DNA from: a virus
Lineage: Duplodnaviria > Caudoviricetes
IMG/VR virus record: IMGVR_UViG_3300025689_000001
Location: 32,001 to 96,000 of that record
Reading direction: 5' to 3' (one strand)
Length of the DNA stretch: 64,000 bases
The notes under the pieces were generated by a model that was not told the DNA's origin, ran no database searches, and saw nothing but the letters and a program-made list of their open reading frames with translations. The position numbers were made by a program, and so were the translations under genes. Each line of letters starts with the position of its first letter. Within the stretch, counting starts at the first letter, position 1. Shown in pieces: positions 1-64,000 of the stretch.

Positions 1-22
1 GAAATAAAGGAGAGTTCTATCT

Positions 23-217
23 ATGACTTCTGATAAAGATATGGTTGAAATTACAGTCGGAAAGGGTGGGCAGTACGAAGCCCACCTCGACGTCGATGAT
101 AAAACAAGTTTTGTAATTAAGGACATAACTAATGTTAGATTTTTTGACTCAGTAAAACAAGAATGGATTGATATTGATTATAAAGGTCCAGTATCTTTGA
201 ATTATAAGGAGGAATAA
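23..217 (+). CDS. hypothetical protein (64 aa)
   Basis: ORF with AAGGAG RBS upstream; ends TAA. Confidence 0.7.
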   Translation: MTSDKDMVEITVGKGGQYEAHLDVDDKTSFVIKDITNVRFFDSVKQEWIDIDYKGPVSLNYKEE

Positions 218-236
218 AAAATGGGAGAACTTTGTA

Positions 237-944
237 ATGTCTAAAAGAATAGATTTAACTAATTAGACATTTGGTGATTGGTATGTTATTGATTTTAATA
301 AAGAACGAAGTAATAATCATGGCTCTTATTGGAATTGTAAATGTCTTAAATGTGGACTAATAAAAGCAGTACGTTCTACCAATTTGCGCTCGGGTGCCTC
401 AACAAGTTGTGGCTGTAAATCTTCTTAGATAAGAATTGGAGACAGGTTTGGATTTTTAGAAGTCATTTCCTTAGATGAAGAACGAAGTGGTTAGGGAAAA
501 GGCAGATATTGGTCTTGTTATTGCCATAATTGTGGCAGCACGCATTCAATTGATGCTTCAAATCTAAATAGAGGAAATGCATTAAGTTGCGGCTGTATTA
601 AAATGTCTAAAGGAGAATATAAAATTGAATAGTGGCTTAAAAGTCATAATATTAAATTTCACAAACAATATTATTTTGAAGACTTAAAACCTAATAATTA
701 TCCTTTAAAATTTGACTTTGCTATTTTTAATCCGAATATAATACTAATAGAATATTAGGGCAAGTAGCATTATGAGCCAATAGATTTTTATGGTGGAATA
801 GAAGGGTTATAGAAATAGCAATTAAGAGATAATCAAAAAAGGGAATATTGTTTATCACACAATATTCCTCTATATGAAATTTCTTATAAAGATAATATTA
901 GTAAATTGGAGGAATGTATTTATGGAAATAATGAAACAAACTGA
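237..944 (+). CDS. free-standing homing-type endonuclease: two Cys-rich (W.C.C..CG...SCGC) repeats plus a C-terminal Vsr/DUF559-like PD-(D/E)XK domain; needs TAG=Gln
   Basis: Manual translation MSKRIDLTN[Q]TFGDW...WNCKCLKCG...TSCGC...SKGEYKIE[Q]WL...FDFAI...IEY[Q]GK[Q]HY; ends TGA 942-944; absent from the ORF track because of in-frame TAGs. Confidence 0.8.
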
Positions 945-1119
945 TGAGATACGTGTTGATACTTATGAAGAAGCTAAGGAGTTAATTGAAAAATTTAAAT
1001 CTGATGCTAAAAAAGAAGGATATGATATAATTAGTAGCGCCGCGACTCTTAAAGAAAAAAAATCTAAAGGCGAAGTAATTGATTCATACTATATTGTTAA
1101 AATAGTTAAAAGATGGTAA
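922..1119 (+). CDS. hypothetical protein
   Basis: GGAGG RBS before ATG 922 (MEIMKQTDEIRVDTYEEA...); ends TAA. Confidence 0.7.
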   Translation: MEIMKQTDEIRVDTYEEAKELIEKFKSDAKKEGYDIISSAATLKEKKSKGEVIDSYYIVKIVKRW

Positions 1120-1307
1120 AAGGACAAGGACTGATGGATGAAGTCTGCCGCGGCTTAGCTGGTGAGATAAGTTTTGAAGAATCCGTTCGCAGACAAACAA
1201 ACATCTTGGAATATGAGATAATGCAAGCCATTAAAGAAAAATTGGAGGGATATATCAATGAAATTCCACATGGACGAAAAGGAGAGCTACAAAAAGAAAA
1301 TCGATAA
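1113..1307 (+). CDS. hypothetical protein
   Basis: ORF overlapping the upstream stop; ends TAA. Confidence 0.45.
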   Translation: MVKGQGLMDEVCRGLAGEISFEESVRRQTNILEYEIMQAIKEKLEGYINEIPHGRKGELQKENR

Positions 1308-1377
1308 GATGAAGGAAGATATGGCTCGCCGCAATAAGGAAATTCAGAAAGAGTGCGAAAAGAAGAAAAAACAGTAA
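1258..1377 (+). CDS. small charged hypothetical protein (39 aa, MKFHMDEKESYKKKIDKMKEDMARRNKEIQKECEKKKKQ)
   Basis: GGAGG RBS at ~1244; below the ORF-track length cutoff. Confidence 0.5.
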   Translation: MKFHMDEKESYKKKIDKMKEDMARRNKEIQKECEKKKKQ

Positions 1378-1404
1378 GGTTGAAAAAGTCAGGGCTTAAA
1401 AGTC

Positions 1405-1433
1405 TTGACTTTTTCTTTATTTTATGATATAAT
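1405..1433 (+). promoter_or_regulatory. sigma-A type promoter for dnaE
   Basis: TTGACT-17 nt-TATAAT with extended -10 TG. Confidence 0.8.
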
Positions 1434-1511
1434 ATATATAGAAAGATAAAAGAAATATTAAAAATGAATATCCCTGCATAGTTGCTCGGCGATATTGATT
1501 GGAGGTATATA

Positions 1512-4500
1512 ATGGATATTAAGACACTCAAAAGATTTGACGGTCATTCCCATAGCATGTTTTCAAACTTCCGTTTGATTGACTCAATAAACAGACCAAA
1601 GGATATGATTCTTAAGGCATATGAACTTGGTATGTCAGGTATTGCACTAACAGACCATGAAACAGTTGCTGGTCATGTCGAATGGTTGAAGTGTGAAAAG
1701 GAACTGAAGAAAACTGGCAAAATTCCAGAGGACTTCAAGTGCGCTTGTGGCAATGAGATTTATCTTGTAGATGACCGTACAAATATTGAAAGATATTGGC
1801 ACTACATTCTCATCGCTAAGAACACAGAAGGACACAGGGCGTTGAGAGAATTAAGTTCAACGGCTTGGTATAATGGATTTAATTCTCGTGGTATGATGCG
1901 TGTTCCTACTGAAAAGGCAGAACTTGAAGCAATCGTTAGAAAGTATCCGAACACTTTGATTGCAACAACTGCGTGTCTTGGCGGTGAGTTTCCTCATTTT
2001 GTGGCGGAGTTAGTTAAGGCAGAACAAGCTCATGATGAAAATGAGATTCGCAAGTGGAAGATGGAAATTCATAAGTTCATGACTTGGAATATTGATTTGT
2101 TTGGTGATGATTTCTATATTGAAATCGCTGCCGCAAATGTGAAGGACCAGATTCGCTTTAATGAAAGAGTTAAAAGCATCGCTACCTACTACAAGAGAAA
2201 AGTTGTAATCGGTTCAGATGCACATTATCTTACTGCAAAGGAGCGTCCTGTTCATAAGGCTTATCTTAACTCAAAAGATGGTGAACGTGAGGTTGATGGT
2301 TTCTATACTTTCGCTCATATGATGGATAATGAAGAAGCATATGGAAATCTTAGCATGACTTTCTCTGAGGAAGAGTTCGCAGAGTTTTGTGCAAACTCAA
2401 TGGAAATTTATGATAAGATTGGTACTTATGATATTTTCAGAAAGCCAATCATTCCGAGAGTTGAAGTTGTACCAAAGGATTGTCCAGTAACTCCTGATTG
2501 GATTTGGAAGGATGATTGTCCGGTACTTACACAACTTATTCAGAGTGATAATGTACAGGAAAAGTATTGGGTAACAGAATGTTTACTCAGTATGATTGAT
2601 AAAGGACTTTTTGGAAAAGAGAATTATATGATTGTTCTTGAAACAGAAGCAAGAGTAATTAAGGTTGTTGGAGAGAAACTCGGTAACTGTCTGTACGAGT
2701 ATTTTAATACTTTCCAACATATGATTAACTTATTCTGGGATTGCGGTTCAATCGTAGGTCCTGGACGTGGTTCAGCAGTTTGTTTCTTAAGTAACTATCT
2801 TCTTGGAATAACTCAGCTTGACCCATTGAAGTGGGGACTTAAGTATTGGAGATTAACTTAATTTAAAGGTCTCCCTATATAGCGATATATAGAAAAATAA
2901 CTCCGTGAACGTTTAGCAAACGGTGTCGACTTTACTATTGGAACCGTAGGAAATGACGGTTAAAAAGTCGGCTAACAGGGAAGAGTCTTTATTCGTTAAA
3001 GAGAATCCTGTGCCAAGCTACTTAAATATTGGAGAGCCAATATTTAAGATGAAGGTGAAACGACTATCGAAAAGCATATTTAAATATGAACTGAGTAGAG
3101 TAGGATGGAGATGCTACCATCTGAAGCGCGGAGGCTCTCATAATATATCATATTAAAGAGGTGATAATTATGGGATATATTTATAAAATAGAAAATAATA
3201 TTAACCATAAAGTTTATATTGGACAAACAATTAAATTTTATGAAGAACGTTTTAAATAGCATAAGGTAAATTATACGAAAGAATATTTTTCATAGTTGGC
3301 ATTATATAAGGCATTTAATAAATATGGAATTGAAAATTTTACTTTCTTACCCATTGAAGAAGTTGCAAATGAACTTTTAGATGAGAGAGAAAAATATTGG
3401 ATTTCATTTTATGATAGCTATTATAATGGTTATAATTCTACTTTAGGAGGAAGATTAGTAGAATTATATGAGTGGGATGTTGATAAAATTATTGAAAGAT
3501 ATATGGTTTTAAAATCAGCTCGCAAGGTTGCAGAAGAAATCGGATGCGACCATTCAACTATTGATAGAATTTTAAATGAAAACAAAATTAAACGCTTTAC
3601 TTTAAAAGACCAAAGAGTTTATAACAATGTTGTTATTGAAAATGAAAAAGAAAGATATTTTTTCAAAGATAATCGAGAATGTGCAATTTTTCTTATTGAA
3701 AAAGGTTATAGTAAATCAAAAAATATTGATTATATATCTCATGTAATAAGAAAATCTATTAAACAAAATAAATATTATTTAGGTTTTAGAATATATTGTG
3801 AGAGCAAGATATAGTCTACACCCCTGGTGACAGGGGATTAATGTGTTTTAAATGAAGAGCGTGTAGAACTGCCTAAACTTTAATATTGGGCAGTATAAAA
3901 TGGGTGAACGCATTCAGCGGTGTCTTCTTAATTGAAGGCTAACGGTAGAAGTTGAATAAGGCAATGCGCGAAGCAGCTTCGTAAGAGAGACTACGGTCCT
4001 GAAAAGGATAGCAGTTGATACCGTGCTAAGTTAAACTTTATCTATTTTTCTGGAAAAGTTGAAGATTTATCTCATTCTAATACTTTATAACTGAGGTGAT
4101 AGAATGGAAAGAGAAATCAAAAACTTTCCCGGGTATACAATAACTGATGATGGAAAAGTTATCAGTTACAAATTTAAAAAGCCAAGAGTAATGAAAACTT
4201 GGTATCAAAAATCTGGATATGAAAATATTAAACTATGTAAAGATAATGTAACTTATCATTTCTTAATTCATAGATTGGTTGCAGAAGCTTTTATTCCAAA
4301 TCCAAATAATTTACCTGAAGTGAATCATAAAGATAAAAGTAGACAAAATAATCGAGTAGAGAACTTGGAGTGGAGTAATAGAGCAGATAATCTTTATGAT
4401 AGTTATAGTACAATGACTGCTACAAGAAATTTTAGAGAATGTATCTTAATAAGAGAGAAAGACAATGCTGAAATTAAATCTTTTCAATCTGTTAAAGCGG

Positions 4501-7500
4501 CAGCAGAATATGCAAATGAAGAATTTGGTTGTAGTATTAGTGGAATGAGAAAAAATTATAAATCCAGAGGATATAGATTAGAGTTTAAAAAGTGTAACGA
4601 CTAAATTGAGATTATAAAATCTCTAAAAGGATGGAGATGAATACCATTCCGTAGTGCCCATTATGGACAAAAGTCCTAAAGAGATAGTCTATTCCCCTAA
4701 TAAATATCGGGAAACCGAGGGTGTAAAAAGGATATTGATATTGACCTTACTCCTTCAAAGAGAGCTGCTGTTTTCGCCGCCCTTCGTAAGGAGCGTGGAG
4801 AGCTCAACGTTATTCAGGTTTGTACTTATGGTACAGAAGGTACTCGTTCTGCAATTGCCGCCGCTTGTCGTGGTTATCGCTCAGAGTGGTATCCCGATGG
4901 TATTGATACAGATACAGCACAGTATCTTAGCTTGTTGATTCCTCAGGAGCGTGGACTTCTCTGGTCAATTCATGATGCCGTTTATGGTAATGAGGAAAAG
5001 GGCAGGGCTCCTATCGCAGCTTTGGTAAATGAGCTTGATAAGTATCCCGGTCTTCTTGAGATAATCGAGTCTATTGATGGGTCGAAGAAAAAACTGGCCC
5101 TTAAACACCTTTTCCATTAATCAATGGGGTTAAGATTTAATCTTAGCTAACGGGGAAGCCTGAAGCTCCTGTCGTGAGACATAGGTATGGTAATCCCGTG
5201 GGAAAAACTTTTCTTCACGATTTTATTGAAGAGTATTTATCATTTTATTACCTTATTAATGAGAGGTGATAATAATGAATTATATATATGGTTATCAAAA
5301 TAAAATAACAGGTAAATGGTATGTAGGACAAACTTCTAAGTCTATTGAAGAAAGACATAGATTACATTTATCTTCTGCTTATCATGAAACTTGTAATGAT
5401 TATAATTGCTTATTCCATAAAAAAATTAGAGAATATGGTATTGAAAATTTTGAATTAGTTCTATTAGAACAGGTTATTGACAAATCTTTATTAGACGAAA
5501 GAGAGCAATATTGGATAAAAGAAAAGAAGTCTTTTGTTAGAGACAACGGATATAATTTAACAACTGGCGGCCAACAAAGAAAAAATAATGAAGACTATCA
5601 AGATATCCGTCAAACGTTTTCCAGTGAAGAAATTCAGGAAGTATATCGTCTAATAAGAGATGAAAACATCAAACTTACAGATATAGCAAATAAATATGAT
5701 GTTTCTTTAAGTTTAATTTGTATGATTAATTCTGGTAAAAAATATCATAATGATAATTTAATCTACCCTTTAAGAAAACAAAACATTAAAATTTCTGAAG
5801 AAATTGTCGATGAAATAATTTCTTTATTAAAAGAAAATAAAGGTAATGCAGAAATTGCTAAGATTTATGGAATAAATGAAGATGTGGTTTATAGGATTAA
5901 TAAAGGTTTAGCACATAAAAGAGATATTGATTATCCAATTAGACAAAACAGTAGTAAAAAGCAAGAGCTTATTGATAGAGCAAATACAATTAAATCTTTA
6001 TTAAAAGAAAATAAACTTAATAATAGACAAATTGCTGATTTAGTAGGATGCGATCCGTCTGTTGTATCTAATATAAATTATGGAAAAAATTATTATGATA
6101 ATACTCTTGAATATCCGTTAAGAAAAAGTTAAACCTGTATCGACTATCTCTGGTGAGACAGAGAGTAGGGACACTATTGATACGTGTCGCCACGGAGGCA
6201 ACAATGTGGCTGAGAACCGAAATGGGGTTATTAGTATTTTATACTAATTAAAAGATAGTCAGGGCTTGATTGAAAAATCAAGATAACCGTAGTTAATAAG
6301 AGAGGACAGCACGCATCTGGTGTTATTCTTTATAACGATTCTCCATTTGAAACTGGCGCAATTATGAGAAGTCCGAACGGAGATTTGACAACACAATATT
6401 CTCTTCACGAAGCAGAGGAACTTGGAGACGTTAAGTATGACTTCCTTGTAACTGAAATTTGTGATAAGCTCACAATTGCAATCAGTTTGCTTCAGAAGGA
6501 TAATTTAATTGACCCAACCCTGAACTTAAGAGAGGTTTATAATAAGTATCTTCATCCTGACGTTCTTGACCTTAAGGACCAGAAGATTTGGGATGCACTT
6601 AGTAACGGTACGGTTCTTGATGTATTCCAGTTCAGTACGGGCGTTGGTCTTGCAACTGCAAAGCAGGTTAAGCCGCAGAATCCTACTGATATGCTTAACG
6701 CAAATGCGTCGACATTGGCGCTTACACACTTTACCTTTAATCAAAGGGGTTAAGATTTAATCTTAGCTAACGGGGAAGCCTGAAGCCCCTGCCGGGAGGC
6801 ATAGGTATGGTAATCCCGTGGGAAATATTGATTCACCTCATAGGAGGTGATAGAATGCATTTAATATATTGTTATACAAATTTAATCAATAATAAAAAGT
6901 ATATTGGACAAACAAATAACTTAAAAAGAAGAATAAAATAGCATAAAGATGATTCTTTTACTAATTATAGTGAAGCAAGATATAATCAATTAATTCATCG
7001 AGCTATTAGAAAGTATGGTTTAGATAATTTTGAAATAAGCGTCTTAGAAGATAATATCTCTACGGAATTAATTGATGAAAAAGAGAAATATTATATAAAT
7101 AAATATAATACAATAGCTCCAAATGGATACAATTTAACAGAGGGTGGAATGGCAAACAAAACTGCTCCAGTTCCCTCTAAATATGAAGATGTTTTTATGA
7201 TGATAGTAGAAGAATTAAAAGGAGCGAAAAGCCTTAAAGAAATTGCAGGACAATTTAATATGTCTTATTCTTATTTAAGTGATATAAATAACGGAACAAG
7301 ATTATTTCATGAAAATATAGTTTATCCAATAAGAAAAAGTTCAAATTCTCCAAGTAAAGAAGATTATTAGATTATTATTGATATGATAGAAAATACAAAT
7401 TTATCTTGTGCTAAAATAGCTCAATAGTTAAATTTAAATGCTGCAACGGTTAGAAAAGTAAATAATGGATAGATTAAAAAAGTGGTTAATTTATTTCCTG

Positions 7501-10500
7501 AAAAGACTTTTCCGCTAAGAAAGGTGAATCAATAAACCTGTAGAGACTATCTCTGGTTAGACAGAGAGTAGGTTTACTATTGATACGTAAATCAAAATGG
7601 TGTGCCGTAAGGTAAAAGATAGTCCAGACCACAAACAGTTGCCCAGCTGGTAGAGAAATCTATAGTGGTATGTAATGAGACTTATGGGTGAGCCTGGAGA
7701 GGAAAGACCTCTCAATAGATATTGCCGTCTTAAGGAAGATATGAGAGCATGGTACATGGAGGCAAAAGATGCTGGTCTTACAGAAGAGCAGATTAAAACT
7801 CTTGAACCATATTATCTTCCTAACTGTGGAGTTCCTTCTTCACAGGAAGACATGATGGAAATCTGTATGGACGAAAAGATTGCAAACTTTAGTCTTTCTG
7901 AAGCAAATGCGACAAGAAAGATAGTTGCAAAGAAGAAAATGGACCAGATTCCTGCTCTTCACGAGAAGTTTGTAAATGCTTGTCCGACAAAGAGATTTGG
8001 AGAATATGTATGGAAGACAACAATGGGTCCTCAGATGGGATAAGTAACGATTGTCCTATCAAATACCCTTTCTTCTTATCAGAAGGGTTCTAATTTATTA
8101 GAGCTAACGGTTGAACCCAACACTTATAGATAGAACAAAAAGCTATCTGTAAGAAGGGCAATCCCGTGGGAATCATCTTATGGATAGTAATAAATGGAGT
8201 TGATATAATGTATTACATTTATTGCTATAAAAATAAAATTAATGGACATAAATATGTTGGACAAACAAACAACATAAAAAGAAGAATTAATGAACATAAA
8301 AGCGCCGCCTTCAATGAAAATAGCGGTGATTATGATTTATTATTTCATAAAAAATTAAGACAATATGGAATAGATAATTTTGAAATAGTTATTTTAGAAG
8401 AAATTGACTCAAATGACCAGACTGTAGTTGATGAAAGAGAACAGTTTTGGATTAAATTTGAAAATAGTTTTGTTAGAAATGGTAAAGGATATAATCTAAC
8501 AGAAGGCGGTCAGTTCTCTAAGACAGTTAATAAAAAAATATCTTTGGAAGATGCAAAAGAAATTCAGCAAATGATATTAAAAGGTAAATCATATGAAGAT
8601 ATTCAAAATAAATATAATATCTGTCCAAGTTATATTACAATGATAAATCAAGGGAATTATTTCTATGACAAAGATTTAAGTTACCCTCTTCATAAATATT
8701 ATAAATCAGATGATGATTATAATGAATTAATTGATTTACTTAAATATAGTGATTTATCATTAAAAGCTATTTCAGAAAAATTAGGTTTTGGATATTCAAC
8801 AGTCAAAAAGATTAATGAAGGTAGACTTAGAAAAGGCTTATCAGAAGAATATCCAATAAGAAAAAAGACCGTGTATGCAATAAAAGCAGATAGGGTTAAA
8901 GATTTATTATTAAACTCTACTTTAACTATTCCAGAAATAATGGTTGAGACTAAAGTAAGTCAAGAAACTGTTAGACGTATTAATATTGGTGAGTCACATC
9001 ATGACTCAAATTTAAACTATCCATTAAGATGAAGCCTGTATCGACTATCGCGGGTTAAGCCGCGAGTAGGGTGACTATCGATACGTCACTCGAAACGGGT
9101 ATTGGCGCTCCTAATAAGGAGCGAGTTAAGATATAGTCAGAGCCTATAGGAATATAGGATTACTCGATTCATTTGCAAAGCCTCATGCTCTTGCTTACTC
9201 ATTCGTTGGTATTCAGACTCTTTATCTTGCAACAACATATTCCGACATTTATTGGAATTGTGCTTGTTTGATTACAAATGCCGGCGGTGCGGATTTACTT
9301 GACACAGAAGATGTGGACAAGGAACTGGAAGAAATGGCAGAGCAGGATATTGAGGAAGTCGACGAAGACGAACTCATTGAAGCAATTAGTAAAAAGTATA
9401 AGAACAAGAGCGTTAACTATGGTAAGATTAGTGTTGCTCTTGGTAAGTCTAAAAAGGCAGGCATTAATGTTTTGCCGCCAGACATCAATAAATCAGACCT
9501 CATCTTTAAGCCAGATGCAGAGCGTAATGCAATCATTTATGGTTTGAAGGGTATCGACAGAATTGGTACAAGCCTTGTTTATGAAATCATGGAAAATCGT
9601 CCTTATACTTCTCTTGAAGATTTTACTAATAAGGTAAAAGTTAATAAAACTCAAATGGTTTCCTTAATTAAGGCAGGTGCATTTGACAATATTTATGGTG
9701 ACAGAGAAAAGACAATGGACTCTTATCTTGAACTCATTGCAGATAAGAAAAAGCGTATCACTTTGCAGAATATGACAATGTTGTATAATAAAGGTCTTAT
9801 TCCAGAAGAGCTTTCGTTTGAAGCAAAGGTTTATAACTTTACTAAGTATATTAGAAAGTTCAAACAGGGAGATTATTATTATCTCAATCATATTGCAATG
9901 AGATTCTTTATGGAGAATTATGACACAGATGTGCTTGTAGATATGGTAATTGACGGTGAAGATAATCACGCTTTAATTAAGCAGTCAACATGGGATAATA
10001 CCTATGATAAGGCAATGAATCCAGTAAGAGCATGGATGAAAGCAAATCAGGAAGAAATTCTTAGCACATTGAACAGAAGTCTTTTCGAAGATGTTCGTAA
10101 CAAGTATGCTCTTGGTTCGATTGATAAATGGGATATGGACGCCCTTGGTACATATTGCCACAATCATGAACTTGCAAATCTCAATAAGAGAGCATATGGA
10201 ATTGTAGATTTCGAGAGTCTTGACCCTGAGCCAGTAATTGCGTCTGAGTTCACAACAAAGGACGGCGGCGTAATTAGAATGTATGAAATTTCAAGAATCT
10301 GCGGAACTGTTATTGATAAGGATAAGAATAAGAGTACAGTAGTTCTCTTAACTCCTACAATGCAGGTTGTAAACGTAAAGGTTTGGAAAAATCAATACGC
10401 AAAGTGGGATAGACAAATTAGTAGAAAGAATCCTGATGGTACTAAGACAGTTATTGAGAAGAGCTTCTTCGCAAGAGGTAATAAACTGATTATAACTGGT

Positions 10501-10635
10501 ATTCGTCGTGATGATGATTTTGTACCTAAGAAGTATAAGAGTACTGCTCTTCCTCTCTTTGAGAAAATTGAGGAGATGGACGAAGAAGGATTCATCACAA
10601 AGTCTACAACAGAACGTGCGGAGGTAGAGGAGTAA
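1512..10635 (+). CDS. dnaE: DNA polymerase III alpha subunit, spliced from 6 exons: 1512-2853, 3846-3874, 4731-5082, 6290-6709, 7673-8041, 9167-10635 (~1326 aa)
   Basis: PHP motifs (HSH..FS, ALTDHE, SDAHY) and VGPGRGSA. Joined exons restore YWR|FLNEERVELP|DIDID, DG|LVNKRGQHASG, NA|LMRLM and MG|YSFAKPHALAY. Exon lengths sum to 3981 nt, in frame. Confidence 0.93.
2854..3845 (+). mobile_element. group I intron 1 in dnaE
   Basis: 5' exon ends in U; P1 GGAGAU/GUCUCC; P7 elements ACGACUA and AAGAUAUAGUCU; terminal G 3845. Confidence 0.88.
3170..3841 (+). CDS. intron-encoded GIY-YIG homing endonuclease (TAG=Gln read-through)
   Basis: MGYIYKIENNINHKVYIGQT; GAGGTG RBS; in-frame TAGs; first TAA at 3839-3841. 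Confidence 0.85.
3875..4730 (+). mobile_element. group I intron 2 in dnaE
   Basis: P1 ACUGCCU/GGGCAGU; ACGACUA and GAGAUAGUCU; ends in G directly before the codons for DIDID. Confidence 0.88.
4104..4604 (+). CDS. intron-encoded HNH homing endonuclease (NUMOD4-like N-terminus)
   Basis: IHRLVAEAFIPNPNNLPEVNHKD...NN...NLEW motif. Confidence 0.9.
   Translation: MEREIKNFPGYTITDDGKVISYKFKKPRVMKTWYQKSGYENIKLCKDNVTYHFLIHRLVAEAFIPNPNNLPEVNHKDKSRQNNRVENLEWSNRADNLYDSYSTMTATRNFRECILIREKDNAEIKSFQSVKAAAEYANEEFGCSISGMRKNYKSRGYRLEFKKCND
5083..6289 (+). mobile_element. group I intron 3 in dnaE
   Basis: P1 GGGU/GCCC; core GCUAACGGGGAA..AAUCCCGUGGGAA, UCGACUA, AAGAUAGUC; terminal G. Confidence 0.88.
5275..6132 (+). 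CDS. intron-encoded GIY-YIG endonuclease with three C-terminal HTH-like repeats
   Basis: MNYIYGYQNKITGKWYVGQT...GYNLTTGG; repeats ending IN.G....YP.R. Confidence 0.88.
   Translation: MNYIYGYQNKITGKWYVGQTSKSIEERHRLHLSSAYHETCNDYNCLFHKKIREYGIENFELVLLEQVIDKSLLDEREQYWIKEKKSFVRDNGYNLTTGGQQRKNNEDYQDIRQTFSSEEIQEVYRLIRDENIKLTDIANKYDVSLSLICMINSGKKYHNDNLIYPLRKQNIKISEEIVDEIISLLKENKGNAEIAKIYGINEDVVYRINKGLAHKRDIDYPIRQNSSKKQELIDRANTIKSLLKENKLNNRQIADLVGCDPSVVSNINYGKNYYDNTLEYPLRKS
6710..7672 (+). mobile_element. group I intron 4 in dnaE
   Basis: P1 GCGU/GCGC; 5' core nearly identical to intron 3; AGACUA / AAGAUAGUCC; terminal G. Confidence 0.88.
6855..7535 (+). CDS. intron-encoded GIY-YIG endonuclease (TAG=Gln read-through)
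   Basis: MHLIYCYTNLINNKKYIGQT...GYNLTEGG; several in-frame TAGs; ends TAA 7533-7535. Confidence 0.87.
8042..9166 (+). mobile_element. group I intron 5 in dnaE
   Basis: P1 GGAU/GUCC; GCUAACGG..AAUCCCGUGGGAA, UCGACUA, AAGAUAUAGUC; terminal G; splits the GY|SF motif. Confidence 0.88.
8208..9032 (+). CDS. intron-encoded GIY-YIG endonuclease with HTH-like repeats
   Basis: MYYIYCYKNKINGHKYVGQT...GYNLTEGG; YP.R-ending repeats. Confidence 0.88.
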   Translation: MYYIYCYKNKINGHKYVGQTNNIKRRINEHKSAAFNENSGDYDLLFHKKLRQYGIDNFEIVILEEIDSNDQTVVDEREQFWIKFENSFVRNGKGYNLTEGGQFSKTVNKKISLEDAKEIQQMILKGKSYEDIQNKYNICPSYITMINQGNYFYDKDLSYPLHKYYKSDDDYNELIDLLKYSDLSLKAISEKLGFGYSTVKKINEGRLRKGLSEEYPIRKKTVYAIKADRVKDLLLNSTLTIPEIMVETKVSQETVRRINIGESHHDSNLNYPLR

Positions 10636-11552
10636 TGGCAACAATTGGTTTATATGATATAGACCTGCATCACGGGAAGGCTTTTTCAATAAGCCTTCCT
10701 CTCATGTAGGCTTACGCAAGGCTTAAATCAGAAGGACATTAGGTTATTATGATGAAGCCTTATGAAAAGACAGGAAGATACAATCAGATTTTTTACTTTA
10801 AAGATAATCCAAAATTGGAGGTTCCGAAGAAACTTGTCATTAATCAGGATAAAGGAAAATTTTGTGGTTTTGGCTTTTATGGAACTTCTGGCATCTCTTC
10901 AAAGACAATGGAGTACGCTCCTTCATTCGAACCTTATGACTTATTCAGCAACAAGATTAAAAACCTGACTCTGTATAAGTCAATCAGAAACAATAGTATA
11001 ATTGATTGGAGAGAGAAAAATTTTGCGGGGGCTAAAGGTGGAGCAGCAATAACCTACGTTACCGATAGAAACTTCCTTGATGAAGAAGACTGGGAAGAAA
11101 TCTTTGACCACTATGACAACAATATTGATTTCATTCATAGCTTAAAAGTTGATAAATCTGAAGAAGATAAGATGTTTAAACTTCTTAAAAAGCCATATGG
11201 CAATCATACAAGAATAGTTGTTCCTTGGCAGATAGACGCAGATAAGCTGATTTATCTATCGACCTGCCGCGGCATCGTTTTTAATATCAGTGACGCTATG
11301 AAATTAACGGCACAAATACTTATTTCAAAGATACTTGATATAAAACTTCCAATATATTCAACATATGAAACCGACCCGTTTATACTTGATTTAATTCACT
11401 GGAATAATGCAGGAAGAATTTCTTTCAAAGAATTTCTCGGAATCAACTGGGACCCGAATAAATACATCACATTTCCATATCGGTTAATGCTCCAGCAAGA
11501 CCCCACAAAAATCACATATGATGAATTGTGTGAGGAATATTTCGTAAAGTGA
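10635..11552 (+). CDS. hypothetical protein (TAG read-through; N-terminus MATIGLYDIDLHH...)
   Basis: ATG overlaps the dnaE stop (TAATG); two TAGs upstream of track ORF 10749 in the same frame. Confidence 0.75.
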
Positions 11553-11557
11553 GATTC

Positions 11558-11586
11558 TTGACTTTACTAATCAATTATGTTATAAT
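11558..11586 (+). promoter_or_regulatory. sigma-A type promoter
   Basis: TTGACT-17-TATAAT. Confidence 0.75.
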
Positions 11587-11609
11587 TATAATATAAAGGA
11601 GGGATTGAT

Positions 11610-11777
11610 ATGGATTATACAAACTTTTCGTTAGATGTTTTGAAGTTCGAACTCGAAAAGAAAGAAAAAGAACTTCTTAATGAATCGCTCAATTTATTCA
11701 CCTACAATCCTCGAATCTCTGAACTCACGAAAGAGATTAAGGAATTATAGGAAGAAATCGACAAGAGGGAGGACTAA
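11610..11777 (+). CDS. small coiled-coil hypothetical protein (one TAG)
   Basis: AAGGAGG RBS; MDYTNFSLDVLKFELEKK...KEL[Q]EEIDKRED; ends TAA. Confidence 0.7.
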
Positions 11778-11781
11778 ATAA

Positions 11782-12531
11782 ATGGCAGAACCAATTAAAA
11801 TTGACCTTTGCGGAGAGAATGGTAAGTTAAAGTCTAAGGAAGATTTTCTCAAAGATATGGAGAAACTTTACACCGAACTCGGTGGAAAAGAAAATGGTCC
11901 TTGCTACATGGATTTATTTACTGCTCCAGAAAATAGCTTCAGTCCTGATGATGTTCTTGATAGACAGCAGTTTATTGAACGTAAACTTTACATCGACGAG
12001 ATTAACGGTGAACTTGCGTAGTATGTTCTTGAACGTATTCAGTTCTGGAATTCTGAAGACGCTTTCGATGAGACTCCAGTTGAGGAAAGAATCCCAATTC
12101 AGGTTTATATCAACTCGCCCGGTGGCGAACTTATTGCAACCCTTCAGATTGTTGATGCGATAAGAAATTCTAAGACTCCTGTTTATACAATTGCAACAGG
12201 TTCAGCTTATAGCGGTGGCTTCTTCATTTGTATCGCAGGACATAAACGTATGGCATATCCTAATGCTTCATTCCTTTTCCATGAAGGTAGTACAGTTATT
12301 GCAGGTAATGCCGATAGAGTTGACCAGAACCATAAGTTCTATGTTTATCAGCGTAAGCAGTTAAGGAATCTTGTTCTTAGTACAACAAAGATTTCTAAGA
12401 AACTGTACGAAGAGCAGAAAGATAGAGACTGGTGGTTCGATGTTAAGAAAGCTATTGAACTCGGTGTTGTTGATGAAATTTGCAATGATGTAAACGGAGG
12501 TTTATACGAAGATGAAGACAACGAAGATTGA
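11782..12531 (+). CDS. clpP: ClpP-like serine protease (TAG read-through at 12019)
   Basis: IQVYINSPGG, TIATGSAYSGG (catalytic Ser), RMAYPNASFLFHE (catalytic His). Confidence 0.87.
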
Positions 12532-13327
12532 GGAACTTTTTGCAGGAGTTCCAAATAAAGACGGCTTTGATACAATGATGCAATTTGTTCAATTGCCTGA
12601 CGAACAGTTTGACCAGCTGTGGCCCAGCTTCAAACAGAGCTTCATGGATATTATTAAGTCAGAGAAGTTCCAGAGAGAGCAGAAAGAGGCTCTTACTCTT
12701 GTTCCAGGTGTCACAAGTGAAACACTGAAGGAGGAAAAGGAATACTACGAGGAAATCATTCACGATATTTCTCAGGAGCCCGACCTCTCAGAAAACAAGA
12801 AGGAGTTCTTTGTACTTTTGTTTAATGCTCTTGCAGACATTCATGAGTAGCTTCTTACAAGCGGAAGAACATAGGTTGAAGTTAAAATTACAAAGCTCAA
12901 TCCAGATGCAGTAATTCCTCAGTATGCTCATCCTACAGATGCAGGAGCTGATATTTCAGCAGTTGAGGAAGTTACAATTCAGCCTGGCGAAACAAAGATT
13001 GTTAAGACCGGTATCGCAATTGCGATTCCTGCTGGCTATGAAGTTCAGGTTAGACCTCGTTCTGGTCTTAGTGTAAAGACTAGGTTAAGAATTCCTAATA
13101 CTCCCGGTACTATCGACACAGAGTATCGCGGCGAAATTGGAGTTCCTATTTGGAACGCAGGTGATACCCCCTATGTTATTGAAAAGGGAATGAAAATTGC
13201 TCAGATGTTGATTGCTCCTACTCCAATGATTAAGTGGAATGAGGTTGCAACAGTAGATGAGCTGGGAACCACTTCTCGCGGCAATGGTGGTTTCGGAAGT
13301 ACAGATAAGGCGGCAAACACAGGATGA
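12512..13327 (+). CDS. dut: trimeric dUTPase with a ~120 aa N-terminal extension (TAG read-through)
   Basis: AGADI, QVRPRSGL, GTIDTEYRGEI, IAQML and RGNGGFGST motifs in frame with ORF 12512 across TAGs. Confidence 0.9.
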
Positions 13328-13332
13328 TTTAA

Positions 13333-14052
13333 GTGGCTAAACTTAAATATGAAGATATAAAAGCAGAAGTGGAGTTAGAGGGTTGGAAACTTCTCTCTGA
13401 CTCCTATACCAATTTAAAAACTCAAATGAATTTCATGTGCCCCAACGGACATGAAAATTACTTTACAATGGAATACTGGCGCCGCCATAAGCAGTGTCCA
13501 ATTTGTAAGAGTAACAAGTATTATCAGATGAATGATTCTGCTCCGAAAAGTAAGGGCTTTAGAATCTTAGCTTTCGACCAAGCAAGTATTACAAGTGGTT
13601 GGTCCGTTTTTGATGATGAAGAATTAATCAAGTTCGGTCATTGGGAATCTGATGGCTCTCATAGCACAGAAAGAATTATGAAGACCAAGCAATGGGTTGC
13701 TTCAATGATTCAGATGTGGAAGCCTGACTTAGTAGTATTTGAAGATATTCAATTACAAGTTTTCGATGGTGGAGAGCAAGTAGTAACCTTTAAGAAACTC
13801 GCTCATTTACAGGGCGTTCTTAAGAACTATTGTTATGAAAATGGCAAGATTTATAAAATCGTGCCGCCTGCCACATGGAGAGCTTTTAACGAAGTTAAGG
13901 GAAGAAGCAGAAATGATAAGAAAAAGAGTGCATAGCTGATTGTTAAATCGCTTTATGATGTTAATGTAACACAAGATGAAGCAGATGCCGTTTTAATTGG
14001 TCGTTGGGCGGCTAATGATAGAAAACGAAATGCTATGGTATAGTTTGGATAA
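13333..14052 (+). CDS. ruvC: RuvC-like Holliday junction resolvase with an N-terminal Zn-ribbon
   Basis: ILAFDQASITSGW, VVFED, PATWR, DEADAVLIG (after TAG); ends TAA. Confidence 0.8.
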
Positions 14053-14056
14053 ACGA

Positions 14057-14090
14057 AAAACCCCTCACAATTGTGAGGGGTTCTTTTTAT
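14057..14090. terminator. bidirectional intrinsic terminator between converging modules
   Basis: AAAAACCCCTCACAATTGTGAGGGGTTCTTTTT. Confidence 0.85.
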
Positions 14091-14464
14091 TTTATGAAGG
14101 GTTCGAGAAGCTCAAGCTCTCCAAGAGTTAAACCGAGAGGTTCGAGTTCATCAAGTGAGAAGTAAATATCAGGGAGAGTGATTTGTCTATTATTTATTTC
14201 TATAATTTTTAAACCACATTCTTCAACGCATTCTTCTTTAATCTTGAAGCCGCCGTCCTTGTTGACGATGAATTGACCATCTTCATTTTTTTCAGCGTAC
14301 TGTTTAAGAAGAAGGAACTACTATTCATTGATTAACTCCTCTTCTTCTCGAATTACTTTTGATATTTTAATGAACTTGTATTGAGTATTAATATCAAAAG
14401 TCTTCTCTTTTATTTTGTCAATTATTTTTGATAATTCCTTTAATCTCTCTGTTGAACAAATCAT
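14087..14464 (-). CDS. hypothetical protein downstream of the tail tip gene (contains tandem TAG TAG)
   Basis: MICSTERLKELSKIIDKIKEKTFDINTQYKF...LTLGELELLEPFIK; AGGAG RBS; start overlaps the upstream stop. Confidence 0.75.
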
Positions 14465-17400
14465 TATCGTACTCCTCCTATTTCAAATAGGTCTCCAAGT
14501 TTAACCCAGTTATCATCTGAGCCAGACGTTTCTGAGGTTGTTGCATAAGATTGGATTTTTACCTTTAAATCTGCTGCATACTCTTCTACAGTAGCTGCTC
14601 CACCAGGAGTATTTATTTTCACACTAGGACGTTTCCAATCAATATTATGCACATGGTCATGGAATCCTTCAATTCCTCCGACTGCCGCTTCAATTTCTCC
14701 TCTCATATTATTCACTGCACCGTCAATTGCTTCATAAATAGGACCACTACTATTACTAATTTCATTAGCAATATATTCATCAAGTTTCCAATGAGTATTT
14801 GGGTCAACGATAGAGCTGAAGCTAATAAATAAGTTTCCATTTGAATCAACCAACATTTTTGCATCAGGAATAGTTATTTTATCTGAAAGGTTAGTTGCAT
14901 CTGTTTCTCCTCCGATAGTACCTCCGAAAGAAACTGTACCATCTTTAGTAACTGCAAATAAATTACTTACTTTATCTCCATTCTGAACACAACATACTAA
15001 CAATCTTTGATTACCATTTCCAGTTGCATTACCATCATTCATACTTGGATTGTTTAAATATAAACCTACTGTTGAATCGACCGATGTTGGCGTTCCGCCA
15101 CCAGCTTCCCTACTCGCATATGTTCCTTCAGGTAATACATACACTATTTTAGCTTTCTTAATAAGAACATTTCCTGTTTCTTCCCAATAATAGAGTGTCT
15201 AAGTCGTTCCGTTTCCATATACTGGAGCAGCGGTTGAATCTACACCATTATAAAAAGTGATAGAAGTATTTGCAGTAAAATCTCCTCCATTATTGATGAA
15301 ATATTTCTTAGTATTATTTCCATGTATATCTCCGATATTGAAATAATAATTAGTAACAGTTTGACCGCTTCTATTAACACTAATTCCATATTTTGTTAAA
15401 ACTTTCTAACTTATATGACTTTCATCAGTACCAAGATAAACATTTGTAAGAGGAACTGTTGTTACTCCACTCTTTGTATAAGTAGTTACACTGGAATCTC
15501 TTCTAATTTCAATAGAAGTCTTATCAGGCTCATTACCAAATAAGTATGTTGCAATTAAGTCATTAGTAAACTCATTTCCAGTAGCATTAAAGTAATATGT
15601 TGTAATCTACGTCTCTTCGTCAGTTTCACTGGATGTGTGCCAATTAGGAATTTCTTTTGGTGTAGCATAGCCGAAACTTCCATAAGTAAGAGGTTTTACC
15701 TTATCAGTAAACTTATCACCGCCAGATTTCTATACTGCAAGAGTATTACTTACCATCATTTCGCCAATAAGTTTAATGATTGCGCTTTCTCTATCACCGT
15801 CAGAAGAGGCCGTTGTTTGGAAGATTGGCTCTCCATTATTATTATAAAGATAGAAACCAATTTCATCTCCAAGAGTGTCTTCTCCAGAAATTTCTCCACC
15901 ATTCTCATTATTAAATGAATAACCTGCTCTTAATTTGATATTACCATCTGCTACAATACTCAATCCATACTTATTAAATATTGCCGCGTCATTGATATTC
16001 TTTGCATCTGTTGTAAGAGCCTATGGGTCACGATAAGCTACGATACCATCTTTATCCCATGAGAAGTAAACATAAGCGCTATCAGCAATTCTTATCTTAC
16101 CCGCATCAAGAGTACCAACCTTAATATAGTCGGCATTAATACCACTTGGTCCTACACCAACACTCCAATGCTATCCTCCATCGTTTGAGAAGAATAATCC
16201 TTGTCCGTTAAGAACATATTTATTGGCGTGGTTGTTAATATCACTACCGCTTGTACCGGTATTGTCAACCTAAATATTATTCTCGTCAGTGTCAAGAAGC
16301 GTTAAGTCATTAGTATCAAGTGCGCCTTGTAAACTTGAATTAGTAATGTTTTGAAGTGAAGTGAAGTTTGATGAACGCTTGTAAATATTTTCATTATAGG
16401 TTAATGATTGAACTGAAGCAGTAACTTGCTGGAACAAATCTTGAAATGATGTAGTAAAGTTCTATACTGAAATAGTATCTTTACTTGGGTCATCAAGTCC
16501 TTCTTGAACCGCAGAAATAAGAACTTTTAGTCTATTAGGGAAGCCTGTATGCTTGTTAATTCCAAACATTCCGATATCTTCAACATAAGTAGTATCGGCT
16601 AAATCAAAGTCATAGATATCTTCATATTCTTCACTCAATGGCGCAAGGTCAATTACACTAATAGTATAACTAACTTTTGGTATCGCACCGTCTGCCGCGA
16701 CATCAAGAGCTCCGAAATAGTAAGCATTATCACTAAGATAATTGCTATCAGACCAAGTACCTTCTTTTAAGTATGGTTCATACTTCTTATAGAAAGCGGT
16801 AGAAATCTGGTTGATAAGTTTAAGATAACTTGCTCTCTCACGTTTCCACTGTTGGATTTGTAAATACTCTCTATTGAATTGACCAAGAATACCTGTAGTA
16901 TAAGAATGTAAGTCAATCCAATATTTTCTGCTTTCTTCCAAGTCTTTAATATGGTTAAAGAATTCGATTGCAGTTACTTCAGTTCCAGGCGCAGGCGGCC
17001 ATGAGTTATGGTCGAAACAGTCTTCTTTCCATACATCTTCATTCAAGTCACACTCTCTATTTGTATAGAAAGTTGAATAAATGAGCTGGGTTAGAATAGC
17101 TTCCTGCTCTGCAAGTTTTACTTTGAAATTTAAGTAAGCCTATTGAGTTTCATACTCTCCAGTAGTTGAATACATATTCTTGTATTTATCAAGCTGTTTT
17201 CTTATCTTCAAAATCTGCTCTTGAGCAGTTATAATGCCTTGATAATTAACTTCCAAATTAGCCTGCAATTCTGTGAAAGAAGCATCTTGTAAATTGATAA
17301 TCTTATTTGAAAGTTCGTCATAACGAGTATTATAATAACCAAGCTACTGTAAGAAACCTGAAGGAATTTCGTCGGGATTATCCTTAATACTCTTCTCATT

Positions 17401-20400
17401 AGGAGTGATACCATAAAGGTCTTGTTCTACTTCGTCGCCGTCAAGCATTCCCTTCGCGATATAGTAGCTCATATCAATGATAAAACTATCTTTTGATGGG
17501 TTATCTTCAGCGGTCTTAATTGAACATAAACCAGTTTTTGAAAGGTCACTATCTACATCAAGAACATAGAGTTTAGTAACAATTTTATCACTAACAATAC
17601 TTCTACTAATGTCTTTAAGATTCTTTTCATATCTAAAACCAATCTTATTCTCTTTACCCTTTTCTCTAATATAGAAAACCTTTTTAAGGTATTCGTCATT
17701 TTCATCCTTAATCACTGAACCATTAGACTTGTGTTCAATATAGAATTGAGGATAAACTTCAAATACTTTACTTGTCTGCTGTATAATATTGAAACGATTA
17801 GATTTGTTAATACTCAAAGTACGGATGCGTCTATCATGCTTTTCAGTAGGAAATCTAAAAGGACAATAGCCAAATTTCTGATAGAAACAAGTATGTCCAT
17901 TTCCATACTTACAGTCATGTTCTGTTAAATCAGCTTCTTTATCATAATAACTACATTTGTTTAAATCAATATAGTTTGTTTGGATTTCATAATCATCTTC
18001 TGTATACGCCGCGGCATCAAGAGGTAATACATCTTTACCAATCTTATCAGGGTCACTACTGATGAATGCCTTTGCTCCCATTGTATCATAGTATTCTGGC
18101 TCTTCATCTTTTGTCTTTAATCTTTGAATATAATAGTGCTGGTAACCGTAAGTTGAACCAAGCATAATATCGTCTTCAAAAATAATCATGTTTCTGATAT
18201 TGATTTGGTTTTCAACATCTTTGTCATAGAACGTATTAATAGTTCTCTCATATGCGCCTTTATCAATAACAGAAGTCTTCTTGGGTGCCCAGAACAAGTT
18301 TCTGCCGCTGTAACGATATTGTAACTTTCCATTTGTATTTGGAAAAGCATCTATACCTTTTGTGTATGCTTCAAAAAGATAAAGTCTTAAAAGAACAATT
18401 TTCTTTGCTGAAGAAATTACAAAGTAAGGATTTTCAATATCTTTCTTAGTCTTAAAAAGAATATAACGTGTATCAAGAGTTTCTGGAATAATGAGATTTT
18501 TCTTTTCGTCATTAAGATTCTCTGGCATAGAAGTGTGGTCTATAATTATATCTCCATTTGGTCCACAGTCAAATACAAGCTGATTTTCTTCTGATATTGT
18601 ATATTCTCCATCAGAGATAAGCGCGCCCTTACCAATTTTTATTTTGAAATCGGTATCAAAACAAGCAGAAACACCGAGACAATAGATTTTATCTTTCTCA
18701 ATTTTCTTGTCCTGTCCAATAATACCAAAGTTTACAATTTCTTGTCCATTGTTTGCAGAAATATCGCCGTCTTTTGAATCTGTCTTTGCATCTTTTAGCT
18801 CTACTTTGTTATCAGCTTCCCTGTATTCCCAAGAAGCAGTTTCAACAGTGTAATGTACTTTTCCAGTATTATCAGGAGCAATATAATCTGCTTCTTTTGT
18901 ATCAGTTATTTTTACAATAGAAAGCAAAGCTCTTTGCACAGCGTCGCCTTTTGCAAATAAGAACTTATAATCGTTTCCACTCTTAAAGTAATAATTAAGA
19001 CCAATGCCATAGATGTTGATAAAACCTTGAGAAGCCCTTAATGGAGCAATAAGATTATCCATAACACGAGTCTTCATTGTGCATTCGCTAATCTCTGACC
19101 ATTTACGACTATTGGTAGAAGAAAAGCTGAAACGCATATTATCTACGGCTGCACTACTTGGATTATTAGGTCCAGCTTGTCCTTCTTTAGGAACTACCTA
19201 AAAAATCTCTGCCGCTTTCACCGCCGCAGGCTGATATACTAAAGCAGAAGTTGAAATGCTTTCCTCATCTTCTGATTTTGAAACTCCTCTATGTGTTACA
19301 GTAGGAGTAATAAAGATGCTGTTTTCAAGAAGATAAGACATAGGAGACCAACCATCTGTAGAATCCATATCTGTACCATTCTGTACAAGGTTACGGGCGA
19401 GCTGCGGAATTATCTGACGTGTTTCAAGTTTTGAACATACACGATAAGATTGTTCATTTTTAGTTTTTTCTCCAACCTAATATTCCCAGTCTTCGCTACT
19501 ATACTCATTAGCAAAATCATCTGCATGAGCATTATAGACTGTTGTATACTGGTCAATCTCTTCGGAAATATTTACTTCTGTTCTATTTGTAATAGAAAAC
19601 TTCTTGCCTTTAACAATACTATTCTCATTTACATCACAAAGATAGCCGTCATAAGTAACATACTTATTTCCAAGAGAATCAACGTTATTCTCTTTATCGC
19701 TCTTATATTTAAAAGTATGACTGATTGAAGGAGCTTGAACATCCGCAGAACCAAGAGCCTCAGCTTGAACAAGTCTTGTATCTTCAAATATATACCATTT
19801 ATTTCCTTGAACTGCATTATTCCAATCAGCGAGAGTCATGAAGAAAGTATAATCTTTGTTCATAATAACTCCGCCGTCATCGAGTTCTAATATACCAGTT
19901 TTTGGAATTGCATAGAACTGAATGATAGTTCTTGGGTCAACAGACTGAGGAGCAAGAATTAGTTTTCCGTCTACTGCGATTGTAGTTTCGGTCGCCGCCC
20001 TGTCATACTTAAGTTTATCAGTAAAATTAGGCTCTTCCTCTGTACCATAGCAGAAGCCAAGGCATGAATAAGGAACATAAATATATCCATCATTTGGAAT
20101 GTCAGTATGATATTCTTTTGTAAGAGCGTTGCGAACCGTGCCGCCTTCAACATATTCATCCCAGAAGTAGCCGCGTGCCAAATCATCACTTAATTCAACT
20201 GGACGAGAATCTCCTGTGAAAACATTTTCCACAAAGTCTGTTCCTGTCTTTTCTTTGATTTTATCACGCTGTTCCTATTCAAGTTCGAAGTTTAACTTGT
20301 AGCCGTTAATACTGCCGCCGAAGCAACTAATTGGAATACGGTAAAGTTTCTCTTCTTTATATTCAGTAAAATCACCCCAGTTATTTTCGGGATGATACTG

Positions 20401-20880
20401 CCAAATACTATCTTCAAGAGTTTCTTCTGTAAATACACCAATTTCTTCGACGTTATTATTAAGTTCGGTATCATAAGTAATACCATAACCATTTCTTGAA
20501 AGCTCGTCGATAAAAGCATCAGTACAAGTAAATGATTTCATATAACTCTTAAACTGCTTTTTATCGTCAACCTTTTTAACAAAGAACTCAAACCATCTAT
20601 CTTTGTAGAAAAGTTTGAGCTTAGTCTCAGGAGCAACTAAGTCAGCAAATTCATTGCGGACAAAATCTCCTTTTAAAGAATCGAAATATCTATCAGGCAA
20701 CTGGAAAGTAAGGGTATTAGTACCCTTAATTTCCCTTTTAAGCACAATGTTAGTTGCCTTGCCTGGATAAGACATGTCGTGGGCGCCAATAATGACACCC
20801 TTTTCTTCAATTTTAGAATTGCTTCCATTGAGCTTTTCTACCCAAACGGAAAGCTCATATGGTCTTTTCTAAATTGCCAT
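14464..20880 (-). CDS. large tail tip / minor structural protein (~2138 aa, TAG read-through)
   Basis: Six track ORFs share one frame and are separated only by TAG; GAGGTG RBS; Tal-like N-terminus (NTLTFQLP...) and GINADYIKVGTLDA motif; position after Dit. Confidence 0.8.
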
Positions 20881-20893
20881 TGTCTCACCTCAC

Positions 20894-23800
20894 TTAATAG
20901 TACAAAGGTGTATATTTAATCTGTAATCTATTTAACATATCTGCTACTGCCCAATAAAGTGGAGGGAAGTTTGCCCATACATAGTTACAAGCATACCACC
21001 ACCAGTCGCTAATATCATTGTTAATACAACGAAGCGGACGACCAGTTATGTCAAAATCATCAAGGTCAGGACCATGTCCTCCAGTCTTATCAGGGTCAGT
21101 CCAAACGCCACGGTTTACTGTCCAAGTATAATATGGAGCGATACTTGACCAAATACTGTTTATGATTTTTAAGAACGCATATTCGCCATCATTCTTATAT
21201 TTCTTAAACAAACTTATCGCAAAATAATTATACCACTCAGAACTTTCATGGAACTAAAGCTGACTCTCATACCAAACTTTAAATTTAAGCAGTTCATCTA
21301 CTGGGTCTTCAGTACCACTTATATCATCGTGACTATCCTCATATCCTTCTAAGTTTTCCTCTGGAATAATATTTTTTACAATGCTTTCTTTTGGATAAAC
21401 TGCGAAGAACTCTTCTCTTGCTAAATCATAGACATAATCATAAAGCTGTTGAACTTCACGCTTATTTCTATTTAAATCGCCGCCATAGCCCCAATCATAA
21501 AGTCTTGCGTCTTCCCAACGTTTGCCGCCCCAAAGGGACTCATCAACAACTGGCTCAACACAAATCAATGACCAGCCAGGAGGAAGTTTAAACCATTTAC
21601 CCTGTGTAATAGCATCATTCATAACAACCTTATTTGGCTTGTATACAAACTCCATACCATAAGGATTTGCAGTAGTATAAAGCATACGGTTATCAGTATT
21701 GAGATAATAATAATCATCAAGAAGGTCATTAATATATCCACCAACACCGATTGTGTTATCAAGAGTATTAATTAACTTTGAATAGATACCTGTTTCGATA
21801 AGATACTGTCTATCTGTATCAGTATACTGTCTACGAGAACCCGTAAATACTTTATCAGTTCCTTCACCAACTGCTTCTAAGAATTGTCTTGCAGTTTCTA
21901 CACCAGATAACGCCATTTGGTCAATTTCAATGTAGTCGTTAGTCATCCATTCTGGCATTTTATATCCATTAAAGACGTCATTAGCGTAATCCAAATCTCT
22001 CATATCTGAATTGATAAATTCAGAAGGATGATTGATATAGCTGTCAATGAACTGGTCAATCATTTCTTCTTCAGTTGGCTTATAATGGTTAGGTCTTTCG
22101 CTGTAATCAAGAGAAGACCACCAATCACCATAGGTCTTTTTCAAGATTGGAGTAAACTCTTTAAGTAACATTTTTAAGGTTTTCCAATAAAGTTCATATT
22201 CTTCCTCTTCAGTAATGCAACCTGCGAGCAATTCTTCATATCTGTTAGCAAGCTCAATTCCTCTCTCGAAATCAAGGTCTTTATAAATCTCTCTATATGC
22301 ATTGCCGCGGTCTGGTGCATTTTTAACGACACCCTCTGTGCTGATATCTGCGAACATTCTAATGAAATTAACAAGAGGATTATTTATGTCTTTAACATGG
22401 ATTTCTTCTTTGCCGTCTTCGTTTGTAACTTTAACCAATACGTCTTTTGCAAGTTCTCCATATCTTAAATCAGCAACCCAGTCTCCAGTAGGAAGTCTAT
22501 CTCCTCTCCACTGAATTGTCTGCCAATAGAAAAGTTTAATATAGTGTCCAAGTTTCTGACGAGGAATCGGTTCAACATAATAACAATGATGAGGATGTGC
22601 TTTTCCAAGTCCTGCGAGAGTTAATGCTGGAATAAGCTATTGCCATGCTTCATCATCTAAATGTAAATTAAAAGCTATTTTATCAGATTGAATTCCAGGG
22701 TCGACATAATTGTCAAGCTCTGCTGGTGTCAACTCATTAAAGGGTTTATCTGGATAAACATAGTTTTTATCGCCCCATCTTTTATCAGCTGGCATTATTC
22801 CCATTCGTAAAGCAGCAATTAATTCTTCTTTTGTATAGAAAGAATTAATCTCTGCATGTGACCCAGGTTTTCTAATCGGTGGTAAAGAATCAAAATCAAT
22901 ATCACCATTTTCAAAAGCCTCAATTATTTCGTGCATATTAACTTTTCTTCTCTTGAAATACTTAGTGCCATATTTATAAGGCTCGTTATCTGCCGCTTCA
23001 TAAGTAGTAAGTCCGCACCAATCGACAGCATTTTCAATGTTTAATCTTTCAACGTTAAAACGTCTAATTCTAAACTTCGTGCCGCCGCGGCAAGACCAGA
23101 AACTTCTCTTATTTTCGTCAAAACGAATTTCCCACTCAACAGGAAGGTCACCTGGATTGTACACAAGCATACGAGAACCAATCATAGCTCTGCCACTGTT
23201 AAAACCGAGGTCCATATTGATAAAATCGGTTTTTGAATACTGTGGCAAATACATAAGCTCCTAATCATAATCAAGAGTAGGAGTATAAAGAAGTTTTGCG
23301 GTACTCTCCCATTCAGGTACGTTATCCCAATAGCTTCTTACATCGATAAGAGATTTTTCACCATCAGGTGTGTCAAAGAATAACTCACCTGCAACAACCT
23401 GGTCGTATGTAGGGAAACCCGTTTTCCAAGGCGTTTTATCATTAGGCTCCCAGCTTCTTCCCAAACGGTTTCTATGAGTTTTATCTCTGAACTTATGAGC
23501 GTTAATATGAGTCTCTGTTGTGCCGCCCTCGTAATCGCTTGGATTTGTATTGTAATGATAGTTAATATCCTCGGGTAAATGACGAACATCAACAGAATCT
23601 TTCTTACTCTTAACGAAAGTATTGTCACTATATGCTTCTTGGATAATACACTGTGGAGGGTTAAGAGTATAATAATCTGCCGCCCTTACAACATATTTGT
23701 CAAAGCCAAAAGCATATGGAAAATAACAAATAAAAACGAGTTTACCAGTACCTTTATAAACTCTTTCACCAGACTCTTTATCAGTAAAACAAAGAGACTT

Positions 23801-24136
23801 AAATTCAGGTTTTGATTTAATCTTCGCTCTCCAAGTCTTGTATGGCTCTTCATCGAAAACTAAATCCTATAACTTATCTGTCGCAAATAGCTATCTAATC
23901 TTTCTGTAAATCTATTCAGAAACATTATCAAAAGCCAAGTTACAAGTAATCTCTCTGTTTTTATAAACAGAACCAAAATAGTACTGTCCATCGCTGCCAG
24001 GAACATCAAGTGTAGTGTCCGTAGGAGCAGGAAGGATTCTTGGCTCATATCTATCAGAGGTACTTACGACTTCCAAATGTAAGTCACTTGTGTGAATCTT
24101 ACCAAAACGGAAGCCCTAAAAGTCTTTAATTCTCAT
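20894..24136 (-). CDS. distal tail protein-like (Dit) with large insertions (~1080 aa, TAG read-through)
   Basis: N-terminus FRFGKIHTSDLHL...DVPGSDGQYYFG...LVFDEEPYK; C-terminus IKYTPLYY; four track ORFs in one frame. Confidence 0.75.
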
Positions 24137-24623
24137 TATTTATCACCCTCTCCCAATGATAACCAGCAAAGGTCTTCTATCTTCCGCTTAGACAAGAACT
24201 AATATTACTCATATTTTTATATCCATAAAATTCTGAAGCAGCTTTTTGACTTTCAAAAATTTGACCGGTTTCTACACATCTTACTTTATTTTCATTTTTC
24301 TTCGCACGACGGTCAATGCCCGTACCATAATTTATATTTTCTTTACAAGTCATCCATTCTAAATTCTATAAATTATTATTTAATTTATTTTCATCTTTAT
24401 GATTAACCTACATTTCTTTATATTTTTCGTGGGGATTAAAGATCATTAAAACTAAACGATGAACACGATGAGCAATCGTTCTTCCATCTTTACGGAGTTT
24501 AACTTCATAGTATCCATCTTTAGTAACACATGGCTTAAGATATTTTTTCCTATGATAGGTATAAATTTGACCTTCATCGGTAACTGCATATTTACCTTCA
24601 TATCCTGGAATGTCCTTTATCAT
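24126..24623 (-). CDS. free-standing NUMOD4/HNH endonuclease (TAG read-through)
   Basis: KDIPGYEGKYAV...VHRLVL...EM[Q]VNHKDENKLNNNL[Q]NLEW. Confidence 0.85.
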
Positions 24624-24645
24624 TTTCTTCACCTCACTTTTCTTT

Positions 24646-24674
24646 ATTATACCCGAAATTACGGGTAAAGTCAA
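24646..24674 (-). promoter_or_regulatory. sigma-A type promoter with a palindromic spacer
   Basis: TTGACT-17-TATAAT on the minus strand; TACCCG...CGGGTA inverted repeat inside. Confidence 0.7.
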
Positions 24675-24686
24675 GCTCTTATCTAT

Positions 24687-24717
24687 TATAATGTAAAAAT
24701 TAGCTGCTCTTGCTCTA
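24687..24717 (-). promoter_or_regulatory. candidate phage late promoter (TAGAGC-N16-TACATTATA)
   Basis: Same motif and spacing at 36499-36529; both lie just downstream of terminators. Confidence 0.5.
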
Positions 24718-24721
24718 ATAA

Positions 24722-24750
24722 AGAAAGGGGCTTAGTTACCTAAGCCCCAG
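24722..24750 (-). terminator. intrinsic terminator after the lysin gene
   Basis: GGGGCTTAG-loop-CTAAGCCCC with a U-rich tail on the minus strand. Confidence 0.75.
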
Positions 24751-24753
24751 TCT

Positions 24754-25470
24754 TCACATTCTCAACGCTCTCTTAGTTGCCGGACCACAAAGTTCATCGA
24801 CTTCTAAACCATTCTCAAATTGGAATGCGAGAAGTCCACCAAGAGTAATTTTACCAAATGCGCCGTCGATTTCATTTTTTCTCAGATAGCCTCTGCCTGA
24901 AAGTTTTGACTGCATTTCCTTTACATCATCGCCATGCATGCCTTTCTTAATGGTACGAGTAGGAGTTGGTGTAGGAGTTGGAGTATCACCAGGCAGATAA
25001 ATAAATCCTAAGAATTTATATCCGTTGCCAGCACCCCAGTTGCCATTGCCTTTCTTGCGTTTTGTCGTCCAGAAAGCATTCTTGCATTTATAGCCTGACT
25101 CAGATGTAAGAATAGAGCCATCGTCATAAATCTCTTCTACTACAGCTACATGACCTGCGGCAGAGCCAATTCCTTCCCAAACAATTACTGCACCAAACTG
25201 AGGTTCAGTACCAACTTTAAGACCTTGAGAAATTGCTACTGAATAGAAATTCTCGGCATTAACAGGAAGAAGATGAGTCATTTTGGTATCACCAATAATC
25301 TCATTAAATCTTCCAAAAGCATATCCTACACAGTTGTGAAGTACGTTACAATCTGGGTCAGTAGGATTTCCAACAATGGCGGTTGACCAGCCGCCTTTTG
25401 CCTTGGTAATATAATATTTATTACCAGCTTCAGGTTTAGTTAAACGCGGAGTGAATGTCATGTTACTCAC
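24754..25470 (-). CDS. cell-wall hydrolase/endolysin: CHAP domain, PT linker, peptidoglycan-binding domain
   Basis: NCVGYAFGR (Cys), GHVAVVE (His), PTPTPTPT linker, DG.FG..T...FQ..NGL.VD..CGP.T. Confidence 0.88.
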   Translation of the reverse strand: MSNMTFTPRLTKPEAGNKYYITKAKGGWSTAIVGNPTDPDCNVLHNCVGYAFGRFNEIIGDTKMTHLLPVNAENFYSVAISQGLKVGTEPQFGAVIVWEGIGSAAGHVAVVEEIYDDGSILTSESGYKCKNAFWTTKRKKGNGNWGAGNGYKFLGFIYLPGDTPTPTPTPTRTIKKGMHGDDVKEMQSKLSGRGYLRKNEIDGAFGKITLGGLLAFQFENGLEVDELCGPATKRALRM

Positions 25471-25486
25471 CTCTTAAAAGGGTAAG

Positions 25487-25507
25487 GGTGCCGCCGGAGC
25501 GGCACCA
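25487..25507 (-). terminator. hairpin after the tape measure gene (possible terminator or attenuator)
   Basis: GGTGCCGC-CGGA-GCGGCACC. Confidence 0.5.
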
Positions 25508-25510
25508 AGC

Positions 25511-28500
25511 TTAATTGAGTTGCTGTTGAAGGATTACGTTTGTACCCTCAGGACGTGCAACATCTACGATTTCGTCCTTAACTCTCTGAATCATTTCGTC
25601 AATATCAGTATCAGAAGAGATATGGTCAATGTTCAGATTTATTTCTACGCTTACGTCGCCACCATTATTAGTAACGACTGAAGCGTTATCAGTGTCTCTA
25701 TCCATCCAAGGAATGTCGGCAAGGATTTTAGCTGCTTCACCGATACGAGCTGTGTCTTCTGAATTCAAGAATGCTTCAGGTCTTTCTGGAGAACCGTCAA
25801 CCCAAGCTGGACCAGTGTAGTTAACAAGTCCACCTTCTTTGTACTTAAATACAGAAGTAAGTGTAGCATCTGCGGCAATAAGTCTTTCTTTAATCTTGTT
25901 ATAAAGTTGATAAGAATTAAGAGGAGTTGAGCTGTTACCATCAGTAGTAGATAGTCCAAGTGCAGCTGTTACCTGTTGTAATTCTTCTAACTCATTGCCT
26001 CGATAAAGTTTTTGAATATATGAAGCAAGTTGACCATGAGTAGTTGAGCTATTTGCACCAAAGGCAATAGTACCATTTTCAACGCTACCATTGCTATTAA
26101 TACTATATACCATTCCATCCATAGTATCCTTTAAATTAACCCAATCTACAAGCTATCCACTTGCTGGGCCAACATATGTACTTTCAGCTCCATCGAAGGT
26201 ATCTTCATAACCCAAATCTCCTCCACCTGAACTCTGTGCTGCTTGTGCATCTCTAAGGGCCTGTGCAGCTGTATTTGCTGCCGCAGCGCACTCATTGAGT
26301 TTATTAATTGCTTCTTGAAGAGCCTGTTTTGCAGAATCGATTGACTCTTCTGCTTTTCTCATATCCTCTTCAAAAGCAGCAGTGGTTTCGTTATAAGAAC
26401 GAATAACTTCTGTGCTAAAGGTTTCTGCTGTTTCAGCAACAATCGTGCCGACTTCTTCACCAGTAATTGTCATTGTATCAATGATGAAATCACCAGTTTC
26501 AGATGCACTATCCATTGCTTGCATTGCCATATATTCACTTGCAGCAGTATAGGTCTCTCCATATTCTTGGAGCTTAACTTGCTGTTGAGCAAGAGTCATC
26601 ATTGAATACTCTTCTGAAAGACTTGAAAGGAATTGAGCATAGTCCTCTGCTGATTCGAATGAACCTGCAAGACTTTCTGCCTATGTATTCCAGTAAAGAG
26701 TATTATCAAGCAAGGCTTCTTTGAGTTCCATTTCTGAATCTCTAAGCTCTTGCTGAGATTCGTAAAGTTCTGAAAGTCCATCGATAACTTCATCAATTGC
26801 TTCATCAAGTAATGACTCTCTATCTTGTTGTACTTCTTTTTCAAGTTGACGAGTTTCAAGTTCATTAGCGCCAGATGTATCTCTCTGCATCAATGAAAGT
26901 TTCTTTTCTTTCTGTGCTAAATCTTCGTATTTATTTTCCTTATCTCTTAACTATCTCTATTTATCAATTGCGTCCTAAAGAGCATCAAGATAATCATCAT
27001 CAGCATCTTTCATTGCATCGTACTTATCTTTAAGAGCATCAACCTCTTCTTGATATTGCGCCTTAAGAGCTTCTGCAATCTCAGTCTCCATTGCGGCGTA
27101 ATTATTGAGAGCAGTTTTTCTTTGTTCTTGTAATTCCTTTTCTGCCTTACGAACATTGCCTTCAGATTTAAGAAGTTCATCTCTATATTTATTATAATTA
27201 GAAACCTACTCTTCAAGGAGGTCTTTAATATCGTCAGTGAACTTAGCTTCATTAATAAGACGTTGGTCAATAATATACTTACCAGTTCTGTTATCTTTAC
27301 GAGCATAGTCACCAAAGTTAACATTAGTAGTTTGACCAGTTTCTCTATTAGTGTAAGCGTAGTTACCATTTTCAATCATATCGGCATAATTTTTCAATCC
27401 TGCCTAAATGACCTATTGTTTAGCTGTTTCTTCTGCGACCAAGTTATGAGTTGCATTTGCATAACGCTGAAGTGCAACAGTTGAGTCTTCGATAGACTTA
27501 GAATCAGCAAGTAAGTCCTTAGAACGAGAAATTTCATCGTTAAATGAATTAATTGCTTCATCATAATTATATAAATAGTCAAGTGAAGACTTACGGTTAT
27601 CCTTACCATAAAGAAGGTCATTATATTCTTTAAGAGCTTCATTTAATTTCTCTTGTTTTTCAGCTACGTCCTCTTGAGCCTTAGCCAAATCTTCTAATGC
27701 CTATTCATGGTCTTTTGTTGCATCAGCAACACTTTTAACCTTTTCTTCGTCTGGGAGATAAGAGTCTCTCATCGTAGAGAGTTCTCTTAACGCAGCTTTT
27801 ATTTTATTTTGTGTTTCAAGATACTCTTTAGACCCCGGCTTAATTGAATTGAGACCGCTTTGATATTCAGCAATTTGATTATTAATGTCTTTTAACTTAT
27901 CTGCATATTCTGAATTGATATTGTTAATTTCTTCAGTAGTTTCCGCCCTCTGAGCTCTATAGATATCGAGAGCTTTATCTGCATAAGTTTTAGCCCATCC
28001 AGATAAATTCATATTATATTGCTGCTGTCTCGTAATTAAGATATCTTGTTCTGCCGCGAGTCTCTGTTTAGTAGCAATAAGTAAATCTCTTTCAGCAATA
28101 ATTGAATCTCTCTATATTTTTAATTCATCTATTTTAGCTTGTGTTTCTTTATTTGCTACTTCAAGAATTGCATCAGCATTATTTAGCTGATTTTTAAATT
28201 CCTAAGTAAGTTTTTCTTCATTAAGAATAACTTTGCCATCGTCTGTAAAGTCTAAAAATTCAGATGCTTCAAGACCAAGTTCAGCAAGTGCTTTTTCTAC
28301 CTCTTGAGACTGTGTAAATGAGATAAAGCCATCTTTAAGTTGAGAGGTAATTGCACTACTTAAATCACTATATCCCTTAACCCATTTTTCAAGTCCTTCT
28401 TCAATACTATCTGTTATTGAATCAACAACGTCTTGTGATTTAACTCCGAAGGAAGCAATACCAGCCTTTGTAGCTTCTGTTACGAATTTGTCAGCAAGTT

Positions 28501-31500
28501 TTTTCGCTTCTTCTTCATCAAGTGTTTCTTCCAAGATTTCAAGTATCTAATCTTGGTACTGAGAGAAATTAGTTAAATCAATTTCATCCCAAGGTATTTG
28601 CATCATAGCTAAAATCTAATTCTTTGTTAAGTCTTCATTTTCAGCAAGAGTTGACATTAAAGAATTAGTAAAGGTATCTGCACCAATTTTAGCATGTTCA
28701 CTTAGTTTTGAAAATGCGTCATCTAATTTCGTAAGTTCGTTCTATGTCCAGCCGTCCAGTGACCCTTCTGCTATACCCGTATTTGCCGCAACAGTAGTTA
28801 TTTTTTCTTGTAAACTCTTAATAGCATCATCAACAGCAGTTCCAGCGTAGGCTTTTCCACTGTCTGTTTCCATACTATTCTAAAGAGTAGTTTTTGCTCT
28901 ATTAAGACCATCTACTGTTAAATCATTCATTGAAGAATAAAATTCTTCAACTGCCGTCTATTCTTCTTCTGTTAATTTAGCAAGTTCTGCTTGTCTTTGT
29001 TCGTAAATTTGTTGATATGCTTCATCGAAATATTGTAATGTATCGGTATACTTTTTCCATTTTTCGTCATCTTTACGTGCATCATTCCACCCACTGGAGG
29101 TGAGTTTTTCCAAATCTAATCCTTGCTCATCAATCATAGAATTGATTCTTTCAAAAACATCTTGAACCTTTACACCGTTACTATCAATTTCTTTTACTGT
29201 TTCTGACCAAGTTTTTAAATTATCAGCACCAAATAAACCATGAATTTCTTCTGCATATTTTTCCATGTCAGAAGCATTATCAAAACCTTGTCCATTTGAT
29301 ATGCCAGCATTAAATAGTTTTTCTGCCATATCATTTATTTCTGACTGAGATGGCATTGAGGCTTCCATCATACCTGCCATGAAATCTGCGACTGATTTTG
29401 AAACATCAAACTCACTCTCAATCATACTTGCTCTTTGTGCATGACGACGCTATTTATTTAAGTCTAACTCATCATCTCTAACTTCTTCTTGCTTTTTAAT
29501 AAAATTATCATTACTTTCGATATATTCTTTAAGATAAAGTGCATTTGCATTTGTAGATTCTTCAAAGGTATCTCCCATATATTCCATACCCTAAAAAATC
29601 TAACGCATATCTGCACCCTGTTGTTGAATAGACTCTAAGAAATAACCAAAATCTGAAACATCTTCATAAGAAGCATTATATTTCTTATAACGCTTTAAGC
29701 TCTCTATTATATCATTGATATCTTCTTCACTCAAAGAATTTATATCATGGTCACCAAAATAGTCTTTAATCCAATCTCCAAAAGAGCCTTCTTCATAAGC
29801 GTAAGTTTCAGCATCATATATGCTAAATTTCTTATTATTAAGTTTGGCAATTGCATCCTAATAAATTGAAGCATTTTCAGTGTCTACTTTAAACTGAGCA
29901 TTTGTAACATCCTCATCAGCATTTATAAGTGCAAGCTGAGCAACATAATCATTTCGATTTGCTTCTTTAGCTGCCAAATTAGCTTTTTTAATTATGTCAT
30001 CCCACAGAGTATTTTGAGTAACCAATTCTTTAGTTATTTCATTATAGCTTACGACAACTGAAGGAAGCTCATCTCTAATCTGCTATACTAATTCTTCATA
30101 ACGATTCTGTTCCTCAGTAGTTCTCACTACTTTATTAGCAAGCTCTTCATATTCTTCTTTTAACTCTTTTGCTGCAGTGGCTTCTTTTTCAGCATTAGTT
30201 TTGCTTTCTTTTGACTGAACAGCAATCTTATTGGCTTCTTCTGCCGCTTTTTTAGCGTCTTCAAGCTCTTCCTAAGCAGTTTTCTTACCAGCTTTTGCAT
30301 TTTTAATTAAAAAAGAAACTAAAACAACCAGACCGGTAATTGCTGCCGCGATAGCAACAACAATTGCGCCGATACCGGCGGTACCAGTAATAAAACCAGT
30401 GGTTAATCCTCCACCGACTGCAAGGCCAGTAGCTTCAGCTGCGGCTGCCTAAGTAACTCCACCGGCAGTAATTGCTGCTGTCTCAGCTGCTTGTTCCGCC
30501 GTAACTGCTGCGACTCTTTCTGCTCCACCTTTTAGTTGAAGTTTTGTTAACTATTTCTAATGAACTCTTGCAAGAACTTCTTGCAAAGCAAATTGCGCCG
30601 CCATTACAGTTAATTGAATAGACATCATTTTAAGAACATCAATTGCATCTGCTCCAGAAGCTATCATAGCAAAAGCAGAAATTGCAGCCTGTCCTACTGC
30701 GGCGAAGCCTTGTCTCATACCTTCAAGTCTTGCTTGGTTCTAATTAAACTGTTTAATTACAGCATCTGCATTTTGTAGCTCTGTTGCCATTTCTCGTGCT
30801 TTTTGACCATTTGCACCGAAAGTCTACAACATCTATTTTGCAGCCTTATCTGCTTCTTGTTCGCTTAAACCAACGTCACGACCAGCCTAAGCAAGTGCAT
30901 GGTATGAGTTTAACATACCATTCATCTTAGAAGTATCAACTTGCTGAAGAATATTTACTCCGCCATTCTTTGCAAGCATCTTATTAGAATCATTTACAAG
31001 AGTTGTAATTTGATTTTTTGTTTGTAATGCTGCTTTATAGTCAATTGCAGTAGGTATTTGAACACCTTTCTTTAATACTTTATTAAATCCTGTCAGTATC
31101 TTAGTACCAGCTAATGTACCAATACTTGAAAGTATATTAATAGAACTCTTTAATGTAGTAAAGAATGTTGAAATAAATGATTTTGCTGCCCAAATAGCAA
31201 CTGGACCTAAAACAATTAAACGCTTCCATTTAATATTCTAAACTTTATCTAAGAATACTCCTAAACTATCAATTAAGCCTTTAAATACATCACTATTAAG
31301 AATGTTAACTCTAAATTCTTCCCATTTAGTATTTAACTGATTAAGTTTGTATTCCATAGTGTCAGCATATTTAGCGAACTGTTCATCAGCTTTTCCTTCT
31401 GACTCTGCGGCAATATCCATCAATTCAGCTGTTCTTTCATAGTTGTCCATCATAGCGATGAAACGAGACTGCTGACGTGAACCTGCGGCAATAGTAGCTA

Positions 31501-33472
31501 CATAACGCTGAGTATTTCTATCAAGGCTATCCCACTTTTGACTTAATTCAAGGAATACATCATCAAGGTTTCTGAACTGTCCATCAACATCTTTTAATTC
31601 AACACCAACCGATTTTAATGCCTTATCAACTTTGTTGTAATCCAAATCTTCAAACTCAGAGTCTGCTGTACCAGCAATATTCTCTTTTAACTCAGTAAAT
31701 CTTGCAATAATAGTCTTTAAAGATGTACCAATGTTCTCAGCAGATTCCTAAGTTGTTTCAATCATCTGAGTAAGGAATGTAGATGTGTTTTCAAATGACA
31801 TACCAGCAGAATTAGCAATTGATGCTGTTCTTGCCATAGCTTGTGCAATATCATCAACAGATGCTGCGGCGTGAGCTGCAAGGTTTGAATAAACATCAGT
31901 TACTCGTCCACCTTCGTCCATTTCCATTTTGAAACCACGAATAGCAGATGTCATTTCCTGAGTAGCTGTTTCAAAATCATTACCTGCTAAAGTAGCAAGT
32001 TTCATGGTATTAGTTGTTAACTCAAGAGCTTCTTTAGTATCAAGACCTTGCTGATAGAACAAAGCAGATGCTTTAATTACATCATTAGTCTTTTGTCCAA
32101 GGTTAGATGCCATATTTGCATACTAACTATAAGAATCCCACATCTGGTTAACGCTGTATTTAGTAACCATTGCAATTGATGCAAATGATTTATCAAGTTC
32201 TTTTACATCATTATATGTCTGCTTAATAGTTCTTTTAAGTAAATTTAAAACAGAAGTTGCGCTTAAAAGCATTAAAATTCTGTTTTTCATGTTATCAAAT
32301 GAAGCACTTGCAGACTCTGTTGCCTTAGTTGCATTATAAATAGAAGATGTACTACCATTAAATGCAACACGCATTTCTTCAGTAGTTCTAGTTAAAGATG
32401 ATGTTGCAGCAACGACACCTTGCATAGCAACTTTATTCTGATTCTCTGCTGCAGTTCTCTGTTGCTCTTGTGCCGTTAAAGCTGCGCTACTTTGACGCAT
32501 AGCATCAAGTGAAGCAGTTGTACCATTAATAACTGATTGAGCATCGGAAGAGAAATTAATATTACTATCAGTAATATCGCCAATTAAAGCTCTACTTTCA
32601 ACAGCGGCATTGTATTTTGAGCCTGCTTCTGACTTAGCTGCAAGTTCATCTCTCTTCTTAATTACTTCTTCAATTTTTTGTTTAAGTGCATCTACGTCAA
32701 CAACAAATTTTTGAAGTTGCTCCTCAGAGCCAATCATACTATTCTTGATACCATTCTACCAGACATTACTAAAATCCTGACCATCACGAATAGCTTCTGC
32801 GAACATCTTATTTAGGTCTTGACGTAACTCCTTAACTTCAGCTGCCTTAAAACCGCTTGCAGAACCGAAGCCAGCAGAAATATCATCTGAACCAAGAAGT
32901 GATTTACCAGCACCGGTTGCAGTAACTTTCTAACCTGCCTGTCTTCTTGCTTCATCTGCTGAAGCTCTAAGAGACTCTTCAAGTGCTTTTCTGAGTTTTA
33001 ACTCCTCTTCTAACTTCTTAATAACGTCATCTTCTGACTTAACAGTTTTTGCTAAATCATCAGATACTTGTGCACTAAAACCAAGTTTTGAAAATTGTCC
33101 AGAAAAAGCCTTCTAAAGGTCTACGATTTTCCTCTTAGCTTCTTCAAGTTTCTTTTCAAACTCCATAATAGAAGAGGTTGGAAATGCTTTCTTATCTCTT
33201 GAAATTCTCTCAAGCTCTTTACCTAACTATCCAAGAGATGAAAATGTATTATCTACTCTCTTCTGATAATTTTGAATTTCTCTTGAACTTTCTTTACCAA
33301 AAGCACCTTCGTTACGAAGATTCTTAAATTTCTCTTCGAGTCTGTCTAATGATTTAGTAAGTCCAGAGGTTATACTTGATTTCGCGCCAGCCTACTCCAT
33401 TGCAGTAATCGCAGCACGATAATCTCGGATTATACCAGAGGCGTCTAATCCAATTTCAATTTTCTTCGTCAT
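25511..33472 (-). CDS. tape measure protein (~2653 aa, many TAG=Gln)
   Basis: Eleven track ORFs share one frame; TP901-type core (ELDKSFASIAMVT, LFYQQG, IGTSLKTIIARF, GSRQQSRFIAMM); GGLVNYTGPAWVDG near the C-terminus; GAGGTG RBS. Confidence 0.9.
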
Positions 33473-33486
33473 TCAATTTTCACCTC

Positions 33487-35559
33487 TTATGATAATAATT
33501 GACTTACAGATACCTCAAATTTCTTTAATTGATAAACTAAAGATTGATATCTGCTGACCAATGAGTCTATTTGTAATGTTTCTGCATCTAATGGATTTAC
33601 TGAGGCAACCTGCATACCAGTCTCGCTATCAGTGATTGTCGTTCCATCATATCTACGAGTTTCATATGGAAAGAGTGAAGTATTCTCTAATGAGTAAAAA
33701 ATATTATTCATTCTGCCTTCATCCTCTTTTATTTTATCAAGTGCATAACCAAAAATGCAAGAAGCTGGAATATAATGTCCATTCGCCACAATTAAATAGT
33801 TAATTGTGTCACTACCCTATCCTTCAAGACGAAGTAGTTTGTCAACATTATTATCCATAATTGTTGTTGCAATCTTCTCTAAATCAGGGAAGTTTCTAAA
33901 GCTACCTGCATATTTAGAAAGCAAAGCGTTATTAGCTTGAACAAACTTTAGTAAATTTATTTCTTGCTATGATAAATAACGTTTGATAATGGTCGAATTA
34001 AGATTCATACCTCTTACTTGTGCAGACATTAATGTGAAGTGTTTTTCATTAGTAATGTAGTTTTTAATATTAAAACCAACGTTAAGCATTCCTCTTCTAC
34101 CTGCGTTTACTTGGAACATCATATCTGAAAAAGACTAACCAGCTGATTTATAATCATTACCATATGTTTCTTTACCTTTTGCTGCACTCTCAGCAAGTAC
34201 CATATTACCTGCGCTGTTATACATTTGTTGCATGCTACCAGTTGATGCAGCTTCAATACCTAATGTATTTAAATGATAATAAGAGCCCAATTCACCAAGT
34301 ATACCAGCGATAACAGAATTTGATTTCAATGAGTTACCATTTGTATTTAGATAAGTTTTTATTATCTTCGCATTAATAACTCCTTTAATTGGTAAATCAG
34401 CAATTTGCTTCTTAGCTTCTTTACTTATTCTAAAATTTCTTCTCTTACCAGCTATATCCACATGAAGATAATCGTGAGGAAAGTTTCTAAAGAAATTTAA
34501 CATATTTTCTTCAAAGCTCGTAGCAAGTTCGTCAATAACCGATTTCTCATTGCCGCCCTGAGCTTCAAGTGTAAAGAATACTGAATTACCATTTTTAATG
34601 TTGATTCTAATTGGATATTTTTCCAATTCAGCTTTAGCTTCAGGATTTAACTAAAGAATCTATGCTCTAATACCTTTATTTACTTCTTCACCGAATGAAA
34701 TAAGCCATTCTTTAAGTAGGTCATGCATTTCTCTATAACCTGCACCCTTCATACCTTTTATTTTCTTTTTGACCTTACCTAATCCTTCAGATGCAAGAGT
34801 AATATATTCGTCTGCTGAAAAAGACTCTAAGAATTTATCTTGTATTTCCTTTTCCAATTCTTTAATTGCAAGAGTGGTAAGAGCATCAATGCTACCTTTA
34901 CTATTTTTTCTTTTCATTAAAGCATCTTGCATTTCTTTTTCAAGTATTGCCATCTTTTTATCGTCATCAAGGTCATAAAAAGATTTTCTTCTGCCAAGAC
35001 CTTTTTCCCAGTCTTTTCTTGAAAGTCGTGTTTTTATTTGAGGTACATTTCTAAGATAATTATACATTTCTTCACTTCTAATAACACAGTAAGCTTGGCT
35101 CTGGCTATCGAGAGTACTAAAACCACCTCTACCATTTGCTCTTGTTAAAACACGATAAAACATAAGCCAATCCCAGAATCTTATTTTATCTTTCGCGGCG
35201 CCACCTACTGGATATTGACCTGGAAAATTTTTTAACTATGACATATGGTCTCCGTATCCTTCTGTACGAGATAATTCTTTTACTAAAGTATACCAAAGGT
35301 CTTGTTCAACGCCTTGATATTTTTCCTTCTTTGAGGTTAATTTAACAACTAAATCTTTTTTGCCATATTTAATCTATTCTTCTTGCCAAATTTTATATTC
35401 CTATCTCGCTTCAGCTTTAATCTTATTCTAAATCTTAGCCCAGGTTGTAGTAAAAGCCATTCCCTCAAAGTACTAATATTTAGCATCTTTTGCAACGATA
35501 GAAGATACCATATTACCATAGGCTTCAGGCGGCTATAAAAGCTTTGGATAATTTGCCAT
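33487..35559 (-). CDS. hypothetical protein in the tail module (~690 aa, TAG read-through)
   Basis: Three track ORFs in one frame plus an upstream extension to ATG 35559. Confidence 0.7.
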
Positions 35560-35565
35560 TCAGCA

Positions 35566-36468
35566 TCACATATATTCTCCCGTGAGCTCGTCATTTAAAA
35601 ATGTTATTTTTAAAATAGAGTTCAACTCAGCTTTCTATCCTTCTTGTGGGTAACCTGTAAAATAAAAATCACTTACGACAGGATTATCATAAGCAGTACC
35701 AAGTTTCATTGCGAGACTTGATTGAATTTTCAATCTTGGTATTTCAATAATTGCTGTTCTTGGTTCCCCGCTAAAGAAATCTTTTACAGTTGTTTTTGCA
35801 GTAAGATTTAAAAAACCATTAAACAATCTATTACCAATATCAAGCTGGAGTATATCATCAACATAATCAAAAGTATAATCAACCATTATTTTTCTATGCT
35901 CGCCCCTAAAGATGATTCTATTACCGCAAACTTCAAATTTCATTATTCTGTTACCAGTCTCCATGTCGTAGCAGAATAAAAATCTATCAGGTTTAGGAGG
36001 GAGTGGTTTAAGTGGTAACCATTCTCTTCTTCCCATAGGCATTTGCTCATTCTCAGGATTACCCTATAAGCCCCATTGTCCATCGACATGATTTGGAATG
36101 TATTTGAGATTAACAAACCACTAATCATCGTCTTCAATAACATCGAGCTATTCTTTATAAGAAACAGACTTAGCTTTCTTATTATTCAATTTAGAATTAC
36201 TAAGAACAGCCCACGTTGTTGGAGATAACACACCATGAGTAATAGCGAAAGTTGCTTCTTTATCAGTTTCCCAATCAATAAGCATATTATTATTATATCC
36301 GCCGCGAGCTTGTTTATGTTCTTTTATTTCCTATACCTGTGCGATATCGGCACGCTCAAAACTAAGAATAGTTTCATTTATATCATATTTTCTACCACCC
36401 AACTCTATGGGCTGACTAATACGAATGTTAATATCATATAATTCTTTCATACCAACAAGGTTGTCCAT
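35566..36468 (-). CDS. tail tube-like paralog 5 (divergent, ~300 aa)
   Basis: MDNLVGMKELYDINI...ARGGYNNNMLIDWETDKEATFAITHG aligns by eye with the GIKEVADV...GG.GN..LI.WD.GK motif. Confidence 0.7.
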
Positions 36469-36498
36469 AGCTGACACCTCCTCTAATAATCTTCTTTA

Positions 36499-36529
36499 TA
36501 TAATGTAGTTTTCTTTAGACTAAGCTCTA
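36499..36529 (-). promoter_or_regulatory. candidate phage late promoter (TAGAGC-N16-TACATTATA)
   Basis: Identical boxes and spacing to 24687-24717. Confidence 0.5.
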
Positions 36530-36537
36530 TAAAACAG

Positions 36538-36567
36538 AAAAGAGCAGAACTGTAAGTCCTGCTCTTG
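36538..36567 (-). terminator. intrinsic terminator
   Basis: AAGAGCAG...CTGCTCTT stem with a U tail on the minus strand. Confidence 0.7.
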
Positions 36568-36570
36568 ACA

Positions 36571-38766
36571 TTAATATATTTCGATATTCTTTCCGACAAT
36601 CTCTTCACGAATCTGCATTGTTGGAGTATAGGCATGGCGCTTGTTCTGAGGTATAATCTTAAATCCACCTTCAAGCTTGTCCTCTTCAACATCATACTGT
36701 CTTAATTCAATCATTGATTTCTTATCAGACTTTGGAACTAAAACATCAACATCTATTGAGAAAGTAGAAGGATTTCCTGACGCCTGGAGCTATATTTTAG
36801 TTGAAGCTGATATTGCGGCGCGATTAACAATAAACTAAAGTCGTCTGTCTTTACCAGTCTACTGTTCTCTGATGTAAGTCTCACCAACGATTAAGAACTC
36901 ACCCGGGAATGTATCAACATCAATTGACAAATCAGTGCCGATAAAAGTAATATCATTTACATCCTCATCAATTGTGCGGCTACGCTTATAGTAAACGGTT
37001 CCTTGTTTAAGATTGATAAAGTCTCTTTTTACCACACTAAAATAAACAAGATAACAGTTTTCTTTTTCTTCATAATCTGTTATCATAGATTCTTGTCCTA
37101 CATGGACTACGTTGTTTCCTTCTTTAACAATCTTGAAAAGTTTACTATCTTCGGGATAATTACCATACTAATCAGTAACTTTGTTAATAACAAAATCAGC
37201 AGAGGTTAAATTCTCAACCCAATCTGCCTCATATTGGTTTTCCAAATAAGACTTTACCGCAGTTAAATAATCTTCCTCAGTAAGAGAACCTTTCTTATAA
37301 ACTCTTACACACTTCTATGCAAGAATTTTTTCATCAAGAATTTTCTCCATCATAAAAGGTAACATTGTTTTAGCATCATAGAAAACTGTAAAGTTAGACT
37401 AATCATTGCGATATAACTTCTTTACATTTCGCATCTGCTCAATAAGGTCGATTGCAAGTCCTTCCTTTTTATTAACAACACATTTCTCAAAACGGTCAAT
37501 AACCTGAGCTTCATATAAATCATTTTCAAAATGACCTGTCTTACTAAACTCATCAATCTCTTCTGCAATAAAATTGATGACTTCTTGCGGCATAGCAGTA
37601 TAAATTTTATCCTGCATATCACACCAGCATAAATCTCCAATTGCATCTTCAAGATAATGAGGGAATATATAGTAAAGAATATGACTTAAGAAGAATTCAT
37701 TACCTATATGGAAAGTAGGATTGAATCCGCCGTCTTGTGTACTATCCTTATTATACCCAGTAAAGATGCTCTTCAAAATATCAATTGTTGGAGTTACTGT
37801 ATGCATTTCCCCAGAAGGAGTATCTGACCTAAGAGTCATATTGTCGGCGCTAATATAACACCAAACACATTTAAAACCAGAAGGAGTCTTTTCAAGAGAG
37901 AAGTTAATCTGAATAACAATATCATAAGAAGCGTCATGAGTCTCAAGACTTTCCTTTCTTGTAATATCATCTTCTCCCTTCTTTTTAAATGTAACCGTTA
38001 CGTCACGCCAACCGCCCCAGCGTTCTCCATTTTTAAGAGCTGCAACTTCTTTTGCTTCTTCAAGCTCTCGTGCTAAAGATAAATCTTGAATAACAATAGA
38101 AACTCCTTCATAATCATTCGCATTGTAATCAAAATATGGAGCGATATTTCTTGAGTGAGGTGTCTTTTGTTTTCTTCTGTAATAAGCATCCTTCAAAAGC
38201 CATCTATTCTCTGCAACCATAGAATCAATAGCTACGTCCTGCCCTTCTGAATCGTAGAGGTATTTAGAAGTATGATTATTATAGTCTTTTAATCTGTTCC
38301 AAGCAATATCATCGGCATAACCTGTACGAGGGTCAAAACCCGCTTTCTAAGCGCATCTATATATAATCTCCCATTCTCCCTCAGTAAGCTCAGGAGAAGG
38401 ATAAGCCTTTGTAGAATAATGCTTCTGTCCGTACTTATTAGCAACATTAAGTTTTGCAATGGCGGAGGTCCATGGAGACATCTTCGCCATTACTCTACCG
38501 TTCATAAAAGTATTTAAGGACATTTGAGAGAACAAAGCGTCCTCTAATTTCAATTTCAAATCTTTACCGAAGTTCCAAGAAAGAATTTTGCCATTTCCTT
38601 TTCCGCCATTCGCTGGAACGGCAGTAACGCTCTTATCCAAAGAAGTAACTTTTAACGTATCAAAATATAAAACTGGAATATAGAACTCTTCATCACCAAC
38701 TCTTGTAATAGAATAAAATACTACATCAGCGACCTCTTTTATTCCATACTGTTTAAATATATTCAA
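36571..38766 (-). CDS. tail tube-like paralog 4 (~731 aa, TAG read-through)
   Basis: MNIFKQYGIKEVADV...FDTLKV...GGKGNGKILSWNFGKD; C-terminal FPGEFLIVGETYIR. Confidence 0.8.
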
Positions 38767-40679
38767 TCTTCCTCACCTCTTTGTACTAAAGCATTAAATT
38801 CGTCAGGTGACAAATCTTTTGAGAACAATACCTGACGCATATTAGTAAGCCAAGTTCCATCAACTGACCTATATCCTAAGTCTGCCACACCACTGATATG
38901 AGCTGCAACATTAGAAACATCTTCTTGTGAAGACTCAGCGGATTTCTTAAAGCCTTGCTCGTATCCCTCTTCCACAAGTGTACTTGCAATACTACGAGGA
39001 GATGCCGCATCAAGAGTAATATCAATACCAGAAGCTAAACCAACCTTATTCTCCCAAGGCTCAGGATTTAATACTGGATTTGGACTTGTAAATGGTGAAA
39101 CATCTGAGCTACCACTAATATTGTCACAATATTTAGTTGGGCTTGTTTCATACTCTGTTAGCTTCATCATTACTCCATCAGCACGGCGGAGCGCCGTGAG
39201 CTTCATATTAAACACTGTTGGCTCACCTGTTGTAGTTAAACTTATCTTATTATCTGGATGAAGTTTGCAAAGCGGAATTTCAAACTGATAATTATGGTCC
39301 ATTCCAAAACGGTCTCTCTTAGTTGTTTCACCAACTAATCTGTATGTGCCAGGGTAGTGGATTGGGTCAATAATGAGCTGGCTTCCTAAAGCCTCGTGCT
39401 GTTTAGCTTTCGTTCTTGTCCATTTATAGTAATACTCTCCTGCTCTTATAATTCTTAAGTTACCAGTTATTCTCTTTCCACTCTTAGTGTAGTATTCATA
39501 ACTGTTAGGTCTATAAGGCTAAAGAGTAGTTGGGTCAATAAAAACAGTTAACTCTGTTTGTGAATATTTTGTGATATAGCGATAATTGCTATGGTTTAAA
39601 TTTGCATCTGTGTCTATACAGAAGCAACAAGGAGCTTGAACTTTTTCAATACGCTCGATAAGCTCTACCTTTTTATATGCTGTATCAATATCATATATCA
39701 CATTTTGCGGCGGCGCAACGTTGGTATTATACTCAACTCCGACGTTTGCAAAATAACGATAAGGCAAGTATTTATTTTCTTTATAAAAATCATACTCAAT
39801 TTCAGTCATTTCACTGTATTTCTTATCTTTTGCACAGCCTTTTCTATATCCATCAATGTATAAGTTTTGAGTTAAGAACCAAGGAGTTTCTGGCTTAGAA
39901 TCTTCATTTGGTCCCCATGTGACTCTTTCAACTTTTTCAGTGTATTCAGCTAAGTTCTCTTTAATGTAGTTAAAGGTTTCTTTACTAAATTGTGAATAAG
40001 TATTCATAAGTCTTGTAAGTTCTTCAATGGTTTCTTCTTCTGAAAGAGATTTAATCAATTCCCAAGAATTGAAGAAATACCATCTCTATGTCTACTCACG
40101 ATAGAATAGAATTAACTTCTCAAAAGAAACTCTTTTTCTATCAGTGTTTGAAGTTATAAATCCATCTACCAGCCAACAGTAAATAGAAGCCTATCCAACA
40201 TATTCTTTATCATAGCCCTCTTCAGGTTTCTCACAATGACATGGATAAGTTTCATGGGCTGGTTTTCTATCAGGGATAATAAAAAAATCTGAAAACTTTT
40301 CTACCGTTAAAGTAGCAGTTCTCAGACAAGTATCTGGCGTATTATTATCAGTATTTCTATCAAAGAAATATTGCAGAGAAAGCTATAATCCTTTCGCGTC
40401 TAATTTTCCGCCCCAGTTCATACTGGCACTTGCCGGAGTAAAGAGTGCGTCTTCTAATGTAACGACAATATCTTTACCATAATCCCACGTTATTAATTTT
40501 GGATTTCCTATGCCTCCCTGTGCAGATGTCTACTAAGTAGTTTCCTCTACAGTGGACACCCTGAGGGTGTCCATGTAGAGAACAGGGATATAGATTTCGT
40601 CATCGTTTTCATCAAGCTCAATGGCATAAAGACAAACATCTGCAATTTCTTTAATGCCATATTGCTCAAATATATTCAT
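38763..40679 (-). CDS. tail tube-like paralog 3 (~638 aa, TAG read-through)
   Basis: MNIFEQYGIKEIADV...GGIGNPKLITWDYGKD; YPGTYRLVGETT.R. Confidence 0.8.
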
Positions 40680-40694
40680 CTAATCCCTCCTTCA

Positions 40695-42797
40695 TTATTT
40701 TGCAGAAATCTTTGTTGAACCGTCCTTTGCAACCATTGAGCCAGAGCAGCCCTGCTTCATTTCCTTTTCTACTTCGTAGAAAGCAATCTCCATAGGAACA
40801 CCATTTGGAGGAGTAGCTACTTCAACATCAAGGTTGAATGTTGTTGGGTCACCGTCTGCCTGAAGAGTCAAGGTCTGGTCAGACTTAATCTTACAAAGTG
40901 GAAGACTAATCTGAACTCTCTCATCTTCACCAGTTTCTCTCTCGCGGATAAGTGTCTCGCAGACAATCTTATACATACCTGGGAATACACCCTGCTCAAC
41001 GAAAATCTTCTGAGCCTTAAGAGGATTCTGCTTAGTGCTCAAAGTAAGAGACTTCTTGTAGTAAGGCTCGCCCTGATGGAACCAATAGTCGTCATCATAA
41101 GGCTGCATAGTCTTTGGGTTAACATAAGCCCAGATAGCGCGGCTTAGATTATCTCTCTTGCAGCAAGGAGTGCAAGCGTTGTCTTCCTCTGCCTGACCAA
41201 CCCATGATGGGTCGTCAAGTGTGTAGTCCTTACCAACAGCTTCCTTAACCATGTCAGGTTCTGCATCTTCGTCCATTGTAATAGTAAATGGACCTGCTTC
41301 AACGATTGCGCTAATAGAACCAGTCTCAAGAGAACCGAAGTCGTAACCAACTCCACCGTATGCAGTTTCTGATGAGAAACCTAAGTTATATTTTTTAGCA
41401 AGTTTCAACATAACATCATTTTCATCAAGAACGCCATAAAGAGTAAATTCTTCAGCGGTTAAACCTGTGCCGATATCTGCGGTAAAAGTAGTGGTTTCAT
41501 CAAGAATCTTGTCTTCTTCCCACTCTTCTCTTAAACCACCGCTTCCGAGTGTCCAGTTTGTAACATGAATCTTAGAACCTGCCTTTACAGTAAACTGAAC
41601 ATCTGTCTGAACTTCAGGGTCAACTACAACCTTAGCAACGCCAGGCTTTAAGCTCTTGTTTGCTCCTCTATCTTCAAGACCATGATGAATAACCTTTGGT
41701 CCAATATCAAAGATATTATTCTCATACTTAGTAATTAAGTAGTAAGAAAGAGCATTGATTGAATCAAATCTTACCCAAAGGTCAATATTTCTGAACTGGT
41801 CTGTATTAATCTAAGGAATCTCAACCCAAGCAGTATCTTCACCAGATACGTGGTCTTCAACCTGTCTCTTCAAATCCCAGTCAACATTCTTTGCGCCAAG
41901 GTAAGCTCTGATTGAACCGTCCCAGCAAACACGAATCTTAAGATAAGGATAGTTATCAGCATCAGCAAGGTAGCCAAGTGCTACATCGTCTTCTGTTACT
42001 GTGCAAGCCTGAGTCTGCTCGCCCTGTTCAGCCTGCTTGTGATAAATAATTCTTGCGCAAGGAGATTCATCTGAGTACTGGTCATAACCCCTAAGATAGA
42101 TAATCTCATACTTAAAGGCTTCTGAAGGCTGATTAATGCCGACAGTCTGCATTCTCTTAATTGGGTATGACTTACCATAAATAGAGAAGAATCTATCTGG
42201 AACAACTGCAACGGATTTTACAGCTGTCTCAATTTCCAAATGCCACTTATAAGGCTTGCCATCGACATAGCCAAAGCCCTTAATATTAACACCGTCAAGA
42301 ATTGAAGAACGCTGTAAGTATACAGGGTCGCCGCTCTGGTCAAGAAGAATATCTTCCTTACCATCACGAGGAAGAAGATTACTTACTACTGCGTTGACAG
42401 TATCATTTCTTGGATAGAAAGCCTTCTCCATACGAGAAATTCTTTCAGTTGCACAGTCAAGGTTAACAAGACCTGTCTGGTGCTGAATGTGAGCATCCTT
42501 CCAATCTGCACTCAAAACGCCGCCCCAGCAAAGACCGAGAGAAGCAGGAGTGCAAAGTGCATCTTCAAGTGTTAAGTTAATTGTTTTTCCATAGTCCCAA
42601 GAGATAAGTCTTGAATTACCAAGACCACCCTGAGACCAGGTATTTTCAGCAGTTTTTTCAACTGTTGTAACCTTTAAAGTATCAAGGTAAAGTGCAGGAA
42701 CGTAATAAACGTCACCAGAGCCATCCTCCTTTTTGTGAATACTGTAAATAGTTACGTCAGCAACTTCTTTAATACCATACTGGTCAAAAATATTCAC
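40695..42797 (-). CDS. tail tube-like paralog 2 (~700 aa, TAG at 41811)
   Basis: MNIFDQYGIKEVADV...GGLGNSRLISWDYGK; FPGMYKIVCETLIR. Confidence 0.82.
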
Positions 42798-42825
42798 TAT
42801 CTATTCACCTCACAATCTTATAGTA

Positions 42826-42858
42826 GAAAGTGCGCCAACCATCACTGATTGGCGCACT
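42826..42858 (-). terminator. intrinsic terminator after the major tail gene
   Basis: AGTGCGCCAA...TTGGCGCACT stem followed by UUUC on the minus strand. Confidence 0.7.
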
Positions 42859-42865
42859 GATTGCA

Positions 42866-45800
42866 TCAATACTCTGTTGCGCCGATTACCAATTCCTCAT
42901 CTTCTCCACCGCTTACTTTATACATTTCAGCATCGTCAAGGAGGTTGAGGTTCTCAGTATCCTTAACCATTGTAGAGCCGTCATTCTCTTCATCGTTATC
43001 AACAACATCGAACTGAACAAACTTCATCATTACGCCGTTGTCTGGACGAAGAACATCCATTGTGAAGCTGAATACTACAGGGTCACCATCTGCCTCAAGG
43101 GTAATTGATGTGCTTTCTGCGGACATCTTAGCTTCAGGAATGATGAACTGGAATCTCTGGTCCTCACCAGTAGCCTTGTCTCTTACAAGTGTCTCACCGA
43201 CAACTCTGTAAGTGCCAGGGAACTTATCAGCAGAGATTTCAATTGTGTTACCAATGCTGTTGCCATCATATGCAACAGAACGAGTAAACTTGTAAATAAC
43301 CTCGCCTTCTGCAATAGGTGTACCATCCTGGAATGGCTCCATTGTCTTAGGGTCGAAGTAAACTGCCTGAGCAGTAACGTTTCCTTCAGAAGGAGTACCT
43401 TCATGATTGCCAGCAGGGATAATGAAGTTACGCTTAGCTGTAATCTTCTCCATTCTGTCAATCATTGTTGTATCCTTTACGCCGTTCTTGAGGTCACCGT
43501 GCTCGCCAGCCCAAATAGCTGCCATTGAAGCAGGTGTGTAAAGAGCATCTTCGATTGAAAGAGTGATTTCCTTACCGTAGTCCCAAGTGATAAGCTTAGC
43601 ATTACCACGACCACCAGTAGCATCAGTCTTCTCAGATGCCTGCTCAAGAGTAGAAACCTTCAAAGTATCAAGGAAGAGAACAGGAACGTAGCGGAGTACA
43701 TTCTTCTTTGTTCTACGAATCTTGATTGAACCAACTGTGCAAGTTGCATCGAAAGTCTCGTCACAAACTGTGATATCCACTGTGTGGATAAGACCGTTCT
43801 TAACAATTCTCTCAGCCTGCTTGTCAGTGATGTAACCATTATCGTTAATCATCCAAGCTACCTTTTCAACATTCTTTGTGCAATGTCTGTTTACTACGAA
43901 TACAAGACCGAATGTGCCGATAACTACAAGAGCAAGGAATGGAGTACCTGCAAATACCTTATCCTGGTAGTAAAGTCTGTTGCCCTTCTTGTCATAGAAC
44001 TCGAAGATACCAACCTTATCGCCGGCAAGTGCACGACCGTTAATATTCTTAAGTAAGTAGATGTTTGCACGATTAGCAAGAACACCATTCTCAGCGTCAA
44101 CATAGATTGCTCTATTTGACTCCATCTGAGCAGTTGAAGTAACTCTAATCTGTCCTACCTGACCATTTAAGTCTGCTGTAGAAAGTGCCTGAATTACACT
44201 GTCAAGATTGTAAAGTGAAGAAAGTTTCTTGCCAGTAATAACGTCATTAAGTACTACACCATTAAGAGTGTAATCCTCATACTGTACGCCGCGACCAACA
44301 TCGTCAAGAGGAGTTACAGACTGAGAAGCCTTACCAGTTACCTTATAGCCACCGAATACACGAGTATATCCTGTTTCTGTAAAGTCTGCGGCGCCGTCAA
44401 TAAGTTTCTTCTCTCCCTTAAGAGCGTCAATAGCATCATTAATACTGTAATGAGTATCATCGCCCCATGTGTTAACAGCGTTATAAATACCAAGGTCAGT
44501 ACCTCTCTTTGTCTTAGACCAGTCGCTGTAAGTTACACCATCAGGTGTGAAGAAACTTACCTTCTGTGTCTTCTTGTCAAGGTAGTAACCAAGCTGCTGA
44601 GGAAGGTAATAACCCATCTCATCTTCAACAAGAAGCTCAGCATAATCTGTATAAGTAATATCATAAGCCTTAGCTTCGATTGTATCTCTCAATTCCTTGA
44701 TTGCTTCATCAACCTCTTCAAGGTCGTAAAGGTTCTCAGAAATTCTACCAGAAAGACCAACAACTACAACTCTTTCCTTACCATTAGGAGCTGTTGCAAA
44801 GTTATCGTCAAATTCAAAACCGCCGAAGAGCTGGTCAGGATTTGCGAACTGATAACGTGTGCCAGCCTTTGTGATAAGGTTCTGGTTCTTAGCAAAGAGC
44901 ATGCAAACCTGCTCAGGATATGAGAATTCGTGAGTACCAACTGCACGGTCTCTGTCCATTGCGTAGTGACCTACATCTGCGCCTTCGCCAAGGTCATATC
45001 TACCAGTTGTCATTTCATCAGAAGATGTAAGAGTAGCTGTGAAGGAAATAAGGAACTTGTTGTAACCAAAATCTTCAACAACTTCAACTTCACCAACTGT
45101 GGTATTGCTTGCTGTCAAATCAGCAAGAGCACTTGAGATTTCTACTGTAGCTGCAACAGTTACATTTTCGTCTGTCTCAGCAACGCCAAGAAGAGCAATA
45201 ACCTGTGCTGCAGAAAGTGTGCCGCCCTTAGCTGCGTTTACGATTGCTTTTGTAGCTGCATCAAGAACAGCATTATCGAATGTGAAAGTAAGTGTACCTT
45301 CAACTTCGTTACCTGCTTCTACGCTTGGGTCGTAAGTAATACCAACTGTAATAACACCAGTGAATGCATCTTCAGTTGCACTACCTGTTCTTACAGGCTG
45401 TGTAAGACGAACTACAACGCCAATGCTGTCGTAAAGACCCTTCTGAATAAGCTGGAATCTACCCATAATCTCTTCTGGAGTAGCATCAACAGGAGCAGTG
45501 AAAGTAATGTAACCCTCAGTAAGAGTATCATCTTCAAATGTAAGCTCACCATTGTCGCCAACATACTCAATAAGGTTAGCCTTAGTAATCTTATCAAATT
45601 CAACAGGAGCAACAAACTCTGAACGAAGAGTCATAATCTCGCGTGTGTTAATTGCACCGTCGATTTCCTTAGTAGTACCCTTACTAATAACAGAGCCGAT
45701 ATTGTCGCCACTGATACCAGTAATTACATAACCGTTAATAAGAAGTTCAGCAAGTCTGTCTCTGAGATTGCGATTTGTCTGCTTCTCAACAAGAGAAAGA

Positions 45801-46249
45801 ATAGTTACATTCTCTGCATCGAAAAGGTTAGGAAGACCATCGCTGTCTTCGTCAGCGATAAGATAGTCCTTAATTGCTGCGAGAGTAACGCCTGAGATAA
45901 CTTCGCCATCAGTAAATGGCTCTGTACCAGCAATAGCAGGATTCTCATTATCAACAAAGAGGGCTGAACCCTTAACTTCGATTACATCGTCACAGTCATA
46001 GTTAAAATGAGTAAGAACATCTGCATCCTTGAATACATATGCCTCATAGCCTTCAGCTACGCCCTTGCCGTCCTCGTCAAGAGGATAAACCATATCTTTT
46101 ACAAGAGCACCCTTGAGGATTGAGGAAATTGAGATTTTTCTCTGTGACTCATATGTTTCGTCCTTTCTTTCAATACGGTAAAGAGTTACGTCAGCAACTT
46201 CTTTAATGCCATATTTCTCAAAAAGATTCTGTGCCATGTTTGTCATCAA
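42866..46249 (-). CDS. major tail tube protein (paralog 1, 1127 aa, with a very large internal insertion)
   Basis: EKYGIKEVADVTLY then ~830 aa before VPVLFLDTLKVSTLEQ...GGRGNAKLITWDYGK...FPGTYRVVGET; AGGAGG RBS; high-expression codon bias; no TAG; followed by a terminator. Confidence 0.75.
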   Translation of the reverse strand: MMTNMAQNLFEKYGIKEVADVTLYRIERKDETYESQRKISISSILKGALVKDMVYPLDEDGKGVAEGYEAYVFKDADVLTHFNYDCDDVIEVKGSALFVDNENPAIAGTEPFTDGEVISGVTLAAIKDYLIADEDSDGLPNLFDAENVTILSLVEKQTNRNLRDRLAELLINGYVITGISGDNIGSVISKGTTKEIDGAINTREIMTLRSEFVAPVEFDKITKANLIEYVGDNGELTFEDDTLTEGYITFTAPVDATPEEIMGRFQLIQKGLYDSIGVVVRLTQPVRTGSATEDAFTGVITVGITYDPSVEAGNEVEGTLTFTFDNAVLDAATKAIVNAAKGGTLSAAQVIALLGVAETDENVTVAATVEISSALADLTASNTTVGEVEVVEDFGYNKFLISFTATLTSSDEMTTGRYDLGEGADVGHYAMDRDRAVGTHEFSYPEQVCMLFAKNQNLITKAGTRYQFANPDQLFGGFEFDDNFATAPNGKERVVVVGLSGRISENLYDLEEVDEAIKELRDTIEAKAYDITYTDYAELLVEDEMGYYLPQQLGYYLDKKTQKVSFFTPDGVTYSDWSKTKRGTDLGIYNAVNTWGDDTHYSINDAIDALKGEKKLIDGAADFTETGYTRVFGGYKVTGKASQSVTPLDDVGRGVQYEDYTLNGVVLNDVITGKKLSSLYNLDSVIQALSTADLNGQVGQIRVTSTAQMESNRAIYVDAENGVLANRANIYLLKNINGRALAGDKVGIFEFYDKKGNRLYYQDKVFAGTPFLALVVIGTFGLVFVVNRHCTKNVEKVAWMINDNGYITDKQAERIVKNGLIHTVDITVCDETFDATCTVGSIKIRRTKKNVLRYVPVLFLDTLKVSTLEQASEKTDATGGRGNAKLITWDYGKEITLSIEDALYTPASMAAIWAGEHGDLKNGVKDTTMIDRMEKITAKRNFIIPAGNHEGTPSEGNVTAQAVYFDPKTMEPFQDGTPIAEGEVIYKFTRSVAYDGNSIGNTIEISADKFPGTYRVVGETLVRDKATGEDQRFQFIIPEAKMSAESTSITLEADGDPVVFSFTMDVLRPDNGVMMKFVQFDVVDNDEENDGSTMVKDTENLNLLDDAEMYKVSGGEDEELVIGATEY

Positions 46250-46264
46250 CCTCCTTTTTTAAAA

Positions 46265-47014
46265 TTAATCATCGGGATTTGCTCCCCAATATTTAGCTTT
46301 AATTTTCTTAGAATCTGCACCTGCGCAAAGCATTTGTATATCCTAAGTCCATTTTTCTCTCAACTGATGTCTCTATATCAATCCATAGAAAGCATAAATT
46401 GACTTGTTTTTATAGTCAATTCCAAATACTTCTGCAATCTCCATCAGGTCTGCTAAATCCTGAGCCCCACCTTGTTTCTACTACTACTTGCGCTTAACTG
46501 CATCGCGCTATTCTGCTGCCAATCGCATCTTACGAGCGAATGGTGACTCATTTTCTGGCGGCGGCACTGGAACCTTTTTTCGATTTTGAAGGTTTAGAAT
46601 CGTCTAAAAATCAATGAAATTTTTCTCAGTGATTAGGCGTTTTTCAGCCATTGGACCAATAAGGACCGAGTTGATTTTAGGAAGTAATGTAATCTCTTCC
46701 TTAATAAAAGTAGCGAAAGCAGCTTGGAGCTCTAAATAAAAACTATCATTAGCTTGCGCTGACTTTAAAAGAAATGGAAGAGGAGACAAGTCCGTGTTTT
46801 CATTAACTTCGACTCCCTTCTCTTCCATTATTTTTCTTATTTCGTCGGAGGTTAACAACAACATACCTAAACGAGAACTATATACATTACTTCCCATTTT
46901 CAACATTTCTCCGACGAGAACAGGGTGAACATAGCAGACTCCTGGAAGCCGTGAGGGGTAGCCTGCATACGCCTGTTCTTTTATAACAGTCATTTCATTA
47001 GCTGAAATTGACAA
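46265..47014 (-). CDS. hypothetical neck/tail assembly protein (TAG read-through)
   Basis: Frame continues past TAG 46604 to ...MLCAGADSKKIKAKYWGANPDD TAA. Confidence 0.72.
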
Positions 47015-47510
47015 TTTGGAACCTCATCAAATAACTTCCTGTTTGGTTAGTAAGAGATGAGATATCAAAACCAAGATACTTGATTTCACCAAGACCATTG
47101 ATTCGTTTATTTTGGAGAGATTTACGAATCTCTGACATTATCGCAAATGGACGAAGCTGATTGCCAGCAATAATCCACTCCTTATAAGGACAATAGCAAT
47201 AAACAAGAAGTGTTACTGCTTCATGTGCATTTTCATCTGTAACCTCTGAACCAGAGAAAACAAGAACAAGTTTACTTGCTGTTGTTTCGTCCTCTGAAGT
47301 TACAAGTGGAACAATTCTTATATTTTTACCAAAAAGCTCATTTATTGTATCTTCAATATCAGGATGCAAATCTGGATTGATTGGGTCCAAATCTGTATTA
47401 ATCAAGAGCTTACATAAATTCTGATTATCCAAGAGCTTTTTAGCTATCTTACCTAAATTCGGACCGAGTTCCTGTCCGTAGTTAACCTATGATAACATTG
47501 ATGTATCCAT
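46998..47510 (-). CDS. putative tail terminator/neck protein
   Basis: Position in the head-tail joining block; AGGAG RBS; one TAG near the N-terminus. Confidence 0.6.
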
Positions 47511-47512
47511 TG

Positions 47513-48268
47513 TCAATCAACTCCTTTCCTCTTATTCAAAGCGTTTAAGAAGAAATTATCATCCTCTCCAACTGGCAAGTCTTGAGATGTTTTAGGCTCT
47601 GGCGGCGAAACAAGGTATTCAGCAATTGAAACTAAAGCAACGCCATCAATGCTTAAATTATCTTTACCGACTATCTCCCATCCTCTACCTTTGTAGTCAA
47701 AATACAAGTTTTTCTACAAGAAGTCTTCGTCTTTAGTAATAAACTTTCTATGAGCTAACGGCTCCCTATAAGAAACAGCACCATAGGAAGTGAATTTGTC
47801 TTGAACATAAACAGATGTTTCACTTACAAACTTCGCCGGGATAGTACGTATTGTATCTCCATAAGCGTCAGTATTGTTAATAAATGAATCGAGTTTAATT
47901 GCTTCATATTTCTGATAGCCATGAGACAAATCCTCACTAACCATCATTATAATATAAAACTCGTCTAACTCTGCATCTTTAACTTTCTGAAAGGTTCTAA
48001 GTATATCACCTGTCTTAAATTTCTGAGCAGATGTTGAACAAAGAATATTGGAGAGAATCTGTTCTTGTTTCCACTTCGCCGGCTGAATATTACATGGAAT
48101 TTCAATCGGCTCACCGTTGAGCTGATAAATACAAGCCAAGTACTTACTCTTTGGCATTTTGATTCTATCAAACTCACGTTCTTTGCTTGTTCTTACTCTC
48201 TCCTAAATTGTTGTACCATCTTTGTTCATTCTTTTCAAATAACAATCTGTAAAATAATTCCCTGTCAT
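47513..48268 (-). CDS. putative head closure/connector protein (TAG read-through)
   Basis: Two track ORFs in one frame; extends to ATG 48268. Confidence 0.62.
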
Positions 48269-48537
48269 ATTACATCAATCCTGTCAATTAAGTTCATACA
48301 TTCAAAAATTGTCTTTCTGAAGTATTTATAAGACAGGTATCTGCATCGGGAAAGTTTAGCCACGAGAATGTAGTAGTCATAACTGCGGTCATCATTCGGT
48401 GCCAAATCAGTTAAATCAACTAAAATGTTGTCAAGAAAATCTTCCCATGACCCATCTTTTTCTTTTTCACAGAGAAGTCCGTAAAGACGGTTCTTCAAGA
48501 CTTCTTTGTGTTTAGCGGCGAAATCTTGCTTGTCCAC
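48265..48537 (-). CDS. hypothetical protein
   Basis: GGAGGTG RBS before GTG 48537 (MDKQDFAAKH...). Confidence 0.7.
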   Translation of the reverse strand: MDKQDFAAKHKEVLKNRLYGLLCEKEKDGSWEDFLDNILVDLTDLAPNDDRSYDYYILVAKLSRCRYLSYKYFRKTIFECMNLIDRIDVI

Positions 48538-48991
48538 GTCTTGCACCTCCTCCTGATAATTTCTTATAATCAAAAGTACGATGTTGTGGTGAACGATAGT
48601 AATTTGCTTCAAGCTATCTTGCATCAGCAGTAACCTAATCTTTTAACTTAATAAAGTTACTTAAAAGGTTAGCTTGTGAGAAATCCGCTTCATCATACTG
48701 TGTTTTAATATTTTCCCAAGAATCAACCGTTCTTTTAAGCCACTCTTGCTTCATGAAAGTTGCAAGCACCTGTATTTCAGCTTGTCCCATCTTTTCATCG
48801 GTGAAACACTGATGCTCTTCATCAATGTCCAGGCGGCATCTCGGGAACTTAAAATAAGGTATAGCGGAATTAAGGAAGGCTCTCCAATCAAGGAGAAACC
48901 ATTCCAAATCTTCCTATGAGTAGCTATGTGACCAGTCGTCTTCATTAACTTTTGCTAAGAACGCTCCATAAACGTCCATTAAAGTAACCAT
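48512..48991 (-). CDS. putative head-tail adaptor (TAG read-through)
   Basis: MVTLMDVYGAFLAKV...FSQANLL...; position after the capsid genes. Confidence 0.65.
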
Positions 48992-49003
48992 TCACATCAC
49001 CCA

Positions 49004-49540
49004 TTATCGAGGGCTGAATACACCTTCAGGTCTCTTTTCTTCCTTACCTGCGTTTGCTTTTTCAGCATCAGCCTCAAGTCTCTTTCTTGCAATCATTGCA
49101 ATAACATCTTTTCCGCTTCTCTCTTTCAAGTAGTTAACCTTATCATTATCAATTAAGTTATGCTCAACAGCATACTTAACTACTTCGTTAACCTGCTCAA
49201 GAGAAACTGTATCCATCTCCTTCTTAAAGTCATCAAGACTTCTAACCTTAAGAAGAGTCAAAATCTGTTCAGGTGTAAGAACCTTAATATTTGTTGGAGC
49301 TTTTGCGTCAGGACTTTCAAGTCCAAGGTCAATCTTGGTCTGCATATCATCAATATAAAGCTGACCAGTCTTAATCATGTACTGAAAACCATTATCCTAT
49401 AAAAGCTGTTCTACCGTTTCGAAGGGGAGCATCTGAACAACGCCTTTACCAGGAAATTCTCTTTTAATTCCATAAGCAGGAGCATAAATTTCAGTTGTCT
49501 TTGCAACTGTGCTTCTGAGTTTTACCATTCTTGTTTCCAT
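49004..49540 (-). CDS. hypothetical head-associated protein (one TAG)
   Basis: AAGGAGG RBS, ATG 49540, in frame with track ORF 49004..49378. Confidence 0.75.
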
Positions 49541-49569
49541 TATTAAATTCCTCCTTTAATCTCAATAAT

Positions 49570-49604
49570 AAAAGGGCAGGTGAGAATTCTCACCCACCCC
49601 TTTT
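49570..49604 (-). terminator. intrinsic terminator after the capsid gene
   Basis: GGG..GGTGAGAATTCTCACC..CCC stem with U-run. Confidence 0.65.
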
Positions 49605-49634
49605 AATCACGTATTCTTACTTACTTAACCGAAA

Positions 49635-50768
49635 TTACTTTGTGTAAGGAGCAAAGTCATGTGGGTTAAGGTTGTTTTCATAACTTGCAGATGGAAGTAC
49701 TGCAAGCGCCTTATTCTCATATACGCACCAGTCATTTGTTGTAAGAATAGCTACACCGAACTTCTTGTAGATTTCAATCTCCATCTGACGGTCTCTGTGC
49801 TGCCAATCTCTTACATCTGTATCGCCCTCGAATACAACCTTGATAATCTTCTGGTTGCCAGCAGGGAAGATAAATGCGTACTGAGGAGGTACCTGGTATG
49901 TATCGTTATTCTCATCAACAAATGCCTGAGGAAGCTGAACGATAGGAGTACCACGGAACATTGTGATATAACCTGTAGCGGCAATTGAAGCAATGTCGTT
50001 AGGGTTATAAACAGGAGTTGCATAACCAGGCTGCTGACCAGCAGTTGGTGTTGCAGGAAGTGCATAAGGACCATAAATAGGCATACCAATTGCATCAGGA
50101 CCCATTTCCTGTACGAACTCAGGAGTTGCGAAGATTACAGCATTACCGCCGCCATAGTTCTTAGCAATTGTGCAAAGTCTCTGCATCTGAGCTGGGTCAA
50201 AGTTAGTTGTAGATGCAATGTTTGCTGCAGGCATATCGCTGTTCTGAGTTGCTGCGATAAGTGCCTTAAGAAGCTCTCTGTAGATAGCCTCCTGGAGACC
50301 ATCAAGAAGGAGCTGAAGTGGTTCAACAAGGTCTTCAGAACCATCAAGTGTACGCTCGAAGTCGATGTATGCAGCTCCGCCGTAAGCCTTAGCGCTTACT
50401 TCGAAGGTGTCAACATCAAGTCTGAATGCCTCGTATACACCTGCAAGACCTACTTCTGTAACGAAAGTCTTTGCACGTCTACGACCACGCTTTACGATGA
50501 ATGAAGCTCTCTGACCGTTTGGTACAGACTTAATCTCAGCGAACTGACCGATAAAGTTGCCAACGTAATCAGGAAGAACCTCGTCAAAAGATTCCTGGAT
50601 AATCTGGAAGATTTCGAGCTTATTCTTTTCATACTCGTACTTGTTAGGAGCAAGAGCCTTGAGTTCTGCTCTTAAAGTTTCCTTTACATCCTTAACGCTG
50701 AATTCAGTAGCAGGGGAAGTGCCTTTGAACGCATGAATATAAAGGTCACGGATATCATTTTTATTCAT
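49635..50768 (-). CDS. major capsid protein (377 aa)
   Basis: Size, position after the protease-scaffold and decoration genes, HK97-like C-terminus (EIEIYKKFGVAIL), strong codon bias, no TAG. Confidence 0.85.
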   Translation of the reverse strand: MNKNDIRDLYIHAFKGTSPATEFSVKDVKETLRAELKALAPNKYEYEKNKLEIFQIIQESFDEVLPDYVGNFIGQFAEIKSVPNGQRASFIVKRGRRRAKTFVTEVGLAGVYEAFRLDVDTFEVSAKAYGGAAYIDFERTLDGSEDLVEPLQLLLDGLQEAIYRELLKALIAATQNSDMPAANIASTTNFDPAQMQRLCTIAKNYGGGNAVIFATPEFVQEMGPDAIGMPIYGPYALPATPTAGQQPGYATPVYNPNDIASIAATGYITMFRGTPIVQLPQAFVDENNDTYQVPPQYAFIFPAGNQKIIKVVFEGDTDVRDWQHRDRQMEIEIYKKFGVAILTTNDWCVYENKALAVLPSASYENNLNPHDFAPYTK

Positions 50769-50790
50769 TACTTTCTCACCTCTCCTTCAA

Positions 50791-51555
50791 TTAAAGTGTT
50801 GCGCCGTTAAGAATCTGGAACATAAATGAGCATGTTCTGTCGGCGTTATCATAAGCTGCTACAACCTGAGCAAGAATGATGTCTTCATCCTCATCAGGTG
50901 TAATACCAATTACAAACTCACCGTCTGAACCGTCACGAACTGCGGCGTAAAGCGGAATGTTAGGATTTGCATGAATGTAGTTCTTAACCTGGAGCCACAT
51001 ATCATAAGAATCAGCAGTTGCAGTGAAGCCACTGAAGTCAATAGCAGGAGCAGCCTGTCCGTTAAATGCAACAGCATTAGCGATTGCAGCAGTTGTATCC
51101 CACTGTACTGTGTTTGTAGTAATTCTCTCGCCTGCCTCAACATAACCAATTCTTGGGAGCCAATCCTCTGTTGTCAAGAAGAAGTTTCTTCTCTGAGGAG
51201 CAAACTGATTGTAGAGCTTTTCAGTTGAGTAGTTAACACCTACACGAAGTCCTGCTGCCTTACCAGCCTTTGTAGGAACCTGAGCAAGGTAGTTATGCTT
51301 ATCAACCATAAGGAATGCACCATTCTGTGCAACAATCTTTGTAGCGTCGCCTGCGCCAGGAGTTGTCTCTCTTACGAAAACTGTGAGAGGAGCAACCTGA
51401 GCATCGGAGAACTCTCTTGGGTCAAGTCTGCTCTGTGCTTCAACCATACCAGCTCTATCGAACCAAACCTGGTTAGGCTCGATCTGGCCATAGTTGAGAC
51501 CCTTAGCACTATTTCCGTTACGGTAAAGACCGCGGTCAAATTTTACCAAAGCCAT
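50791..51555 (-). CDS. putative capsid decoration/minor head protein
   Basis: Lies between the scaffold and MCP genes; high-expression codon bias; no TAG. Confidence 0.6.
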   Translation of the reverse strand: MALVKFDRGLYRNGNSAKGLNYGQIEPNQVWFDRAGMVEAQSRLDPREFSDAQVAPLTVFVRETTPGAGDATKIVAQNGAFLMVDKHNYLAQVPTKAGKAAGLRVGVNYSTEKLYNQFAPQRRNFFLTTEDWLPRIGYVEAGERITTNTVQWDTTAAIANAVAFNGQAAPAIDFSGFTATADSYDMWLQVKNYIHANPNIPLYAAVRDGSDGEFVIGITPDEDEDIILAQVVAAYDNADRTCSFMFQILNGATL

Positions 51556-53078
51556 TATCTATTACCTCCTTTGTGTTTTAATAAAAGTGCGATAACGCCA
51601 GAGTCAGTATTCTTTGCGTTATTCTTGAAGATTAAGTCAGGCTTATCTTCCTCTCCCTTACCGGAGATAATAGAAGAATCAGTATTGTAAGCAGCAAAGC
51701 ATACTTCCTTCTTGAAGTCTTCAACAGAATAATCATCCATCTTAGCGTTGAAATCAGCTGTCTGCTCCTCTGTGAGATGCTCAGCAAATTCGGCAATAAT
51801 AGCGTTCTTCTTTTCTGTATCAACAGACTTCTTGAAGCTTTCAAGCTCTGACTTTTCATTATTAAGGTCGCTAATTGAGCTATTTAATCTACTAATTTCG
51901 GCATCCTTTGCCTCAAGCTGAGATTTAAACTCATCAAGCTGTGACTGAAGTTCTGCGCTGTTGTCAAGAGAATTCTTAGACTTATCGTCATCCTTCTTGT
52001 CATCATCGTCATCCTTCTTGTCGTCATCCTTCTTATCATCGTCGTCCTTCTTGTCATCATCCTTCTTGAATGCCTCAATCTGAGCGAGCGCATCATCAAG
52101 GCTTGCCTGAAGGGCTTCCTTATCAGCTGTGAACTCTGCAACCTTTGCATCGTAAGACTCAATCTTAGCCTGAGCGTCAGCAAATGAACCTGCAGCCTTC
52201 ATAGCATTAAGAGCTGTCATTTCAGCTTCTGTTACATCAACGATGTAGCAATCTTCAACTCTGTCAATTGCAACAGTATTAGCTTCATTATCCTTTGTGT
52301 AGTAAGCACGAATATACTTGTTATTAACAGCGTCATATGCAATTGCATAGTCATCATAAATGTCGCAAATAATCTTATAATCTTCTGGTGTGCTGTTAAG
52401 TGCATCAAACAAGAGCTCGCACTTCGCGCCATCAGAAAGTCTAAAGAGATTTTTCTCCATCTTTTTGCTCTCCTCCTTTTCCTTAGAATTTTTTAAGTAA
52501 TCAAACATTGCTTTAGCATCCTTATATAAACTAAAGAATGCAGAACCTTCGAAGCAGGGTTCGACCTCATCTCCGAGCACCTGTAGACCTAGCAGATGTC
52601 CTTTCTGGAACTCGAAGTAAGGTTCTCCATCACTCCAAATCTTCCACTCTCCTTCAAGTCCTTTTTTATGGATTTCCATAGACTGTGACTTTCCGGGGAT
52701 AAGGTTTGCTTCTGGATAGAGAGCGGTGTAGAGATAAACATCTGCACAAGCATACTCTCTTTCAACCCCATCATCATCTACATGCTTCTCCCAAGCAAAG
52801 TTAGGGTCCTCAGGAACCACACCATAAATGCGTCCGTCAGTATTATCTCCGCCGTGGTCCTCATAATCAAGACCGTCTTTGTCAAAAATACCTTTAATTG
52901 GCGCATATGGTAAAGACTCAATCAATTGTTTTGCGAAGTCTTCCGATATAAATGTACGGTTTCTATTGAGTCCCCTATAAAAAATGCGTAATCTGCATTT
53001 AGAAAGAGTGGGAGAAAGAGTTTCAACATCGCCAAAAAGCGTAACATTGAATTTAAGTAAACTCTCATCAAGCTTCAT
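51555..53078 (-). CDS. prohead protease-scaffold fusion
   Basis: N-terminal protease-like motifs (NRNRTFIS, QSMEI, VLGDEVEPCFEGS) and an acidic coiled-coil C-terminus. Confidence 0.8.
   Translation of the reverse strand: MKLDESLLKFNVTLFGDVETLSPTLSKCRLRIFYRGLNRNRTFISEDFAKQLIESLPYAPIKGIFDKDGLDYEDHGGDNTDGRIYGVVPEDPNFAWEKHVDDDGVEREYACADVYLYTALYPEANLIPGKSQSMEIHKKGLEGEWKIWSDGEPYFEFQKGHLLGLQVLGDEVEPCFEGSAFFSLYKDAKAMFDYLKNSKEKEESKKMEKNLFRLSDGAKCELLFDALNSTPEDYKIICDIYDDYAIAYDAVNNKYIRAYYTKDNEANTVAIDRVEDCYIVDVTEAEMTALNAMKAAGSFADAQAKIESYDAKVAEFTADKEALQASLDDALAQIEAFKKDDDKKDDDDKKDDDKKDDDDDKKDDDKSKNSLDNSAELQSQLDEFKSQLEAKDAEISRLNSSISDLNNEKSELESFKKSVDTEKKNAIIAEFAEHLTEEQTADFNAKMDDYSVEDFKKEVCFAAYNTDSSIISGKGEEDKPDLIFKNNAKNTDSGVIALLLKHKGGNR
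51980..52070 (-). repeat. low-complexity KKDDD(D) tandem repeat in the scaffold domain
   Basis: KKDDDKKDDDDKKDDDKKDDDDDKKDDDK. Confidence 0.9.
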
Positions 53079-54670
53079 TATTTATCCTCACCTCCATCAC
53101 TCTTTTTTTCTGCAGAACTATCATCTTCCTTTGCCTTGTCTGAGGATTCTTTTTTCTCTTTCTGTTCCTCGTCTTTTTTAGCAGTAGTAGAGTCATTAGA
53201 GTTTTGGCTGTCTTTTCCAGCCTAAGCAGTAATAGCATTAGTCTTGCCAGATTGAGTATATGCTGACTGGAGCGGCTTAAGTACTTCATCCAAATCGAGA
53301 ACTTCATTCTCCAAAGCCTTAAGGTCTGCAAGATTAGTCTAATTAAGTCCTGTTGACAAAATAGGTGTCAAGAAGCTGTAACCAAATGCTGCAAGGTCCT
53401 TAGCCTTTGAAGTGTACTCAAAGCTATTGTAATAGCTGACTGGTAGTACTAATAGCATGAATGATAACTTTCGGTTACCAAATTTATTATTTAACAAGGC
53501 AGTAAAGAAGTGTGCAAATCCATTGCCAAGAACCATCATCATAGACAGGTCATTGTTCAATGAGAACTAAATACCTGCATCAGTTGTGGCACTGAACAGT
53601 TCCTTCGATACGCCTGCAGAATCGTATATTAATTGCTGGGCGGCGGCAACATCGGTATTTTCCATATTGTTTCCGCTTAAATCAAGCAAACCAACTTTAC
53701 CATAAGAAGTAACTACGTCGGCGTCTGGATTATCTGCTAACATCTCCAGAACACCGTCATGCATCTCTGCGGCTTCGTCTGGTTCAAATACAAGCTACAT
53801 TCCATCGTGTGGAATTTCTTGTGTGATAATTCTCTTTAATCCTAACTATTTTCTATCCTTATCAATTGCCTTATAATCCTCTAAATCATCGATAAGAGGA
53901 ATTAAATCAAGAAAGAATGGAACTTCGTCAAACAATGTGAAATAGATACCAAGTTCAGCAGGTAAGAAAATCCAAGGTTCTTTACCATTCTTGAAAGCAC
54001 GATAGCCTTTCTGAACACACTTAGGATAAGTTTTAAGAATCTGCTTTCTTAACTCTTCGTCACGAATTGTGTCAAAGAAACGCATATCAAATTCAACAAT
54101 ATCAACATCTTGGTGATTCTTATATCTACTACGACAATACTCAAAAGGCAGGTCCTGAATAGCTACATCAGTACCGCTGTCATGAATAATACCATAATAG
54201 CCGCCATCCACAAGAACATTCTTTGCAAACCAAGCACATTTTCTTTCAATATCAAAAGAAGAACAAAAATCGGCTGCATCGAAATAAACTTTCTTGTTCT
54301 GCTTGTTACCAAGCTTCTCAGTATACTTTTTCATATGAGGGACTAAAATCCAGGAATAGGTAAGGAAAGTAGCATAGTGGAGAATAACTCGTTTATAAAC
54401 ACCGCTTACTTTGAAGAAATATTGAGATAGCTGACATTTTTCAACGGAATTTCCTTCAGTAACAATACGATGAATTTCATCTTTACTAAAGTCTCTTCTA
54501 ATTCTATTTGCAGAAGGCTCACGGTTATTAGACTTAATCAACGCGGCTTTGCTTTTAGCTATCATATTCTCAATTTCTTTTCTGAAAGTATCAACTCTCT
54601 GCTCACGCAGTTTGCGATATTCTTCAGCAGTAATTGTAGGAATTGTTGCTCCAACTTTAACTTCACTCAC
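53078..54670 (-). CDS. portal protein (~530 aa, TAG read-through)
   Basis: Three track ORFs in one frame; lies between TerL and the protease; TAA overlaps the protease ATG. Confidence 0.85.
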
Positions 54671-56469
54671 TTTCTTCCACCTCCCTTACTACAGAATGTC
54701 AATCGTCTCGTTAAACCACGATTACGGCGGCGAGCCAATTGCTGATTTTCAATCTACACAACTCTATAAACTCCCATTTCCAAAGCTGAGAATTTATCCT
54801 TAAGTGTTCTCTCATTAATTTGTTCAACGGCAATTTGGTTATTAATACCAGTAGGCTTAATCTTCAAGTTCATAATCTCATTCATAAGACTTGAAGTTAA
54901 GATATGTGGCATCAATCTTGCGTTCTGTGCTTCTGGACTCATTCTCTAACCCTTACGAGTTGAAAGAAGTTTTGTTCTTGCAGACTGCTCTGAAATTAAA
55001 AATTTCATATGACCAGAATAAATCTTTGAATATAAAGCAGAGTGCATATCACTGTTGATTTGTCCATTAGCCTTGATACCAAAAAGAATTTTGACCGCAT
55101 TACGAGGCTGAACTGTAAGATATTTAGACTCTTCATTAAAGAAACCATAAGCAGGACGAGTAACCTAATACTCTTCATCCCAAGTCTCCTTAATCATGTT
55201 ATCTGCAAAAGCAACACCAAGTCCGTTAATATCGATTACAACCTCTTTAGGGTTGAACCTTTCAATAAGTCTCTTAAGCTCAATTACCTAACGGTCAAAT
55301 ACTTTCTCTTCTACTGTTTTACCAAGAACAAATAAATTAACAAGATTTATCTTATATCCTTCACTATTGTTAGGAAATACTTTAAGGACTGTAGCGACAG
55401 TCTAACAACCAATTCTCGCTACATCCACACTGATAATGTAGAAAGATTCGATACCTTCTCTAACTTTTTCTGATGTTTCCGGATTGATAAGTCGTCTTGC
55501 GCGAGCAAGCTTCTCAAAATCAAACCAAGCATCTGCGGAGCCGCCGACGAACCTCGACATATACTCCTTAGCAAAGCCAAGTTCATTAAAAGTAGGCGAC
55601 ATTTTCAATTCAGTCAGATAGTCTTTAGAAAGAAGTCCAGTTAAAACTGGGATTCTGTAGTCGAAGCCCCAAACGAAAGTTTCCTTTGGGTTAATAATCT
55701 ATTGTTCAAACAATTCAATAGTCTTATCATAGCAGAAAGTATTTTTCTCACTTGCAGAAGTAATCCACAGCTGTACCTGCTGTGGTTCATTTTCATTCAA
55801 ATCTCCGTTAACCATAGGACGGTCAACGTTCAAAAGTGGTAATATAATTTCATTAATATCTTCAGCCAAATGGTCACGGAACTCATCGAGAATACCACAA
55901 GTAGCACGGTTACCACGAGTTGAGTTCAGTGGCGTCATAACGTCGAAAAGTGAACCATTTTTAAAAGTAAGTCTTACATAGTCATTACCAAAGTTACCGC
56001 CACCAATGATTTCATCTTTCAAAAGTGGGAAGAAATCCCAAAGCTGATGAATCTTCTGATTGGCGATTTTAGCACCCTGAGCTTTACCAGGAGCGCACTG
56101 GAAAACGTGTGAACCAGGACGGAAAATACAAATCAAGTAAAGCGCAAGAATACAAATAAATGATTTACCGGCGGCACGAGGAGCAATAGTCAATACACGT
56201 CCATATCTCAAACATGCTCTGATAAACATTACTTGGAAGAATTTTAACTTAAACTTAGAATGTACAGGTTTAATCAATTCAAGATAAAGGTCTGGATAAG
56301 AAGCAAATAAATTCAAATACTGCTCATATAATTTAATATTTTTCTGAATACGTTTTTCAGTGATAACTGCGCCTTTCTCAAGCGCCACGCCATTACGGTA
56401 GAAAGTCTCACCCTTACTTAATACCTTTGACGTGGCGGCAAGCATGGCTGACGGTAATATAATACTCAT
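54667..56469 (-). CDS. terL: terminase large subunit (~600 aa, TAG read-through)
   Basis: Walker A APRAAGKS, Walker B GILDE, motif III ITSA, nuclease ISVDVAR and IDINGLG; TGA overlaps the portal GTG. Confidence 0.92.
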
Positions 56470-56478
56470 ACTACCACC

Positions 56479-57399
56479 TTAAATCTCAACATTAAACTCT
56501 TCATTTTCATCGACAGAGTTAGCGAATTCATCATACTCGCCCCAGTCGAATCCTGAGTTCGTAAGTTTATCAGCAGCCTTCAAATTCTCAATTCTTTCAT
56601 TAATCTCTTCACCGATAGAAGTCTCATTAATATAAAGATAACGTGACCAATACTGAATATCCTTCATAGTCTTGTCAACTTCATCGTTGACCGCACCATT
56701 GTAATACTAAACCTTATATCCAAGTTTTTCAAGATAAGCCCAAAGTTCACCAGTAGAGTTGAACTCTGAACCTTCTTTAATTGCCTGAGTAGTAATACCA
56801 GCAAGTTTACACAAGTTCTCATAAGCCTTCAAATCTTTATCGAATTCAACTCCGCCGCGGATTTTGTCCTCAATAATTAACGATATCTTGCAAAGTTTAA
56901 GGACTTGGTCCTCATTCAAAGCACCAACAATGCCGGCAGTATTAGTAATACCTACATACAAATTCTCAAGGTACTCCAATTGCTACTCATCATATTCTGG
57001 ACCCCATCTTCTCTGGAGCTTTGTAACTCTTGCTTCCTTCAATTCCGGCAATCCATCTTCTACACGTTTTTCTTCCTGAAGCTGTAAATACGCATCGTTA
57101 TACATCGTCCAATCGAGCGTATTATAAGGCTTCTCTCTGAACATATAACAATATGTTCCAAAAGCATCAGTTCCATGAGCTTTGTAAATTTTCTCAAACT
57201 CTTCTGGAACAAAAGGAACATCAGCAAGCTGACACAGCTTATTAACCGTATTCCATCTCTCTGTTTCCGACTTACCACTAATTTCATTCGCAATGCACTG
57301 GCGGCAAATCGGCATAGAACCATTAAGAAGTTTTGACCTTACACCAATGAAATTGGCAGGGCTCTTTTCTTCTTTACATAGCAAACATTTCTTTGCCAT
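56479..57399 (-). CDS. Zn-finger protein upstream of TerL (possible small terminase/packaging factor; TAG read-through)
   Basis: CLLC...ICRQC; three track ORFs in one frame. Confidence 0.7.
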
Positions 57400-57412
57400 T
57401 TTTCCTCACCTC

Positions 57413-57700
57413 TTAATTTTGAGGTGAACTATTCTATTCCTTTACTCTATAAAATTCATCATTATTTTTCTTAATCTCTTTTGCCAACTTTAAAATCTCT
57501 CTTCTTTCTTTTCTACCTAAAGCGGAATAGAACTCAACCGTAGTAATAATCAATTCTTCCCAATCCTCATTAAGAATTGCTTTCTTAATAGTCTCTGGGT
57601 CAACTTTAACAATCTTAGCAAAACCAAGTATATCCTTAACTTCAAACGAAGTAAAACACTTCATCAATTTTGCTTCATAACTATTTCCCAATCCCATCAA
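57413..57700 (-). CDS. hypothetical protein (TAG at 57434 read through to TAA 57413)
   Basis: GAGGTG RBS; track ORF 57434..57700 plus 7 codons. Confidence 0.65.
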
Positions 57701-57703
57701 ATC

Positions 57704-58216
57704 TCACCTCACATACTCCCAGTGATAACCATGGGTGGCTTTATAAATACCTTTGCAAGTTTTTGCAATTGCAGAATCATCCAAGCCCGTTGCTCTTGCT
57801 GCTTCACGGATAGATGGATAAATAATTTGCGTTTCAAGACATTTTACTGGGACACTTTTCTTAATATCGTTTCTTTGTTTATTAGAAACTTTTTTATTTC
57901 TATTTCCATAATTACAATTATCTTTATGAATCATCCATTCTAAATTATCAATTCTATTATTTGTTTTGTTTTCATCTTTATGATTTACGTCATAATTATT
58001 CATATCATCAATTGGATTAAATGTTTCCATTACAAGTCTATGTATATGTTTCGTTTTTACTTCGCCGCGTAAATGAAGTGTAACCTACAAATATCCTTTG
58101 GAAAGAGATAATTTTAATATTTTTTCTCTATTAAAATATAAACTCTTAACTCTACCAAAACTACTAATTTGATAGAAACCTTCATAACCCTTTATATCTT
58201 TCCATTCTTCTGTCAT
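57704..58216 (-). CDS. free-standing NUMOD4/HNH endonuclease (TAG read-through)
   Basis: EEWKDIKGYEGFYQISSFGRVKS...GYL[Q]VTL...IHRLV...VNHKDENKTNNRIDNLEW. Confidence 0.88.
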
Positions 58217-59433
58217 TAAATTTCACCACGTCGTTTTTTTTGGTCACATCTTTTGCAGCGGTTCGTAAGCCCGTCAGGGGCTTTAGATTTTCTTACAAAA
58301 TTACGCGGGTCACGCAATAAAATTTCATTACAGCAGTTGCACTTTTTCCACGCAGGCTTATAATCCTTGCAACACCATTCATCATAATTAAGGTCGGCGG
58401 CATCGCAAATTAGCTGACAAACTTTGTTCCAAATAGTCGAAATATAATTCTCCTAATGATAAATCCCCATTTTATCCATCAGGAGCTAACAAATCTCCTT
58501 ATTCAACATATTATGCTTCTTCGCCTCAGTAATCAGCTTCTATTGTTCACTCAAATTCGCTTTTTCAATATAGAAGTCAAGCGTCCATAACAAATTATTA
58601 AGCGGCGAATCAGGATTCTTCTCAGCCTAATCCTTAATCTAATAATAATTCAAACATAACTAATAAACATGCTCTTTATCTAAAAAACTAAAATAGGGCT
58701 TTCCTTTTTTCTTAAGCTCCTCAATTTCTTTCTCGATGTCCCTCGCGGCGAATTGACGCCCACTTCTATCCGGGTGCATGAAACCACTATCATGCTCATA
58801 GCTCATCATCCCACACGGGTAAACCGGATAATTCATCTCCGAGTCAATTGGACTTGAATAAAAGCTACCGTAATTCTTGTTCGCCACCTACTCTGGATGA
58901 GCTGAATCCTTCAACATGTACTGTTGCTTCCTCAACTCAATAAGCTAATGGTTTAAGTGGTAAATCTGTTTGGAATCAAGCTGTGGGACAACTTCGCCGC
59001 GTTCCGGCTGAATTTCTCCCTTAGCAAGCTTAAGTCGTCTGTCGAGCTAATCAATAGCCTCCCAAAGCTCCTTCATACCAGGAATATCCTTATATTTTTC
59101 TCTGTTCTAACTAATCGATTCGGGTTTAACTTTCTTATAAATGTTTTTCTCTTTAGTAAAAATAGTTTCGTCAAATGTTGGACTTTCCATCAATGCTTCC
59201 AAAGAAACTGGTTCTGATTGGCTATACGAATTATAACGGGTTTTAATGTAGACTTCTTTTCGGTCGACAACTGATGTGTTGTTTTTCTCAGGGTCTTTAC
59301 CATATAAAACGTAATCTGTACAAGTCTCAATGTCTTTCTTGGTAAGTTGTGTAAAGTCAACAGTATCCTTGAGGTACTAAAGTCTTTCTTGGGAGGTTTC
59401 AAGATTAAAGTCAAGTTTAAATCTCATAGGCAT
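58216..59433 (-). CDS. conserved hypothetical protein (~405 aa) with an HTH-like segment and C-terminal Zn ribbon; first gene of the late operon
   Basis: GGAGGTG RBS; TAG read-through; WKKCNCC...NRCKRCD. Confidence 0.72.
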
Positions 59434-59458
59434 TTTCTACCTCACCTCCATTGATTAA

Positions 59459-59487
59459 ATTATAACACAGATTTGAGAGAAAGTCAA
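59459..59487 (-). promoter_or_regulatory. sigma-A type promoter at the head of the morphogenesis operon
   Basis: TTGACT-17-TATAAT with TG extension on the minus strand. Confidence 0.78.
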
Positions 59488-59754
59488 GCAGAGGGGTCCT
59501 GTTCTCGGAGATTTAGGGGTGTCTGTCCGGGAGGGGACATGTCGAAAAATTTGCTCCATGAAAATTTGAGAGCAGGGGGTGCGGCTGATTATACTTTTGG
59601 TATAATTCAATTCTATGATACCCCCCGTCAGCCGCCGAAATTATACAGACTGTATACCGCCACAAGCCTGTGGAGTTCGTCAAGCTGCACAAAAAGCAAG
59701 AGTTTTCAACACTATTTTTTTACACTGGAACGGCGAAAAATTATTAAAAACCTA

Positions 59755-59783
59755 TTGACATTTGCTGTATATTGTGCTATAAT
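59755..59783 (+). promoter_or_regulatory. consensus sigma-A promoter (early type)
   Basis: TTGACA-17-TATAAT, TG extension, AT-rich UP element. Confidence 0.85.
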
Positions 59784-59861
59784 ATAGATACAGTCAAGGG
59801 AACGGCTGAGACGTCAAGCGGTTCACGACTGATAATATTTATTGAATGGAGCGTGTTTTTT

Positions 59862-60371
59862 ATGACATTTGCAAACAAAATGTATCTTTACAAGTATTTC
59901 AAAGCTGTGGGAGCGGACGTTGTGGCTCTAGGTTTCCCTCTTTGCGGTTCTCACGATGTAGCGGTTATTCTGCTTTCAAAGTCCGACTTCATCGCTATTT
60001 CAGACGGTTACTTTGAAAAGCTGTCACCTGCTTGTAAGGACTTTATGCGTCACGTTATCAAGTCCAAAAAGACCGACAATCATTTCCGCTTTAGCTTTAA
60101 GGCTAAAGACCTGCAATTCCTTGCAATCAGTGAGGGCAATACAAACCTTGAACCTGTTTGCTCCGCTGATAGGTTTGAAGAAATCAAGACCGAAAATGCG
60201 GAGTTCCTGCATCAGAAAAACGCTGGATATGCTCTTGAAAGAGTTGTCTATGAAATGTTCGGTAGGGAGTGGAGTTGGAAGCATAAGGGCTGTGACCTGC
60301 AAGGCGTGGAACTGAATGGTGAGACTGTGAACATTGAAATCAAGTGGTTCAACGGTCAGGCAAAGAAGTGA
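59862..60371 (+). CDS. hypothetical protein
   Basis: ATG 59862 after GGAG; no TAG; ends TGA. Confidence 0.72.
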   Translation: MTFANKMYLYKYFKAVGADVVALGFPLCGSHDVAVILLSKSDFIAISDGYFEKLSPACKDFMRHVIKSKKTDNHFRFSFKAKDLQFLAISEGNTNLEPVCSADRFEEIKTENAEFLHQKNAGYALERVVYEMFGREWSWKHKGCDLQGVELNGETVNIEIKWFNGQAKK

Positions 60372-60383
60372 GACAAGAGGTCA

Positions 60384-60408
60384 AGCAAGAGCCGAAAGGC
60401 TCTTGCAA
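60384..60408 (+). terminator. GNRA-capped hairpin
   Basis: GCAAGAGCC-GAAA-GGCTCTTGC. Confidence 0.55.
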
Positions 60409-60454
60409 GACCAGATCGAATAAGCTAACTGAATTAACGAAAGGATTTGATTTA

Positions 60455-60697
60455 ATGAAAAATTTAACAATGGTGGAACTTATGCTCATGTGCCTTACTC
60501 CGCAGTTAGAAGTTGATAATGCTTGTCAGTATGTCAAGGCAGTATGTGAGATAGTAAACCGCACAGAACGTCTGACAAGAGAACAGCGGAATGTTATTAA
60601 GGGCTTTTTAGAAGAATGTCAGATGTGGCACAGCACAAAAGACAAGATGTGGCTTGAATCGGCAATAGACCATTTGAACACATATATAAACGCATAA
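60455..60697 (+). CDS. hypothetical protein
   Basis: AAAGGA RBS; MKNLTMVELMLMCL... Confidence 0.7.
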   Translation: MKNLTMVELMLMCLTPQLEVDNACQYVKAVCEIVNRTERLTREQRNVIKGFLEECQMWHSTKDKMWLESAIDHLNTYINA

Positions 60698-60700
60698 AGG

Positions 60701-60727
60701 GAAGCGGTCGAAAGACCGCTTTCTCTT
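60701..60727 (+). terminator. intrinsic terminator
   Basis: AAGCGGTC-GAAA-GACCGCTTTTC. Confidence 0.8.
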
Positions 60728-60790
60728 AACATTTTGTTCCCACACCACACCAACAAGTAAATCAATTAACTTAAAGAAAGAGGTATCATT

Positions 60791-61333
60791 ATGAATATGG
60801 TTAAATTAAACAACAAGCTCACAGCACAGGTTATCAGCTTTACGGAGGTTATGCAGTCATATCAGGGAATAGAACAGGCAAACAGTTTTTACACATATCA
60901 CAGAGAGAATGGAGCAGAAGTCCTTGATATTGACTTTAGACTAAAGGTCAATGACAATGGTCTGATAGTATCAATCAATAAGAGTTATGACAGAGACGCT
61001 ATTTCAGGCGGTCACTACACAGAGGACACACAGACAGAAGTTGATATAAACGCCCTTGAAACGTGGTTAGAAGATAACGGTATATATAGCAAACAGGCTC
61101 ACAGCATAGCAAACAGGCTTTTTAATACAGTTCTTTGTATTGCAATGTGGGAAGCAATGGAAACTGAATTTTATACAGCACTTTACACTGAATATCAAAA
61201 ATGTTCGTGTGAAACTGAAACGGCGGTTAAAATCTTACTTGAAAAGTTAACTGATTTTACAGACCGCTACTATGTGCAAAAAGTTTGGTTAGAAATTCAG
61301 AAAAATGAAGAAGGAATAAACAAACTTTTCTGA
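60791..61333 (+). CDS. hypothetical protein (180 aa)
   Basis: AAAGAGGT RBS; no TAG. Confidence 0.75.
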   Translation: MNMVKLNNKLTAQVISFTEVMQSYQGIEQANSFYTYHRENGAEVLDIDFRLKVNDNGLIVSINKSYDRDAISGGHYTEDTQTEVDINALETWLEDNGIYSKQAHSIANRLFNTVLCIAMWEAMETEFYTALYTEYQKCSCETETAVKILLEKLTDFTDRYYVQKVWLEIQKNEEGINKLF

Positions 61334-61339
61334 AAAATC

Positions 61340-61375
61340 GGGAACGGGATTGATAAAAAATCCCGTTCCTTTTTG
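61340..61375 (+). terminator. intrinsic terminator
   Basis: GGAACGGGATT...AATCCCGTTCCTTTTT. Confidence 0.8.
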
Positions 61376-61389
61376 TTTAGTCATACCCC

Positions 61390-61560
61390 GAACGGTGAAA
61401 AGTTATGAACAAAATGTGAATAAAGTTTTTTCATTTTACCAAACAATAACGGTGAAAAGTTGTGAACAAAATATGAACAAACATACCCCATTTCGTTCAT
61501 AGTTTGTTCATAAATTCTCACCGTTATAACGGTGAAAAGTTGTTACGAAATTATGAATAA
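61390..61560. repeat. palindromic intergenic repeat, copy A plus two half copies
   Basis: TCACCGTTATAACGGTGA perfect 18-bp palindrome at 61518-61535; half sites AACGGTGAAAAGTTRTGAAC at ~61391 and ~61448. Confidence 0.85.
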
Positions 61561-61574
61561 GTTAAAACTTTTTC

Positions 61575-61685
61575 CACTTTCACACGCTAAAGTGCTAAAC
61601 CCCTAAAGTGGTAAAGCGTTAAAGTGTACCCGCTTTAGCACGTTAAAGTGCTAAAATGTTTTTCCCACTTTACAGCGTTAAAGCG
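61575..61685. repeat. 8-bp-period (T)AAAG(T/C)G / C(A/G)CTTT repeat cluster
   Basis: GCTAAAGT GCTAAACC CCTAAAGT GGTAAAGC GTTAAAGT; three C(A/G)CTTT-N8-AAAG(T/C)G dyads. Confidence 0.8.
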
Positions 61686-61951
61686 AGCTGTGACCTGCAA
61701 GCTGTGACCTGTTAGCCACCCCTAACCTGTAAATCTTTAGCTGAGTTTGCGACCTGCTCCGAGCTGCTCCTGCTCCGTTATTTTGAACAGTTCCACCTCA
61801 TTTATTATAAATGTTTTTGTGGATTTTGCACAACAATATATTATTATATATATCTATATATAAATGTATAATACCCGTTGTGCATATTGTATATAAATCT
61901 ATTTGCAATTTCTATTTCTTTGTGTAATATGTAGAAAAATGTTATTATGAC

Positions 61952-61980
61952 TTGACAAACCCCTTTTGATGTGATATAAT
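61952..61980 (+). promoter_or_regulatory. consensus sigma-A promoter
   Basis: TTGACA-17-TATAAT. Confidence 0.85.
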
Positions 61981-62025
61981 ATATATAGTAAAGGGGATAA
62001 ACCCCTAAAGAAAGGACTTGATTAA

Positions 62026-62166
62026 ATGAAAAAGGTTAAATGGTATCGCTACACATTCGCAGACGGTTGTGTCTCTATTGTAAGAGGTTACAGCAGACAC
62101 GAACTCTCTATTATGGAGCGTGACCACGGCAAACTCATTTCCAAAGTGTTCGAGGGGTGGGCATAA
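62026..62166 (+). CDS. small hypothetical protein (46 aa, MKKVKWYRYTFADG...)
   Basis: GAAAGGA RBS downstream of a promoter; ends TAA. Confidence 0.7.
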   Translation: MKKVKWYRYTFADGCVSIVRGYSRHELSIMERDHGKLISKVFEGWA

Positions 62167-62344
62167 TGGACGGCAGAAAATGGTTGGGGTGGTGGATAGT
62201 CACCACTCCACAGGGCAAAGAGTACGCAACGGAATACTATGAGGGCGACACATACGACGAGGCTTAGCCGATGCAGTCGCCACATTTGGAGAGGGAACGA
62301 CAGTCAAAAGTGGGCCGCCGTTCGCAAGTATCAAGGGTGATTAA
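62166..62344 (+). pseudogene. small ORF with an apparent 1-nt frameshift near 62264
   Basis: ATG overlaps the upstream TAA; MDGRKWLGWW...YDEA then a shifted frame reads LADAVATFGEGTTVKSGPPFASIKGD-TAA. Confidence 0.4.
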
Positions 62345-62359
62345 GTTCACCCTTTTTAC

Positions 62360-62426
62360 TTATTCATATTTCGTTCACATATTCTTACCGTTATAACGGA
62401 AAAGAAATATGAACAGACTATGAACA
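62360..62426. repeat. palindromic intergenic repeat, copy B
   Basis: CCGTTATAACGG at 62388-62399 flanked by TTCAYA and TGAAC tandem boxes. Confidence 0.85.
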
Positions 62427-62489
62427 CTCATTCGTCAGGTTGCACAATTTCGCCGCCAGATTGTTGATAATCTTTTACACTCATAGGTA

Positions 62490-62518
62490 TTGACATTTAT
62501 ATTATATTGTGGTATAAT
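62490..62518 (+). promoter_or_regulatory. consensus sigma-A promoter
   Basis: TTGACA-17-TATAAT. Confidence 0.85.
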
Positions 62519-62607
62519 GGTTATAGTAAAGGAAAGGGAAAGGAACGTAAACACACCGTTGAAGCAGTTCGCCTTTACATTATATAATGAATAGGAGTTG
62601 TTTATTT

Positions 62608-62853
62608 ATGAACGCAATCACACAGGACATTCTTAATATCAAGGTGGAGAACATCAACTACGCACTCGGTCTTACTTCTAACAAGTATTTCATTCAGAAA
62701 GCATACGGCGGCTATCGTCTGTGCAAGACAACAAACAGTGCAGGCGGTTGTGCAGACATTACAGAGCGTATGACCAAAAAGGAACTTGCAAAAGTTCTTG
62801 ACGGTATTTATAATACCATTCGTGCAAGTGGACTTATGGCAACAGAAAAATGA
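62608..62853 (+). CDS. hypothetical protein
   Basis: AGGAG RBS; MNAITQDILNIKVENINYALG... Confidence 0.75.
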   Translation: MNAITQDILNIKVENINYALGLTSNKYFIQKAYGGYRLCKTTNSAGGCADITERMTKKELAKVLDGIYNTIRASGLMATEK

Positions 62854-62879
62854 CATCTTCAAAACACACTTCATTATAA

Positions 62880-62911
62880 AGACGGACGGCGGCAATAGTC
62901 GCCGTCTGTCG
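62880..62911 (+). terminator. hairpin/terminator
   Basis: GACGGACGGCGGC-AATA-GTCGCCGTCTGTC. Confidence 0.6.
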
Positions 62912-62975
62912 TTTACATTTTGTTCATAATTTCTCACCGTTATAACGGAAAAAACTTATTACGAAATTATGAACA
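62911..62975. repeat. palindromic intergenic repeat, copy C
   Basis: CCGTTATAACGG at 62937-62948 with flanking boxes. Confidence 0.85.
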
Positions 62976-63097
62976 AAGTGTTAAAAAAGTTTTTTTATTT
63001 TACAAATAAAAGTCTACCCACGTTTAGAAACTTTGCACAAATAAAAGTTACCGTGCCACAGGATTTTGTGCATTCATACAAAAATATTTCTACCCTA

Positions 63098-63125
63098 TTG
63101 ACAAATACCCATTATGTAGTATAAT
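63098..63125 (+). promoter_or_regulatory. sigma-A promoter
   Basis: TTGACA-16-TATAAT. Confidence 0.7.
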
Positions 63126-63173
63126 AATAGTATCAAAGGGATACACTCCCCCAACTGAAAGGACTTGATTTTG

Positions 63174-63551
63174 ATGAAAGAATTAACCAATGGAAACACC
63201 GCACATATCAATGAGTACACAAAGCGACTTTGCCAAATTCAAACAGATATGCTTGCAAGGTTAGAGGAACTAAAGCCGATACACTCCAAACTTGAAAGAC
63301 AGATACAAGAGGTTTTGCATTTACTTGAATTTGAAATGCTTAACGCGCCACAAAGAGCAAAGGCAGTCAAGCGGCTAACAGATTTAAGAAAAGAAAGACG
63401 TATTGTCAAACAGGAAATATATGATATAAATCAGGCACTTAAAACATTTACTTTTCACGCAGACAAACAGCCAAAATGGGAATATCAAATGCAGTACACA
63501 TACAGCACCGATACAGTCAAGGCTATTTTCGGAGAGGATAACGGCGAGTAA
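63174..63551 (+). CDS. hypothetical coiled-coil protein
   Basis: GAAAGGA RBS; no TAG. Confidence 0.75.
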   Translation: MKELTNGNTAHINEYTKRLCQIQTDMLARLEELKPIHSKLERQIQEVLHLLEFEMLNAPQRAKAVKRLTDLRKERRIVKQEIYDINQALKTFTFHADKQPKWEYQMQYTYSTDTVKAIFGEDNGE

Positions 63552-63563
63552 TCGCCGTTTTCT

Positions 63564-63628
63564 CTTAACATTTTGTTCACATTTTCTCACCGTTATAACG
63601 GGAAAGAAATATGAACAGACTATGAACA
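63564..63628. repeat. palindromic intergenic repeat, copy D
   Basis: CCGTTATAACGG at 63590-63601; right flank AAAGAAATATGAACAGACTATGAACA identical to copy B. Confidence 0.85.
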
Positions 63629-63681
63629 GGCAGTTGTGCAGATTGCACATAAAAAGAATAAAATTGTTGAAAATGTTTTAC

Positions 63682-63710
63682 TTGACTTTTGGCTTGAAAT
63701 GTGGTATTAT
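63682..63710 (+). promoter_or_regulatory. sigma-A promoter
   Basis: TTGACT-17-TATTAT with TG extension. Confidence 0.7.
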
Positions 63711-63767
63711 ATATATAGAGGGAAAAAGAAATACAATCCCCCGACTTATAGAATGGAGTGTAGAACA

Positions 63768-63935
63768 ATGAGAAGAAGATTAAACAAAAAGCATTTAGTG
63801 GAGTTCATCATCGGTGCAATGGGTTGGCTTTGCATTATATGGTTAGTAGCAAGTGTCATTGATACCGATTTACACAACACAACACCGAATCCGATTTATG
63901 CGGATTGGAATATATTTAATATCTTATTTAATTAA
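63768..63935 (+). CDS. small membrane protein
   Basis: GGAG RBS; basic N-terminus then a hydrophobic helix (FIIGAMGWLCIIWLVASVI). Confidence 0.7.
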   Translation: MRRRLNKKHLVEFIIGAMGWLCIIWLVASVIDTDLHNTTPNPIYADWNIFNILFN

Positions 63936-63951
63936 AAGGAGTTGTTTTATT

Positions 63952-64000
63952 ATGGTAATGGTAAGAAACAGAAAAGGCACATACGGACTGACAAAGGACG
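63952..64000 (+). CDS. hypothetical protein (partial, runs off the window)
   Basis: AAAGGAG RBS then ATG. Confidence 0.55.
   Translation, partial: MVMVRNRKGTYGLTKD

What the first reader, a model, noticed from the sequence alone, without database searches (positions are those of the whole stretch)
237..59433. Genome-wide amber (TAG) reassignment to Gln (genetic code 15) in a Firmicutes-type phage
Seen: essential genes (TerL, portal, tape measure, Dit, tail tip, ClpP, dUTPase, RuvC) appear as same-frame fragments broken only at TAG. Reading through gives plausible full lengths, and the resulting TAA/TGA stops overlap the next start codon (TerL/portal, portal/protease, tail tip/14464 gene). 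TAG falls where Gln fits: IEY[Q]GK[Q]HY in the Vsr-like nuclease, EM[Q]VNHKD and GYL[Q]VTL in the HNH proteins. Tandem TAG-TAG also occurs. Known: code-15 recoding is described in gut phages (Lak, some crAss-like and some Firmicutes phages). Inference: the phage switches the code during infection of a standard-code host, and the suppressor tRNA must lie outside this window.
Basis: partly seen in the sequence, partly recalled or inferred. Interest (0 to 1): 0.8.

Follow-up and report, generated by a model that had tools for sequence, protein, structure and literature searches.

The report
Phage that reads TAG as glutamine
This is part of a large uncultured phage from ruminant gut and digester samples that reads the stop codon TAG as glutamine, using its own pair of TAG-reading tRNAs; the reading is correct, but this trick is already well described in gut phages.

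Summary

- **Gene calls.** Reading TAG as sense cuts the calls from 198 genes (78% coverage) to 153 (91%). No other stop reassignment does as well.
- **Read-through.** 161 of 205 in-frame TAGs sit inside homology that continues on both sides in related phages.
- **Amino acid.** TAG means Gln, not Glu, Lys or Pyl. In relatives at 85% identity or more, our TAG aligns with TAG (12), CAA/CAG (10), Lys (2) and Glu (0). A standard-code sibling has Gln at 13 of 42 sites, against a 3.5% background.
- **The tRNA.** The predicted suppressor exists: two tandem tRNA(CUA) genes lie 25.3 kb beyond the window. They carry the U1-A72 acceptor pair seen in all seven tRNA-Gln of this clade.
- **Missing machinery.** No release factor or Gln/Glu-tRNA synthetase gene was found.
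- **Distribution.** TAG is dense in tail, terminase and portal genes. It is absent from the major-capsid-like and other high-GC virion genes, and from gyrase, in all five genomes compared.
- **Closest description.** The phAss-1 "code 15 clade" and the recoded clades of Borges et al.

This is a new member of a known kind. The same scan has flagged TAG recoding in several hundred other genomes. The infection-time code switch remains an inference.

The parts
237..944 (+).
   Evidence: PHROG 559/9084, E 7e-35; motif IEY-TAG-GK-TAG-HY at residue 171
1464..10635 (+). DNA polymerase III alpha (dnaE) in several pieces, separated by four GIY-YIG genes and one HNH endonuclease gene. TAG occurs in two of the endonuclease genes (3161-3841: 3; 6807-7535: 4) and hardly at all in the polymerase pieces
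   Evidence: PHP, DNA_pol3_alpha, DNA_pol3_finger, HHH_6, GIY-YIG and HNH_3 hits
11782..12531 (+). ClpP-family protease, 249 aa, 1 TAG
   Evidence: PF00574, E 1e-28
12512..13327 (+). dUTPase with a 120-aa N-terminal extension. The 2 TAG (residues 113, 121) lie just before the catalytic domain, so that domain is made only by read-through
   Evidence: PF00692, E 3e-27; PDB alignment starts at residue 119-124; no code-11 ORF of 100 aa or more covers the domain
13333..14052 (+). RuvC-like Holliday junction resolvase, 239 aa, 2 TAG
   Evidence: PHROG 159/827
14087..59433 (-). Late (virion, packaging, lysis) block: 26 genes of 80 aa or more, 21 with in-frame TAG, 135 TAG = 22% of all Gln+TAG codons. 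The tRNAs that decode these TAG lie OUTSIDE the window: two tandem tRNA(CUA) genes at genome c[121331-121405] and c[121409-121484] (window-equivalent 89331-89484, locus L024 9331-9484, minus strand), 3 nt apart, both with U1-A72, A73 and an encoded CCA
   Evidence: tRNAs: ARAGORN; Rfam tRNA 35.9 and 45.1 bits against a 29-bit cutoff; acceptor-end comparison
14464..20880 (-). 2138-aa distal tail protein (no family match), 14 TAG
20894..24136 (-). Dit-like distal tail protein, 1080 aa, 7 TAG
   Evidence: PHROG 33/202, PF05709
24754..25470 (-). Endolysin (CHAP + PG_binding_1), 238 aa, no TAG (only 4 Gln codons, so not significant)
25511..33472 (-). Tape measure protein, 2653 aa, 37 TAG
   Evidence: PF10145, PHROG 4211
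35566..46249 (-). Five paralogous virion proteins (PHROG 2729) with 5, 7, 7, 1 and 0 TAG. The 1127-aa one (42866-46249) is TAG-free in all five genomes compared
49635..53078 (-). Major-capsid-like gene (49635-50768), a 254-aa gene and a 507-aa gene. All three are TAG-free here (0 of 43 Gln-type codons) and GC-richer (0.40-0.45). The first two are TAG-free in all five genomes
   Evidence: PHROG 4088/3313; MCP homology to phAss-1 and Enterococcus phages
53078..54670 (-). Portal protein, 530 aa, 5 TAG
   Evidence: PHROG 2739, E 6e-59
54667..56469 (-). Terminase large subunit, 600 aa, 6 TAG
   Evidence: PHROG 9/38/5909; 64-91% identical relatives
58216..59433 (-). First gene of the block: a sigma-like / sigma4-HTH-like regulator with a C-terminal CxxC...CxxC pair. 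It has 11 TAG of 23 Gln-type codons, the highest share among the larger genes. The true start is the ATG at 59433, behind a GGAGGTGA ribosome-binding site
   Evidence: PHROG 5767 'sigma factor', E 1e-24; fold matches to sigma region 4 at only Z 6-6.6; sequence; enrichment P=0.0025, computed with 12 TAG
59459..59487 (-). Sigma-A-type promoter TTGACT-17-(TG)TATAAT directly upstream of the sigma-like gene, conserved in relatives

Best explanation
The window is the central part of a tailed phage with a long non-contractile-type tail module. The record holds 122.7 kb, about 75% of the genome; complete relatives are 161-186 kb. The likely host is an Oscillospiraceae-type Clostridia bacterium of ruminant gut or anaerobic digesters.

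The phage uses UAG as a glutamine codon (NCBI table 15). Decoding is done by two phage-encoded tRNA(CUA) genes in the tRNA array near the end of the record. These look like tRNA-Gln with position 36 of the anticodon changed, and are presumably charged by the host's glutamine pathway; no phage synthetase or release factor was found.

TAG is unevenly used. It is frequent in low-copy virion, packaging and homing-endonuclease genes. It is rare or absent in gyrase and other replication genes, in the small early genes, and in the most abundant virion proteins.

The most likely working is the published one. Host-code-compatible genes are translated first, the suppressor tRNA accumulates, and only then can TAG-bearing late proteins be completed. 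High-copy proteins avoid TAG because suppression competes with host RF1.

Shown here: that TAG is read through, that it means Gln, that the tRNA genes exist, and how TAG is distributed. Inferred: charging by the host, competition with RF1, and the timing.
For: **Read-through is required**
- TAG-sense tiling gives 153 genes at 91.2% coverage, against 198 genes at 78.1% for code 11.
- 161 of 205 in-frame TAG are flanked on both sides by homology in relatives.
- All four complete relatives and 18 of 19 partial loci show the same gain from reading TAG as sense.

**The meaning is Gln**
- Across 662 aligned cells, our TAG pairs with TAG 126, CAA 110, CAG 53, GAA 58, AAA 49.
- The substitution profile fits Gln best: mean log-likelihood -2.66, against -3.36 for Lys and -3.50 for Glu. 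A second set covering 162 TAG sites gives -2.61, -3.07 and -3.14.
- At 85% HSP identity or more: TAG 12, Gln 10, Lys 2, Glu 0. At 75-85%: TAG 35, Gln 33, Lys 6, Gly 6, Glu 4. Our sense Gln codons meet the relatives' TAG in 10-15% of cells; TAG is not among the four commonest partners of our Glu or Lys codons.
- The standard-code sibling L014 has Gln at 13 of 42 sites against a 3.5% background, p=1e-9.

**The tRNA**
- Two tRNA(CUA) genes.
- All 6 tRNA(CUA) and all 7 tRNA-Gln in five genomes have U1-A72. The tRNA-Glu have G1-C72, C1-G72 or G1-U72 (one row without an encoded CCA was mis-parsed).

**Distribution of TAG**
- TAG is 22% of Gln-type codons in the late block, against 7-9% in the flanking early and replication blocks.
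- The MCP-like, 254-aa and 1127-aa genes and both gyrase subunits are TAG-free in all five genomes compared, except for a single TAG in the gyrase A homologue of one relative.

**Host**
- The endolysin is 92-93% identical on contigs binned into Oscillospiraceae and Ca. Fimenecus MAGs.
- Those bins encode an intact RF1 and, in one bin, a GlnRS-type domain.

**Published precedent**
- bioRxiv 10.1101/2021.08.26.457843; PMC10607447; PMC9523058 (abstract).
Against: - There is no protein-level evidence for this phage.
- The host link rests only on metagenomic binning.
- The record is 75% complete, so a release factor or synthetase could lie in the missing part. However, none is present in four complete relatives.
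- One of the two tRNA(CUA) genes has an atypical T-loop (ATC instead of TTC) and the other a weak T-stem. Both pass the Rfam tRNA cutoff by only 7-16 bits.
- The endolysin has no TAG, which does not fit the 'recoding prevents premature lysis' version of the model. With only 4 Gln codons this is not significant.
- A few TAG near gene ends could still act as stops.
Confidence: 0.93

Rival explanations
1. TAG encodes another residue (Glu, Lys, pyrrolysine, Ala), as this scan has claimed for some other phages, and the Gln label is only a habit of pipelines.
For: Glu and Lys are the second and third most common residues opposite TAG (14% each). ARAGORN labels CUA tRNAs 'Pyl' by default. An earlier scan note (e1-5757079) reports TAG=Glu in a 137-kb gut phage.
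Against: Glu and Lys appear at the frequencies expected for substitutions of Gln: sense Gln gives E 0.12 and K 0.11. In close relatives TAG exchanges with CAA/CAG (10 of 16 non-TAG cells at 85% or more) and never with GAA/GAG. TAG is not among the four commonest partners of our Glu or Lys codons. The tRNA(CUA) genes share U1-A72 with tRNA-Gln, not with tRNA-Glu. No PylS-type or class-I Glu/Gln synthetase domain was found in five genomes.
Confidence: 0.03
2. The host itself reads TAG as sense (or lacks RF1), so the phage simply matches its host and there is no code switch during infection.
For: The host is not identified experimentally. TAG-bearing genes occur in all parts of the genome, about 47% of genes of 80 aa or more as an upper bound.
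Against: The two MAG bins that hold near-identical phage genes encode RF1; the gene in one bin is intact with PxT and GGQ motifs. TAG is depleted 2.5-3-fold in the early and replication blocks. The phage carries its own tRNA(CUA), which a TAG-sense host would make unnecessary. A standard-code sibling phage exists in the same clade. No TAG=Gln bacterium is known (my knowledge).
Confidence: 0.04
3. The genes are pseudogenes of a decaying prophage or an assembly or sequencing artefact.
For: Under code 11 nearly every essential late gene is broken.
Against: Only TAG interrupts the genes. The same pattern holds in 22 of 23 related records from different samples. Homology continues across 161 TAG sites. 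A near-identical contig is present in a public run (100% over 6.8 kb, though that run may be the source), and contigs with 89-111 differences over 2.6-3.7 kb (about 96-97% alike) occur in runs from sheep gut and another sample.
Confidence: 0.01

Closest known systems
phAss-1 and the 'Caudoviricetes code 15 clade' / proposed Phassvirus group (Babkin et al. 2023, PMC10607447)
   Same: Large (90-148 kb) gut phages with a very long tape measure protein. TAG-to-Gln recoding affects TerL, portal, TMP and tail genes but not the MCP or DNA pol III alpha. They carry 2-3 tRNA(CUA) genes and no dedicated synthetase. The predicted hosts are Clostridia, and the group mixes recoded and standard-code members. 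phAss-1 is the best hit in the phage collection for the portal and the third-best for the MCP, the best among complete genomes.
   Different: The relationship is distant: portal 28.6% and MCP 36.9% amino-acid identity. This is not the genus Phassvirus. GC is 37% against 44.5%. Complete relatives are larger (161-186 kb). The habitat is ruminant gut or digester rather than human gut. Monophyly with that group was not tested here.
Alternatively coded 'gemstone' phage clades of Firmicutes hosts (Borges et al., bioRxiv 10.1101/2021.08.26.457843; later in Nature Microbiology)
   Same: TAG is recoded in structural genes and sparse in the replication machinery. Suppressor tRNAs are present, code-change proteins are mostly absent, close standard-code relatives exist, and animal-gut sources are common.
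   Different: Which named clade this lineage belongs to (if any) was not determined. Here the most abundant virion genes are strictly TAG-free clade-wide, and the endolysin is TAG-free. The paper stresses recoding of structural and lysis genes as a class.
Code-15 crAss-like phages validated by metaproteomics (Peters et al. 2022, PMC9523058)
   Same: The same reassignment (TAG to Gln), with experimental peptide evidence.
   Different: A different phage order and Bacteroidota hosts. No proteomic evidence exists for the present lineage.
E. coli supE (glnV) amber suppressor, tRNA-Gln with CUG changed to CUA (textbook knowledge)
   Same: A tRNA-Gln body with anticodon CUA that inserts Gln at UAG in competition with RF1.
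   Different: A chromosomal point mutant giving partial suppression, not a virus-encoded tRNA serving hundreds of sense TAG codons.

Membership tests
Code-15 (TAG->Gln) stop-codon-recoded phages | Essential genes are interrupted by in-frame TAG only, and reading TAG as sense restores full-length ORFs and coding density | tested here: met
Code-15 (TAG->Gln) stop-codon-recoded phages | TAG positions correspond to Gln in homologues | tested here: met
Code-15 (TAG->Gln) stop-codon-recoded phages | Phage-encoded suppressor tRNA with anticodon CUA (common, not universal) | tested here: met
   Two genes at genome 121331-121484. Also present in all four complete relatives, one of them with an insert in the anticodon
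Code-15 (TAG->Gln) stop-codon-recoded phages | Recoding is concentrated in late or structural genes, and early genes are compatible with the host code | tested here: met
   TAG share of Gln-type codons is 0.22 in the late block against 0.07-0.09 in the flanking blocks. Gyrase genes are TAG-free in the five genomes, apart from one TAG in the gyrase A homologue of one relative
Code-15 (TAG->Gln) stop-codon-recoded phages | The host uses the standard code | tested here: inconclusive
   Candidate host bins (Oscillospiraceae, Ca. Fimenecus) encode RF1, but the phage-host link is by binning only
Code-15 (TAG->Gln) stop-codon-recoded phages | Gln found at TAG positions in the protein | not testable with these tools
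   Needs proteomics
phAss-1 group / genus Phassvirus (Babkin 2023) | Genus-level nucleotide similarity to phAss-1 (members share 80-86% nucleotide identity) | tested here: not met
   Only 29-37% amino-acid identity in portal and MCP. Not a Phassvirus
phAss-1 group / genus Phassvirus (Babkin 2023) | Membership of the wider monophyletic group on TerL/MCP/TMP trees | not tested
   phAss-1 is the best hit for the portal and the third-best for the MCP in the phage collection, but no tree was built
Pyrrolysine decoding of UAG | PylS-type synthetase and tRNA-Pyl; UAG at Lys-like positions | tested here: not met
   No tRNA-synt_2d domain in five genomes. The profile fits Gln better than Lys

The most novel reading that the evidence does not exclude
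The code change may sit upstream of late transcription, not only of late translation.

The first gene of the 45-kb late block is a sigma-like regulator. Its C-terminal half resembles sigma region 4, and the PHROG family it matches is named 'sigma factor'. It sits behind a near-consensus host sigma-A promoter that is conserved in relatives. Half of its Gln-type codons are TAG (11 of 23).

Its mRNA could therefore be made early but completed only once the phage tRNA(CUA) has accumulated. That would make the suppressor tRNA a timer for a transcriptional switch. The highest-copy virion proteins stay TAG-free because suppression is limiting.

In the standard-code sibling the same gene has no TAG.
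Probability: 0.2. Interest if true: 0.55.

Novelty: new member of a known kind. Interest (0 to 1): 0.3.

Why it matters
**Practical.** With table 11 this phage's virion genes are shredded. About 45 spurious extra gene calls arise and 13% of coding sequence is lost. Annotation, clustering and host-range work on this ruminant-gut and digester lineage therefore need table 15.

**Biological.** The lineage adds a well-sampled clade: four complete genomes of 161-186 kb, many fragments, and one standard-code sibling. In it the gene-by-gene rules of TAG use are conserved. That makes it a good system for testing whether stop-codon recoding times late gene expression. It does not change what is known about the phenomenon itself.

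Tried and rejected
- **Pfam on late genes** gave almost nothing. PHROGs was needed.
- **Direct BLAST of the tRNA(CUA) pair** against nine related records found nothing. The relatives' suppressor tRNAs are too divergent. They were found instead by fetching whole genomes and running ARAGORN.
- **Identity-based clustering of the tRNA(CUA) genes with isotypes** was uninformative, with 62-73% identity to many isotypes. The acceptor-end signature was used instead.
- **Searches for code-change proteins** found none: RF-1 and PCRF domains, class-I Glu/Gln synthetase, and the PylS/PheRS catalytic domain. The own record is only 75% complete.
- **Rfam** found no group I intron or other RNA family in the window at gathering score.
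- **The sigma-like protein** had no significant match by sequence or profile against PDB, and none by Foldseek at E<=0.001. VIA-align gave several sigma region-4 matches at only Z 5.9-6.6, which is within the noise range for helical models. The 'sigma' label is therefore weak.
- **Laying RNA-library contigs** on 49635-56469: contigs from sheep-gut and other RNA libraries cover the region. The table of differences was cut before the TAG-bearing genes, and DNA carry-over cannot be excluded. This gave no information on expression or on RNA editing of TAG.
- **TAG as a stop in some early genes** could not be settled. Nine TAG lie at gene ends, with homology on one side only.


Full report
**What the window is.** The window is bases 32001-96000 of a single 122,745-bp linear IMG/VR virus record that CheckV rates 75% complete. 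GC skew and ORFs divide the window into three parts:
- a plus-strand replication and nucleotide-metabolism block (1-14060)
- a 45-kb minus-strand virion block (14087-59433)
- the start of a plus-strand region of small genes (from 59473)

**Checking the observation.** Under table 11 the virion block is a string of short same-frame ORFs. With TAG read as sense they fuse. A non-overlapping tiling of the whole record gives the following:

| Reading | Genes | Coverage | Mean length |
|---|---|---|---|
| Code 11 | 198 | 78.1% | 161 aa |
| TAG-sense | 153 | 91.2% | 244 aa |
| TGA-sense | 204 | 82.7% | 166 aa |
| TAA-sense | 198 | 87.3% | 180 aa |

Only the TAG-sense reading lowers the gene count. The gene after portal has no known function and is not shown to be a protease.

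The three quoted peptide motifs, four TAG-TAG pairs and one triple TAG are present. The stop/start overlaps follow from the coordinates.

**Is read-through real?** A TerL search of IMG/VR returned 19 related loci at 64-91% identity. I also fetched four complete relatives of 161-186 kb.
- All four complete relatives, and 18 of the 19 partial loci, gain the same way from reading TAG as sense.
- Of 205 in-frame TAG in genes of 80 aa or more, 161 are flanked on both sides by homology in relatives, 35 have no homologue information, and 9 sit at gene ends.
- Inside those alignments the relatives carry 516 TAG but only 15 TAA and 8 TGA.

A decayed prophage is excluded.

**Which amino acid?** Codon by codon, our TAG aligns with TAG 126, CAA 110, CAG 53, GAA 58 and AAA 49. 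CAA is two mutations away from TAG yet is the commonest partner. Mutational proximity therefore does not explain the pattern.
- The substitution profile of TAG columns fits the empirical Gln profile far better than any other residue: -2.66 per cell, against -3.36 for Lys and -3.50 for Glu. An independent set covering 162 sites gives -2.61, -3.07 and -3.14.
- Earlier notes of this scan report TAG=Glu and TAG=Ala in other phages, so I stratified by distance. At 85% identity or more: TAG 12, Gln 10, Lys 2, Glu 0. At 75-85%: TAG 35, Gln 33, Lys 6, Gly 6, Glu 4. Reciprocally, 10-15% of our sense Gln codons meet TAG in the relatives, while TAG is not among the four commonest partners of our Glu or Lys codons.
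- One relative, L014 (TerL 68% identical), uses the standard code. It has Gln at 13 of 42 of our TAG sites against a 3.5% background (p=1e-9). Our own sense Gln is conserved there at 44%.

TAG means Gln here.

**The decoding machinery.** The window has no tRNA. The record has nine by ARAGORN, all near its right end. They include two adjacent tRNA(CUA) genes at c[121331-121405] and c[121409-121484], 3 nt apart, with encoded CCA. Both pass the Rfam tRNA cutoff, at 35.9 and 45.1 bits against 29.

Across five genomes, all six tRNA(CUA) and all seven tRNA-Gln have U1-A72. The tRNA-Glu have G1-C72, C1-G72 or G1-U72 apart from one mis-parsed row, and U1-A72 is rare among the other isotypes. From established knowledge, U1-A72 is a hallmark of bacterial tRNA-Gln used by GlnRS and GatCAB.

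The fourth relative, G007, seemed to lack the tRNA. It has an orthologue with a ~45-nt insert inside the anticodon.

No release-factor, Glu/Gln-synthetase or PylS-type domain is present in this record or in the four complete relatives. The phAss-1 genome likewise lacks a dedicated synthetase.

**Where TAG is used.** TAG supplies 22% of Gln-type codons in the late block, 20% in the adjacent plus-strand block, and 7-9% in the outer blocks. Gene by gene the pattern is conserved across five genomes.
- TMP, tail proteins, TerL, portal and the head-proximal small genes always carry TAG.
- The MCP-like gene, the 254-aa gene next to it and the 1127-aa virion protein never carry TAG; both gyrase subunits also lack it, apart from a single TAG in the gyrase A homologue of one relative.
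- In this genome the five GC-richer virion genes hold 1 TAG among 99 Gln-type codons, against 22% overall.
- Homing endonuclease genes are TAG-rich: 8 TAG against 3 Gln codons in 237-944.

The simplest reading is that suppression competes with host termination. TAG is then tolerated in low-copy proteins and selected against in the most expressed ones and in genes needed before the tRNA accumulates.

**A possible regulatory twist.** The first gene of the late block (58216-59433) has the highest TAG share among the larger genes, 11 of 23 Gln-type codons. A twelfth TAG lies in the leader between the ribosome-binding site and the true ATG. Counted as 12 of 24, the enrichment has P=0.0025.
- It matches PHROG 5767, 'sigma factor' (E 1e-24).
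- Its model (pLDDT 72.6) resembles sigma region 4 over residues 266-361, but only at Z 5.9-6.6. Sequence and Foldseek searches gave nothing.
- It sits behind a near-consensus sigma-A promoter, TTGACT-17-TG-TATAAT, which recurs upstream of the orthologues.
- In the standard-code sibling the orthologue has no TAG.

This is compatible with a regulator that is transcribed early but completed only after the code change. It is a hypothesis only.

**Host and habitat.** The endolysin domains and the cultured relatives (Enterococcus, Bacillus, Brevibacillus, Lactococcus and Mammaliicoccus phages) point to Bacillota. The endolysin is 92-93% identical on two contigs binned into an Oscillospiraceae MAG and a Ca. 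Fimenecus MAG. The latter is a 184-kb contig and is probably a whole phage genome. Those bins encode RF1, intact in one of them, and one bin encodes a GlnRS-type domain. Near-identical or related DNA occurs in sludge and digester, bovine-gut and sheep-gut runs.

**Comparison with what is known.** TAG-to-Gln recoding with phage suppressor tRNAs, concentrated in late genes, is described for several groups:
- Lak, crAss-like and six further clades (bioRxiv 10.1101/2021.08.26.457843)
- crAss-like phages, validated by proteomics (PMC9523058)
- large Clostridia-associated phages around phAss-1 (PMC10607447)

phAss-1 is the best hit in the phage collection for the portal and the best among complete genomes for the MCP, at only 29-37% identity. 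The present lineage is therefore a new member of a known kind. The same scan has flagged TAG recoding in several hundred other genomes and in another window of this genome.

**Verdict.** Novelty is low and interest is modest. What remains open is the temporal switch and how RF1 competition is handled.

Noticed in passing
window 1464-10635: The DNA polymerase III alpha gene is in at least five pieces (PHP/palm start 1464-2861, finger halves 6364-6753 and 7597-8043, HHH_6 part 9268-10635). They are separated by four GIY-YIG genes and one HNH endonuclease gene. Rfam found no group I intron at gathering score.
   Followed up: partly
L059-L061 region: G007 142339-142460: In one complete relative the tRNA(CUA) orthologue is interrupted inside the anticodon (after CT, before A) by a ~45-nt insert. 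The suppressor there would need splicing or processing to work.
   Followed up: partly
L014 (IMGVR_UViG_3300045988_167817, 80-kb contig): A sibling phage (TerL 68% identical) uses the standard code. It gains nothing from reading TAG as sense, and its sigma-like orthologue has 0 TAG against 17 Gln. This makes a useful natural control and shows the code is labile within the clade.
   Followed up: partly
L024 9627-9696 (genome 121627-121696), minus strand: A third tRNA-like sequence (Rfam tRNA, 34.3 bits) lies just upstream of the two tRNA(CUA) genes and is not called by ARAGORN. By eye it may be tRNA-Pro(UGG). The record ends 1 kb further on, inside what is a 26-48-gene tRNA array in two of the complete relatives (the other two carry 7 and 12).
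   Followed up: no
L024 9409-9484 (genome 121409-121484): The better-scoring tRNA(CUA) has an 8-nt T-loop reading GGATCATGG, with no TTC. The other copy has mismatches in its T-stem. Whether both are functional is open.
   Followed up: no
window 35566-46249: Five consecutive paralogous virion proteins (PHROG 2729; 303, 731, 638, 700 and 1127 aa) show a gradient of TAG use (5, 7, 7, 1, 0) that parallels their GC content (0.34 to 0.42).
   Followed up: partly
window 237-944, 3161-3841, 6807-7535, 24126-24674, 57704-58216: Homing endonuclease genes carry TAG codons, up to 8 TAG against 3 CAA/CAG. These mobile genes are therefore themselves adapted to, and confined to, TAG-reading phages.
   Followed up: no
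L064 (JAZNZX010000038.1, 184,272 bp, in a Ca. Fimenecus MAG): A 184-kb contig binned into a bacterial MAG carries an endolysin 93% identical to this phage's. It is probably a complete genome of a close relative mis-binned as host DNA.
   Followed up: no
window 59755-59783 (+): A perfect sigma-70 consensus promoter (TTGACA-17-TG-TATAAT) faces away from the late block, at the start of the region of small early genes.
   Followed up: no

Follow-up and report, generated by a model that had tools for sequence, protein, structure and literature searches.

In T4-type phages, joints between a terminator and an early promoter, termed PeSL (promoter-early stem-loop), are repeated through a hyperplastic ORFan region, and indels and replacements there have been attributed to recombination, homologous or site-specific, at the repeated motif (PMC2839356, PMC4122927). 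The phage locus described here has the same composite joint, a hyperplastic region of small ORFans, and indels and replacements bounded by the joints, but it belongs to a different phage group (37–43% TerL identity to Firmicutes siphoviruses) and is an analogue of the PeSL regions rather than a member. Between its terminators and promoters it carries something extra, which the PeSL papers do not describe (PMC2839356, PMC4122927): a 65-bp dyad with a 12-bp palindrome and boxes phased at 11 bp, whose palindrome, furthermore, changes between sister lineages. PeSL-like recombination at joints is known, and what differs here is the additional, lineage-specific 65-bp dyad.

Three other regulatory arrangements are comparable. 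The host-takeover module of Bacillus phage SPO1 spans ~12–13 kb and consists of small early genes expressed at high levels; each operon has strong promoters of the host type as well as ribosome-binding sites, and many of the products are host-toxic (Stewart et al. 1998, as cited in PMC6873191). As far as that account goes, our array is alike in being a ~12–13 kb block of small early genes under strong host-type promoters; there is no sequence similarity, and the part of PMC6873191 that deals with the module describes no repeated palindrome at each SPO1 joint. In SPbeta, the 15-bp motif SPBRE lies in many promoter regions and maintains lysogeny; it was predicted in silico long before its binder, MrpR, in which a tyrosine-recombinase fold is re-used for DNA binding (PMC10516654). 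Here too, one motif is repeated at many phage promoters and is absent elsewhere in the replicon, and the enzyme fold of MrpR may find a parallel in a restriction-enzyme-like candidate, ORF1. In contrast to SPBRE, however, our element is a 65-bp composite found once per cassette behind a terminator, in a phage whose 75%-complete record shows no integrase and no sign of lysogeny. Finally, in RK2/RP4, short palindromic operators at many strong promoters are bound by the replicon-encoded repressors KorA and KorB, which act cooperatively and over variable distance, so that entry into a cell gives a burst of expression followed by self-imposed shut-down (PMC2665229, PMC4889941, PMC11790492). SPBRE/MrpR (PMC10516654) and KorA/KorB (PMC2665229, PMC11790492) thus offer precedents for reading the element as a repeated operator. 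The Kor system belongs to a plasmid and not a phage, its proteins are unrelated to those here as far as tested, and no ParB-type protein was identified in our phage.

Integrons consist of single-gene units that each end in an imperfect palindrome, attC, and their content varies strongly between relatives. Our array resembles them in both respects, whereas no integrase was found in the genomes searched, cassettes have their own promoters, the site is conserved in sequence rather than structure, and crossovers are scattered.

An array of early gene cassettes

The window analysed is a stretch of 64,000 nucleotides (G000:32001-96000) from a 122.7-kb phage record that is 75% complete. The source is an uncultured large phage of gut or rumen Firmicutes. 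Its promoters are of the Firmicutes sigma-A type, and its nearest cultured relatives are large Firmicutes siphoviruses (37–43% TerL identity). GC skew turns at ~59.5 kb, near the divergence from leftward structural genes. At 60720-63660 an initial annotation had described repeating units of promoter, one to three small ORFs, terminator and element. We find these units as claimed (window coordinates):

59755..59783, plus strand: first early promoter, TTGACA-17-TGnTATAAT, at the divergence from the leftward structural genes (promoter consensus, GC-skew turn)
59862..60371, plus strand: ORF1, 169 aa, first array gene, restriction-endonuclease-like, candidate partner of the palindrome (invariant E126, D145, E159-I-K161)
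60455..60697, plus strand: small early ORF, 80 aa, without known family
60704..60742, plus strand: terminator hairpin, then core-less left arm TTAACA-N5-TTCCCA, a remnant half element
60791..61333, plus strand: early ORF, 180 aa, ORFan
61340..61370, plus strand: terminator hairpin
61391..61481, plus strand: two tandem right-half elements (61391-61420, 61446-61481), AACGG, 8 nt, two TRTGAAY boxes
61496..61557, unstranded: element copy 1, core 61521-61532
61565..61950, unstranded: insert separating element 1 from its promoter, with GCTAAAGTG and GAGCTGTGACCTG repeats and an AT-rich stretch
61952..61980, plus strand: consensus extended -10 promoter
62026..62267, plus strand: two small early ORFs, 46 aa and ~33-36 aa
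62333..62354, plus strand: terminator hairpin
62363..62424, unstranded: element copy 2, core 62388-62399
62490..62518, plus strand: consensus extended -10 promoter
62608..62853, plus strand: early ORF, 81 aa, ORFan, homologues in 15 element-bearing arrays
62881..62910, plus strand: terminator hairpin
62911..62974, unstranded: element copy 3, core 62937-62948
63098..63125, plus strand: consensus promoter, 16-nt spacer
63174..63551, plus strand: early ORF, 125 aa, mostly helical, ORFan
63540..63559, plus strand: terminator hairpin
63562..63629, unstranded: element copy 4, core 63590-63601
63682..63710, plus strand: promoter, 10/12 consensus positions, TG-extended
63768..64000, plus strand: next cassette, a 55-aa membrane-like ORF, then an ORF running off the window

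The core, CCGTTATAACGG, has four matches within the window (0.04 expected by chance), exactly at the reported positions 61521, 62388, 62937 and 63590. The array that had been recognised was real but too small, as the window holds only its start (4 of 17 sites); it extends 11 kb past the window end, with 13 more elements. Genome-wide mapping gave 15 exact and 2 degenerate cores (genome 98147 and 98940), all 17 confined to one 13.3-kb early region (genome 93521-106814) with none elsewhere in the 122.7 kb, and ~54 metagenome arrays contribute ~360 further copies. In-frame TAG is absent from the array ORFs (0 in 3,336 codons) but occurs in the late genes of this TAG-recoding phage (127 in 14,496), indicating that the array genes are true early genes. 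Of the proposed half elements, the right halves at 61391 and 61446 and the core-less left arm at 60726-60742 are present, while that at ~59729 is only a degenerate remnant. The insert at 61565..61950, outside the dyad, looks origin-like or like a second operator set; motifs related to its repeats occur in G002, a complete 186-kb relative.

Anatomy of the element

The four window copies align across ~65–73 bp as an imperfect dyad, in agreement with the ~65-bp palindromic element first proposed, and its centre is the invariant 12-bp palindrome. Over 379 copies (321 unique) all 12 core positions carry ~2 bits, equal to the promoter hexamers, while the 8-nt spacers beside the core and the arms vary. 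Since gene conversion alone is not expected to leave an invariant island amid variable flanks, this pattern argues for specific recognition of the core. It is very unlikely that the dyad has no function of its own, hitch-hiking in a duplicated joint and uniform only through gene conversion. Joints do recombine, and promoters, A/T tract and 5'UTRs are repeated too, but conversion would homogenise neighbouring positions as well, and the 12 invariant positions persist amid freely varying spacers and degenerate arms in the 321 unique copies, including those from arrays with unrelated cassettes.

On each side of the core the variable spacer is followed by a pair of heptamer boxes, with a third in some cases on the promoter side. 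These arm boxes are degenerate, RTTCAYA or TGTAAYA, and their 11-bp spacing places them on the same helix face. The tandem boxes noticed initially are strongly enriched: TTCAYA-N5-TTCAYA occurs 7 times in the window against 0.39 expected, with 6 of the 7 inside the array region. Towards the promoter, the boxes are followed by a conserved A/T tract, GTTAAATGAAAAAATTTT, which leads to the -35 of a consensus extended -10 sigma-A promoter. The right arm had been described as the inverted tandem box, but it is no simple mirror of the left: 74% of left arms have TTCAYA as their inner box, whereas 54% of right arms have GTAAY there. Complementarity of left and right arms is 0.542 within one element and 0.526 between different elements; with almost no compensatory co-variation, the site appears to be a duplex motif and not a hairpin. 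An attC-like folded-strand site was rejected on these values and on the invariance of the core sequence, and the element had no match among RNA families.

The suggested likeness to OmpR/PhoP boxes holds for the hexamer-N5-hexamer pattern and its 11-bp period, but nothing goes beyond pattern level. We see a small chance that the boxes, possibly with the core, recruit a host OmpR-type winged-helix response regulator or another host protein, coupling early expression to host physiology or titrating the factor. The pattern resembles OmpR-family sites such as those of YycF/WalR (PMC5405149), the boxes are spread more widely across the phage group than the core, and at time zero only host proteins or proteins co-injected with the DNA are present. 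Over half of the boxes, however, are TTCATA and depart from the published hexamers, and phages at equal genetic distance use quite different palindromes, which a co-evolving phage protein fits better.

Placement between terminator and promoter

Every element copy is placed between a terminator hairpin and a consensus sigma-A promoter, and nearly all such joints of the early genes carry one. A GC-rich hairpin lies no more than 82 nt upstream at 252 of the 321 unique junctions (control 3/275), and at 256 of them a consensus promoter begins no more than 135 nt downstream; the genome has 18 consensus promoters for its 17 sites. Promoterless cassettes under one common promoter were rejected on these promoter counts. 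The distance from core to -35 peaks at 57 (36 copies), 68 (75) and 79 bp (21), then at ~90, 103 and 116 bp, although this 11-bp ladder could merely reflect gain or loss of 11-bp box units. Among the phage's own 16 copies with a downstream promoter, 9 lie at 57, 68 or 79 bp and 7 have extra DNA before the promoter, including all four window copies (431, 102, 161 and 92 bp).

Core-specific invariance, location in the early region only, placement between terminator and promoter and phased distances favour an operator, as do a palindrome that is lineage-specific at a constant position and candidate binders encoded in the array. The 65-bp element is most likely a shared switch site. On balance, we think the dyad is probably an operator particular to this lineage, through which a phage protein controls all early promoters jointly, combined with homologous recombination at the repeated joints as in PeSL; this coincides with the protein-binding array that the initial annotation had offered as an alternative. 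A lineage-specific phage protein would bind the core as a dimer, the bound dimer would nucleate cooperative binding along the phased boxes, and ~18 early promoters would thereby be switched together. We would guess at shut-off of these strong units, or at their insulation, after their products have built up. Against an operator, consensus promoters with an UP-like tract need no activator, the site centre lies ~95 bp upstream of the transcription start, far for simple occlusion, and extra DNA separates element and promoter in the 7 copies mentioned. The element is tied to the upstream terminator as tightly as to the promoter, and could act as a roadblock or insulator at the end of the unit.

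The 17 high-information sites within 13 kb might instead serve replication, partition or DNA entry, as a centromere-like array, as one associated with an origin, or as sites where the entering DNA pauses; there are iteron-plus-AT-rich stretches inside the array and at its end, beside an HTH_36 gene, and the G002 contig ends lie within its array. We regard this as scarcely probable, as there is one copy per transcription unit between terminator and promoter and not a compact cluster, the origin-like GAGCTGC repeats are a different motif that is common to the dyad-less G002, and evidence for a ParB-type protein was not obtained.

Cassette turnover and recombination at the joints

G002 has the same promoters and A/T tract, but the core CCGTTATAACGG is absent from its complete 186 kb. 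Instead it carries GGCCCGGGCC (18 copies) and also GTTAGT-N4-ACTAAC, whose distance to the -35 is exactly 25 bp in 10 of its 17 copies. Further, different palindromes occur in other relatives, and equally close relatives have different ones at the same position.

Cassette content turns over quickly. The 54 arrays hold 112 cassette families, and relatives at 88% TerL identity, or with a flanking gene 88–94% identical, have almost no common cassette ORFs or quite different sets; in one phage with an 88% identical flanking gene the set is wholly different. Order, on the other hand, is largely collinear, with presence or absence of whole cassettes and few transpositions (families 19 and 49). The boundaries of gained or lost cassettes fall in the element-bearing joints, and in several clean three-way cases the left arm tracks the upstream cassette and the right arm the downstream one. 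The intervals in which recombinants switch are spread over positions -58 to +59 relative to the core, and a fixed crossover position in the site was therefore rejected. Only 4 of 26 triples (2–3 of ~12 adjacency types) have intervals that could contain the core; two switches with perfect support fall outside the element (-58..-49 and +54..+59), and none was seen past +59 in an analysis window extending to +140. Comparison shows that the 17 repeated joints supply the homology through which related phages lose, gain and trade whole cassettes by general recombination.

The initial annotation had proposed integron-like shuffling as one of two readings. Its cassette array, fast turnover of content and seams in the joints are borne out; site-specific recombination is not. 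A dedicated recombinase exchanging strands inside the core to move cassettes would suit the core-plus-arms anatomy, the whole-cassette differences, the arms that follow their respective neighbours and the 4 intervals that include the core. We nevertheless consider it very unlikely, given that most intervals exclude the core, order is largely collinear, the arms show no hairpin co-variation and cassettes have their own promoters. In addition, neither tyrosine nor serine recombinases nor Y1 transposases (Phage_integrase, PF00589; Resolvase; Y1_Tnp) were found in the genomes searched, namely the available 75% of G000, G001, G002 (100% complete, but lacking this core) and G004, a set that leaves out a 184-kb metagenome contig. 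A PcfJ-like protein encoded in the array looks GNAT-like and not recombinase-like, which also counts against such an enzyme.

Candidate binding proteins

For the operator we favour, two candidate binders can be named, both encoded in the array. The first would be ORF1, whose residues E126, D145, E159 and K161 are invariant in 8 sequences 29–76% identical to it. ORF1 has no Pfam, PHROG or PDB sequence match, while every annotated Atlas neighbour listed for it is a type II restriction enzyme (scores only 0.80–0.90). Strong profile matches (E <= 1e-46) occur only in the 12 loci with CCGTT-type (half-)elements, and G002 and G003 have only a remote homologue. Two points weaken ORF1 as the binder: subtypes with an identical core are only 28–35% identical to each other, and, as far as sequence conservation goes, the catalytic-type residues suggest an enzyme rather than a repressor.

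The second candidate would be a three-member family of winged-helix paralogues (129–131 aa). An AlphaFold2 model of one (pLDDT 79) has a helix-turn-helix followed by a beta-hairpin wing (H67-74, H83-95, E99-106, E113-119). Nearly all top Foldseek matches are winged-helix DNA-binding domains (PadR, Fur/PerR, CodY, RTP), the best with probability ~1 but E-values of only 0.02–0.1. Against this family, its divergence between same-core arrays (36–42% identity) is about that to G002 (33–40%). Furthermore, the half-site centres are just 6 bp apart, which is unusual for helix-turn-helix dimers.

If ORF1 is an enzyme, it might cut or nick the palindrome, and breaks at the joints would start recombination or recombination-dependent replication and drive cassette exchange between co-infecting phages, in a homing-like, integrase-free analogue of the integron. 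The E...D...ExK residues are kept across the divergent subtypes, as would be expected of an active enzyme. The annotated Atlas neighbours listed are small type II enzymes, which cleave short palindromes as dimers, and ORF1, the first gene to be expressed, occurs together with CCGTT-type elements. Switch points within ~60 bp on either side are also what conversion tracts starting at the core would leave, but they would cluster equally if the joints simply have their longest run of identity at the core. Moreover, 17 cuts in the phage's own DNA would be self-destructive, and no DNA methyltransferase from three main families was found in the 122.7 kb. The fold itself is putative (no Pfam or PDB sequence match, Atlas scores of at most 0.90), and identical cores stand alongside very different ORF1 subtypes. 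We judge a nuclease target unlikely, and slightly more doubtful still that palindrome and ORF1 together form a dedicated cassette-exchange device, with breaks repaired from co-infecting relatives.

Implications

At the repeated joints related phages acquire and shed entire genes, and no integron-type enzyme was found in the genomes searched. If the dedicated device did exist, early genes for host takeover or anti-defence would be traded between phages as standard units, and the device would be a functional analogue of the integron in which a nuclease and general recombination replace the integrase.

The element and its place in the early array

The initial annotation placed the core CCGTTATAACGG at window positions 61521, 62388, 62937 and 63590, and all four matches were recovered (0.04 expected); when aligned, these copies form an imperfect dyad of ~65–73 bp. 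Tandem TTCAYA-N5-TTCAYA boxes are enriched in the window (7 against 0.39 expected), with six of the seven in the array region. Half elements had also been proposed: right halves were found at 61391 and 61446 and a core-less left arm at 60726–60742, while near 59729 only a weak remnant could be seen. The alternation of consensus extended -10 promoters, terminator hairpins and small ORFs was borne out. Mapping over the whole virus record (G000; 122,745 bp, ~75% complete) gave 15 exact cores and two degenerate copies with normal arms; the cores are confined to one early region, genome positions 93,521–106,814, with none elsewhere in the record. Read toward the centre, the half-arm consensus is RTTCAYA, 4 nt, GTTCAYA or TGTAAYA, 8 nt, and CCGTTA.

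Within the array's 15 kb lie 18 plus-strand promoters that match the consensus at 11 or 12 of its 12 positions, with conserved 5'UTRs and ribosome-binding sites. Sixteen G000 copies have a downstream promoter; in nine of them the distance from the core start to the -35 is 57, 68 or 79 bp, each step between these spacings being one 11-bp box, and a conserved A/T tract (GTTAAATGAAAAAATTTT) comes after the boxes on the promoter side. The other seven, among them every window copy (431, 102, 161 and 92 bp), carry inserts, two of which contain a second repeat family (GAGCTGTGACCTG, GCTAAAGTG) and AT-rich DNA. A promoter concealed in the element was rejected on reading the sequence, as the distance from box to core TATAAC is 12 or 23 nt, the wrong spacing. 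The A/T tract is absent at a subset of early promoters (window 62434–62489 and 63633–63680; genome 98.2 and 100.4 kb), which have an upstream TTGCACAA/TTGTGCAA inverted pair and TTGTTGAAAATG instead. This motif, widespread in the phage group (the complete relative G002 and loci L023, L027 and L033), may be a second operator class.

No in-frame TAG was found in the 3,336 codons of the array ORFs, and TAG is never used as their stop; the late genes of this phage, which appears to recode TAG, hold 127 of them in 14,496 codons. The array ORFs are therefore translatable before any code switch, a requirement for early genes. Unlike the G000 array genes, a PcfJ-like homologue in another array (L062 6446–7510) has an in-frame TAG at codon 159.

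The element across metagenomes

Searched exactly, the element had only two single, chance-like matches in IMG/VR; Rfam gave only palindrome-derived noise below threshold, blastn with this region found nothing among cultured phages, and scans with two array proteins, used singly, found no relatives. One pattern scan of metagenomes returned 70 stretches, ~54 of them arrays with two or more sites, whose 359 exact cores always share the orientation of their promoters. Information content is ~2 bits at every one of the 12 core positions among 379 copies (321 unique), and spacers and arms vary; the palindrome is invariant, its phased boxes degenerate. The 11-bp ladder recurs in this set, with core-to-(-35) distances peaking at 57 (36 copies), 68 (75) and 79 (21), then ~90, 103 and 116. 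The element sits between terminator and promoter: a perfect GC-rich hairpin lies at most 82 nt upstream at 252 of the 321 unique junctions (3 of 275 in the control), and a consensus promoter at most 135 nt downstream at 256. With an invariant core set between freely varying spacers and degenerate arms, a function-less hitch-hiker is a very unlikely explanation.

Related phages carry other palindromes

A TerL fragment led to 27 related viral contigs (46–88% identity). Their packaging genes are syntenic as far as the array, and past it matches are limited to snippets of promoter, UP-tract and UTR. G002 (186 kb, 100% complete) lacks the core, as do the relatives G003, G004 and G005; G001, another relative, has a single core, at its cut edge. 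G002 shares the promoter array and the A/T tract, and the equivalent place holds both GGCCCGGGCC (18 copies) and GTTAGT-N4-ACTAAC (17 copies, ten of which lie at a distance of exactly 25 bp to the -35). The early array of G002 spans both contig ends (L036, G002:168001-186457; L037, G002:1-2000). Other relatives have further palindromes (TGCCCGGGCA, TTCCATGGAA or TGTAAACGATTACA), with TRTGAAY boxes kept in part of them, and loci L028–30 have half elements closely resembling those of G000. At L023, L027 and L033, upstream of TerL, the joint repeats consist of two TRTGAAY boxes, GCGGCGGCAC and TGTAATCGTTTACA. Geobacillus virus E3 showed no comparable array upstream of TerL.

The palindrome is thus replaced by lineage. 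Relatives keep the promoter array but differ in palindrome, so the layout is a group trait and the palindrome is lineage-specific. The swap between sister lineages points to fast co-evolution of a regulator (or nuclease) with its ~17–40 sites. Recognition of the element by a host factor seems improbable next to such replacement. The 14-mer in L023, L027 and L033 may resemble a Firmicutes catabolite-responsive element and the boxes may resemble DnaA boxes, both likenesses being leads only.

Cassette turnover and the position of recombination

Sorting the 332 cassettes gave 112 families. Arrays are mostly collinear (family order 11-4-12-14-3-5-17-1-7-0-10-28-6-2-13-15-20-8-21-27-18-9) and differ by the presence or absence of whole cassettes; a few families (19, 49) relocate. 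The shuffling suggested in the initial annotation therefore holds as gain and loss of whole cassettes and movement of families 19 and 49, not as general reordering. In one phage whose flanking gene is 88% and ORF1 77% identical to those of G000, the same element accompanies a wholly different cassette set, so content turns over rapidly.

As ungapped average identity profiles were blurred by indels, change-point and three-way analyses were used. Pairwise change-points lie from -46 to +101 around the core. Comparison of recombinants with two parents gave 26 supported triples of ~12 adjacency types, with switch intervals from -58 to +59. Only four of the 26 triples can include the core, and two triples with perfect support switch at -58..-49 and +54..+59; the seams are scattered, contrary to the expectation of breakpoints in the core. 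Several clean cases show a left arm that goes with the upstream cassette and a right arm that goes with the downstream one. Arm pairing within the same element was 0.542 versus 0.526 for shuffled partners, so the arms do not co-vary for pairing. Domain searches of G000, G001, G002 and G004 found no integrase, resolvase or Y1 transposase. Whole-cassette turnover notwithstanding, an integron-like recombinase acting on the element is very unlikely, and the array departs from integrons on four of the five criteria tested. Because switch points scatter, the arms do not co-vary and those searches found no recombinase genes, we prefer general recombination inside a short joint of conserved sequence, which the data fit; they do not fit fixed-position strand exchange in the core or recognition of a folded hairpin.

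Candidate binding proteins

Array proteins are mostly ORFans. One winged-helix family has three members, two of them in the array. Its model (pLDDT 79) has a long helix and a winged helix, with PadR, Fur/PerR, CodY and RTP as structural neighbours, and in longer arrays reaching the distal half its gene adjoins that of a PcfJ-like protein. The latter was rejected as a recombinase or nuclease, since its confident model (pLDDT 91) is GNAT-like only, a resemblance that is itself middling (Z 6–6.7). A three-cassette block is duplicated at L007 9514–12175 and 12356–15720 (genome 100.5–106.7 kb), in the order winged-helix protein with acidic tail, PcfJ-like protein with a GNAT-like C-terminal domain, and DEDD-type exonuclease-like protein (phrog_20187).

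ORF1, encoded at the start of the array, is a further candidate binder; alternatively, the palindrome might be a nuclease target that initiates recombination. Homologues with 29–76% identity to ORF1 all keep residues E126, D145 and E159-I-K161, and every annotated Atlas neighbour listed is a type II restriction enzyme (ThaI 0.90, Bsp6I 0.88, PvuII 0.87, HinfI 0.80), although scores of 0.80–0.90 make these leads only. Profile matches at E <= 1e-46 are confined to the 12 loci with CCGTT-type elements or half elements, and the homologue in G002 and G003 is remote only (E about 3e-3; hhalign 1.6e-4). A strict partnership of ORF1 and palindrome is disfavoured because identical cores accompany ORF1 subtypes of 28–35% mutual identity. 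Domain searches across the 122.7 kb of G000 for three DNA methyltransferase families found none. Taken together, we regard a nuclease target as unlikely.

An origin-like region at the array end

Repeats and genes of G000 (L007 and L008 are stretches of this record)
Window 61565–61950; L007 5740–5970; L008 1950–2140: second repeat family, GAGCTGC/GAGCTGTGACCTG iterons and GCTAAAGTG repeats, AT-rich
L008 3811–4158 (genome 108811–109158), minus strand: HTH_36 winged-helix protein, 115 aa, 27.3 bits, one in-frame TAG
L008 5790–7208 (genome 110790–112208), minus strand: BrxL-like Lon-type ATPase, BrxL_ATPase E 3.5e-90 and BrxL_N

The second repeat family occurs twice inside the array and again at its end, where at least nine iterons precede an extended CCCTTCC tract and an AT-rich stretch beside the HTH_36 gene. 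This iteron and AT-rich region resembles a replication origin. The HTH_36 protein was rejected as binder of the element: it adjoins GAGCTGC iterons, and because G002 has these iterons but not this palindrome, the protein more likely serves the iterons or origin-like region. Identity to its orthologues is 79% for L043 and 59% for G002; in the latter the recognition-helix residues differ (SRNTYDK versus AKNTYLA). A replication or entry function of the palindromic element, whose copies share the array with these iterons and sit at terminator-to-promoter joints, seems far-fetched. The BrxL-like ATPase is a phage-borne homologue of a BREX defence component.

Discussion

We favour a reading in which a lineage-specific phage protein would dock on the core and spread along the boxes, co-regulating all early units, most likely by shut-off or insulation; recombination at the joints would be a by-product. 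The array is like the PeSLs of T4-type phages in its evolution (PMC2839356, PMC4122927) and like the SPO1 host-takeover module in architecture (PMC6873191); its repeated site is like the master-regulator operators of SPBRE/MrpR (PMC10516654) and KorA/KorB (PMC2665229, PMC11790492). It belongs to none of these systems. A whole group of large TAG-recoding Firmicutes phages appears to assemble its early region from standard parts, namely a terminator, a lineage-specific palindrome, phased boxes, a UP-like tract and a consensus promoter.

The palindrome serves as a search tag that pulls early-gene arrays straight from metagenomes. From the pattern scan came ~54 arrays with 332 cassettes in 112 families, which together list small early proteins with high expression from phages without a cultured host; host-takeover and anti-defence functions belong to this class of protein. 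Once found, the binder would supply a novel orthogonal protein/operator pair, and would reveal the timing of the early-to-late switch that accompanies the change of genetic code in such phages.
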